A stretch of 64,000 nt of DNA from Mizuhopecten yessoensis (Eukaryota), in contig NW_018406762.1 in NCBI RefSeq assembly GCF_002113885.1, positions 1,328,834 through 1,392,833 of the forward strand, in the 5' to 3' direction. A program made the position numbers and the translations under genes. The notes under the pieces were generated by a model. The model saw nothing but the letters and a program-made list of their open reading frames with translations, searched no databases and was not told the DNA's origin. Positions 1 to 64,000 of this stretch are shown in pieces; positions within the stretch are counted from its first letter, which is position 1; every line of letters starts with the position of its first letter.

Positions 1-264
1 TGAGCAGAACATATCACACAGTTTACCGGGATGTAGTTTACATACCTCTGGCACAGGCTTGTCACCCTTACGGTTAGCCTTCCCTATCGACACGACGTCA
101 TCGTTTTTAGTTTTTCTTCCGCGTGTATGGGTTTCCTTACACCGGTCACATAAATTCTCCTGACAATCGTTACAGTACCATCTTACCCCGTCTTCACTGT
201 CACACAAAGCACATGTGTAAGTAACGGGTTCTTGGGCACGCCGTACGGATCTGTTACTTGCCAT
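1..264 (-). CDS. TRIM-like B-box gene, copy 1 (5' part only; continues beyond the window edge)
   Basis: Manual translation from ATG at 264 gives MASNRSVRRAQEPVTYTCALCDSEDGVRWYCNDCQENLCDRCKETHTRG...PEVCKLHPGKLCDMFCS, open for 88 codons and nearly identical to the N-terminus of copy 3. Confidence 0.85.
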   Translation of the reverse strand, partial: MASNRSVRRAQEPVTYTCALCDSEDGVRWYCNDCQENLCDRCKETHTRGRKTKNDDVVSIGKANRKGDKPVPEVCKLHPGKLCDMFCS

Positions 265-329
265 GGTGTTGGTACTTAACACACAAACAGTGAAATACTA
301 CCATTTGTTTCTGGGTCGGTACAACTATA

Positions 330-370
330 ACTATACACTTCCTTGTTACGGTTATACCACGTGACTTGAC
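330..370 (-). promoter_or_regulatory. Putative core promoter module of copy 1 (ETS-like AGGAAGTG and E-box CACGTG)
   Basis: CACTTCCT at 336-343 and CACGTGAC at 358-365, same spacing as upstream of copies 3-6. Confidence 0.5.
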
Positions 371-1569
371 CGACAGACAGTATAATGTCCCGGACTCCTG
401 GCGCTAGGCCAAAATAATCTAACTTAAAGGCAGATCTTGCTATCATACGTTACCATCATTACATGTGTGTATTAGACATACATTTAAGTTGTGATTTGTT
501 CTTGAACTGTGTCCCTTCGACCAAACATTTAGACTTTCAAAAGAAAACGACTAGTGCTGAATACATATGATGAAGAAGCTGTATGAGGCAATAATCTTTT
601 TGGCAAATTTTATGCATTACTTAATGTTAAAGGTGTATCACATTTATTTGTGTTACGTTCATCTCATGTATATTACATATAACGAGCTGGTCGCCGCCAA
701 ACTAGCCCGGTAACAGTACAGAAGTGGCACGAAATTCCCGTTAACGTCATTTGACGTCACAAAACAGTTTATGCACAGGGGTTCGTCACAAATGTCTAAA
801 ATTAACAAATGATTTACTGTTGAATCAAAGCACATCAAGGCACAACTAATTAATTATCTTAGTTTGATGTGACTCATAGCAGTGTAGCCAATGTTTATTT
901 CAGACATATGTCACAACCCCTGTACAATGATACAGATGCTTGTTAATTTTAACTTTCTGCCCCACTTTTCACTTAAGATCCACGATATCACACAGTTGTG
1001 ATGACTTATGTTCATCTACTAAGTTTCGGAAAGCGTAAATACTACTGCATTATTATTTATACTATATATACCCTGTTTGAACAAAGAACATTTCTAACCC
1101 CCTAAAATAAAGAATCGTTACTGTAAAGTTGACACTTGAGTGTTTTGAATTGTTTTCAACCCCACTACAACATCTGTTTGTTATACATATGTATATTCGA
1201 GTTTTCGTGTAATGACTGTTACTTGTGACTCAATAATATTTGTGTATTTTACTTTTTTAATATACATAATGTCAATATGAAAATTGTTGATGGGTTTTGT
1301 ATATTTCGACCCATGATAAATATGACTCGACTTTATAAAGAAAACGTACCGCCTCGGTCGGAGAAGCACACTCACAAAACAGTGTGGTAGCTGTGGACGC
1401 TTACTCTGTCAGAGATGACAGGGGACTACACATATGATCCCTTCCTCCATGATGCCAGGAGCGGATAGTCAGGATACTTGATGTTTTTCATTATGCTATA
1501 AAACGTTATTCATATTACAATAAGTATAAAACAATTAATTGAAACTCATATTTTACTATCTTTTTGGAC

Positions 1570-1665
1570 CTGATGTAAGCGCGCAGGGGTCTCAATTTGG
1601 GAGGAAACTAGAGTGCTTTTATTAAAAAAGAAGAATGTATAATCCACTGCACCCCCGACCACCCG
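1570..1665 (-). mobile_element. Internally deleted V-SINE copy
   Basis: Homologous to the fuller SINE copies at 18865, 29303, 35387 and 58714 (aatttgggaggaaact...ccactgcacc.cccgaccaccc). Confidence 0.5.
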
Positions 1666-1762
1666 ATGTTTGCATGCTTTAAGGAGTTAGGGCGAACGTC
1701 ATATACAAACATGATATGTGATCACCATGGTATGCACACCAATACCTCTGTTTCAATTTTGA

Positions 1763-1890
1763 AAATAGGAAGGATGTCATAATCAGTAGATACATAGCCC
1801 TAGCTATTAACATTATTGGTACAGGTAAATAGGAAGGATGTAATAGTCAGTAGTTACATAGCCCTACCTATTGATGTTATTGGTTCAGGT
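1763..1890. repeat. Two copies of the 64-bp spacer repeat
   Basis: aaataggaaggatgt.atagtcagtag.tacatagccc...ttattggt.cagg occurs twice; same motif is expanded at 58964-59723. Confidence 0.7.
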
Positions 1891-2168
1891 ACCGTCGTGA
1901 CAATCGATCCACACGTGTCCACACCCACTCTTTCAGGGGTAACCAATCCCTGTCTCTGGTAAAGGACATACACCTGGTTGTTCCTCAGCTCTCGTACACA
2001 GACTCTGTCGTACTTGTCAGATGATATTTTATGGCTACTCCTACTACGAACCTTTTGGCGATTGTTGAGTCCACCAATTGATTTATATTTAGTTATACTT
2101 GAACTGTGAACTATGATTGATATATTATACCATGCCGACATTGCAACCACTCCTGACGATAAACATGC
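1888..2168 (-). pseudogene. 3'-end remnant of TRIM-NHL gene (R1)
   Basis: ORF 1854-2249 contains KYKSIGGLNNRQKVRSR...DKYDRVCV...NNQVYVL...VGVDTCG, a decayed match to the last propeller blades of the full genes. Confidence 0.8.
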
Positions 2169-3199
2169 AGCAAAATACACATTTGTTTTAAACGAAAAGT
2201 TCGAATAGGTACCATTTATTTGTATTGTAAAAGTAAAATGCCACATCAAACAAAATAAAAGTACTCCATTTTAGGTTTCCTCACACAACTTAAACAAATG
2301 TAACTATAGGTAATTTGGTGTATTTTGGAATCAAACAATAAACAACGACAATACGTTATATGTTTAGCAAGTGTTCTATTTAAAACGTATTTACATCACA
2401 TCGTACATTTATATCAATAAAATAGCATGATAGTTTAATCGCGTTTTTAAACTAAACCAAGGAAATAATTACATGTAACCTTAGTTAGTTTATTTAATGG
2501 GCAAGACAAACGTTTCAATACATGCTTGCTCATTCAAGTGTGAACTCGTCATACATCTAGCATGTAAAAGTGCGTTCAACATGTACCTTTAATAGTTTAT
2601 ATTTCACAACTGTGTATTCTGGCTTCCTTTAAAAAAAATCGGTATTACTATGGTGCTGTAGGGATATCTTTGTCAATCTGTACAATAGAGTACAAAAACA
2701 GCTCTAGCATGTCACCGTGAACACTGTTCTTATGACAAAACTATCCTTTTTGGTCGCAGCTATGGATAATTTGTAGGTCTAAAACAGGGAAGCATAGAGC
2801 TCCCCAAAGGGTTAAATAAATATCCGACTATTTAGTTAACCGGATAACAGTTGACAACCTAAACTAAAAACAACGTCGTTTTCGTCCATATGTCGGCATC
2901 ACGTCTGTCCGCTTGTCTGTAATGTCTGCTTTTGACAGATCGCCTTGATATGTGATTTAGTACGACCCTGCTTGATGGCATTTAAAATCTCTACATAAAG
3001 TCGGATATATAAGTATTTCATGGGTGTCTTAATTACGCAAAACATATGTGATGAACAAAACAGCATCTTATTCATTTCTCATCAAGAATTTAGAGCACCA
3101 AATTGATTGTAAATCTGATTTGACTTTTTAAAAACACATTTTATTGTTAATGAGTATACATCAAAGACTGGACATAAGTTATTGTAACCTACAAAACTT

Positions 3200-3335
3200 C
3201 CCTCTTATAACAGTAACACAACAGTGTTTGATACCAGTCATTCCCCTCTTATTTCAGTTACAGAACCGGGTTTGTTACCAGTCATTTATTCTCCTCTTAT
3301 TCCAGTTACACAACCGGGTTTGATACCAGTCATTT
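3200..3335. repeat. Three copies of a ~45-bp motif
   Basis: cctcttat..cagttacacaaccgggtttgataccagtcatt x3; single copy in other units (about 23943, 39183, 49890). Confidence 0.7.
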
Positions 3336-4467
3336 AAGAATTAATTACAACGCAGTCGAATAAAAGGTTGGAAAATTGAATGGCTGGAGTTATTTGTTGT
3401 CGTTACATTTTCGTCCCCTTTAAATCTAAATATAATTACACAACACGAAGTGGTAGTACACCATGCCAGGGTTGTTGGTATGCGTAAAAATGATTAAGCA
3501 TAAAGGAAGTCAAAAAGATATATATTTACCTTTCTATCGAAATGTTATTTTCAGTTGATTTTCAAATAATTTTATAAAAAGTTCACTTTGTTGGATTTGG
3601 ATTTTTGACAACAAGTCATTTATGTGAACGGTTTCCTCCCTAACAATATGGCATTGATATTCCAGGGGGTTCGTTCACTGAAATATGTCATGACAAAATT
3701 AAAGTCTCTGCTATTTTCTAAATGATACAAGTACGCTAGTCAATCAAACAGCTACATTTGTGCCTTATATTTCACCATGATATTTCCATGGTTGATAAAC
3801 GGTATAAACAGTTATGATCCCAAAGAACCTTCCACTAAGTTTGTTTGACTTGAAGTAATATCCGTTATATATAGAAGATGGACCAAGCAGATGGATTTTG
3901 TAGCCCAGAGTTACTTCCCCTGTCTACCTTTGAACCGTTTAGTGCTCTCTTCATTTTCATAGACTTTGTGGCCCTTAAATTGGATTCTAACTTCGGAGCT
4001 ATTCTTTAGACGAAAGTATTGGCGTAGGCTTGGCAGTATAATAGTCATGAGTTCGAATTCTGCAGTACTTCTGTTCCCCCTTTTCATTCCGATTTTCAAA
4101 ACACTCAATTTTCACACAACTATAGTTCTGTAAAATGCATCATCACATATATTTTTAATAAATACTTCTTTAAAAATAAATATTCACAACATTATCAGCG
4201 GAAATAATGGAATTTAACTCATTGGTACCCTTTCTTTTTAATGAATTGCAAAGAAAACAAAGACCTAATACCTATACAAATACTTTATTTAGAGCTTCAC
4301 AGTTTAGTTAGTTTTATACATGAACAGAGAATAAGAAAAGTATATACAAATCTAAATCCATTGAACACCTTGTATTTAGATGTTTGTATTGTTTGGAAAC
4401 GAACTTTTCGAGTAAAAAAACCGTAATGAAGATGTTTTATATAGCACGTTCTTAAATATTGACAAAG

Positions 4468-4500
<33 letters not shown>

Positions 4501-4501
4501 G
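4468..4501. repeat. (GTCT)n microsatellite in the 3' flank of copy 2
   Basis: Direct reading of sequence. Confidence 0.9.
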
Positions 4502-4977
4502 ATTCTTTTCTCTCTAACTATCTCTTCATATATGCCTATAATTAATTACGTGTCGCAAAAATGTTTTAAACAAACATTTCATCATTATGACAATCATAAT
4601 AAGATATTTTAACATTATGGTACTCGATCTTTACCTTAAGATGACATGAAATATTTCAAAATAAATCTTTATTAACTGAGTAAATAAAAACAATACCTAA
4701 TCCCACATATAGATAAAACAAAACCCTCAGCGCAGCTCACTATCATTGATTGATCAGTTCCATGCTCAGGCATTGTCGGTTCAAAATCCTTATATAACTT
4801 TAAAATGTTTTTCAAATATGTCATTTACACCAATTGATCAATTGTTCGAATTATTCTAAAATATGAATCGATATTTGAGGGTATTTTTCAGACATTGATG
4901 AATTGTTTGTGATGATATTTACATAATGCAGTATTGTACCACGAGGTCAAATGTTCACCATGTACTATATCCTCATG

Positions 4978-6002
4978 TTACAGTCGGATCACGTGTACGG
5001 TACCGTCCACACATCCGATCCACACTTTCCCACATGTGTCCACACCCACCGATGTAGGTTTGGTCACTCCACGTTTCTGATCCAGGAGACACGAGGCCTG
5101 TGTACTATCTCTCGGTAGGACATACATCTGACTGTTAGTGACATTTGGTACAAACAGTCTGTCGTACTTGTCACGTGGCATCGTACATATGTCCCTACTA
5201 CCAACTTTTTGACCGTTGTTGAGTTCACCAGTCCATTTATATTTGGTTGTACCAGAACTGTCTGGTACGATTGATACATTATTTAAGTCCGACACTGCAA
5301 TGTCTCCTGACGACAAACATGTAATACACCGCCCATCCATTCCACACGGTACCTTCCTCACAATCGTACCTGCATGATTCAGTACCACTATGTCTGGTGT
5401 GTTTGTACTAACTAACACCTCATCCTTCTCGTTGATACTGATGTCGTATGCTCTATGTGGTCTGATGTCAGCAAATGTTGTCACTTGTTTGTTAGGTAGT
5501 GATAGTTTATATACAAATGTATTTACTGGGTTACTGGTCATAAGTATGTCTGTTGTCTCGACCATGGTGATTCTGTGCGGACAAAAGTCAAGTTTTACTG
5601 CCTCTTTGACCACACCCTCCCTGTTGATCAGTACCAGACCCTGGTATTCGTGTATTGATAACCACGCGTGACTGTCGTCGACTTGACTTATATCCAATAT
5701 TTGATTTTGTTGCGAAACAGTAAACTTAGAGAGACGCTGAACGTGTTTACTGTCGATGTCTGTCTTCTCGTACTGGTCCCCGTGGTGTAATTCACCTAAC
5801 ATTTTCGTCAACAGGATGCGGTTGATATTTCCGAGAACAAAGCTTGGTTGTTTTGGTGAGACATGTTTCACCTTAACGTCATACAGAGGCAGAGTTGTCC
5901 TCAATAATATTTCCGTTTCAAATATGGATACACTAGATGTATCTGTCAGTTCCGCCTTTTTAAGCAGACGCGTCAGCTCTTCGACATTTTTGTTCAATCA
6001 CC
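4978..6002 (-). pseudogene. TRIM-NHL copy 2, 5'-truncated: end of coiled coil plus complete propeller, no B-boxes, no start ATG
   Basis: 339-codon open frame KNVEELTRLL...VWIGCVDGTVHVIRL matches the C-terminal two-thirds of copy 3; homology stops at about 6002 and unrelated DNA follows to about 9040. Confidence 0.85.
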
Positions 6003-8443
6003 TTGAAAAAGGAGTTTATGATATTTCCAAATGTGTAGCATACTTACGGAAGCAGTTGATTGTGACCACCGTCCTGCTTGTCTTGATCATTCTTGTAAAA
6101 GGGAGTAGGTGTCATTCACAGTCATAGCACTCTCTTTATTTTCAAATTGAAAATTTCATTCCCGAAGGTAAATGTGACACCTTACCTTTGTGTGGTAACC
6201 TCAATGTCCAAACTCATTTGAGCCCCGGACACCAGTTCCATTAATCTGTCATCATAGTCCAATTCTCTTCCATCTACTCGTAGAACAATGGCCCCATCAC
6301 CAGGCGAACCAAAATTGTATTGCCTAACGAACACCACCAACACCTAGTTTCATCAAAAGTAAACAACTCAGAAAGGAAGTTTAATCAAATAACTACGATG
6401 CAACGGATTTTACACTGGTCCTTTGATAAAAACTCACTCCCAAATTAGAACAGTAATGTTGAAGATGAGTTGATGGACTATAGCTCTTTCATCACCAGCA
6501 ATGCCATTTTTGATCATTTACACTTCATTTCTAGCTTAGATCCCTCTCATTGCAGATGAGACAGCCAAGGTCAACACTGTTACTGTACTGCTGGTACTCC
6601 GAGAACAAAATTCAAAAGCATTCTTAGCTTGCGAATAAGTTTGTCTTACATTTATGAGTTTTAAATACGATTTTGAAATTCAACTTCTTATAAAAACATA
6701 TAAAAGATTAGTTGGATTTGCGAGTGGTGATAAATAACAACCATTTATTACCGTTATGAAAATTCGTAAATTGCTTGATGCTTTCAGATCTATACAGTGA
6801 GTCCACGTTATGTTGAAGGTGGATGTTCGGTGTAAGTTATACTTAGTATAAGGGATACGGAACTATAAGATAACCTTGGCTATTTTCCGAATTGTTAAAA
6901 TCATGAACCATCCCTATTTGTGAGGCGTCGACCTTATATATACGCGAATACATAACTATACTTTAATTACACCGACATAATGATTGCTTGTCTCTGTAAC
7001 AAATATGTGGAAATTGGCAACTCTGTAAGACACAACTTTTGTTTTGGTTACTCGAATTTTTAGGAGGAGGAGAGAATGGATTACTATTCGTTGTGATTGA
7101 TCCGGTGAAACAACCGAAGACTGTAATATAGAACATATCTGTCAGTGGCGAAATGATATCAGAGATGTATGGTTTGGGTGTTTGACCGGGGTAATTGTCT
7201 GATAAATTTCTGGTGGCTAATAAAAGTTCTGCCCCAAAATTGTATCAAAGATACACGATTTCTATATTTATAATATGGAGTTGATATTTATATGATATAA
7301 TATATTTACTTAATAACCTGATTTATCACACACCTGTTGAATATAACGAAAGGGATAAAGGCGATTGTCAGCCCATGAAATACAAGATCTTGTACTGAAC
7401 ACTCTTTCAATACAGATGTTGCACTACCCTAGCAGTCGAGGTTTTTTTAGTTTTTTTTTATAGGTAATACTAATTTTAATTTTCCATGACCCGGGTTTCA
7501 ACAATCGTACAAGTATAGTGTCCTAGCACAATAGGATTCTCATTCAATGTACATTTTCTCCATTCTATCATACATACATACACTCACACATGTATTCACA
7601 TTTTTACACGCACACATACATGCATAAATGTATATTCACATGAATACATGTATATCAATGTATTCCTACAATTTCTACATCGTTCTAACATTTTACATCG
7701 ATACGTAGCGGTACATGCAAATGCTACTTACATTCCTTTCGTCCTTGATCTTTTTCTTCTTTTCAACTTTAAACAGTCACTCGTACATACATTCTTCTCT
7801 ACTTATTTCCGTAAGCATAGATACTTGAATATAAATGCATGAAGCTATTCATTTCCTCCTTTTAATCCTTTTCTTACTGACTATGCAACTTCTTCATAAA
7901 TCATTTAGTCATTATAATTAAATATAGTTTTTTTTTTATAGATAACAAGGACAAGGTCAGTTTATTAGTTAATTATCACACATTAATAGCCTGATCAATT
8001 GTATTCATCTTTTTACTGTATAAAACTAAGACGAACTGTAAACACATTATTATATACCACGGACATACGTCTAATTACTATAATGTAATACATAAAAAAT
8101 TCACACGTACCAAACATTAATACAGTATGATATGGATAAAGTGTACGCTTCCGGTTGTTACCAACTCAATTATACATCCAATGTTTTTATCCCGGTTCAG
8201 TAGAACACATGGTTTTTGTAAGTAAAAAATCATAATTCTTGTAAAAGTGTTCGATGTGTTGTCTTAACGTTCCAAGTTTTGATTATCTGACAAGCAACAA
8301 CACAGGTAAAGTGAGCGTCAGCCTCTCAATTCGGAGTCCCATATTACAAAAAGTTGTCAACCCCCCCAACCCCCCTCCTTTCCTGCACTTATACCCTAAA
8401 ATATGTTTATGGAAATGGTTCTATTTTATTGCTTTCATGTAAA

Positions 8444-9017
8444 AGGGGCTGGTCGGGGAAAAAAATTCCAAAATAAAATAAATGGGTCTAAATGCGTTCT
8501 CTGGCCTTCCAAATGTTATACCACGGCAATATGATGGTCGATATCTGCTTGCAATGTCCAGTTGTTGGCAGTGAAGATAACAACAATAGCACGCCGTCTA
8601 TCAGGCATGTCGGACTCAACTAGCGGACAAGACAGCAATACTATACGTAAATATTTGTTTTCAAAAGTCATGTATGATGCAAGTGTAGTATTCCTACCTA
8701 TATGTTGTTGTTATATATAACGGTATTGATACCTCGTGCCTGTCATGACTTTTGCATGCATCTTTTTCTATCGCCGCGATGTTTACATTTGGCCTTGTTG
8801 ATGACGCGCATGCGGTAAAATTATATCACTGATCATGGTCAATTGAGAGTTTTAGACTGTCAGGTAACGATTTAGGATTTCTTTAATATAATTATAATTT
8901 TTGCTCTTAGGGAGTGAATTTCAGCAAAATTTGAATCGGTATATTTCATAAGAAGGTATTTTAAACATGTGTATGCCATTTTAGCAAATATGACATTTTT
9001 TCCCCCGACCAACCCCT
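8444..9017. mobile_element. Non-autonomous TIR DNA transposon, Kolobok-like
   Basis: Left end AGGGGCTGGTCGGGGAAAAAA and right end TTTTTTCCCCCGACCAACCCCT are inverted repeats; flanked by TAAA and TTAA; AG...CT termini with TTAA target fit Kolobok. Confidence 0.75.
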
Positions 9018-10069
9018 TTAAGTCAAACAAGTAAAGAGGTGTTTATTCGGTCAATTTTGTAATCAAACAATAAACAACGACAATACGTTATATGTTTAGC
9101 AAGTGCCCCATTTTAAACGTATATCAATTAGCATGATAGCTTACTCGCGTATTTAAGCTTAACCCAGGAAGTAGTTAAATGTAACCTCAGTAAGTATATT
9201 TAATGGGCAAGACATGTCGGAATACAGTAAGGCGGGATTCAATTACAGTTATCAGTACTCGAAATCATATGTGATAGTATCGTTCTTTATAACAAAGTTT
9301 GATCGACTAACGTTTTATTACATGCTTGCTCAATCAATAGTGTACTCTTCATATCATCTTTATATCTCGCATGTAAACGCTTTGTATTCTGGCTTCCTTT
9401 TAAAATCGGTCCTGTTTTTCTATGGCGCTGGCGTTTTCTCTTTGTCAATCTTTACAATAGAGTACAAAAACAACACTAACATGTCAGTCTGAACACCTTT
9501 TTTATTACAAAACTATCCAATTTTGGTAGCAGCTAAAGATATTTTGTTGGCGTAAGCCGGAGAAACATGAGGCTCCCTAAAGGGGTAAATAAATGCCCGA
9601 ACATTCTACAATTGAAAATGTTCGTGGTCTACCGACAAAGTAACCGTTTTATCAGCTAAGCATCGACAACACTAACTAAAATGCAATGTCATTTTCTTCC
9701 ATATGTCCATCAAGTCAGTCCGCTTGTCTGTAATGTCTGTTTTGTGAAAGATCTCATTTATTTGTTATTTAGTACGGCTTTGTTTGATGGTATTAAAGAT
9801 ATCTACATGAACATGGCCTTCGCCTTGTAATTATATAAACAGATTCGTTATTTTTTTCATGGGAGTCTTAACTACACAATAACTATTTTTATGAATACAT
9901 CAATAATAAGATTCATTTCTCTTGGAAAGCATCGACTTGATTTTAACAAATTTAACTGCTACAAATTATACAACAAAGGCTGGACACAAGTTAAAGTAAC
10001 CTCAAAATCTCTTCTCCTATTCTTCATTTATATGTAGAAAGGATAGAACACCATTTAAGTCAAAAAATG

Positions 10070-10101
<32 letters not shown>

Positions 10102-11215
10102 ATTAGTCTGAGCCTTTGATATACATCAAAATGGTCATGCGGCAACGTAACGGGAAAATTGAGACAAATCCAACAGCTACCTTCGTGCTTTAAATTCCAC
10201 TATGACATATTCCACGGCTGCAGAGATCGTAAGTGAGCGTAACTCCAAGAGTATCGAGGGGGCCTCCCAAAAGACAAGGTATGATGATGTTTCGACTTTT
10301 AAACTGGAAAGCTCGTGCTCACACTTTTAATTTCGTTGGCTAGTTATTATTGGTTCGCTTTCCGAGACGATAGATAGTTTACATAGGACGTCCACATACC
10401 AAAGGCGTAAACAATTCTATTACAAATATTGACAAAAAGGCGGGAAATTAAATACTCATGACTTAATTTCTAGTTTTTCGTGTAGTTTCTTGTCTGTCTA
10501 ATCCGTCAGTAAACTAACAAGAATGTTGATTATAAGTTCTTTCCTCAATTGTTTCAGATCACGGAAGTTTCGCTTATTAAATAATCGCTTTAGATGCATA
10601 ATCAGTCCTGCGACCAGGATACAAACCAGCTGCGACTGAAAAATGTTGGAATCGCAGACAAATCGTAGAACGATCGTGCGTTCTATGACACTAAAATAGA
10701 AAAAAAGACAATAACATTTGTTTTGAAATTCACTTCAACTAAGAGAATTTGTGATGCATCACATCATTGCCCCCCCCCCCCCCCCCCACACACACACACT
10801 TTCCATCAAATATTGAAGCAGCTTAGGACAGAAGATGGCGCATTGATACACATGTGCGATATTTAGTGGATTTCACAAATACCACAATGACATTCTCGAA
10901 AAGAGTATATATTCAAGTAGGAAGCATTATGTTTTGAATAATCAGGACAGGAGAGGAAAAGAAAATAAAATAAAATAAAAATAAAATTAGGCAAAAAGAA
11001 CACTGATATACGAACTGAACATTTTGATTGATTGATTGATTGATTGATAGGTTTAACGAGTAGTTCGGTTATCCAGCAGAGGAAGAAAAGAAAGGAAAAT
11101 GAGTAAAAGGGATAAAGTATGGAGTGAAGGGATAGAAGAGAAGGGCAGATAATAAAATCTGAAACATTAAGAAAAACCTTTATATAGAGTGCAGATGAAG
11201 CAAGCAGATTGATTT

Positions 11216-11928
11216 TAGTTACTTCCCTGTCTACGTAGGAATCTCTTATTTTATAGCTTCGAGTTACTTCTCTGTCTGCGTAGGAATCTCCTATTTTATA
11301 GCTGCGAGTTACTTCTCTGTCTACGTAGTAATCTCCTATTTTTTAGCTTCGTGTTACTTCTCTGTCTACGTAGGAGTCTCCTATTTTATAGCTTCGAGTT
11401 CCTTCTCTGTCTACGTAGGAATCTCTTACTTTATAGCGTCATATTACTTCCCTGTCTATGTAGGAATCTCTTATTTTATAGCTTCGAGGTACTTCTCTGT
11501 GTACGTAGGAATCTCCTATTTTATAGCTTCGAGTTCCTTCTCTGTCTACGTAGGAATCTCTTATTTTATAGCTTCGAGGTACTTCTCTGTGTACGTAGGA
11601 ATCTCCTATTTTATAGCTTCGAGTTGCTTCTCTGTCTACGTAGGAATCTCCTATTTTATAGCTTCGAGTTACTTCCCTGTCTACGTAGGAATCTCCTATT
11701 TAATAGCTTCGAGTTACTTCTCTGTCTACGTAGGAATCTCTTATTTTATAGCGTCATATTACTTCCCTGTCTACGTAGGAATCTCTTATTTTATAGCGTC
11801 ATATAACTTCCCTGTCTACGTAGGAATCTCTTATTTTATAGCGTCATATTACTTCTCTGTCTACGTAGGAATCTCTTATTTTATAGCTTCGAGTTACTTC
11901 CCTGTCTACGTAGGAATCTCTTATTTTC
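11216..11928. repeat. 45-bp minisatellite, about 16 copies
   Basis: Unit tagcttcgagttacttctctgtctacgtaggaatctcttatttta; overlapping ORFs show the 15-aa period. Confidence 0.95.
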
Positions 11929-12100
11929 ATAGACTTTTCGTCCCTTAAATTGGACTCCAATTTCGGTGCTAATTTCTTGGATGGAAATGAAAGCAAACAT
12001 TTACAACAGTAATAGTGGTGATAATGGAATTTAACTAATTGCTACCCTAAAATAAATAACAAACAATACAAAGACACAGCAGTAATACAAATAAAAAGAC

Positions 12101-12106
12101 TTTATT
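12101..12106 (-). terminator. Putative polyadenylation signal AATAAA of copy 3
   Basis: ctttatttagag is conserved about 600-700 bp past the stop of copies 2-5 (near 4283, 12101, 24857, 40090) and at 51587 for copy 6; followed on the minus strand by a GT-rich tract gctgtgtctttgtattgttt. Confidence 0.45.
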
Positions 12107-12761
12107 TAGAGTTTCAACTTTAATTGTGTTTTCTACATGAATAGAAAAAAAGAAATAATGTACAGTGTACAAACATAATACCGTTTAATAGTATGTAACT
12201 GGATATTTGTATTATTTGGAAACGAACTTTTCGAGTTACAAAACTTAATGCAGATAATTTCATGCAGCACACTCTTAAATATTGATAAAGTGTTTTTCTG
12301 TCTGATTCTTTCTCTCTCCCCCTTCTCTCTAACTACCTCTTCATCTGTGCATATAATTAATTACGTGGCGCAAAAATGTCTTCAAGAAATATTTCATCCT
12401 TGTACAAATTGTAATAATATATTTTAACTTGATGGTACTGGATCTTTACCTTAAGATGACATGAAATATTTCAAAATAAATCCTTGAAAACTAAATAAAT
12501 AAAACGAAACCTTCAGTGCAGCTCACTAGTTAATTCGTCGATCAGTTTCATGCTCAGGCAATGTCGGTTAAAAAACCTTATGACTTTAAAATGTTTTTCA
12601 CATGTCATTTACACCAATTGATCAATCGTTCGAATGTCTCTACAATATAAATCAATATTTGAGGGTATTTATCAGACATTGATGAATTGTTTGTGATGAT
12701 ATTTACATAATGTAGTATTGTACCACGAGGTCAAATGTTCACCATGTACTATATCCTCGTG

Positions 12762-14381
12762 TTACAGCCCCATCACGTGTACGGTACCGTCTCTACACCC
12801 GATCCACACGTTTCCACACTTGTCCACACCCACCGCTTTAGGTCTACTCACTCCATATTTCTGTTCCAGGAGACACGTGGCCTGTGTACTATCTCTCGGT
12901 AGGACATACACCTGGTTGTTAGTGTAGTCCGGTACAAACAGTCTGTCGTACTTGTCACGTGACATCTTACGGAATCCCCTACTACCGACCTTTTGACCGT
13001 TGTTGAGTTCACCAGTCCATTTATATTTGGTTGTACCAGAACTGTCTGTTATAATTGATACATTATCACAGTCCGACACTGCAATGTCTCCTGACGACAA
13101 ACATGTAATAAACCGCCCATCCATTCCACACGTCATCTTCCTCACAATCGTACCTGACTGATTCAGTATCACCATGTCTGGTGTAGTTGTAGTAACAAAC
13201 ACCTCGTCCATCTTGTTGATGCTGATGTCGTATGCGGCATGTGGTCTGATGTCAGCAAATGTTGTCACTTGTTTGTTGTGTAGTGATAGTTTATATACAA
13301 CTGTACTATCATGATAACTGGTCATAAGTATGTCTGTTGTCCCGTGCATGGTGATCATGTCCGGACAGAAGTCCAGTTGAACTGTCTCTTTAACCACACC
13401 CTCACTGTTGACCAGTACCATACCCTTGTATTTGTGTATTGATAACCAAGCGTTGCTGCCGTCGACTGGACATATACCGAGTATTGTATTTTGTTGAGTA
13501 ACAGTAAACTTAGAGAGACGCTGAACGTGTATACTGTCGATGTCTGTCTTCTCGTACTGGTTCCCGTGGTGTAATTCACCTAACATTTTCGTCAACAGGA
13601 CGCGGTTGATACTTCCGGTAATAAAGCTTGGATGTTTTGGTGAAACATGTTTCATATTAACGTCATACAGGGGCAGAGTTTTCCTCAATGACATTTCCGT
13701 TTCAAATATGGATACACTAGATGTATCCGTCACTTCCGTCTTTTCAAGCAGACGCGTCAGCTCTTCGACATTTTTCTCCGATCGTTGAATATCTTTCTTG
13801 TACAACAGTGATTCCTCTTTTTCTAAAGATGATAACTCGGCCAGCACTGCTTCCGCGATATAATCCACCTCTGCCTTTAACTTAGTCCTCTGTGAGTTTA
13901 CCTCTTTCCTCGTTGTATCAATGGTGTCTTTGAACGTTTTGTTCACGCGATGTCGCTCTGACGTCGCGTTATTGAAATTTGCTATTTTATCAGCTAACGT
14001 TGTCATATGTTCCTTAAAAAGTTCCATTTTGACAGACAGTTCGTCTTCAAAAGGTTTCCAGTTGTGCTGTTTATGATTTTTAGATAAACACATCGAACAA
14101 AGCAACAGGTTGCAGTCCGAGCAGAACATATCACACAGTTTACCGGGATGTAGTTTACATACCTCTGGTACAGGCTTGTCGCCCTGACGGTTAGCCTTCC
14201 CGATCGACACGACGTCATCGTTTTTAGTTTTCCTTCCGCGTGTATGGGTTTCCTTACACCGGACACATAAAATCTCCTGACAATCGTTACAGTACCATCT
14301 TACCCCGTCTTCACTGTCACACAAAGCACACGTGTAGGTAGCGGGTTCCTGGGCACGCCGTACGGACCTGTTACTTGCCAT
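12762..14381 (-). CDS. RING-less TRIM-like protein (B-box1, B-box2, coiled coil, NHL-type beta-propeller), copy 3, intact, 539 aa
   Basis: Single ORF with CxxC..CxxC...CxxCxxxH and CxxHP...CxxC...CxxC....HxxH B-boxes, a heptad-rich helical region, and blade motifs such as DKYDRLFVPDYTNNQVYVL and PKAVGVDKCGNVWIGCRDGTVHV. Confidence 0.92.
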   Translation of the reverse strand: MASNRSVRRAQEPATYTCALCDSEDGVRWYCNDCQEILCVRCKETHTRGRKTKNDDVVSIGKANRQGDKPVPEVCKLHPGKLCDMFCSDCNLLLCSMCLSKNHKQHNWKPFEDELSVKMELFKEHMTTLADKIANFNNATSERHRVNKTFKDTIDTTRKEVNSQRTKLKAEVDYIAEAVLAELSSLEKEESLLYKKDIQRSEKNVEELTRLLEKTEVTDTSSVSIFETEMSLRKTLPLYDVNMKHVSPKHPSFITGSINRVLLTKMLGELHHGNQYEKTDIDSIHVQRLSKFTVTQQNTILGICPVDGSNAWLSIHKYKGMVLVNSEGVVKETVQLDFCPDMITMHGTTDILMTSYHDSTVVYKLSLHNKQVTTFADIRPHAAYDISINKMDEVFVTTTTPDMVILNQSGTIVRKMTCGMDGRFITCLSSGDIAVSDCDNVSIITDSSGTTKYKWTGELNNGQKVGSRGFRKMSRDKYDRLFVPDYTNNQVYVLPRDSTQATCLLEQKYGVSRPKAVGVDKCGNVWIGCRDGTVHVMGL

Positions 14382-14464
14382 GATGTTGGTACTTTAGTGA
14401 GTTTAAAGGAATACTTTGCCTACAAACTGTGAAATGCCATCATTTTGATATGTCGTTACAACTT

Positions 14465-14505
14465 TATCTATACACTTCCTTGTTACGGTCATATCACGTG
14501 ACTTT
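14465..14505 (-). promoter_or_regulatory. Putative core promoter module of copy 3
   Basis: ETS-like CACTTCCT 14473-14480, E-box TCACGTGAC 14494-14502, adjacent TATA-like TATAGATAAA on the minus strand. Confidence 0.5.
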
Positions 14506-15094
14506 ACCGACAGACAGTATAAAGTCCCCGACTCCTGGCGCTAGGCCAAAAATAATCTAACTAAATGGCAGATCTTTCTATCATAACATCATAACCCTTT
14601 GGCCAAACATAATAACTATCGAAACAGAATGTTAAGTGTAGACTATGTGATGAAGTATACTATTTGCCTGTTTTTGTTAATTACTGTGTTTGATAACAGA
14701 CAGGTTATATAAATAGATATAAGCACCAGAAGGAAACATCTACAATTAAATTCAGTCTTTGGAGGACGAAGAAATTGTATGATGCACTGTAATATTATTT
14801 TTGGCATACTTTATGTATTACTTAATTTTAAAGGTGCATCAAATGTATTTGTGTTTTGTCATCGCTTTACCAAATTCATGTACATTAGATATAACGAGTT
14901 GGTCGCCGAAAAAACCCAGCCCGGTTATGATGCAGAAATGTCGCCAAATTCCCGTTAGCGCCATTTGACGTAACACACACAGTTTATGCACACGGATTCG
15001 TCACAAATGTCTGAAATTCACAAATGCTTTACTGATATGGATCACAGCACACCTAGCCACACCTAGTTAATGATCTAAGTATGCTGTTACCAAT

Positions 15095-17905
15095 ATCAGA
15101 ATAACCTATGTGAATTGCAGATATATGTGACGAACCCCTGTATGCTGTGAACCGTAGCAGTGTAGCCTATGTGAATAACAGAGATATGTGACGAACCCCT
15201 GTATGCTGTGAACCGTAGCAGTGTAGCCTACTGTAAAATGCTAAATTTTCGTGGGACATTAAATTCGGTTTATTTCGTGGATAACAAAAATCCACGAAAT
15301 TAAATCCACACGAAAACATACATTTGGTATGATATAGATAGGGGAAATCAGAAATCAGCGAAATTAAATGTCGAAATTTTAACCCCACGAAAATAAATGA
15401 TTCTACAGTGTGTCAATATCAGACATGTCTAACGAAATATTGTATTCTGTGACCAATACATGTAGCAGTGCAGCCTATGTGAATGTATGCTGTGACTAAT
15501 CGCAGTGTAGCATATGTGGTTTCGAGACATACGTATTGAACCCCTGTATGTTGTAACCCATAGCAGTGAAGCCTACGTGAATTACAAAATACGAAAAGAA
15601 CCCATGTATGCATTGACACATAGCATTGAGCTTGTGTAAATTACAGATATATGTAACGAACCCCTGTATGCTGTAACACATATCAGTGTATTCTATGTGA
15701 ATTACAGACATTTGTGAAAAAACCCTGTATGCTGTGATCCATAGCAGTGTAGCCTATGTGAATTATAGACATATTTGATAAATCCTTGTATGCTGTTACC
15801 AACAACAGTGTAGCCTATATGAATAACAGACATATGTGAACAACCCCTGAATGTTGTGACCCATAGCAGTGCAGCCTAATTGGATTTGTAAAGAACCCCT
15901 GTATGTTTGATCCATAGGAGTGTAGCCTATGTGAATTACAGAATACGAAAAGAACCCGTATGCAATGACACATAGCAGTGAGCTTGTGTGAATTACAGAT
16001 ATATGTAACGAACCCCTGTGTGCTGTATCCAAAAGCAGTGTAGCCTATGTAAATAACAGACATTTGTGAAAAATCCCTGTATGCTGTGACCCGTAGCAGT
16101 GTAGCCTATGTCACTATCAGACATATATAACGAACCCTTGTATGCTTTAACCAATAGCAGTGTAGTCTATATGAATAACAGACATATGTGAAAACCAGTG
16201 TATGCTGTGACGCGTAGCAGTGTAGCCTATGTCAATATCAGACATGTTCAACGAAATATTGTATTCGGTGATCCATAGCAGTGCAGCCTATATGAATATA
16301 TGCTGTGACCAATCGCAGTGTAGCCTATATGAATTACAGACTTACGAAAAGACCCCCTGTATGTTGTGACCCATAGCAGTGTAGCCTATGTGAATTACAG
16401 AAATATGTAACGAACCCTTGTATGCTGTGACCTATAGCACTGTAGCCTATGTGAATTACAGAAACATGTAACGAACCCTTGTATGCTATGACCCATAACA
16501 GTGTAGCCTATGTGAATTACAGAAATATTTGACGAACCCCTGTATGCAGTGACGCAGAGCAGTGTAACCTATGTGAATTACAAACATGTGTGACGAACCC
16601 CTGTATTCTGTGACCCATAGCAGTGTAGCCTATATGAATAACAGACATATGTGAACAACCCCTGCATGTTGTGACCCATAGCAGTGCAGCCTAATTGGAT
16701 TCCAGACATTTGTAAAGAACCCATGTATGCTTTAATCCATAGCAGTGTAGCCTGTGTGAATTACAGACATGTTTAACGAAATCTGGTATTTTGTGATCCA
16801 TAGCAGTGTAGCCTATGTGAATTACACAATAAGAAAAGAACCCCTGTTTGCAATGACACATAAACAAATGTAGCAATGTAGCCTGTGTGAATTACAGATA
16901 TATGTAACAAACCCGTGTATACTGTGACCCGTAGCAGTGTAGCCTTTGTCAATATCAGACATGTTTAACGAAATCTTGTATTCTCTGACCCATAGCAGTG
17001 CATCTTATATAAATGTATCATGTGACCGATCGCAGTGTAGTCTATATGAATGACAGACTTACGTAAAGAACCCCTGTATGTTGTGACTCAAAGCAGTGCA
17101 GCCTATTTGGATTCCAGACATTTGTAAAGAACCCTGTATGCTGTGATCCATAGTAGTGTAGCCTATGTGAATTACAGAATACGAAAAGATCCCCTGTATG
17201 CAATGACACATATCAGTGTAGCCTGTGTGAATTACAGACATGTTTCACGAAATCTGGTATTCTGTGATCCATAGCAATGTAGCCTATGTGAATAACAGAA
17301 TACGAAAAGAACCCCTGTATGCAATGACACATAGCAATGTAGCCTGTGTGAATTAAAGATATATGTAACAAACCCCTGTATGCTGTGATTCATAGCAGTG
17401 TAGCCTATGTGAATTACAGATATATGTGACGAACCCCTGTATGCTATGACCCGTAGCAGTGTAGCCTATAACAATATCAGACATGTTTAACGAAATCTTG
17501 TATTCTGTGACCCACAGCAGTGTAGCCTATGTGAATGTATGCTGTGACCGATCACAGTGCAGCCTAAATGGATTCCAGACATTTGTAAAGAACCCGTGTA
17601 TGCTTTGATCCATAGCGGTGTAGTCTATGTGAATTACAGATATATGTAACAAACCCCTGTATGCTGTGACCCGTAGCAGTGCAGCCTATTTGGATTCCAG
17701 ACATTTGTAAAGAACCCCTGTATGCTGTGATCCATAGCAGTGTAGCCTATGTGAATTATAGACATTTGTAAAGAACCCCTGCATGATGTTACCCATAGCA
17801 GTTCAGTCTATGTGAATTATTCAAATACGAAAATATCCCCTGTATGTTGTGACCCATAGCAGTGTAGCCTATGTGAACTACAGACACATGTAACAAACCT
17901 TTGTA
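15095..17905. repeat. 61-bp satellite-like tandem array, roughly 45 diverged units
   Basis: Consensus tatgtgaattacagacatatgtaacgaacccctgtatgctgtgacccatagcagtgtagcc; period 61 seen at 16381-16500; some shortened units. Confidence 0.95.
15231..15408. mobile_element. 178-bp MITE (CTGTA...TACAG, TA target) inserted in the satellite
   Basis: CTGTAAAATGCTAAATTTTCGTGGG versus reverse complement of the end CTGTAGAATCATTTATTTTCGTGGG; interrupts unit gccta|tgtcaatatc with TA/TG flanks. Confidence 0.85.
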
Positions 17906-18864
17906 CTCAATACAATGGTACGGATGCTTGTTGATTTTCACTATCTGTCCCACTTTTCACTAAAGACCCGTGATATCACACAGTTGTTATGAATTGTGTT
18001 CATCTACTTAGTTTCAGATAGATAAAATACTACTGCATCCAATATACCCCTGTTTGTAACAAAATCATGCATATATATATATAGTCAATGAAAAAACAAA
18101 GAACGTTTCTGGTTTGTAGAGTTTGTTGGATGTCAGCTTAATGTATCATGTTGTTTAAGCATAACTAGTCATTTGTTTGAAACTAAGAAATGTGTTTCCT
18201 TATCTTGATATTAGTTCATGCATTTGACGCTTTTTGGCATATTTGCTCTCAATTGTTTGATTGAGACGAACAAATTATACTGAAGTCTTTTGCAAATGTT
18301 AAATTATGTGTTTCTGGATATTTCAGAGATAAAAGTCATTGATAAAAATGACTATTCGCAATTTCTCAACTTAAACATTTCAGGAAATATTATGTTATTG
18401 CAATATATTGATATAATTGCAGGAAATTACCGGAGGAGGGAACGGAACTTGCACACCCATGCCCCTCCAGACACCCTTACTTTAAAATCACTGAAGTGTT
18501 TTGAATTGGACCCTTAACTTTCAACCCAAATACAACATCTTTTTGTAATACATATGTATATTTGTGTCATCGTGTAATTACTGTTACTTGTGACTCAATC
18601 CTATTTGTGTTTGTGTGACAGGTAATCGATATGACGCAACTTTACAAAGAAAACGTACCGCCACGGTCGGAGAACACACTCACAAATCATGGTGGTAGCT
18701 GTGTACGCTGACTCTGTCAGAGATGACAGGGTACTACACATATGATCCTTTCCTCCAGGATGTCAGGAGCGGATAGTCAGGATACTCGATTGTTTCATAA
18801 TATAAAACTTCATTTATATAACACTAAGCATAAAACAAGTTATTAAAACTCATATTTAACTCTT

Positions 18865-19030
18865 GTTTTACCTGATGTTTCACTTTGGAAGGAAACTGGA
18901 GTACCTGGAGAAAACACACATGGTGAGGCAGGTGAGTCAATACCTTCCCACGTCCGATTGCGGAATCAAAACCGACCGCTTTAGTTAAAGAAGAAGAGTG
19001 TATTATATACTGCACCACCCGACCACCCGA
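18865..19030 (-). mobile_element. tRNA-derived V-SINE
   Basis: Minus strand has an A-box-like GGTGGTGCAGT, a B-box-like GGTTTTGATTCC and the V-domain core TTTTCTCCAGGTACTCCAGTTTCCTTCC. Confidence 0.7.
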
Positions 19031-19067
19031 TGTTTCCATGATTTAAGGATTTAGGGCGAACGTCATA

Positions 19068-19412
19068 ATAATAATATAATAATATACAGCATTTATATAG
19101 CGCCCTATATAATTTGTAAAATTACTCTAAGGCGCTTTACAACATATGGATAATAGTACTCCGACCGCAGTGATCTTGACGGCTGATACAGGGTAACAAG
19201 TTCCTGTAGGTACCGAGGAGCTGTTCCATTCAGTGCCTTGTATGTGTATACCAGAATTTTGTACTGCGACCTGTATCGTACAGGTAACCAGTGCAACGAA
19301 TAAACCGCAGGTGTGATGTGCTCTCTCTTTCGAGTACGAGTAACTAGACGTGCTGCAGTGTTCTGAACCCTCTGCAGACGACTAGTTAGTTTGTCAGATA
19401 TACCACAGAATA
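19068..19412 (-). mobile_element. 5'-truncated L2-clade LINE fragment
   Basis: LQRVQNTAARLVTRTRKREHITPAVYSLHWLPVRYRSQYKILVYTYKALNGTAPRYLQEL is the typical L2 ORF2 C-terminus; gcgctatataaatgc 3' end with (ATT)n tail; TCATA duplicated at 19063-19067 and 19413-19417; absent from paralogous units. Confidence 0.9.
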
Positions 19413-22400
19413 TCATACACAATTATAGTATGAGATGGCCATGGTATACACACCAATCCTCTGTATCAGTTTTATCAGCTCGTTCCACGAAAAATACCAA
19501 TGTGGCATCACCTAAATGAGAGGTCATATAATAAATAGACAATACAATTAGAAGAGAGGCAGGAGAAAATCTGTTGTCACATTGTGGTCTATATTGGCCC
19601 ATACAAAACTTAATCGTATCTTATGTAGGCAATCACACTTTCAAAGTAGTCCCGGTTTTGTTTCCCAATATCCTCTGTCAAATATCACAGTGTTAGTAAA
19701 AATATTGCTTCTCACATATAGCATTTTCTCCATTTTTCAACACTTTCACATCAATTTTAATTCAGACACTTTTATATCAAAAACAATCTTCAGAGCAGGA
19801 CAAAACATTCCAATCAAATAAAAAGAAATTGTTTCGACTTCCGTCAAGTTTCTTTGTTTACTTTCCTGCATCATTACTGAACCTTCGTGCCAAATATCAG
19901 CGCCGCAGTACCACATTTTGCAGGTTATTTAAGTATTGAACTAGCACGCCTCAGTGAAATGACTACGAATACCAACTGAAGACCGTTCAATACTTATATT
20001 TACTATTTAATTTATTTTTAAATTTCCAACCTTTTATTTATCAAGATTCCACATTTAGTACAAATAGGCGTATTATCGGTAATGCTTGTGTACAGAGAAA
20101 GCAGCTGTCTTCAAGGGAACATGAAATAATAATTGATAATAGTTAGAGAATGTTTAGAATTTCATTGTGATATTTTCCAAAAAGTCCTTATGAAGCATTA
20201 AGAATTTATACCGTGAGATGTCTTCATTTCTTAATCGTAAAGGAAAACGTTAAAACACATAAAAGAAAGTAAAAAAAAATATTGAAAGAAAAATCTTAAA
20301 TAAGGTCCAGTAAAGAAACACTTTGATAGGTGATGGGTCATGGTAACAACACCAAGTCCTCTGTAACAATATTTTAAATAGGAAAGATGTCAGTCAGTAG
20401 ATACATAGCCCTAGCTATTAACGTTATAGGTACAGGTAAATAGGAAGGATGTCATAGTCAGTAGATACATAGCCCTAGTTATTAACGTTATTGGTACAGG
20501 GGACTCAATCCCAAGAGAGATGAAACGAGAAAAACGAGAAGACAAAGGAAACTGTTTTTTTGAATATCCATCCATGGTCGTAATAATCCCCACATAGAAA
20601 CTCGCATGTACCATCTCCACATGGTACTGGTCAACCAATTACTTTTTCTATCATTTTTTTTTTGTATTTAGATTGCGTCATCATTTTTTTACTATTGCGA
20701 AGACGTTATCAGTTTGTGTTTACTATTGTTATGACGTCACCAAATATCACTTACTCCTCCTTAAGTCTCATGTAATTGTTCAGATCATATAACGTTTCCG
20801 ACGTGTTAACGTCCGTCATCGTTCATCGAAAAATACCATTGTGACATCACCTAAATGAGACGTCATATAATAGACAATACAATTAGAAGAGAGGCAGGAG
20901 GAATTATGTTGTCACATTGTTTTCTATATTGGTAATCAAACTTGCTAAGTAGCCTTTGCTTTGTTTCCCAATATCCCCTATTTCCAAATATCATAGTGTT
21001 GATAGAAATATTGATTTTCATATGCTATTTTTTTTTTTAATTGTTCAACACTTTCACATTAATTTTAATTTAGACATTTTTATATTAAAATTAAACTTCA
21101 AAACATGACAAAACATCCCAAACAATTAAAGAGAAACTATCCCTCCTTCCGTCGTGTTTCTTTGTTGACTTCCCTATATCAATGTTGAACCCCCAGGCCA
21201 AATATCAGCGTCGCAGTACCACAGTGTTTAGTTTGAAGGTTATTTAAGTATTGAACTAGCACGCCTCATTGACATGACTACGAATGTCAACTGAAGGTCG
21301 TTCAATACTTACATTAAACATTTCAAAAGATATTTCAATCTCCAACCATTAATTGGTCAAGATTCCACATTTATTACAAATAGGCGTATTATCGGATATG
21401 CTTGTGTACAGAGTACAGCAGCTGTCTTCAAGGGAACATAAAGAAATGATTAGATTTTTTTTATAAAATGTTTCAAATTTGGTCTTTTCTGAAAATTCCT
21501 AATGAAGCAATTAAAAGTTGCATCGTTATATGTGATTAAAGAAGATTTATTTCTAAAAAGTATAAGTAAACATTAAAATACATAAGAAAAATGTAAAAAA
21601 ATTATGAAGAAAAATGGTAGGTGTATTTCTTATAAGTTTGGAAAATAAATTGCATGCCATACAAAATCATGATAACTTTGCGCAAACAACTTGTAGATAG
21701 AGCTGTAGTCCTTTAACAATGATTTTTATCGATATCGATTTTTTTTTCATACTTTATTGCATGTTTATTGTACACCCTCAGGACCGTGTATGTTATAAGA
21801 TGTATATATTTACACAAATCAATATCCCATATACATGTAATACTTTCACACACTCTATTTTTACTCTTTCCAAATTTTTATACGTTAAATCAAGCCTTGT
21901 TTTGGCACATTTTCTCATACAAAGATACGTATTTGTAAACCTATAACCATTTGGATGTATTTGGTAACAAGAAGGTAGATTGTATTCTAGTTGAGAGTTC
22001 CGAATGTGTGAGAGTATATAGAACTATGTGATAATGTTTCCACTTAAATTTGAGTGTCTTTTAAAATAAAAACAGACCGCTTTATAGGATTATAAGGACA
22101 TGTTATTGTGGAGAATCAAACTGATATCACGACGATATTTAATACAGCGTAGTACATTCATGTATTCACCTGTACATGGAACTTAACGCTTCAAATATTG
22201 ATTTACAATACGTCTGTCATGACCCGAACAACTCTGGAATGAAAAAAAGGGGCGAAACAAAACACACTCAAAAAACTTTCAGTCAAAACAATACTTAATT
22301 CGTTGATCAGATTAATGATCTTTGTCGGTTAAACAATCTAATGACTTGTGTCTGTCCGATTACGGAGGTCATTAAACACAATTAAGGTCACAGTCTCTAC

Positions 22401-22504
22401 AATTTGATTCGATATTTGAGGATGTTTTATACCTCATACATCGGTTTATCATTGTGAACTTATATCTACACACTAGATATTGTTGTACCACGAGGTTCCT
22501 CATG

Positions 22505-22790
22505 TTACAGTCCCAAGACTGGGACGGTACCGTCGCGACAATCGATCCACACGTGTCCACACCCACTCTTTCAGGGGTAACCAATCCGTGTCTCTGGTAA
22601 AGGACATACACCTGGTTGTTCCTCTAGTCTCGTACTTGTCACATGATGTATTATGGCTACTCCTACTACGAACCTTTTGACGATTGTTGAGTTCACCAGT
22701 CGATTTATATTTAGTTGTACTTGAACTGTGTGCTATGATTGATATATTATATCATGCCGACATTGCAACCTCTCATGACAATAAACATGC
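22505..22790 (-). pseudogene. 3'-end remnant of TRIM-NHL gene (R2)
   Basis: VYVLYQRHGLVTPERVGVDTCG; DNA homology to the last ~330 bp of the CDS and part of the 3' flank, with indels. Confidence 0.8.
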
Positions 22791-24524
22791 AGCAAAATAC
22801 ACATTTGTTTTAAACGAAAAGTTCAAATAGGTATCATTCATTTATATTGTTAAAGTAAAATGCCTCATCAAACAAAAGAAAATTGCTCCATTTTGGCTAT
22901 TCTCACACAACTTAAACAAATGGACCTTTTACAAACAAGTATGCCATTGACTAACCGGTTATTCGGTCAATTTTGTTATCAAACAATAAACAACGACAAT
23001 ACGTTATATGTTTAACAAGTGTTCTATTTAAAACGTATTTACACCACATCGTACATTTATATATTAAATATCATGATAATTTAATCGCGTATTTAAGCTA
23101 AACCCAGGAAATAATTACATGTAATCACATTTAGTATATTTCATGGACAACAAATGTCGGGATACAGTAAGGCGGGATTCAATTAGTTATCAGTACTATA
23201 AATCATATGTGGTAATATCGTTCTTTTCTACAAAGTTTGATCGACAAACATTTTAATACATGCTTGCTCATTCAAGTGTGAACTCGTCATATTATATTTA
23301 TATCTCGCATCTAAAAGTGCGTGCTACATGTACCTTTAAAGTTTATATTTCACAACTGTGTATTCTGGCTTCCTTTTAAAATCTGTCCGGTTTTCCTTTG
23401 GCGCTGGCGTGATTTCTTTGTTAATCTTTACAATAAAGTGAAAGTGAAAAAAAACCCACTTACAAGTCAGAAAATTTGTAGGTCCAAGCTGAATATGGGG
23501 CTCCCCAAAGGGGTAAATAAATGTCCGACTATTCGGTTATTGATTATTGTAACCAGTTCGTGGTCTTCCAACCAAGTAACCGGCTAACCGTTGGCAACCC
23601 TTTCCAAATTACAATGTCATTTTCGTCCATATGTCTGTATGCATGTCTGTAATGTTTGTTTTGCGAAAGACAGCCTTGATATGTGATTAAGTACGGCTTT
23701 GCTTTATGGTTTCTTCATAAACATGGATTTTCCCTTGTAATTATATACACAAATTCGTTATTTTTTTTCAGATATTCTAGTATATCATGGGAGTCTTAAT
23801 TACACAAAAACCTTTTCATGAACACATCAATAATAAGATTCATTTCTCGTAGAGAGCTTTAGAGCATCGACTTGATTTTAACAATTTTACTGTTACAAAT
23901 TATATAGCAAAGACTGAACAATTATAGTAACCTCAAAAACCCTCTCTTATTCTAGATACACAACGGGGTTTGATACCCGTCATTTAGAAATAATTAAAAA
24001 AATAACACGAAGTCGAGTTGATGTTTGAAAGAATTTGAAAGCGAAGAGTGAAGGCTGAGTGAAGTGTTGTCCAAAAATATTAAAGTTTGCCCTAATCTAA
24101 AAATTACGCAACACGAATTGTCTCACGGCTTTGGGTGTTAATATATGTAGAAAGGATAGAACATCGTAGAACGATCGTGCGTTCTATAACACTTAAACGG
24201 AACAAAAGACAATAACATTTGCTTTGAAATTCACTTAAACTAAGAGAATTTTCGATTCCCCACATCATTGCTCCCACTCCCCCCGACCCTTCCATCAAAT
24301 ATTTAACCAGCTTAGGATAGAAGATGGCGCATTGATACACATGTGAGATATTTAGTGGATTTCACAAAAAGAAGTAGGAAGCATTATGTTTTGAATAAAT
24401 AGGACAGGAAAGGAAAATAAGATAAAATTGAAATAAAATCATGAAAAATGAACACTGATATACGAACTGAACATTAAGAAATACCTTTATATATAGTACA
24501 GATGAAGCAAGCCGATTGATGTTA

Positions 24525-24658
24525 TAGCTTCGAGTTACTTCCCTGTCTACGTAGGAATCTCTTATTTTATAGCTTCGAGTTACTTTCCTGTCTACGTAGG
24601 AATCTCTTATTTTATAGCTTCGATTTACTTACCTGTCTACGTAGGAATCTCTTATTTT
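24525..24658. repeat. 45-bp minisatellite, 3 copies
   Basis: Same unit as 11216-11928. Confidence 0.9.
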
Positions 24659-25512
24659 CATAGACTTTTCGTCCCATAACTTGGACTCCAATTTCGGTGC
24701 CATTATCTTGGATGGAAGTATTAGCGTAGTGGAATATTTCATTTAAAAGCAAATATTTACATCAGTAACAGTGGTAATAATGGAATTTAACTAATTGCTA
24801 CCCTCAAATAAATAACAAACAATACAAAGACACAGCAGTAATACAAATAAACAGACTTTATTTAGAGTTTCAACTTTAATTGTGTTTTCTACATGAATAG
24901 AAAATAAGAAATAATGTACAAATATAATACCATTTAATAGTATGTAATTAGATGTTTGTATTATTTGGAAACGAACTTTTCGAGTTACAAAACTTAATGG
25001 AGATAATTTCATGCAGCACACTCTTAAATATTGATAGTGTTTTTCTGTCTGATTCTTTCTCTCTCTCTCCCTTCTCTTTAACTACCTCTTCATGTGTGCA
25101 TATGATTAATTACGTGGCGCAAAAATGTCTTCAAGAAAGATTTCATCATTGTACAAATTGAAATAATATTTTAACTTTATTGTATTGAATCTTTACCTTA
25201 ACATGACATGAAATATTTCAAAATAAATTCTTGAAAACTAAGTAAATAAATAAAACGAAACCTTCAGTGCAGCTCACTAGTTAATTCGTCGATCAGTCCC
25301 ATGGTCAGGCATTGTCGGTTCAAAAACCTTCTGACTTTAAAATGTTTTTCACAGATATCATTAACACCAATTGATCAATTGTTCGAATGTCTTTACAAAA
25401 TGAATCGATATTTTAGATATTTGTCAGACATTGATGATTGTTTGTGATGATATTTACAAAATGTAGTATTGTACCACGAGGTAAAGTGTTCATCATGTAC
25501 TCTTTCTTCGTG

Positions 25513-27131
25513 TTACAGTCTCATGACGTGTACAGTACCGTGGCCACACCCGATCCACACGTTCCCATACGTGTCCACACCCACCGCTGTAGGTCCGATC
25601 ACGCCATGTTTCTGGTCCAGGAGACATGTGGCCTGTGAACCATCTGTCGGTAAGACATACACCTGGCTGTTAATGTAGTCCGGTACAAACAGTCGGTGGC
25701 ACTTGTCACGTGACATCTTAAAGAGGTCCCTACTACCAACCTTTTGACCGTTGTTGAGTGCACCAGTCCATTTATATCTGGTTGTACCAGATCTGTCTGT
25801 TATGATCGATACATTTGTATAGTCCGACACTGCAATGTCTCCTGACGACAAACATGTAATAAACCGCCCATCCATTCCACACGTCACCTTCCTCACAATT
25901 GTTCCTGACTGATTCAGTACTATTATGTCCGGTGTAGTTGAACTAACAACACCTCTTCCCTCTTGTTGATACTGATGTCACATAGGTTATGTGATCTGAT
26001 GTCAGCAAATGTTGTCACTTGTTTGTTGTGTAGTGATAGTTTATATACAAATGTACTACGTGGATTACTGGTCATAAGTATGTCTGTTGTCCCGACCATG
26101 GTGATTCTGTACGGATAGAAGTCCAGTTTTACTGTCTCTGTGACCACACCATCCCTGTTGACCAGTATCAGTCCCTGGTATTGGTCTATTGATAACCACG
26201 CGTGACTGTCGTCGACTGGACATATATCCAATATTTGATTTCGTTGAGTAACAGTAAACGTAGAGAGACGCTGAACGTGTTTATTGTCGATGTCTGTCTT
26301 CTCGTACTGGTTCTCGTGGTGTAATTCACCTAACATTTTCGTCAACAGGACGCGGTCGATACTTCCGGTAACAAAGCTTGGTTGTTTTGGTGAAACATGT
26401 TTCATCCTAACTTCATACAGGAGCAGAGTTTTCCTCAATGACATTTCCGTTTCAAATATGGATACACCAGATGTATCCGTCACTGTAGCCTTTTCATGCA
26501 GACGCGTCAGCTCTTCGACATTTTTATCCAATCGCTGAATATCTTTCTTGTGCAGCATCGATTCTTCTTTTTCTAAAGATGATAACTCGGCCAGGACTGT
26601 ATTCGCGATAGAATCTATTTCTGCCTTTAGTTTAGTCCTCTGTGAGTTTACCTCTTTTCTGGTTGTATCAATGTTGTCTTTGAACGTTTTGTTCACGCAA
26701 TGTCTCACTGACGTCTTGTTCTTGAAATTTGCTATTTTATCAGCTATCATTGTCATTTGTTCCTTAAAATGTTCCTTTTTGACAGACAGTTCGTCTTCAA
26801 AAAGTTTCCAGTTGTGCTGTTTATGATTTTTAGATAGACATATCGAACAAATCAACTCGTTGCAGTCCGAACAGAACATATCACACAGTTTACCAGGATG
26901 TAGTTTACATACCTCTGGTACAGGCTTGTCGCCCTGACGGTTAGCCTTCCCTATCAATACTACCTCGTCGTTTTTAGTCTTCTTTCCGCGTTCATGGAAT
27001 CCCTTACACCGGTCACATAAATTCTCCTGACAGTCGTTACAATACCATCTTACCCCGTCTTCACTGTCACACAAAGCACACGTGTAGGTAACGGGTTCCT
27101 GGGCACGCCGTACGGATCTGTTACTTGCCAT
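25513..27131 (-). pseudogene. TRIM-NHL copy 4 with a single 1-bp deletion frameshift near 25948
   Basis: ATG-to-stop span is 1619 bp versus 1620 in copy 3; actaacaacacct versus agtaacaaacacct; splits into ORFs 25923-27209 and 25513-25896. Confidence 0.85.
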
Positions 27132-27212
27132 GGTGTTGGTACTTTCACGGAATACGTAAAAACTTTGCAAAAAAACTGAGAAATGCCACCATTTGTTATA
27201 TCGGTACAACGT

Positions 27213-27250
27213 TATCTATACACTTCCTTGTTACGTGTATATCACGTGAT
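27213..27250 (-). promoter_or_regulatory. Putative core promoter module of copy 4
   Basis: CACTTCCT 27221-27228 and TCACGTGA 27242-27249. Confidence 0.5.
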
Positions 27251-27739
27251 TTTACGAATAGACGGTATAAAGTCCCGCACTCCTGGCGCTAGGCCAAAAA
27301 TAATCTACCTAAATGGCAGATCTTGCTATCATACGTAACCATCATAACATGTACTTTGTACATTTGTGTTATCTTGCACTTTTTAGTTGTGATTTGTACT
27401 TGCGTTGGGTCCTCTCGACCAAACATTAGAACTATAGAAACAGAATGGCAAGTATAGAATATGTGATGAAGTCAGATATTTTCCTGTTATTGTCCATTAC
27501 TGTGTTTGATAAAAGACAGGTTATATAAATAAATATAAGCACCAGAAGGAAACATCTACAACTTAATTCAGTCTTAGGAGGACGAAAAAGCTGTATGATG
27601 CACTGTAAGATTATGTTTTGCATACTTTATCTATTACTTGATTTTAAAGGTGCATCACATTTATTTGTGTTGTGTCATCGCTTTACCAAATACATGGACA
27701 TTAGATATAACGAGTTGGTCGCCGCCAAAACCAGCCTAG

Positions 27740-28220
27740 TATGGTGTGACCCATAGCAGTGTAGCCTATGTGAATACATAAACATATGTAACGAACCCTT
27801 GTATAATGTGACCAATCGCACTGCAGCCTATGTGAATTACACACATACATAAAGAACCCCTGTATGCTGTGACCAATAGCAGTGAAGCCTATGTGGATTT
27901 CAGACATATCTAAATAACCATTGTATGCTGAGAGCGATAGCAGTGTAGCCTTTGTGAATTGCAGACATATGTGGCGAACCCCGGTATGCTGTGATCCATA
28001 GCCTATGTGAATTATTGAAATACGTAAATATCACCTGTATGTTGTGACCCATGCAGTGTAGCCTATGTGATCTACAGACATATGTGACGAACCCTTGTAT
28101 GTTGTGACCCATATCAGTATAGTCTATGCGAATTACAGACATACGTAACGAATCCCTTTATGGTTAGACCCATAGCAGTGTAGCCTATGTGAACTACAAA
28201 CATATGTAACGAATCTTTGT
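27740..28220. repeat. 61-bp tandem array, about 8 units
   Basis: Same unit as 15095-17905. Confidence 0.9.
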
Positions 28221-28389
28221 ACCCAATACAATGATACGGGTGCTTGTTGATATTCACTATCTACCCAGCTTGTCACTAAAGACCCATGATATCACACAAT
28301 TGTGATGAATTGTGTTCATCTACTTAGTTTCAGATAGATACAATACTACTGCATTATTATATATCCTATATACCCCTGTTTGTAACAAA

Positions 28390-28392
<3 letters not shown>

Positions 28393-28424
<32 letters not shown>
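28393..28424. repeat. (TA)n microsatellite
   Basis: Direct reading; shorter at the equivalent positions near 18070, 30650 and 57738. Confidence 0.9.
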
Positions 28425-28428
<4 letters not shown>

Positions 28429-29302
28429 AATGACAAAACAAAGAACGTTTCTGGTTTTTTGAGTTTGTGAGATGTCAGTTCAATGTATTATTTGTTAAAC
28501 TGTAGTGCACCTAGTCATTTGTTTTGAAACAAAAACAAAGAAATGTGTTACCTTATCTTGATATTAGTTCATGCATCCGATACTTTTTGGCATTTTTGCT
28601 CTCAATTGTTTGATTGAGAAAAACAACTATACTGAGGCCTTTTGTAAATGTTAAACTATGTGTTGGTGGATATTTCATTGATAAAAGTCCTTAATCAAAA
28701 TGACTATTCGCAATTTCTCAACTTAAACATTTCAGGAAATATTATGTGATTGCAATATATTGATATAATTGCAGGAAAGTTCCCAGAGGAGGGAGCGGAC
28801 CTTGCACACCCATGACCCCGACACCCCTAAAATAGAGAATCGTTACTTTAAAGTTGGCACTTGAGTGTTTTGAATTGGATTCTAAATTTTAACCCTTCTA
28901 CAACATGTGTTTGTAATATATACATTGTATGTATATTTGAGTCATCGTGTAATTACTGTTCCTTGTTACTCAATCCTACTTGTGTATTTTACATTTTTAA
29001 TATATATTATGTCAATTTGAAAATTATTTACGTGTTTTGTCTCTATCGACCCGTAATAGATATGACTCGAATTTATAACGAAAACTTACCGCCTCGGTAG
29101 GAGAAGCACACTCACAAAGCATTGTGGTAGCTGTGGACGCTGGCTCTGGCAGAGATGACAGGGGACTACACATATGATCCTTCCTCCAGGATGTCAGAAA
29201 CGGATAGTCAGGATACTGGAGCTTTTCATAATGATATAAAACTTTATTAATACTACAATAATTAAAAAAGCAAGTAATAAAAAACATATTTAACTCTCTG
29301 TT

Positions 29303-29485
29303 TGGACCTGATGTTAGCGTGTGGGGGTCTCAATTTGGGAGGAAACTGGAGTACCTGGAGGAAACTGGAGTACCTGGAGAAAACCCACGTGGTTGGGCAG
29401 GTGAGTCCATACCTTTCCATGTCCGATCGCGGAATCAAAACCGGCCACTTTGGTGAAAGAAGAGTGCACCACACGGCCATCCGAT
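29303..29485 (-). mobile_element. tRNA-derived V-SINE with small internal duplication
   Basis: GTGGGTTTTCTCCAGGTACTCCAGTTTCCTCC V-domain core; ggaggaaactggagtacct is duplicated. Confidence 0.7.
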
Positions 29486-30254
29486 GTTTGCCTGATTTAA
29501 GGAGTTAGGGTGAACGTCATACACAATTATGATATGTGATGGTTATGGTATGCACACCAAGTCCTCTGTATCAATTTTGTAAATAGGAAGGATGTCATAG
29601 TTAGTAGTTACATAGTCCTAGCTATTAACGTTATTGGTTCAGGTGACTTAATCCCAAGAGAGATGTAACGAGAAAAACGAGCAGAAAAAGTCCGAGACTC
29701 CTGGCGCTAGGCAAAAAATAATCTAAAAGACAGAGCTTGCTATCTATCGTACGTAACCATCATAACATATGTGTACATGACATACCGTGTACATGTGTGC
29801 TTAAGTTGTGGTTTGTACTTGAGTTGTGTCCCTTCGACCAATATTTAAACTATCGAAACAGAATGTTAAGTGAAGAATATTTGATGAAGTATAATATTTG
29901 CCTGTTATTGTCCATTACTGTGTTTGATACCAGACAGGTTACATAAATAGATATAAGTACCAGGAGGACACATCTACAACCTAATTTAGTCTTAGGAGGA
30001 CGAAGAAGCTGTATGATGCACTGTAATATGATGTTTTGCATACTTCATGTATTACTTAATTTTAAAGGTGCATCACATTTATTTGTGTTATATCATCCCT
30101 TTACCAAATACATGTACATTAGATATAACGACTTGGTCGCCGCCAAAACCAGCCTGGTAATGATACATAAGTGTCACAAAATTCCCGATAGCGCCATTTG
30201 ACGTAACAAACACAGTTTATGCACAGGGGTTCGTCACAAATGTCTGAAATTCGC

Positions 30255-30480
30255 AATGTAGCCTATGTGAATTAAAGACATTTGTGACAAATCCCTGTAT
30301 GCTGTGACCCGTAGCAGTGTAGCCTATGTGAATTACAGACATTTGTGACAAAGTCCTGTATACTGTGACCCGTAGCAGTGTAGCCTATGTGAGTTACAGG
30401 CATATGTAACGAACCCTTGTATGCTGTGACCTATAGCAGTGTAGCCTATGTGAACTACAGACACATGTAACGAACCTTTG
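30255..30480. repeat. 61-bp tandem array, about 4 units
   Basis: Same unit as 15095-17905. Confidence 0.9.
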
Positions 30481-31033
30481 TACAATGGTACAGATGCGTG
30501 TTAATTTTCCCCACTTTTCACTAAAGACCCATGCCGTCACAAAGTTGTGATGAATTATGTTTATATACTTAGTTTCAGATAGATAAAATACTACTGTTTT
30601 ATTATATATCCAATATACCCCTGTTTGTAACAAAATCATACATAAATATATATATCGTCAATGAAAAAACAAAGAACGTTTCTGGTTTGTTGAGTTTGTT
30701 AGATGTCAGTTTAATGTATGATGTCGTTTAAACTGTAGCACAACTAGTCATTTGTTTTGAAACAAAGAAATATGTTTCCTTATCTTGATATTTGTTCCTG
30801 CATATGACACTTTTTGGCATATTTGCTCTCAATTGTTTGATTGAGACAAACAAATTATACTGATGCCTTTTGTAAATGCTAAACTATGTGTTTGTGGATA
30901 TTTCAGAGATAAAAAAACTTAATCAAAATGACTATTCGTGATTTCCAACTTCAAACGTTCAGGAAATATTTTGCTATTGCAATATATTGATATAACTTGC
31001 AGGAAAGTACCCGGGGGAGGGAGCGGACCTTGC

Positions 31034-31436
31034 ACACCCATGCCTTTCCCGACACCGATGCCCTTCCTGACAACGATGCCCCTCCCCACACCGATGCCCC
31101 TCCCCACACCCATGCCCTTCCCGACACCGATGCCCTTCCCCACACCCACGCCCGTCCCGACACCCATGCCCTTCCCGCCACCGATGCCCTTCCCGACACC
31201 CATGCCCTTCCCGACACCGATGCCCTTCCCGACACCGATTCCCTGTCCGAAACCGATGCCCTTCCCGAAACCGATGCCCTTCCCGACACCGATGCCCTTC
31301 CCGACACCCATGCCCTTCCCGACACCGATGCCCCTCCCGACACCCATGCCCCTCCCGACACCCATGTCCCTCCAGACACCGATGCCCCTACCTACATCCA
31401 TGCCCCTCCCGACACCCATGCCCCTCCCGACACCCC
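31034..31436. repeat. 18-bp GC-rich minisatellite, about 22 copies
   Basis: Unit cccgacac(c/g)atgccctt-type; single seed at about 18451, 28804 and 58121. Confidence 0.95.
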
Positions 31437-32059
31437 TAATTAGAGAATCGTTACTTTAAAGTTAACACTTAAGTGTTTTGAATTGGACTCTAACTTTTAA
31501 CCCTTGTTTGAACATGTGTTTATATAATGTTATGCAGTATATAATCATAAAAAACATTCAAAGTCCTTGTGATGGTTAAATATAATCAAAGTACTGAAAA
31601 GTCCGAAAGGCTAAACATATTACGCTGTCAATTTACATCATCTTTAAGCTTTAAGGACACCATCTATCTAAGTCTGATCATACAAGTCATTATCATAAAA
31701 TATTGAAGTGGGAGATTTCAAATGAAATTTACAAACAATAGAAGAGCATTTTACAAACTTGATGGCACCCTTAGTTAATCTTAGCTCGGTTAAGACTTCT
31801 AATATAAAAAACAAGTTAACAAAAGAAAGTGCAACAAACAATATAGGTGATTCAGATATTTTATTTTTACATTTATGATTATATTATAAACCTCTGTCTT
31901 AATTCCCCCCCCCCCCTAAATATCACTTGGTATTGTGAATGTAGCTTTAGGTAACTGAATAGCATGCCATTGTGAAGACTTAAGATTTATATTGGTAAAT
32001 AAAATATATTAAAGAATATGAAACATAAATACAAAATCTACACAAAAACAGGTTTTTAA

Positions 32060-33662
32060 ATGTACTTAAACCACATATTGTAAAATAAATGAATTTGTTA
32101 GTTGAGTGATCTTTTATAATTTTCCTGAAAACATTGACCCTTATGAAAAATCTGCTATAAGAAGTTGCATCTATGTAATTACATTGTATTTTAACTACCA
32201 AATCAATTATATGATGCAACACAATCCAGTACCGAGATATCGATCTCCGACGTGCTAATCAGCGTACTGGTCACTTACGCTGAATGAGAGCTTTTCTGGC
32301 TGTGACGTCACAAGTTCAACCACAGGCAGCCAGTATGGTAGAGAGTTAACTGTACGGGGTCAGATTGCGATTTGAAAACGGATATTAAGAAATTGGATTA
32401 TGGTGAAGATGATCAAAATGATATAGAATGCCATGTATACTTTACATTATATTAGATTTACAACAGATACGCGTGTCAGTCACGGTTCGCCTTATACGGG
32501 TTTGGGTTTATCTGTTAAATTAATCGTATATCAATACAAAAAAATATAATAGTGTTACTGATAAACAATTATCCTGCTATTGTAAATTTTAAAATTGGTT
32601 TTGAGTGCCGTTATTTATCTCTGTTAGTTGCACGTCAGCCATGTTTAATCTGTTAATTAGTGTTATATTTAGCTGTCTCGTAAACGGTTTTTAAAAAAAC
32701 GAAGTCAAGACACTGAATAACACATACATGTATAGATATGAATCAATTACCCTTTATAAATGTTTCTGCTGACAAGTATGAGCATCCCCCTTCCACGAGT
32801 ACGAGATTTCACAGGCGTTTGCTGAAAAAAATATTTTTCGTACTTCCACGAACATATATTAGATATATACAAGTCCGTGGTATTTCATGGCTCTCACCTA
32901 ATATTACATAAAGGTCCTTGATAAAATGAAAGTCGTAGTTCATTTGTATTACATCAAAAATATATTCAAACTATATACGTTCCAGTAGATCTATGTATGT
33001 CGTTAAGGAAAACAGCCATCACATTTTTTAGGAGCCGGGGGTAACGAGTAGGATGTTGGACCGGGAGAGACCGGAACGATTTGATTCGTTTTTATAGAAT
33101 ATGAACTGCCCTCAAATAGTGTTTTGAACACTATAGGAACATTTTGTAGGTATTTCCCACTTTCAACAAACTGTACGCATTGTTTCCAAACACTGACAAG
33201 TTCAAGGGAAATGCGTGGAAATGAGACACTATCTGCATGCGTGTTCCGACATCCATACACAACACGTGTTTTATTCCTCCTCGATACGAGCTCCTTCCAC
33301 AACACTTCAGCGTTAAAATAAACGTATATGGGTGTGTACACTTGTCGTTTTTAAACATCTATAATCACAACAAAAGGAAGATGAAAACTTTGTTAATCAC
33401 ATGACAGGCCACATATATCACGGTACATATCGATCTTCCTTGGTGCAATCTAATAGGGCTGAGTTGACCGCGTTGAACTTGTGATGTCACAGGTCTGGGA
33501 CACCGAAACGGGGTCATCGCTGTAGGGCCACAGGTGAGATTTCAAGAAATATCGTGGTTTCTCTGAAACGAAAGTCGCTATGGCGTTCGCGCTTTCTCCA
33601 CTTTCTGTTTTATGAAGTGGTGTATTATCAAACTTAATATTGCAAATCATTCCGCGTACACT
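32060..33662 (-). mobile_element. Decayed THAP-domain DNA transposon, possibly Kolobok-like (left end uncertain)
   Basis: Frameshifted THAP-like reading at about 33100-33275; subterminal inverted motif CTGTGAC.TCACAAGTTCAAC at about 32300 and 33472-33493; right end CT followed by TTAA; lies inside a 31586-34988 insertion absent at 58290-58330. Confidence 0.55.
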
Positions 33663-34148
33663 TTAAAGGGTGCATACAATACTATCCATGTTGTGGTATT
33701 AAGTGTTCTATATAAGCTATATTAATAATATTTTGTTTTTTAATAAAGAACTAAGTGCAAATAAACAGAATGGGCTGTTTGTTCTTCGAAAAGTGTCATG
33801 GCGACTGGTTGCGCGCGTGGGTCCGATATGCATAGCCGACGTGCCAATTACTGAATGAACAAGGTACACTAAAATGTTATCATTCAAAAAATTGAAATAA
33901 ATACCTGCTGACTCAAAATTCTATATAAGTATAGGGCAAAGATTCCTTGCTCCGTAAAGTTGATTAAAAGACATATTGTCTGTGTGATCAATGTAAATGG
34001 TGTCATGACGGCCATGTGTGCAAAGTTGCTATTGAAAAATGCATTCTCACAGTATTCAATTACAAACATGACATATGGTTGTGCTTACTGACGGTCTGAA
34101 AAGATCTTTTCTTAGGCGTAAAATGAGAGCAGTTGATAGTCGATGCAC

Positions 34149-34259
34149 AGGGGCTTATATAAACTTACATGATAAAATTAGCTTGAAATACCTATACATT
34201 ATGTCTTTATATATAGGTATTTCAAGCTAATTTTATCATACAAGTCTATACAAGCCCCT
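34149..34259. repeat. Near-perfect inverted repeat, 48-bp arms and 15-nt loop
   Basis: aggggcttatataaacttacatgataaaattagcttgaaatacctata pairs with tataggtatttcaagctaattttatcatacaagtctatacaagcccct with 4 mismatches. Confidence 0.9.
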
Positions 34260-35386
34260 TTTGTCGATGTCAGCTCTCTTCAGCAGCAGCAGAAAAAGTG
34301 AATCTCCGAAGAAGTCCGAAGAAGTTTTACAATTATTTTGGAAGCTCTGTTTTTTTTTCTAATATCCGAAGATTTTTTAAATTTAATAATGCATCGATAT
34401 TGACAAATGAAAATGATATTCAAATAATAATTAAATGTTTCAAATCCACAATGACAATGTTTGTTTGACCGACTGGCGACTGGACGGTGCAAAGTTTATC
34501 TCGCCATTCATGGCATAAATATGTATCACAAGTGATTCAAAGCGTGGAGGATTATGTGATGTGGAATATAAAATTATGTTGAGATGACTTTTTTGATGAT
34601 TGATTTACCATTCCTCATTTTTTAAAAACAAAAATCAACAGTTTGAATTTCCCAGTATATCAGCACTATGGCCTTCGAAGTCAGTCATCCCATAATCCAG
34701 TTCGCCCCGCCATATTGTCACGTATCGGAAAATTAATGTAAACTAGAGCAATATCAGTTCATGTTTGACGTATGTGTCAATCTGAAAAGTGTCATTGTAT
34801 GTATCGAAAAACCATTTTGAGTATGGCGGCAATACCTTTATGATAGACCGTTTACACATTTCAACACTAGGTGGTGTTAGTAACTTGTTGGAAGATTTAG
34901 ACAAATCAGAATGCTAGGATTGTAGTTGTACACATGCTTCGGAGGCGTTGACAATAGGCTGCAACGTAACTGCGTTTCGTTTGGCCTACTAAAGAGGTGT
35001 AAACGCTAAGGAGGTACTTAGACACTCTTTGTATTTGTTATATATATATATATTTGAGCCATCGTGATATTGCTGTTACTTGTGACTCAATCCAGTTTGT
35101 GTATTTTACTTTTTCAATATACATAATGTCAGTGTGAAATGTTTTGACGTGTTTTGTCTATTTCGACACGTAATAGATATGACGCCACTTTATAAAGAAA
35201 AGGTTCCGCCTCGGTCGGAGAAACACACTCACAAAACATGGTGGTAGCTGTGGACGCTGACTCTGTCAGAGATGATGGGGACTACACAAATGATCCTTTC
35301 CTCCGGGATGTCAAGAGCGGATAGTCAGCATACTGGATTGTTTCATAATATAAAACAAGTTAATAAAACTCATATTTAACTCTTTT

Positions 35387-35560
35387 TTACCTGATGATAG
35401 CGTGTTGGGGTCTCAATTTGGGAGCAAACTGGAGTACCTGGAGAAATCCCACGTAGTAAGGCAGTTGAGTCAATACCTTTCCACGTCCAATCGCGGAATC
35501 AAACCTGACCGCTTTGGTAAAAGAAGCAGAGTGTATAATCCACTGCACCACCCGACCACC
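35387..35560 (-). mobile_element. tRNA-derived V-SINE
   Basis: A-box TGGTGCAGTGG, B-box GGTTTGATTCC and GGGATTTCTCCAGGTACTCCAGTTT core on the minus strand. Confidence 0.7.
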
Positions 35561-37775
35561 CAATATTTGCATGATTTAAGGATTAGGACGAACGTCATAC
35601 ACAATTATGATATGTGATGTCCATGGTATGCACACCCAGTCCTCTGTATCAATTTTGTAAATAGGAAGGATGTAATAGTCAGTAGTTACATAGCCCTAGC
35701 TATTAACGTTATTGGTAGAGGGGAAATCCTAAGAGAGATGAAACGAGAAAAACGGGAAGAAAAAGGAAACTGTTTATTTGAATATCCATCCATGGTCGTG
35801 TTAATCCGCACATAGGAACTCGCATGTACCAACTCCACATGGTACTGGTCAACCAATTAATTTTGCTACCAATTTATTTTTTTGTATTTAGATTGCGTCA
35901 TCATTTTTTTAATATTGCGAATACGTTATCAGTTTGTGTTTACTATTGTTATGACGTCACCAAATATCACCTACTCCTGCTTAAGTCTCACCGTAATTGT
36001 TCAGATCATGTAACGTTTCGGACGTGTGAACGTCCGTCATCGTTCATCGAAAAATACCATTGTGACATCACCTAAATGAGACGTCATATAATAGACAATA
36101 CAATTAGAAGAGAGGCAGGAGGAATTCTGTTGTCACATTGTTTTCTATATTGGTCCATACAAAACTTAATCGTATCTTATAAAGGCAATCAGAATTGCAA
36201 AGTAGCCCCTGCTTTTTTCCCAATATCCCAATTTCCAAATATCATAGTGTTGATAGAAATATTGATTTTTCACATGTAGCATTTTCATTTTTCAACACTT
36301 TCATATACATTTTAATTTGGACAATTTTATGATAAAATTATACTTCAGAACATGACAAAACACCCCAAACAAATAAAGAGAAACTGGTACGAATTCCGTC
36401 TTGTTCCTTTGTTGACTTCCCTACATCAATGTTGAACCCCCAGGCCAAATATCAGCGTCGCAGTACCACAGTGTTTAGTTTGAAGATTATTTAAGTGTTG
36501 AACTAGCACGCCTCATTGACATGACTACGAATGCCAACTGAAGGCCGTTTAATACTTACATTTAACATTTCAAAAGATATTTCAATCTCCAACCATTTAT
36601 TAATCAAGATTCCACATTTATTACAAATAGGCGTATTATCGGGTATGCTTGTGTACAGAGTACAGCAGCTGTCTTCAAGGGAACATAAAGAAATTATTAG
36701 AATTTTTTTATAAAATGTTTCAAATTTCACAGTGGTCTTTTCTAAAAATTCCTAATGAAGCAATTAAAAGTTGTATCGTTATATGTGATTAGAGAAGATT
36801 TATTACTAAAACGTATAGGAAAACGTTACAATACATAAGAGAAAGGTAAAACAATAATGTAGAAAAATGGTAGGTGTATTTCTTATAAGTTTGGGAAAAT
36901 AAACTGCATGCACTACACAATCATGGTAAATATGAGCTCACAACTTATAGATAGGGTTGTAGTACCCTAAACAATATTTTTTATCTCAAAATCGATTTTT
37001 TTTATACTTTATAACATGTTTATTGTTCATTTATGTAAACACAATCAACATGTAATACTTTCACACACTAATTTTTATACATCTGGTTTTCATACATATA
37101 AAATAACCATGTGGATGTATTTGGTAACAGGAAGGTAGATTGTATTCTTGTTGCGAGTTCCGAATGTGTGAGAGTGTATATAGAACTATGTGATATTGTT
37201 TCCACTTAAATTTTAGTGACCTTTAAAATAAAAACAGACCGCATGATAGGAATATAAGGACATGTTATTGTGGAGAATCAATGTGTATATCACGACGATA
37301 TCTATGTGATAATGTTTCCACTTATTTTTGAGTGACTTTTAAATCAAATACCGACCGCTTTATAGGAATATTAGGGCATGTTACTTTGTAGAATCAATAT
37401 GTATATCACGACGATATTTAATACAGCGTAGTGCATTCACGTATACACCCGTACATGGGAGTTAACGATTTTATTTAAAATACATCGGTCGTAGCCCAAA
37501 CAACTCTGGAATGACAAAAAGACTAAACAAAACATACACAAAAAACACTCAGGCCAACTCAACAATTTATTCGTTGATCATATTAATGATCATTGTCTGT
37601 TAAAAATTCTAATGACTTATGTCTGTCCGATTACCCAGGTCATTTAACATAATTAAGGTCGCAGTCTCTACAATTTGATTCGGTATTTGAGGATTTTTTG
37701 TACATCATACTTCGGTTAATCGTGTTGAAGTTATATCTACACACTCGATTTTGTTGTACCACTAGTTTCATCATT

Positions 37776-38029
37776 TTACAGTTCCAGGATTGGGACGGTA
37801 CCGTCGCGATAATCGATCCACACCTATCCAAATCCACTCTTTCATGGGTAACCAATGGCAAAGGACATACATTTGATTATTCTTCAAATCTCGTACAAAG
37901 ACTCTGTTGTACTTGTCACATAATCTTTTGACGATTGTTGAGTTCACCAGTCGATTTTTATTTAGTTGTGCGTGCTAGGATTCTTATTATAGCATGCCGA
38001 TACTGCAACCTCTCTTGACAATAAACATA
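37776..38029 (-). pseudogene. 3'-end remnant of TRIM-NHL gene (R3), most decayed
   Basis: gggacggtaccgtcgcgataatcgatccacac...ttgttgagttcaccagtc homologous to R2 and to the gene 3' ends. Confidence 0.7.
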
Positions 38030-40705
38030 AGGCAAAACACATATTAATTTTAAACGAAAACTTCAAATTTGTAGCGTAAAAGTAAAATGCAACATCAAAC
38101 AAAATAAAAGTGCTCCATTTTGGGTATCATCACACAACTTAAACAAATGAGCCTTTCACAAACAAGTATGCAGTCACGTTTGACGGAGTTATGGTTATTC
38201 GGTCAATTTTGTAATCAAACAATAAACAACGACAATACGTTATATGTTTAGCAAGTGCCCCATTTAAAACGTGTCTACACCACATACATACAGGTATATA
38301 TTAATTAGCATGATAGTTTACTCGCGTATTTTAGTTAAACCAAGGAAATAGTTATTTGTAACCTCAGTAAGAATATTTCCTTGACACAAATGTCGGAATA
38401 CAGTAAGGCAGGATTTACTTACAGTTATTAGTACTCGAAATCATATGTGGTAATATCGTTCTTTAGAACAAAATTTGATCGACAAACGTTTTACTACATG
38501 CTTGCTCATTCAAGTGTGTACTCTTTATATTATATTCATAACATAATTATGTCTCGCATGTAAAAGCGCGTTCCTTCATGTACCTTTAAATGTTTATATT
38601 TCACAACTGTGTATTCTGGCTTCCTGTTTCGGTATTACTATGGAGCTGGCAGGATATCTTTGTCAATCTTTACAATAGAGTACATAAACAATCCTAACAT
38701 TCCACCTTAAACACTGTTCTTATTACAAAACTATCCTTTTTGGTCGCAGCTATGGATAATTTGTAGGTCTAAGCCAGGGCAGTATTGGGCTTCCCAAAAG
38801 GGTAAATACATATCCGACTATTTGGTTAACCGGCTAACCGTTGACAACCCAAACTAAAAACAACGTCTTTTTCGTCCATATGTCCATCACGTCTGTGCGC
38901 TTGGCTGTAATGTCTGTTTTTTGAAAGATCGCCTTGATATGTGATTTAGTACGACTTTGATTGATGACATTTAAAATATCTACATAAAGTCGGATATATA
39001 AGTATTTAATTGGAGTCTTAATTACGCAAAATATATGTAATTAACACATCAGCATCTTATTCATTTCTCATCAAGAATTCAGAGCACCAAACTGATTGTA
39101 AATCTGATTTTAAAAACACATTTTATTGTTACAGAGTATACAGCAAAGATTGGACACAAGTAATTGTAACCTACAAAACCTCCCTCTTATTCTAGTTACA
39201 CAACCGTGTTTGATACCAGTCATTTAAGATTTGATCACAACGCAGTCGCATAAAAGGTTCGAAAATTGAATAATAATATGTCCCTTGGCTGGAGTTATTT
39301 ACCTTTCTTTCGAAATCTTATTATCAGTTATTATTTGTAAAAAGTTAACTTTGTTTGATTTGGAATTTTTGAAAACAAGTCATTTATGTAACGGTTTCCT
39401 CCCTAACATCATGGCCTCGATATTCCAGGGGTTACCTTCAGTGGTAGACCAGTCTGATCCTTTTGCGTACAATGAAATATTTATGTGGCACCGTAACGGT
39501 AAGTTGACTGGCTTTGAAGTGTCTCTTACCTGTCATCTTCAAAGGACATGTACCTGCCTAGTGATTGTTATTTTTTACCTGAGACCAATCAAACAGCTAT
39601 CTTCTTGCCTTAGATTTCGCTATGACATGTTCCATGACTGATAAACGGTACCACTGAACCAGTTATAATCCCGAAGAATCTCCCACTATGTTTGTTTGAA
39701 ATGAAGTAATATCTGTTATATATTTGTAGCTTCGAGTTACTTCCCCGGTCTACTTATGAATCTTTCATTTCTCATTTTCATAGACTTTGTGGCCCTTAAA
39801 TTGGATATAATTTCGGTGCGAAGTTTTTAGACGGAAGTATCGGCGTATGCTTGACAGTGTAAAGGTCGTGTCTCCTGCATCCTTCTGTTCCCCATTTCAT
39901 TCCGGCTCTAAAAACATTCAATTTTCAAACAATCATAGTTCTGTAAAAATGCATCCCCACATGTGCTTTTTATGAAATACATTACAACCTTAACAGTGGC
40001 GTTAATCGAATTTAACGTATTGGTATTTTGAATGAATTAAATTTGAATTTTAAATAAAAAAGACACAGAGGTTATACAAATAGAAAGGCTTTATTTAGAG
40101 TTTCACATCTTAGCTAGTTTTATACATGAATAGCAAATAAAAAAATCATGTACAAATCTAAAACCATTTAACATGTATTTAGATGTTTGTATCATTTTAG
40201 AGTTACAAAACGTACAGGAGATGTCTTATGTATCACACTCTTGATTATTGACAAAGTCTGTCTGAATGTCTGTCTGTCTGTCTGACAGTCTCTCTCTCTC
40301 TCCCTCCCTCTCTCTCTCCTTTCTTTCTATCTCATCATGTGTGCAAATAACTTATCGCGCGGAGACAATATGTCTTAAAAAATATTTCATTATTGTGAAA
40401 ATTATAATAAGATGTTTTAACTTTATGGTACTCGATCTTTACCTTAGGATGAAATGGAATATTTCTAAATAAATCCTTATAAAGTAAGTAAATAATAACA
40501 ATACAACAAATAAATAAAAAAAAACACGTCGCAGCTAACTAGTTAATTCGTTGATCACTTCAATGATGAGACCTTGACTCTCAGTTTGGGTCGATATTTG
40601 AGGGTATATTTTCCATAAGACATCGAGGAATCGACTTGAAATTATATTTACACGATGCAGTATTGTACCACGAGGTCATGGGTACCCTATGCACCATTTC
40701 CTCAA

Positions 40706-42295
40706 TTACAGTCCCATCACGTGTACGGTACCGTCGTCACATCCGATCCACACGTTCCCACACGTTTCCACACCCACCGCTGTAGGTTGGATCACCCCAA
40801 GTCTCTGATCCAGGAGACACGTGGCCTGTGTACCATCTCCCTGTAGGACATACACCTGATTGTTATTGAAGTCTGGTATTAACAGTCTGTCGTACTTGTC
40901 ACATGACATATTATAGAGGTTACAACGACCAACCTTTTGACCGTTGTTGAGTTCACCAGTCCATTTATATTTGGTTGTATCAGAACTGTCTGTTATGATT
41001 GATACATTATCATAGTCCGACACTGCAATGTCTCCTGACGACAAACATGTAATAAACCGCCCATCCATTCCACATGTCATCTTCCTAACAATTGTACCTG
41101 ACTGATTCAGTATCACTATGTCTGGTGTACCTGTACTAACAAACACTTCGTCCCTGTCGTTGATGCTGATGTCATATGCTTTATGTGGTCTGATGTCAGC
41201 AAATGTTGTCACTTGTTTGTTGCTAAGTGATAGTTTATACACGTGTGTACCAAATGGAATACCGGTCATAAGTATGTCTGTTGTCTTGATCATGGTGGTG
41301 ATTCTAAATGGAGAGAAGTCCAGTTGTACTGTCTCTTTGATCACACCACCCCTGTTGACCAGTTCCAGACCCTGGTATTTGTATATTGATAACCACGCGT
41401 GACTGTCGTCGACTGGACATATACTGAATATTTGATTTTGCTGAGTAGTAGTAAAATAAGAGAGACGTTGAACGTGTCCCTTGTGTAATTCACCAAACAT
41501 TTTTTTCAGCAGGACGCGGTCGATACTTCCTGTAACAAAGCTTGATTGTTTTGGTGAAACATGTTTCATATTAACGTCATACTGGGGCAGAGTTTTCCTC
41601 AATGACACTTTCGTTTCAAATATAGATATAATAGATGCAGCCGTCAGTTCCGCCTTTTCAAGCAGACGCGTCAACTCTTTGGCATTTTTCTCTGATCGTT
41701 GAATATCTTTCTTGTAAAATAGTGCTTCTTCTTTTTCTAATGATGATAACTCGGCCAGCACTGCTTCCGCAATATCATCTACTGCTGCCTTTAACTTAGT
41801 CCTCTGTGAGTTCACCTCTTTCCTCGTTGTATCAATGTTGTCTTTGAACGTTTTGTTCACGCGATGTCGCTCTGATGTCTCGTTCTTGAAATTTGCTATT
41901 CTGTCAGCTATCGTTGTCATGTGTTCCTTAAAATGTTCCTTTTTGACAGACAGTTCGTCTTCCAAAAGTTTCCAGTTGTGCTGTTTGTGATTTGTAGATA
42001 AACATGTCAAACAAATCAACGCATTGCAGTTCGAGCAGAAAAGATCACACAGTTTACCGGGATGTAGTTTACATACCTCTGGTACAGGCTTGTCGCCCTG
42101 ACGGTTAGCCTCTCCTATCGATACGACGTCATCGTTTTTAGTTTTTTTCCCGCGTGTATGGAATTCCTTGCACCGATCACATAAATTCTCCTGACAATCG
42201 TTACAATACCATCGTACCCCGTCTTCACTATCACACAAAGCACACGTGTAGGTAACGGGTTCCTTGGCATGCTGTACGGATCTGTTGCTTGACAT
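40706..42295 (-). CDS. RING-less TRIM-NHL protein, copy 5, intact, 529 aa
   Basis: Open frame; start placed at the ATG homologous to other copies (MSSNRSV); 11-aa in-frame deletion before the propeller and 1-aa insertion relative to copy 3. Confidence 0.9.
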   Translation of the reverse strand: MSSNRSVQHAKEPVTYTCALCDSEDGVRWYCNDCQENLCDRCKEFHTRGKKTKNDDVVSIGEANRQGDKPVPEVCKLHPGKLCDLFCSNCNALICLTCLSTNHKQHNWKLLEDELSVKKEHFKEHMTTIADRIANFKNETSERHRVNKTFKDNIDTTRKEVNSQRTKLKAAVDDIAEAVLAELSSLEKEEALFYKKDIQRSEKNAKELTRLLEKAELTAASIISIFETKVSLRKTLPQYDVNMKHVSPKQSSFVTGSIDRVLLKKMFGELHKGHVQRLSYFTTTQQNQIFSICPVDDSHAWLSIYKYQGLELVNRGGVIKETVQLDFSPFRITTMIKTTDILMTGIPFGTHVYKLSLSNKQVTTFADIRPHKAYDISINDRDEVFVSTGTPDIVILNQSGTIVRKMTCGMDGRFITCLSSGDIAVSDYDNVSIITDSSDTTKYKWTGELNNGQKVGRCNLYNMSCDKYDRLLIPDFNNNQVYVLQGDGTQATCLLDQRLGVIQPTAVGVETCGNVWIGCDDGTVHVMGL

Positions 42296-42372
42296 GGTGT
42301 TGGTACTTTCACGTTTAAACTTTCCACACAAACTGTGAGTTCCTACCATTCGTTTCTGTGTCGGTACAACTA

Positions 42373-42412
42373 TAACTATACACTTCCTTGTTACGGGTAT
42401 ATCACGTGACTT
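42373..42412 (-). promoter_or_regulatory. Putative core promoter module of copy 5
   Basis: CACTTCCT 42381-42388 and TCACGTGAC 42402-42410. Confidence 0.5.
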
Positions 42413-45400
42413 GACCAACAGACAGTACAATATACCGAACATTTTGCCTTAGGCCAAAAACTGATATAAGTGTGTTCATTATAAATGAGCCGTGTTAGAT
42501 AACAGACAGTAAATGGCCTATAAGAAAAAGAAGAAGAAAATGACTTTCAAAACGCTACAATGTCACAACTATCAAACAGTCTAAAGGGAGGCAGACAAGT
42601 GACCTTGAACTTATTATCTAAATTTCATGGTACTTATCACAGTTAGTGTTACTGGAAGTTTTAGGTTAAGAGATCTGAGGGTTCGAAATTGACATCTTCG
42701 TGGTATTTCATAAATAATAATATGATATTAATAATTATATACCGCTTTATCACAACGTAGGTCGTAGACCGTCAAATTCTGATTATTTTGTTATGATATA
42801 TTCATCTCTTGGTTGAATCAAAGGAAACTTTCAAATCAACACACCTGTCAAGAATGCTAATTAATGAGGAAAGTACGTGACATTAATCGCTCTTTTACAG
42901 TTTTTGAATGTCAACATCTGACACATTTGTGTCGAATATGTAAGAGTCTGGTGTTGAAAAAGTTCAAAGCATTCCAAAAACTTTCCAGAGGAACAACTGA
43001 AATTTCCTTGTTAAAAGGAATTTACAATTATTACGATTTACACTACGAAAACACTACCTCATCCAAAATATTATAGTTGAGAAAACATTGCCTGGAAGGG
43101 ACAGTTTCTTTATTTAACTTAACCACCTGCGATACGTTCTAAAGGTCTAACATACTTCTGGTACGACATGCTTTGATGAATACTTTGACTTGTTATTAAC
43201 GGCAGATGTCCTAATGTTAGCCGATAGTTCAGGACATAAAGCCAATTAATCTTGAATACAATTATGCCGATACTGTATATTTTTTTTCGGCTCCTCGGTT
43301 TGCTCTGGGAGGTGATCCTTATGATGGCAAGGAAAGAACGCCAGCGTCTTGACATGCATGTTATTGAAATGGAACGTTTGCTCGCGAAGGTGTATAATGG
43401 ATTTCAGGAAAGCTCGCTCATGTGAAAGAATCACGCAATCAACTTGGCTCAAGTAATACACTGCTTAGTTAAAAGTTAAAACTGAAGGCATTCTAAGAAC
43501 ATGTTGGGTATGTTTTATCATGCTCATGAACGACTCTGTATTTTGTAAACACTATGAACATACAAGACATTATATAATCGTTGCAAACAAAACTTCTCCG
43601 AATTGGCTGTGTGTCTCAGAAATAATACGATTTAGAATGACCAATAACGATGTTTTAGTCGTGTACATGAAAACCCAAAATATCTCAAATTGACTAATCT
43701 ATGACGGATTTTGCATTCCAGAGCCCTCCCCTCCCTCTTGAGGCCTCAAGATATTCCTGTGTCAGTTCCATTGAAATATATAAAAGTATGTGATTACGGA
43801 ATAAGTATAATGTTTACACCTGTATTGAAATTTTTATCTGATATGGCCCTTTGGTTTTATTTTTTTAATGTTTGTAAATAAAAAATGAATTCCTTGTTAA
43901 TTTCGGTTTAAACTCTTCCCGGTACAAGGTGTAGTACTCTACTGTTTCCTAACCAACGAGTTTTGCCGTAACCTTTTGATAGCCAAAGTGATACGTTTTG
44001 ATTGATGGTACGGTTCATAAACTACACATTTTACTCATTATTTTATTCAAAATAGACCAGTACTCATCTATATAACATTAATCGTAAACACTAAAGGTAT
44101 CGTCATGAGTTATAATATTTCAATTATCGACAGTAAGTGATGTTTTTGACGTGACGCGAAATGTCGTTTGATAACGTGACGTACCCACAGAACTGCCGTC
44201 ATCTGTGTCAGATCCTCTTAAAACATTCATCATTCATCCCGGATTTTTCAGGAATATAAAAAAAGGTTGTCTAACATTGTCGTAACATTTTAATACATAT
44301 GGAGAAATGACGGTCACTTTGCTAATTGCATAATCCGCCATCTTGGATAAAATGGCGGCCATTTGGCCCATTGGGATAGCACTACGGGCTTTAAGTTTTT
44401 GCGTTTAACGGGTCGGTAGTAATCCGGATAGTATTAGCCGGGATGTCAAATTTCCCTACACACCGTCTTAATATGGGTTAAAAATTAATAAGCGCGATCC
44501 ATTAAAAACTCGAGGTTCCTGGAATAGATGAATTTTTTGAAGCGAGGGTGCCTGCCTATATGTTCGATCGAATTTTCCGATGCTGCCTCCATAACCTAGA
44601 TAAGTTGCCGAGATTCGCTTGATAACTTCCGGTTTAGAAAAATACAGTTTATGAGTTGTTTTAAGAATATTTGCAATATCCGAGGTTCCTGGAGCATTTC
44701 AAAAGTGATTATTTGAAATTTGACATACAATCAAAGGGGCACCATAGGGGATTATATTAAAAACATCGTATTCTTTTGAAAGTGAAAGGAGTCTCCATGT
44801 TTTTGTGACACTCTCTCAACTTGAAAGAGGCACCAAAAATAACTTACAACTTCTCACTGATATAACATGCTGTATGCAAGAACATGCCGTGACATATAGT
44901 TTGTCCCTGTTTCAGACAACTTTGATACTAAGTTGGTATCACATATGAACGAACGTGCTCGATCACCTCATACATTATATACATAATACGTCAAAAAAGG
45001 AGCAAAAGGATTTTCAGGACGAAAAATTAAAGCATAATGATACATGTACTTGTAGCTTATCGATGTTGTTGCTATATTTTTTAACTGATAAGTAAATCCG
45101 TCTGCTTTATTGTTAAGTGGATTATGTAAATTTATCAGTCGTTCCAACTAACTATATTATGTAAAATTCAACATTTGAAAAAGAGCTGGTATTCCAGCCT
45201 AGCCCCCGAAATAATCATCAGAGACATATAAATTTCATCAGCCCGAGATTATTCTGCCTTATATTTATAGAATCTTTGTATCACGTATACAAACTGTACT
45301 AATGCAATGTATATGAGATTGCAATCGTCATATTTGGTCTTGTTTTATTTTATGCGTCTTTTTTATGATACCACACCTTTTAATTTTGTATTCAAGCGTT

Positions 45401-46962
45401 TGATAACAACTTATCGTGCAATGATTGGAACCGTCTAGGCTATAGATTCACTTGTTGGAATTTGAGTTAAAACCAATCGTGCAGTTGATAATTGGGGCCC
45501 CTTGAACTTTCGCAAATTTCTGATTTTAAGACACCAATTTATCGTTAACCACGCGGATTTTGGAGGTTAATGTTTCATAACTAGCACATTAAATGTCTTC
45601 TTACATATAAATAAAATAATTGCCTCTTTCATCAGTGGTTAACATTGATTTTAGGTCGTTTCTCTTTACTTTAATACGGTAACATATTTTTGTTTGGTTG
45701 TTGATTATTCACGATTTGACATTCGTTTGTTTTCTAATTCCTTGATATTTGTTGTCTCTGTAGTTAAACTATGGACACATTAGTTATTAGTTTCGATTTA
45801 GAAACAAAAGTTAAAATCGTTCACGACTCTGCAATTACATAATACATGTAGTATTATATAGAAGTATATATTCTATTGATGCAAGTTATAAGTTTGAAAT
45901 TCGTTTTTTTCGTCAATAACCAATATTCACATTTAAAGGGAAATAAACCGCTATATATCAGCGAAATTCCGCTAAGATTATTGTACGTGTACAGCCAGAC
46001 CAGCGACGCTTGTTTGATACGCGGACTAGAGAAACTGTAACGGTATGGCTGGTACAATATGTTAATCGCTATTTGATTTTGTAGGCACACTGCAAAAAAG
46101 TAATGTATATCATCCTTTACTTATGACAGTGGTAAGTGTAAGAGAACTTTGTCTTCTCAAATTTGGGTTGTCATATTTCAAGCTGCATGCTGAAGTAAAA
46201 AAATAGCGGCAATTGGTCATAAAGCCGAAGCGATGTAGTACTTACATGGATTTATAATGGTTAGGAACGCTATAACGGAACTTCGGAGATAGTATTCTCT
46301 CATTCCTGTGCGTGTATGACAAAACTGTCCAAGGTAGGAAAGGGGTTTAAGAGTTTTCTCGGAGATTTTAACATTCAGGAAAACACAAAGACATAACACA
46401 TCTGCCGGGGTAGTGCTAGGTTCCCCCAGTGTTAAAATGTTCCCCGTCGTCACGCGTTCGACACAGTGTAAAAGGGGAGACAACCACGACACGCTTATGC
46501 GGTAACTGTCCTAGATTTGTTCGACGAGAGAGAAAGTTAAAAAAGTGAGCAACAGAAATTTGGAAATTAACGGCAGCGAAGTACTTTGAAGAAATGTGTT
46601 ACACCATATGAACGCTTATACACTTTTGGTATAACATTTACGTTGTCTTTAGCTACTGTCGTAGACACAAGGAAAAGGTCGAATAGGTGAAAACTATGTA
46701 AAAAGCTTCGAGATGAGAACACCTCTGATGTTAGTGAATGTTACAATCCACCATCTACAAACATTGACGAGCACCATGCTAATCATTTACCCACCTTGAT
46801 GACCATACGTACTTATACACGGTTTATTTTCATCAACATTTGTCTTTATTTTTAATGTGTTTAATTCTAGTATAACATTAATTGAATGATTTAGTTCTAA
46901 GTACCATTTTTACATACTGTTTTAGTGTGACAGCATAAACCCCTAAATACGTCTTGGTATGG

Positions 46963-47105
46963 CTTGGTTTGTTTGTGTTTTATGTCCTATAAACAGCTTT
47001 GGTCATTTAAGGACGTTCCTTGTTTTGGTGGCGGAGGAAAGCCAGTATCTGCCGACTGCCCAAATTAGGTCTCGAACCCGCGACCCAGTGTTGTAGGACT
47101 AGTGG
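46963..47105 (-). mobile_element. Fragment of a second SINE family
   Basis: B-box-like GGTTCGAGACC on the minus strand, ggcggaggaaagcc core remnant, and (AAAC)-type tail next to tgtcctataaacagc...ggtcatttaaggacg. Confidence 0.5.
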
Positions 47106-49572
47106 AAGCAGAATTTTATTGAACGTCGTGATATGAAGTCACCAAGAGAATGCATTTCGTGCCGTTTGGGCTTAGTTCTGAGTTCTCTGTACTATTGACG
47201 CTGGATTTGCTATAAATCAAAACAGTTGAATGGACCACAAACATATATTAAGTGAGAATATGTCTATTTCAATATTTATTTTGCTCTTAATATATTTGTT
47301 CTCTCATCTTCACAGTGTGTTAACGCCACCGGATATCGGTACCACGGAAGCGGAGATTTTGTGTGATGGACAACGGTTGATGATGAATATGTTTTTAATG
47401 GTCTACTTGCTGCAGAGCCAAGCATATGCTTAATGCTTTCTGTATCAATATCACATATATTTGGCGTTTATCTAAGCCACAGAAATCAATCAAATAATCC
47501 CTCATATAACGATATAATTTAAATTTCAGCTACAACAAAGAAAGATACCTCGGCTTTCATTGGTACCAGACAGATTTGTTGCAAGGTGTTAGAACATATC
47601 TTCAGTATTTTATGTAGATTTCATTTAAATAACTTTCAATTGAGGTAGTTTAGGAGTGTCCTACCAGGTCTTGCAATTAACTGAGGCCTAGAAATATAAA
47701 ACCCCAATGAACCAAAACCTCATCCTCACGCTGCTAACATTTACAATGGTTCCGCTTCCGTGGTCCGATGTCTGGTGCCGTTAACACACGGTGGTCTTTC
47801 AGTGATAGTGTCTCCCGTTCTAGTCGTGAGATATTTATGTCATCACACAGAGAGTAGATTATCCACGCGTACTTGTGACGACATAATGAAAAAGATAGAA
47901 TACGTCTCTTTTATAATTATCACCATCATACATTGTATCTTGCGAAATGAGTTTTCTATTTTTAATCGACATTTCAGACGGGAGAGAAACTGACCATAGT
48001 ATACATTTCAAATGAGACGGATACACAGGTTTACGTGGGCTAAGACTCGTCTAGATATTCATTTTTAAGAACCTCTGAGCCAGGAGTTTGTCTGCCTCCC
48101 CATCAAATGGGGGAAAGTTCTCTTTACTTAACGACTAGAATCATTTTGGACAAGGTATCACACAGCAATTCGTCAGTAATCAGTTTTGACGAGGTAAAGC
48201 ACAATGATTCACGAATTATTATTTTGACAAAGTATAGCGCAGCAATTCCTGAGTAATATTTTTGGACAATGTATAACTCAATGGTTCGAGATTTATTATT
48301 TTGGACGATAAATAACAATGATTCGCGAGTATTTATGCTTGGCGAGATATAACACAATTATATCTTCACGTCTTTTTGTTGACAAAATATTTCTTGGATA
48401 CACACTTTTGTGAAGTATTCATGTGTTGTTTTTATTGTTCATGGTTCCAAGAAAACAGCGAAAATTGGCGCATCATAAGGTTCTCATGTGATAAGGTTCC
48501 ATTGTGTGAAACATATCATACATGTTGATACAGGAGTGAGTCATACATTATACTGTTGATTTTAAATCTCAATTAGTTTAATTTATTACTGATTTCCTTA
48601 ATAAATTTAATATAAATTTATATTTAATGTTTAGGAACATTTCTCTTTAGTGTACAAAAACATGTTTATATTAATAAAACATTATAATTTTACCTATTAC
48701 TTACCCGTGTGATGATATTTTAACATATTCAGGCATTACTATTACTTCTGATATACAAAGCTTGCACGTGTATCTGGTAAATACTGTATTAATTAAAGAT
48801 GGAAAAGTACTATAAATTGATGACATTTTAGAAATGTAACACATTCAAACACAAATACAACTGTTAACATAAATGGATTGTGCATACGTGTTGCTAATGC
48901 TGTGCTAGTTTAACGATGTGGGTTTGAAATCAACTAATGATATTTTCACATGTTCAATTATAAATAATACTGCATACAAGAATATTTGTTCACATATCTG
49001 ATTATTTTGCATATCAATTATAAGAAAAGAAAACGATATAAATTTTATGATATTAAAACATATCCAAACATCAGAATGTGATATTTGATAATTTTCTATA
49101 ATATGTTGAACCATCAATAATCATTGCCTGTACACTCGTCTGGTGAATTGGATTGTATATTATAAGATAAGAAAACGATATAAATTTATGATATTACAAC
49201 ATATCCTAACAAGCAAAACATCACAAAGTGATATTAGTTTAATAATTGTTAACATGTTCAACCATCAAAAAGTATTCCTACAGGTAATGCCTGTACATAT
49301 ATCTGGTTATTGTTGTATTCGTTAATTAACAGCCTATTGATATTAAGTGATTATATTTTTATCCGTTCAACTATAAATACAAACGATAACATAGAATTAT
49401 TGTATATGCATAATGTACTAGCTGTGATAGTGAATCTATTTGGGAGTGATAACAATTTATGATATTTTATCATGTTAACATATTACTATTAAAATACAAT
49501 GTCATTTTCGTCTTTCCGCTTGTCTGTAATGTCTGTTTGTGAAAGATCTCATTGACATGTTATTTAGTACGG

Positions 49573-49848
49573 CTTTGCTTTATGGTATTAAAGATATCTA
49601 CATAAACATGGCCTTTGCACGCAAAATATGTTTACTGAACACATCAATAATAAGATTCATTTCTCGTGGAGAACTTTAGAGCATCGACTTGATTTTAACA
49701 ATTTTTACTGCTTTGCTTTATGGTATTAAAGATATCTACATAAACATGACCTTTGCACGCAAAATATGTTTACTGAACACATCAATAATAAGATTCATTT
49801 CTCGTGGAGAACTTTAGAGCATCGACTTGATTTTAACAATTTTTACTG
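49573..49848. repeat. 138-bp near-perfect tandem duplication
   Basis: ctttgctttatggtattaaagatatctac...aacaatttttactg starts at 49573 and again at 49711. Confidence 0.9.
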
Positions 49849-51744
49849 AAAAGACTGGACACAAGTTATAGTAACCTCAAAATCTCCTCTCCTATTCTAG
49901 ATACACAACAGGGTTTGATACCCGTCATTTAGAAATAATAAATAAATTAAAACGCAGTCGAGTTGATTTTTGGAAAAAAATGATGACGAAGAGGCCGCCT
50001 TGGCCTGAGTGAAGTGTTGTCCAAAAAATATTAAAGTTTGTCCTCTTCTAATCTTAAAGTTACGCAACACGAATTGGCTTACAGCTTTGGGTGTAAGTGT
50101 ATTTAGAAAGGATAGAACACCTTTTAAGTGTTTTTTTTAAAAGTTGATTTGCAAATAAATAAATATAAAAAGGTTTTTGTTGGAATTATGGATTTCAAAA
50201 AAAAAAACCCCATCTTTTTCAACGGTTTCCTTGCAAATAGCCTCGATACTCAATGTGTTACGCTCCCTCGAATATGTCATGACAACATCGAAGTCTCCGT
50301 ACGTGCGACCTTCTGAATGATAGAAATAGATTAGTCTGAGCCTTTGATATACAATAAAATAGTCGTGCGGCACCGTAACGGTAAAATTGACGTCGGATGT
50401 TGCCCCTTTGTAATCCTCAAAGGACATGTATCTACCTAGCGATTGGTCTTTTGTTTACATGAAATCAATGAAACAGCTACATTCGTGCTTTAGATTTCAC
50501 TATGACACATTCCACGGCTGCAGAGATCGTAAGTGAGCGTAACTCCTGGAGTATCAAGGGGCCTCCTAAAAGACAACGTATTATGATGTTTCGACTTTTT
50601 GAATAAACTGGAAAGCTCGCGCTCACACTTTTGTTAATTTCGTTGGCTAGTTAGTATTGGTTCGCTTTCCGAGACGACTGATAGTTTACATATGACGTCC
50701 ACATACCAAAGACGTAAACAATTATATTACAAATATTGACAAAAAGGTGGAAAATCTAAATACTCATGACTTAATTTCTAGTTTTTCGTGTAGCTTCGTG
50801 TCTCTGTCTAATCCGTCAGTAAACTAACAGGAATATTGATCATGAGTTCTTTCCTCATTTGTTGCAGATCACGGAATTTTCGCTTATCAAATAATCGCTT
50901 TAGATGCATAATCAGTCACACCGGGCCTGCGACCAGGATACGATCTAGCTGCGACTGAAAAATGTTGGAATCGCAAGCAAATCGTAGAACGATCGTGCGT
51001 TCTATGACACTAAAACGGAACAAAAAAAAATAACATTTGTTTAGAAATTCACTTCAACTAAGGTAATTTGTGATGCACCAAATCACCCCCCCCCCCTTCC
51101 ATCAAATATTGAAGCAGCTTAGGATAGAATATGGTGCATTGATACACATGTGAGATATTTAGTTGATTTCACAAATATCACGACGACATTCTCGAAAAGA
51201 AATATATATTCAAGTAGGAAGCATTATGTTTTAAATAATTAGGACAGGAAATGAAAATAAGATAGAATAAAATAAAAATAAAATTAGGCAAAATGAACAC
51301 TGATATACGAACTAAACATTAAGAAAAACCTTTATATATAGTGCTAGCTTCGAGTTACTTCCCTGTCTACGTAGGAATCTCTTATTTTCATAGACTTTTC
51401 GTCCGATAAATTGGACTCCGATTTCGGTGCCAATTTCTTGGATGGAACTATTAGCGTAGTGGAATATTTCATTTAAAAGCAAATATTTAAATCAGTAACA
51501 GTGGTAATAATTGAATTTAACTAATTGCTACCCTCAAATCAATAACAAACGATACAAAGACACAGCAGTAATACAAATAAAAAGACTTTATTTAGAGTTT
51601 CAACTTTAATTGAATTTTCTATATGAATAGACAATAAGAAATAATGTACAAATATAACACCATTTAAAAGTATGCAATTGGATGTTTGTATTATTTGGAA
51701 ACGAGCTTTTATTAATGCATATAATTTCATGCAGCACACTCTTA

Positions 51745-52509
51745 TTTTATTTTTATATTTAACTTTTTATTTAGATTTTTCATCATTTGATGTACATGAA
51801 CAATTAATAGCAAAACATTCACTCATTTGTATACTGCCACATACATATGTAAACCTATCTGTTATGTCCACATTTGTCATAGAGTACATACATTCTCAGG
51901 ATTATATTTATCCACACTAGCACAAACTTACATACTCATATGTGTGATATATATATGTCTCAATCATTGCTATGTCTTTATGCTGGAAAAAGTATCTGCA
52001 CTAAATTATATATGACCGCACATACTGTATAACTCATGTCCATGTCAAAAACACCCATGTCCATGTATAAACATAATGAATATGATTTCACCATACTCAC
52101 ATGCGTTGTACTCACACATACCCATGTGCATGATATCAGACATTCTCAGACATTCCTGTATCTACTGATTATTGATATAAGGAGAAGAAATATCAGTCCC
52201 ACACAAAAAGGTAAATGAGAAATTTGCACAGACTGTCTACTGAGTACATTGCATTGTCTTTATAAGAAAGAGGAATTGAGATAGAGATTGAGAAAAATAA
52301 AAAGAACAGAACAGAGAACATAAAGAAAAAAAGGAAGAAATGTAGGAAAAGTTGGGGCGAGATGGTGGAACAAGAGGTGGATAATCACTCATGTATATTA
52401 TATTATATATAGATAATATATCGGCTTTGTGAAGGGCAGAAATTAAAATATGTATGATGGAGTGCGTCTTAAAAATAATAATAATAATGATAATAAAAAT
52501 GTATTACAA
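51745..52509 (-). mobile_element. 765-bp insertion with 10-bp target duplication, probably a non-LTR retroelement 3' end
   Basis: CACACTCTTA at 51735-51744 and 52510-52519; single copy in paralogs; T-rich left end reads as an A-rich tail on the minus strand; no coding signature. Confidence 0.65.
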
Positions 52510-53025
52510 CACACTCTTAAATATTGATTAAGTGTTTATCTGTCTGAATCTTTCTCTCTACCTCTTCTCTCTTACTATCCTTTTCATGTGCGCATATGAT
52601 TTATTACATTGCGCAAAAATGTTTTAAACAAATATTTCATCATTGTACAAATTGTAATAACATATGTTAACTTTATGGTACTCGATCTTTACGTTAAGAG
52701 ATGACATGAAATATTTCTAAATAAATCCTTATAAACTAAGTAAATAATAACAAGAAATAAGCACACAAATTAATAAAACGAAACCCTCAGTGCAGTTCAC
52801 TAGTTAATTCGCTGATCAGTGACATTGCCGGTTCAAAAACCTTATTACTTTAAAATGTTTTTCAGATGTCATTAACACCAGTTGATCAATTGTTCGAATG
52901 TCTCCACAAAATGAATCGATATTTGAGGGAATTATTTAGACATTGATGAATTGTTTGTGATGATATTTACGTCATGTAGTATTTTACCACGAGGTCAAGT
53001 GATCATCATGTACTCGTTCCTCATG

Positions 53026-54652
53026 TTACAGTCTCATGACGTGTACGGTACCGTAGCCACCCCCGATCCACACGTTCCCACACGTGTCCACACCCAGCGC
53101 CATAGGTCCGATCTCTCCATGTTTCTGATCCAGGAGACACGTGGCCTGTGTACTATCTCTCGGTAGGACGTACACCTGGTTGTTAATGTAGTCTGGTACA
53201 AACAGTCTATCGTACTTGTCACATGACATCTTACAGAGGTTCCTACTACCAACCTTTTGACCGTCGTTGAGTTCACCAGTCCATTTATATTTTGTTGTAC
53301 CAGATCTGTTGGTTATGATCGATACATTTATATAGTCCGACACTGCAATGTCTCCTGACGACAAACATGTTATAAACACAACGGGACCCATTCCACACGT
53401 CACCTTCCTCACAATCGTACCTGACTGATTCAGTACCTATATGTCTGGTGTACCTGTACTAGCAAACACCTCGTCCCTCTCGTTGATACTGATGTCGTAT
53501 GCGTTATGTGGTCTGATGTCAGCAAATGTTGTCACTTGTTTGTTGTGTAGTGATATTTTATATACAAATGTACTATGTGGATTACTGCTCATAAGTATGT
53601 CTGTTGTCCCGACCATGTTGATTCTGTACGGACAGAAGTCCAGTTTTACTGTATCTATGACCACACCCTCCCTGTTTACCATTACCAGACCCTGGTATTG
53701 GTCTATTGATAACCACGCGTGGCTGTCGCCGACGGGACATATACTCAATATTTGACTTTGCTGAGTAACAGTAAACTGAGAGAGACGTTGAACGTGTTTA
53801 CTGTCGATGTCTGTCTTCCGGTACTGGTTCTCGTGGTGTAATTCACCGAACATTTCCTTCAACAGGACGCGGTCGATACTTCCGGTAACAAAGCTTGGTT
53901 GTTTTGGTGAAACATGTTTCATCTTAACGTCATACAGGAGCAGAGTTTTCCTCAATGACTTTTCCGTTTCAAATATGGATACACTAGGTGTATCCGTCAG
54001 TTCCGCCTTTTCAAACAGACGCGTCAACTCTTTTTTTTCTCATTTTTCTCCAATCGCTGAATATCTTTCTTGTGCAGCATCGATTCTTCTTTTTCTAAAG
54101 ATGATAACTCGGACAGGACTGCATCCGCGATAGAATCTACTTCTGCCTTTAACTTAGTCCTTTGTGAGTTCACCTCTTGCCTCGTTGTATCAATGTTGGC
54201 TTTGAACGTTTTGTTCACGCAATGTCGCTCTGACGTCTCTTTCTTAAAATTTGCTATTTTATCAGCTATCGTTGTCATATGTTCCTTAAAATGTTCCTTT
54301 TTGCAAACAGTTCGTCTTCAAAAAGTTTCCAGTTGTGTTGTTTATGATTTTTAGATAAACATATCGAACAAATCAACTGGTTGCAGTCCGAGCAGAACAT
54401 ATCACACAGTTTACCGGGATGTAGTTTACATACCTCTGGTACAGGCTTGTCGCTCTGGCGGGTAGCCTTCCCTATCGCCACGACGTCATCGTTTTTAGTT
54501 TTCTTTCCGCGTTCATGGAATTCCTTACACCGGCCACATAAATTCTCCTGACAATCGTTACAGTACCATCTTACCCCGTCTTCACTGTCACACAAAGCAC
54601 ACGTGTAGGTAACGGGTTCCTGAGCACGCCGTACGGATCTGTTACTTGCCAT
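53026..54652 (-). pseudogene. TRIM-NHL copy 6, pseudogene with two frameshifts and a nonsense codon
   Basis: 1-bp deletion near 54303, net +5 bp near 54031-54040, TAG at 53437-53439, plus an in-frame +3; span 1627 = 1620-1+5+3. Confidence 0.9.
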
Positions 54653-54737
54653 GATGTTGGTACTTTAGTGAGTTTGAAGGAATACTTTGCCTACAAACTG
54701 TGAACTGCCACCATTTTGTTGTTATGTTGGTACAACT

Positions 54738-54778
54738 TTATCTATACACCTCCTTGTTACGGTCATATCACGTGACTT
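54738..54778 (-). promoter_or_regulatory. Core promoter module of copy 6 with mutated ETS-like site
   Basis: CACCTCCT replaces CACTTCCT; TCACGTGAC is retained at 54768-54776. Confidence 0.45.
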
Positions 54779-54870
54779 TACCGACAGACAGTATAAAGAC
54801 CCGGACTCCTGGCGCTAGGCCAAAAATAATCTAACTCAATGGCAGATCTTTCTATCATACGTAATCATCA

Positions 54871-56710
54871 AATGACTGCTAAAGTTTCTGCTCGCAATAA
54901 GAATCGCTATGACAGGTCAGTCCGTGAGACAAAACTAGAAATAGGGGACCGTGTCCTAGTAAGGAAGGTCGGTCTGAAGGGGAAGAACAAGTTGGCGGAT
55001 AAGTGGGAACAGGAACCCTATCTGGTTATTAATATGCCCAATAGTGATATTCCTGTATATGAAGTGCAACAGGAAACGGGAAAGGGACGTAAACGGACCT
55101 TACACCGGAATATGTTGATATACTTCAATTCTATACCCCTAGAAGTCCCCACTATGGAGCCTCGCTGTAAAGTGAAGTCATCCAAGCCAATCCCTTCTGC
55201 TCACGGTGATCACTCATCAGGGTCATCGGACTCCTCAGAGTCCGATACTGATGATGAGCCTGTAAAGCTCCTGCGAAGTTCCAGGAAAAGACCTTTGAGA
55301 AATACCCCGGATAATTTCATCACTACTGCTCTGGAGCCAGTGTCTGCCATAGCTATTGAAGCTACACCCCATGAGGCAACAGTGGTGGAACCTGAATTTT
55401 TAAACTCAGAAAATGTGAGTAATGTCAGGGACCAAACAAGCCAAACCGTAGGTGATTATGAGGGTAACTCCCACAGGGAACCACCACAAGGGCCACCCAT
55501 TTTACGACAATCCACACGGACGTGTAAACAACCAGATCGGTATGGTCAGTGGGTATTCTCTCAACAGGTTGGGCAAACGAGATCTGGTGAAATTTTTGTA
55601 TGAATTATAAAATGTTAACACCGAATGTGATAGTTTTTATCCAGATTTTACTCAGTTGTCATTTTACATAATTATGTTTGCATGTTGCAAATGGCTCTGC
55701 ATTTACAATCTCCTGGAGTAGGTAGGGGGTCCCCCAACCACTTTGGCTGTGTCACAGTTAGGAGTTTGCTATATATATTTGCCATGGTTTTATCGCTCTA
55801 CGATACTATTTTATTAATAGTGGTTATCCCTGATAATGACCATATCTTTTGACTTTGAGCCTTTCCTGTGGTAAGCTTAGGGATGGTGAGTAAAGCTGTA
55901 GATGGAATTGTTGAATAATTATTCCCTTATGGATAAACTCAACCAGCTTGCAGAATTGGAACTCCTCCATAAATCTCCTTGTCTTTTGTGAAAAATGGCA
56001 AGTAATTATATTTCATATATAAAGAGTGCCTAGTATAGGTACCAGTAGAGTATATGCACACCTATAACTTCATTGTTACTAGTGCAATGTTGTAATTGGA
56101 ATACACTTGTATAATCATACGTATAAGGTATAGTATGTTATTGTGTAAATCTTATGGTGTAACCAGTTCAATTAATTTAAAAGACTGGGTACATCTTGGG
56201 AATGTCAGGTGTCATTCATCAAAGTGGGGAAGTATGTAACAGGGTGTACTCATTGCACTAAGTCACACAGTGTCCACGTGTTGTCTATCCCGTACTCGTG
56301 TCATAACCTGAACGTGGAGTGTTGTGAGAGAGTGATCTGCACGAGTATTTACATACTCACGCCACCCCGTGTGTCCTATATGTACGCGCACGTCACCACC
56401 CTGATTCACTTCACACTATGCTGCCGAGCAGGACGGACAGTGTATATCCTTCCCAGGTCCCTGGTAAGTCTCATAATATATTTTACTCATAGTGTTTATT
56501 CATGTAATGATATAACAATACCTGTGATAATATATATGTAGTCATGTCCATCGTATTCGTAAAGTGAAAGTAACTGTATATGTATATTGTAACTGAGTCT
56601 TAGTTTCGTATCTTTTTGTTAATAGGTTTCTTTGGAGAGAATAAATACAAGATACCTTGAAAAGTCGTTAAAGTTGTTCTTACCCAGCCTTTGAGGCTAA
56701 GAGGGTTACA
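54871..56710 (+). mobile_element. 5'-truncated Ty3/Gypsy LTR retrotransposon (integrase C-terminus, 3' UTR, PPT, 3' LTR)
   Basis: RNKNRYDRSVRETKLEIGDRVLVRKVGLKGKNKLADKWEQEPYLV...YEVQ...RTLHRNML matches the Gypsy integrase C-terminal GPY/F-type module; host sequence on both sides is contiguous in paralogs. Confidence 0.9.
56235..56710 (+). mobile_element. 3' LTR of the Gypsy fragment (476 bp)
   Basis: Preceded by polypurine tract AAAGTGGGGAAGTA; termini TGTAAC...GTTACA; AATAAA near 56640. Confidence 0.85.
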
Positions 56711-57207
56711 TGTGTGTATAGGACATACTTTGTACATGTGTGTTATCTTGCACATTTATGTTGTGATTTGTACTTGAGTTGTGTCCCTTCGACCAAACAT
56801 TAGAACTATCGAAACAGAATGTTAAGTGTAGAATATGTGATGAAGTATAATATTTGCCTGTTATTGTCCATTACTGTGTTTGATACCAGACAGGTTACAT
56901 AAATAGATATAAGCATCAGGAGGAAACATCTACAACTTAATTCAGTCTTAGGAGGACGAAGAAGCTGTATGATGCACTGTAATATTCTTTTCGCATACTT
57001 TATTTATTACTTAATTTTAAAGGTGCATCACATTTATTTGTGTCGTGTCATCCCTTTACCAAATACATGTACATTAGATATATCAAGTTGGTCGCCGCCA
57101 AAACCAGCCCGGTAATGATGCAGTAATGTCACAAAATTCCCGTTAGCGGCATTTGACGTAACATACACAGTTTATGCACAGGGGTTCGTCACAGATGTCT
57201 AAAATTT

Positions 57208-57560
57208 ACAATGTAGCTTATGTGAATTACAGACATTTGTGACAAATCTCTGTATGCTGTGACCCATAGCAGTGTAGCCTATATGAATATCAGACTTATG
57301 TAACGACCCTTGTATGCTGTGACCCATAGCAGTGTAGACTATGTGAATTACAGACATTTGTAAAGAAACCCTGTTACTCTGACCAATAGCAGTGTAGCCT
57401 ATGTGGATTTCAGACATATCTAAATAACCGTTGTATGCTGAGAGCGATAGCAGTGTAGCCTATGTGAATTACATACATACGTAACGAACCCCGGTATGAT
57501 GTGACCCATATCGGTGTAGTCTATGTGAACTACAGACACATGTAACGAACCTTTGTACTC
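57208..57560. repeat. 61-bp tandem array, about 6 units
   Basis: Same unit as 15095-17905. Confidence 0.9.
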
Positions 57561-58713
57561 AATACAATGGTACAGATGCTTGTTTATTTTTTTACTATCT
57601 GCCCCACTTTTCATTAAAGACCCATGATATTACACGGTTGTGATGAATTATGTCCATCTTCTAAGTCTCCTGAAAGTTAAAATACTATTGCATTATTATA
57701 TATCCTATATACCCCTGTTTGTAACAAAATCATACATCTATATATATAGTCAATGGAAATACAAATAACATCTCTGGTTTGTTGAGTTTGTTAGATGTCA
57801 GTTTAATGTATCATGTTGTTAATAGCACAACAACATGTACTCATTTGTTTTGAAACAAAAAACAAAGAAATGTGTTTCCTTATCTTGATATTTGTTTATG
57901 CATATGATACTTTTTGGCATATTTGCCCTCAATTGTTTGATTGAGACAAACAAATTATACTGATGTCTTTTGCAAATGTGAAATGTATGTGTTTGTGGAT
58001 ATTTCAGAGATAAACAAAACTTAATCAAAATGACTATTCGTGATTTCCAACTTCAAATGTTCAGGGAATATTATGCTATGGCAATATATTTATATAATTT
58101 AGCTCACCCACTCAACCTAGCACACCCATGCCCTTCCCCAAACCCCTAAAATAGAGAATCGTTACTTTAAAGTTAACACTACAGTGTTTTGAATTGGACT
58201 CTAACTTTTAACCCTTGTTTAAACATGTGTTTATATAATGTTATGCAGTATATAATCATAAAAACATTCAAAGTCCTTGTGATGGTTAAATATAAAAAGC
58301 AAATACAAAGAGGTAAAAGGTGAAATCTAAAGAGGTGTAAATGCTAGGAAGGTACTAAGAAACTCTTTGTATTTCTTTTATATATATAATTTTGAGCCAT
58401 CGCGTTATTACAGTTACCTGCGACTCAATCCTATTTGAGTATTTATACTTTTTTGTCTATTTCGACACGTACTAGATATGAATCGACTTTAAAAAGAAAA
58501 CGTACTGCCTCGGTCGGAGAATCACACTCACAAAACATGGTGGTAGCTGTGGACGCTGAGTCTGTCAGAGATGACAGGGGACTACACATATGATCCTTTC
58601 CTCCAGGATGTCAGGAGCGGATAGTCAGGATACTGGATTGTTTCATAATAAAAAACTTCGTTCATATAAAATAAGTATAAAACAAGTTATTAAAACTCAT
58701 ATTTAACTCTTTT

Positions 58714-58875
58714 TTACCTGATGTTAGCGTGTGGGGGTTTCAATTTGGGAGGAAACTGGAGTACCTGGAAAAAAACCTACGCAGGTGAGTCAAAATCTTT
58801 CCACGTCCGATCGCGGAATCAAAACCGACCTCTTTGGTTAAAGAAGAAGAGTGTATTATCCACTGCACCGATGTT
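58714..58875 (-). mobile_element. tRNA-derived V-SINE
   Basis: Same element and position as in the other units. Confidence 0.65.
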
Positions 58876-58963
58876 TGCCTGATTTAAGGAGTTAGGGAGA
58901 ACGTCATACACAATTATGATATGTGAGTCATGGTATGCACACCAAGTCCTCTGTATCAAATTT

Positions 58964-59723
58964 GTAAATAGGAAGGATGTAATAGTCAGTAGTTACATAG
59001 TCCTAGCTATTAACGTTATTGGTATAGGTAAATAAGAAGGATGTAATAGTTAGTAGATACATAGCCCTAGCTATTAACGTTATTGGTATAGGTAAATAGT
59101 AAGGATGTAATAGTCAGTAGATACATAGTCCTAGCTATTAACGTTATTGGTATAGGTAAATAGGAAGGGTGTAATAGTTAGTAGTTACATAGCCCTAGTA
59201 AATAGGAAGGATGTAATAGTCAGTAGTTACATAGCCCTAGTAAATAGGAAGGATGTAATAGTCAGTAGCTACATAGCTCTAGTAAATAGGAAGGATGTAA
59301 TAGTCAGTAGCTACATAGCCCTAGTAAATAGGAAGGATGTAATAGTCAGTAGTTACATAGCCCTAGTAAATAGGAAGGATGTAATAGTCAGTAGTTACAT
59401 AGCCCTAGTAAATAGGAAGGATGTAATAGTCAGTACTTACATAGCCCTAGTAAATAGGAAGGATGTAATAGTCAGTAGTTGCATAGCCCTAGTAAATAGG
59501 AAGGATGTAATAGGGAGTAGTTACATAGCCGTACCTATTAACGTTATTGGTACAGATAAATAGGAAGGATGTAATAGTTAGTAGTTACATAGCCCTAGCT
59601 ATTAACGTTATTGGTATAGGTAAATAGGAAGGATGTAATAGTTAGTAGTTACATAGCCCTAGTAAATAGGAAGGATGTAATAGTTAGTAGTTACATAGCC
59701 CTAGCTATTAACGTTATTAGTAC
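58964..59723. repeat. Compound minisatellite of 64-bp and 42-bp units
   Basis: 42-bp core gtaaataggaaggatgtaatagtcagtagttacatagcccta with or without the 22-bp gctattaacgttattggtatag. Confidence 0.95.
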
Positions 59724-61488
59724 AAGGAACTTAATCACAAGAGAGACGAAACGAGAAAAAAGAGAAGAAAAAGGAAAATGTTAAAAAAATATCCATCCAT
59801 GGTCGTGTTAATCCCTACATAGGAACTCGCATGTACCAACTCAACATGGTACTACCAATTTAACCAATTTTTTTTTCTTCCATTTTTTTTTTGTATTTAG
59901 ATGGCGTCATTATTTTTTTAACTATTGCTAATACGTTATCAGTTTGTGTTTACTATTGTTATGACGTCACCAAATATCACTTACTTATCCTCAAGTTCAT
60001 CGTAATTATTCAGATCATTTAACGTTTCGGACGTGTTAAAGTCCGTCATCGAAATTTTGATAGTACACATCGTTCAACGAAAAATACCATTGTGACATCA
60101 CCTAAATGAGACGTCATATAATAGACAATACAATTAGAAAAGTAGCCCCTGCTTTGTTTCCCAATATCTCCTATTTCCAAATATCATAGTGTTGATAGAA
60201 ATATTGATTTTCACATGTTAAATTATTTTTCATTTTTCAACACTTTCACATACATTTTAATTTGGACACTTTTATGATCAAATCAAACTTCAGAACATGA
60301 CAAAAACGACCCTAAACAAATACAAATAAACTGTTACGACTTCCGTCGTGTTTCGTTGTTGACTTCCCTACATCAATGTTGAACCCCCAGGCCATATATC
60401 AGCGCCGCAGTACAACAGTGCTTAGTTTGAAGGTTATTTAAGTATTGAACTAGCACGCCTCACTGACATGACTACGAATGTCAACTGAAGGCCGTTCAAT
60501 ACTTACATGTAACATTTCAAAAGATATTTCAATCTCCAACCATTTATTTATCAAGATTCCACATTTAGTACAAATAGGCGTATTATCGGGTATGCTTGGG
60601 TACAGAGTACAGCAGCTGTCTTCAGAGAACATAAAGAAATGATTAGAAAGTTATAAATATTTCAAATTCACAGTGGTCTTTTCTAAAAATTCCTGATGAC
60701 GCAATTAAAGTTGAACCGTTATATGTGATTAAAGAAAATTTATTTTTTAAACATATAGGAAAACGTTAAAAATCTTAAGAGAAATGAAAAACAATAATGA
60801 AGAAAAATGATAGGTGTATTTCTTATAAGTTTGGGAAAATAAACTGCATGCACTACACAATCATGATAACTATGCGCTAACAACTTATAGATAGAACTGT
60901 AGTACACTAAACAATGATGTATTTCGAGATCGATTTTTTATACTTTATTACATGTTTCAACATCCCATATATATGTAATACTTTCACACACTTTATTTTT
61001 ACTCTTACCAACTTTCTATACGATAAATAAAGCCTTGTTTTCTAACATTTTCTCTTACATAGATACGTATTTGTAACATCTAGGTTTTAGAGAATCTGGT
61101 TTTCATACCTAAAACCATTTGGACATATTTGGTAACAAGAAGGTAGATTGTATTCTTGTTGCGAGTTCCGAATGTGTGAGAGTATATAGAACTATGTGAT
61201 AATGTTTCCACTTAAATTTGAGTGTCTTTTAAAATAAAAACAGACCGCTTTATACGATTATTAGGGCATGTTATTGTGTAGAATCAATATGTATATCACG
61301 ACGATATCTAATACAGCGTAGTGCATTTATGTATATACACCTGTAAATGGAATTTAACGCTTCAAATATTGATTTAAAATACGTCTGTCATTACCCGAAC
61401 AACTCTGGAATGAAAAAAAGGGGCGAAACAAAACACACACAAAAAAATTTCAGTCAAAATCAATACTTAATTCGTTGATCAGATTAAA

Positions 61489-62603
61489 AGACATTTCTCA
61501 TTTTGAGGCAGACCTACCACGGAGCCAGAGACGGGCACTGAAAGAAGTAAAATCAGGGAGCATCTCAAAATGATATTTCATTTCATCTGTATGAAGGATC
61601 CCTGTCCGCTTCTTGCTGGTTTTTTTCCAGATTTTCTTTTTAAAATCATGGTTTATACTGAAAACAAAGACTCGGTGCATGCTAGCATTGATCGCAGTAG
61701 TATAGAAATTCGAAAATTCACTCTCTGAAATGATCCCTATAACAGTCTTCTAAGAATAGCGTAAAATGATTATGCCCCCCCCCCCTATTATTTAAATATT
61801 TTAGTTGTGTTGCATGGAGAAAATTCCATGAAAGTTGTCGATTTAAAACTAAGTCGAAAATAGCAGAAAACTGCATAAATTTCTACTTTTCTTCTGTTGT
61901 TATTTTTCAGGAGAATAAACAAGAACATTTGTCAATACAGAAAACCACGCCTTTTACGCCATCTATTACTGTTGGGAAGAAACATTCATAAACGTTAACT
62001 TTGTCACGAAGGGATGCTAATAAACGTCCTTTTGTCAAACCACCTCTATACAAAAATGCAAAGGAATGAAGTGACGAAAATGTGTGGAACAAGTTCCTTC
62101 AGCTTAACGCTATTATAAAAAAGACACCGTGTAAGCGTTAAACATTTCTATCGTAATATGGAAATATCGTGTCCTCAGAAGTTTGTGGATGTAAATGTAA
62201 TCTGCAAATGTGATCCCTGTCACTCTGGTAAAAAACAATCTTCTTCCAACTGATTATTTTGGCTCGGGGAATATCTTTTAACTCAATCGGCGTCAGAAAA
62301 ATACAACAGACGTCCCGGGTGAGATCCTTAAAATAGATATTGAAATATCAATTACCACGGTCACATACAACTGTACCTGTCGCATTGAGCCACGAAAAAG
62401 ACTATAACTACTGTGGGTACCGGTTACATAATTTCTTACCTGTTCGCGTACCTGTAGTCACTCACATGTGTGTCTACACACTCTGACATACCCTATACGT
62501 TACGTTCCATATAAAATTATTTTTGAAATAACCCCTGTATTTTCTTGTCTGGGTCTCTGTCTCCACGCTCCGTGCTAGGTCTACTCCAAAATGAGAAAGG
62601 TCT
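61489..62603. mobile_element. 1.1-kb non-autonomous TIR DNA transposon (PIF/Harbinger-like, superfamily uncertain)
   Basis: Left AGACATTTCTCATTTTGAGGCAGACCTACCACGGAGC versus right reverse complement AGACCTTTCTCATTTTGGAGTAGACCTAGCACGGAGC; inserted at gatTAAtgatc, which is uninterrupted near 22310. Confidence 0.85.
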
Positions 62604-62786
62604 AATGATCTTTGTCGGTTAAACAATCTAATGACTTATGTCTGTCCGATTACCGAGGTCATATAACATCCTTACGTTCATAGTCTCTACAATTTGATTA
62701 AATTTGATATTTAAGGATGTTTTATATGTCACACATCGGTTAATCGTTGTGAACTTAGATATTGTTGTACCACGAGGTTCCTGATG

Positions 62787-63056
62787 TTACAGTTCCAAGA
62801 CCGGGACGGTACCGTCGCGACAATCGATCCACACGTGTCCACACCCACTCTTTTAGGGGTAACGGATCCATGTCTCTGGTAAAGGACATACACCCGATTG
62901 TTCCTCAGGTCTCGTACAAATACTCTGTCCTACTACGAACCTTTTGACAATGGTTGAGTACACCAGTCGATTTATATTTAGTTATACTTTAACTGTGTGC
63001 TATGATTGCTATATTATAACGTGCAGATTTTGCAACATCTTCCGACGACAAACATG
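62787..63056 (-). pseudogene. 3'-end remnant of TRIM-NHL gene (R4)
   Basis: Highly similar to R2 with the same upstream breakpoint (aaacatgcagcaaaatacaca). Confidence 0.8.
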
Positions 63057-64000
63057 CAGCAAAATACACATTAATTTTAAAGGAAAAGTTCGAATAGGGA
63101 CCATTTATTTGTATTGTAAAAGTAAAATGTCTCATCAAACAAAATAAAAGTACTCCATTTTAGGTATACTCACACAACTTAAACAAATGTAACTTTTACA
63201 AATAAGTATGCCATCACGTTTGATCAACTAACCGGTTATTCGGTCAAATTTTGTAATCAAACAATAAACAACGACAATACGTTATATGTTTAACAAGTGT
63301 TATATTTAAAACGTATTTACACCACATGCATTCATTTATGTATTAATTAGCATGATAGTTTACTCGCGTATTTAAGCTAAACCCAGGAAATAATTACATG
63401 TAATCTCAGTTAGTATATTTCATGGACAACAAATGTCGGAATACAGTAAGACGGGATTTAATTACAGTTGTTAGTACTCGAAATCATATGTGGTAATATC
63501 GTCCCTTAGAACAAAATTTGATCGACAAACGTTTTACTACATGCTTGCTCGTTCAAGTGTGTACTCTTCGTATTATATTTATGTCTCGCATGTAAAAGCG
63601 CGTTCTACATGTACCCTTTAAAGTTTATATTTCACAACTGTATATTCTGGCTTCCTTAAAAAAAAATAGGTATTACTATGGTGCTGGCGGGATATCTTTG
63701 TCAATCTTTACAATGGAGTACAAAAACAACTCTAACATGTCACCTTGAACACTGTTCTTTATACAAAACTATCCTTTTTGGTCGCAGCTATCGATAATCT
63801 GTAGGTCTAAGCCAGGGAAGCATGGAACTCCTTAAAGGGGTAAATACATATCCGACTGTTTGGTTAACCGGCTAACAGTTGACAACCCAAACTAAAAACA
63901 AAGTCATTTTCGTCCATATGTCCATCACGTCTGTCCGCTTGTCTGTAATGTCTGTTTTTTGAAAGATCGCCTTGATATGTGATCTAATACGACTTTGCTT

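Follow-up and report, generated by a model that had tools for sequence, protein, structure and literature searches.

The proteins closest in structure to those encoded by the scallop locus described here are the class VII TRIM-NHL proteins (Brat, LIN-41/TRIM71, TRIM2, TRIM3, TRIM32/Thin, and Mei-P26), in which one or more B-boxes and a long coiled coil precede a C-terminal NHL propeller of six blades, closed by the N-terminal strand. Ligands bind the top face of TRIM-NHL propellers (PMC9070667, PMC9634614), and in Brat, LIN-41, and Mei-P26 the top NHL surface is the RNA-binding face (PMC9070667). The scallop proteins share this domain order but lack both the RING and the filamin domain, and their propellers are only 11-15% identical to RNA-binding NHL domains (Foldseek), are missed by the Pfam NHL model, and have no conserved basic top surface evident in a one-dimensional charge count. 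Whereas the known class VII proteins are single-copy conserved developmental regulators, the scallop genes are tandemly arrayed members of a multigene family evolving under positive selection.

In its mode of evolution the scallop family is like the class IV TRIM proteins with a B30.2 (PRY-SPRY) domain, namely TRIM5alpha and the fish finTRIM, btr, and hltr families, in which a conserved RBCC scaffold with positively selected C-terminal recognition loops has undergone tandem lineage-specific expansion. Selection in the recognition-domain loops of these families was found by M1a/M2a and M7/M8 tests (PMC3137616). TRIM5alpha and finTRIM proteins differ in that they use a B30.2 beta-sandwich and retain a RING E3 ligase, whereas the scallop proteins use an NHL propeller and have no RING; antiviral action has been demonstrated for TRIM5alpha, though for no member of the scallop family. 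The HNWD NOD-like receptors of Podospora (het-d, het-e, and het-r) also sense with a beta-propeller, each repeat of which contains a few hypervariable codon positions that are under diversifying selection and lie on the interaction surface (PMC12222747). Their propeller is of the WD40 fold and is attached to a NACHT/HET N terminus, in contrast to the NHL fold and B-box/coiled-coil region of the scallop proteins, and their repeats are kept 80-100% identical within a gene by concerted evolution, whereas the blades of the intact scallop copy c3 are 11-38% identical to each other. Diversity in HNWD genes is allelic as well as between repeats, but in the scallop it lies between paralogs. KAP1/TIF1-beta (TRIM28) is the best PDB sequence match for B-box1, B-box2, and the coiled coil, although it has a RING and a PHD-bromodomain C terminus and lacks both an NHL domain and a family expansion.

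The window, that is, the whole 64,000-nucleotide stretch that was analyzed (Mizuhopecten yessoensis scaffold NEDP02003435.1, positions 1328834-1392833), contains six intronless copies, all on the minus strand, of a gene encoding about 539 amino acids. Two of these are intact: c3 (12762..14381, 539 aa), which was defined from its open reading frame, Pfam, AlphaFold, and Foldseek, and c5 (40706..42295, 529 aa from the conserved ATG), which has lost 11 codons in frame from the linker and gained one codon in blade 2. Copy c0 (1..264, tblastn) comprises residues 1-88 only, since the gene exits at the window start and goes on in the scaffold; its residues 174-539 were found at positions 2-1099 of L005. 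Copy c4 (25513..27131) is full length, but the loss of 1 bp from a TTT run near 25947 (codon 395) shifts its frame; it may be either a pseudogene or an assembly error. Copy c6 (53026..54652) is a pseudogene, with 1 bp deleted near 54302, 5 bp inserted near 54040, and the reading frame interrupted by a stop codon at 53437-53439. Copy c2 (4978..5991, tblastn) contains residues 203-539 and lacks residues 1-202, with an in-frame TGA immediately upstream of the homology start. About 70 kb away on the same scaffold is a 5.8-kb twin of c2 (99.46% identical), which the NCBI model joins to an upstream exon. That c2 itself is a spliced 3' exon was rejected for the window, and c2 is tentatively treated as 5' truncated, because the in-frame TGA lies between the sole plausible acceptor and the homology start. 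Degraded NHL relics were detected by tblastn, also on the minus strand, at 1902..2174 (blades 5 and 6, residues ~424-525, 50% identity), 22508..22796 (in three reading frames), 37779..37971, and 62790..63063 (again in three frames). The original prediction had listed copies 2 to 6, all of which are present, but had missed the additional copy at 1-264 and the four relics. Half of the copies in the window are broken, and part of the family is therefore decaying.

The encoded proteins are predicted to be TRIM-like, with a RING-less B-box/coiled-coil/NHL-propeller architecture. In c3 the two B-boxes lie at ~14052-14333 (Pfam), the coiled coil at ~13665-14051 (AlphaFold), and the propeller at 12765-13523 (AlphaFold and Foldseek), all on the minus strand. 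PF00643 was matched twice (E = 8.6e-13), and residues 10-152 align with the B-box1, B-box2, and coiled-coil region of KAP1/TIF1-beta (phmmer against PDB, E = 1.6e-14), with the alignment extending into the coiled coil; this match explains why automatic annotation calls members of the family "transcription intermediary factor." The zinc ligands (C18, C39, C42, H46, C75, H78, C87, C90, C95, C98, and H103) do not vary among 35 homologues. In the full-length AlphaFold model a continuous helix of 107 residues (111-217) is followed by a return helix (222-239) and the propeller (287-538), the domain model of which has a pLDDT of 88 and 24 strands in six blades. PF01436, the NHL repeat, had no match at E <= 0.1 in c3, c5, or c2, and a fold search was therefore used; the best Foldseek matches were the NHL domains of Thin, TRIM2, TRIM3, TRIM71, Brat, and Mei-P26 (E = 7e-15, TM ~0.71), and phmmer also matched Pizza6 and PknD NHL. 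The NHL assignment is thus a prediction from the modeled fold and from weak PDB sequence matches. No RING finger was found by Pfam, and the protein begins 16 residues before B-box1, at a start methionine that is the same in 35/35 aligned homologues and that in c3 is preceded by an in-frame stop five codons upstream. With the RING lost, the proteins have no known output activity. The absence of any hydrophobic segment in the protein ruled out a secreted or membrane receptor, and the proteins are probably cytosolic.

About 35 paralogs were found in M. yessoensis. In a quick tree the genes of Pecten and Ylistrum formed separate species-specific clades, within which the most variable positions were the same as in M. 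yessoensis. The array is best explained as specific to the scallop lineage and subject to turnover by gene birth and death.

Differences among c2 to c6 had been described as recurring at two positions per blade, and all of the motif strings quoted for them occur in the translations, including CPHR/CPDM/YPYR/SPFR/CPYR, SNPVN/SYHDS/SNPRS/GIPFG/SNPHS, and GCVD/GCRD/GCGH/GCDD/GGGY, whereas the intervening strands KQVTTFADIR and ITCLSSGDIAVSD are identical in 5/5 copies. In the AlphaFold model these strings correspond to two variable patches in successive blades, one in the D-A loop and the start of strand A and one in the B-C loop. Alignment columns with at least three states among c2 to c6 made up 12/24 of the B-C loops, 6/45 of the D-A loops, and 7/35 of strand A, compared with 0 to 3 columns per class in strands B to D, the A-B loops, and the C-D loops, 4/115 in the B-boxes, and 8/170 in the coiled coil. 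Variable columns were enriched in the top loops relative to the remaining propeller (Fisher p = 0.0017, five window copies). The description of the B-box region as almost invariant was overstated: its pairwise identity is 84-94%, although it is the most conserved part of the protein, compared with 72-82% for the NHL domain.

Whole-gene ω is high (0.41-0.83), and the mean over all top-loop codons reaches just 0.9-1.04, a value that is indecisive on its own, so site models were needed. Codon site models were fitted to 18 intact paralogs with custom code rather than PAML or HyPhy, holding branch lengths at their M0 estimates. For the propeller, M0 gave an ω of 0.81, and models with positive selection fitted far better (M1a versus M2a, 2ΔlnL = 162, p ~1e-35; M7/M8, 190; M8a/M8, 156), with ω2 = 4.3 at p = 0.10 under M2a, i.e., at about 10% of sites. 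Each half of the propeller was significant on its own tree (2ΔlnL of 86 and 60), whereas the B-box/coiled-coil half of the same genes showed no positive selection (2ΔlnL = 2.4, p = 0.30). Fourteen sites had a posterior above 0.95, seven in B-C loops, four in D-A loops, and three at the start of strand A, and none was found among the 149 sites elsewhere in the propeller (top versus bottom loops, Fisher p = 0.0023). The predicted excess of nonsynonymous change in the loops was therefore borne out, as was its clustering on one face, since 14/14 selected sites are on the D-A/B-C, or top, side, with faces assigned by the strand topology of the AlphaFold model rather than by coordinates. A raised mutation rate in the loops was rejected because synonymous divergence is alike in top and bottom loops and top-loop dS is about equal to dS elsewhere.

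That there has been no adaptive diversification at all, the pattern reflecting relaxed constraint in a decaying family or an artifact of gene conversion or misalignment, would fit the high whole-gene ω, the near-neutral mean of the top loops, and the three of six window copies that are truncated or frameshifted. Gene conversion is in fact evident, in that the trees of the two gene halves disagree over the paralog P0009, which switches place between the N- and C-terminal trees, and it can inflate likelihood-ratio tests. The controls argue against it as the explanation here: null simulations with the same code, two-tree mosaics included, gave 2ΔlnL values of 0 to 1.8, and, apart from one insertion in blade 4, no gaps occur in the selected columns. 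Relaxation cannot produce an ω above 1, yet M2a and M8 are preferred over M1a and M8a by 2ΔlnL values in the range of 156-190; only intact genes were analyzed, the N-terminal half serves as a negative internal control, and the bottom loops, though just as exposed, show an ω of 0.33-0.68 and no selected site. An absence of adaptive diversification is largely refuted and very improbable.

The selected sites encircle the top of the central channel, as judged by strand topology, and are richest in Tyr, Asn, and Phe. The selection tests and the location of the selected sites, on the face that binds the ligand in Brat, LIN-41, and human TRIM-NHL proteins, support a variable ligand-binding face on a constant scaffold. 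The ligand could be RNA, with the paralogs acting as diversified regulators that read different RNA motifs in endogenous mRNAs or transposon transcripts and serve posttranscriptional control or genome defense rather than pathogen sensing. The RNA-binding NHL domains are the closest folds, and the position of the selected sites around the channel corresponds to the surface that contacts RNA in Brat, LIN-41, and Mei-P26. However, the net charge of the top loops, a one-dimensional estimate, ranges from -6 to +4 among paralogs with no conserved electropositive face, the Tyr/Asn/Phe-rich composition is more typical of protein-binding hot spots, and sequence identity to the RNA-binding domains is low, which together make this reading unlikely. 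A still less probable alternative is that the paralogs work as adaptors for endogenous substrate or cargo proteins, e.g., as partners of RING-bearing TRIMs, and diverged by ordinary subfunctionalization after duplication with no host-parasite conflict. A RING-less TRIM-like protein with a conserved oligomerization module could heterodimerize with other TRIMs, and human NHL top surfaces also vary among paralogs (PMC9634614). Nevertheless, the same sites keep an ω of ~4 over many recent duplicates, and this recurs in expansions that arose independently in three genera, which speaks for an ongoing pressure to diversify and against one subfunctionalization event, and high turnover with pseudogenes is typical of conflict-driven families.

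The explanation that we consider reasonably probable is that the paralogs form a germline repertoire recognizing variable intracellular targets by means of positively selected top-face propellers on a RING-less scaffold. By analogy with solved TRIM structures, the two zinc-binding B-boxes and the long coiled-coil helix would assemble into a dimer of antiparallel chains or into a scaffold of higher order. Purifying selection acts on this part, and the propeller strands and bottom loops are likewise kept, while positive selection diversifies the top face at one or two positions per blade in the D-A loop/strand A start and in the B-C loop. Each paralog would display paired propellers with a distinct binding specificity. 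The targets would be fast evolving and intracellular; viral, parasite, or mobile-element proteins or nucleic acids are the most plausible candidates, and an antiviral or innate-sensing function is suggested by analogy with the class IV families. Lacking a RING, the proteins would act either through partners that the B-box/coiled-coil scaffold recruits or by sequestering the target directly.

Viruses cause mass mortalities in bivalves, which lack adaptive immunity and whose recognition of intracellular pathogens is little understood. The scallop family carries the evolutionary signature of recognition proteins (tandem lineage-specific expansion, turnover, and ω of ~4 at a defined surface), which is already known from TRIM5, finTRIM, and fungal NLR propellers and is seen here on an NHL propeller joined to a RING-less scaffold. 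No precedent for face-specific positive selection of mollusc NHL domains was found in the literature searched, the coverage of which was incomplete, such that one may be published. More speculatively, pectinid scallops, and perhaps bivalves generally, might recognize intracellular targets with a repertoire based on NHL propellers rather than on B30.2, LRR, or Ig domains, in which dozens of germline paralogs without intrinsic E3 ligase activity each have their own top-face specificity for proteins or RNAs of pathogens or mobile elements. If true, this would be a restriction-factor-like system using a domain type not yet known in animal immunity. The 14 selected positions are candidate specificity-determining residues and, with the natural variants at them, provide material for ligand-binding tests.

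Transcript-like contigs were found for c3. Three contig sets from three studies, probably of RNA (the RNA label of these coded runs is a guess), cover only 12586-14281, within the c3 gene and its flank, and one mRNA-like contig of 2552 nt ends 68 nt upstream of the c3 ATG. Many of the short contigs could instead derive from paralogs. Expression of intact copies, which the original prediction had called for, is indicated by this coverage for at least one of them, c3, which is probably transcribed.

The window corresponds to positions 1328834-1392833 of scaffold NEDP02003435.1 in the Mizuhopecten yessoensis (Yesso scallop) assembly GCA_002113885.2, as established by the NCBI names of its homologues and by a locus from that scaffold that matches 58470-64000 at 100% identity. 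It contains six copies of the gene, located by tblastn with an intact copy as the query, all of which are intronless and lie on the minus strand. Copies c3 (12762-14381; 539 aa) and c5 (40706-42295; 529 aa) are intact. Copy c0 (1-264) contributes residues 1 to 88, the remainder lying just before the window start, c2 (4978-5991) comprises residues 203 to 539 only, c4 (25513-27131) is full length with one frameshift, and c6 (53026-54652) is broken in three places. In nucleotide alignments, c4 has lost just one base, in a run of TTT, possibly through an error of assembly; c6 lacks 1 bp at one point, carries 5 extra bp at another, and contains an in-frame stop, which makes it a real pseudogene. 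The repeat units of the array measure about 12 to 15 kb, and their noncoding flanks are likewise 80 to 89% identical. Degraded, multiframe relics of NHL blades 5 and 6 (1902-2174, 22508-22796, 37779-37971, and 62790-63063; tblastn, 45 to 57% identity) are found repeatedly, some 3 kb downstream of several of the genes, so that an older gene fragment belongs to the duplicated unit.

Pfam recognized two B-boxes in the protein and nothing else. Residues 10 to 152 (c3 numbering throughout) align with the B-box1/B-box2/coiled-coil region of KAP1 (E = 1.6e-14), and sequence matches to Pizza6, a designed NHL protein, and to PknD cover the last blades. In the full-length AlphaFold model, B-box1 (residues ~17 to 62) and B-box2 (~73 to 110) are followed by a continuous helix (111 to 217) and a return helix (222 to 239), and the zinc ligands (Cys/His) are invariant across 35 homologues. 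A model of residues 250 to 539 built from 37 homologues (pLDDT, 88.3; pTM, 0.84) has 24 strands forming six four-stranded blades, and a Foldseek comparison with the PDB places it closest to the NHL domains of Thin/TRIM32, TRIM2, TRIM3, TRIM71, Brat, Mei-P26, and LIN-41 (E values down to 7e-15; TM, ~0.71). There is no RING: the open reading frame starts 16 residues before B-box1, with an in-frame stop 5 codons upstream, and the position of the start Met is common to all homologues. The family is thus structurally a TRIM-NHL relative without a RING, and because the RING is missing we call it TRIM-like rather than a class VII TRIM. No hydrophobic segment was found in the protein, which is therefore considered intracellular.

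By the standard convention for propellers, the D-A loops with the start of strand A and the B-C loops lie on the top face. Strands A to D were assigned from the AlphaFold model together with the NHL signature; AVGVD, NVWIG, and TVHVM form strands A, B, and C, respectively, of the last blade, and blade 6 is closed by the first N-terminal strand, as also happens in Mei-P26 (PMC9070667). The C-terminus of the TRIM2 NHL domain is on the bottom surface (PMC9634614), in agreement with this placement: strand C precedes the C-terminus, which sits at the bottom, and must therefore begin at the top. The original prediction had described a constant B-box scaffold carrying hypervariable loops on one propeller face, and every loop string that it quoted is present in the translated window copies. 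Under the model-based strand assignment, its patches "before the first strand" correspond to the D-A loops plus the start of strand A, and those "after the second strand" to the B-C loops. Columns with at least three states among c2 to c6 make up 12 of 24 in the B-C loops, 6 of 45 in the D-A loops, and 7 of 35 in strand A, with 0 to 3 such columns in each other propeller class and 4 of 115 in the B-boxes. To call the B-box region almost invariant was too strong, as its identity between copies is 84 to 94%, compared to 72 to 82% for the propeller.

Paralog coding DNA was taken from the same assembly as the window, and a codon alignment was made of 17 intact genes, c0, and the three broken window copies masked at their breaks. 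Pairwise dS ranged from 0.04 to 0.57 (unsaturated) and whole-gene ω from 0.41 to 0.83. Pooled Nei-Gojobori ω was 0.21 to 0.29 in the B-boxes and 0.42 to 0.69 in the coiled coil; within the propeller it was 0.59 to 0.74 in strands, 0.33 to 0.68 in bottom loops (A-B and C-D), and 0.90 to 1.04 in top loops, with dS similar across region classes. Site models were fitted to the propellers of 18 intact sequences on the propeller's own tree, using our own GY94-F3x4 likelihood implementation rather than PAML, with branch lengths fitted under M0 and then only scaled. The M0 ω was 0.81. M2a (lnL = -6234.7) was preferred over M1a (lnL = -6315.9) with a 2ΔlnL of 162 (p = 5e-36), placing 10.2% of sites in a class with an ω2 of 4.29, so that the loops passed the dN/dS test set beforehand; the 2ΔlnL was 190 for M7 versus M8 and 156 for M8a versus M8. 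Fourteen sites had a posterior of >0.95 (residues 299, 301, 357, 358, 382, 384, 399, 424, 438, 469, 486, 487, 513, and 530). All 14 fall on the predicted face and are not randomly placed on the structure: B-C loops hold seven of them, D-A loops another four, and the opening two residues of strand A the other three. No codon reached this posterior among the 149 that make up strands B to D and the A-B and C-D loops (top versus bottom loops, Fisher p = 0.0023).

Gene conversion does occur in the family, as shown by P0009, a paralog that shifts place between the N-terminal and C-terminal trees, and a mosaic history analyzed on one tree might be mistaken for selection. Simulations under M1a on the fitted tree, or of two-tree mosaics analyzed on one tree, gave 2ΔlnL values of only 0 to 1.8 for M1a versus M2a, and blades 1 to 3 and blades 4 to 6, each on its own tree, retained values of 86 and 60. 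For the N-terminal half of these genes (286 codons), the M0 ω was 0.44 and the 2ΔlnL for M1a versus M2a was 2.4 (p = 0.30). These controls indicate that gene conversion is not the source of the selection signal.

A quick protein tree groups 18 Mizuhopecten paralogs in a single clade (SH-aLRT, 96) and places the Ylistrum and Pecten paralogs in separate clades of their own. Mean entropy at the 14 sites selected in Mizuhopecten, compared to that elsewhere, was 1.05 versus 0.32 in the Pecten clade (p = 1e-4) and 1.36 versus 0.46 in the Ylistrum clade (p = 2.5e-7). Because these genera vary at the same sites, the variable face characterizes the family rather than a single array. Among 1.84 billion representative proteins searched, full-length relatives of about 550 aa were recovered at 21 to 30% identity, those named coming from Pinctada, Tegillarca, Argopecten, and Ylistrum, and the pectinid family is accordingly one branch of a wider bivalve B-box/NHL superfamily.

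The NHL top face of Brat and LIN-41 presents a conserved basic RNA-binding surface, which the scallop top loops do not look like in a one-dimensional estimate, their net charge ranging from -6 to +4 across paralogs. The residues commonest at the selected positions are Tyr, Asn, Phe, and Lys, a composition that appears more like that of protein-binding hot spots. Given the variable charge and this composition, protein or mixed recognition is ranked above pure RNA recognition. An immune role for the family is a well-motivated proposal. In how it evolves, the scallop family most resembles TRIM5alpha and the finTRIM, btr, and hltr families of fish, which are tandem TRIM families whose B30.2 variable loops are under positive selection (PMC3137616); its recognition domain is a different one, and it has no RING. 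As a user of propellers, it comes closest to the HNWD NLRs of Podospora, in which four hypervariable codons of the WD40 repeats lie on the interaction surface (PMC12222747). The fold family and the N-terminal module are different, however, and the scallop blades are only 11 to 38% identical to one another, showing no concerted evolution between blades, unlike those of HNWD.

Expression of c3 was assessed by comparing contigs over 11950-15100 at an identity of at least 97% in four of 23 listed runs, all of which are contig sets whose "RNA" label is a guess. In three of the four, each from a different study, coverage is confined almost wholly to 12586-14281, which comprises c3 coding sequence and some 170 nt of 3' flank; the 5' flank (14282-15100) is empty and 11950-12585 nearly so. 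A fourth run contains one 2,552-nt contig with two mismatches that ends at 14449, 68 nt upstream of the c3 ATG. DNA libraries would not give coverage limited to 12586-14281, and the contigs are therefore read as probable transcription; c3 is probably transcribed as an intronless mRNA, although the short contigs may derive partly from paralogs. All four studies contain the c3 locus, with few differences. All four compared runs differ from the reference at 12974 (codon 470, F>L), and both runs covering 14263 (codon 40, V>D), X1 and X4, differ there, X2 and X3 having no depth; six more c3 positions are variable in some of the four runs.

A 5.8-kb segment containing c2 (2505-8261) is matched at 99.46% identity by a second copy some 70 kb away (positions 1840-7604 of a locus designated L001, corresponding to scaffold positions ~1401319-1407083). 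The neighboring genes of this segment pair, c0 and its paralog P0002, are also near-identical (dS, 0.036), a sign that a segment of >10 kb was duplicated recently within the array. At L001 1-5131, the twin of c2, the public gene model predicts a 539-aa protein whose end lies in the truncated copy and whose start is >4 kb upstream, so that in the model a 5' exon is spliced onto an NHL-only copy. Were that model real, such truncated copies could act as alternative 3' exons. In c2 itself, the DNA upstream of the start of homology is unrelated and contains an in-frame TGA just before it, which argues against a simple acceptor there.

Two further open reading frames, at 54839-55603 (plus strand) and 19105-19422 (minus strand), presumably resemble the tails of retroelement Pol proteins; the former, which has no Pfam match, lies immediately upstream of the pseudogene c6. 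Gly/Val-rich and Pro/Met-rich frames on both strands at 30919-31459 are artifacts of an 18-bp tandem repeat (22 copies; 31034-31434), and 150-aa frames at 11351-11948 were rejected as genes, being read-through of a 45-bp satellite (16 copies, 90% matches) that lies downstream of c3 at 11217-11932 and again at 24522-24663. A 61-bp satellite of up to 2.8 kb is found upstream of c3 (15105-17900), and it recurs in shorter arrays upstream of c4 and c6 (27739-28213, 30253-30463, and 57212-57557).
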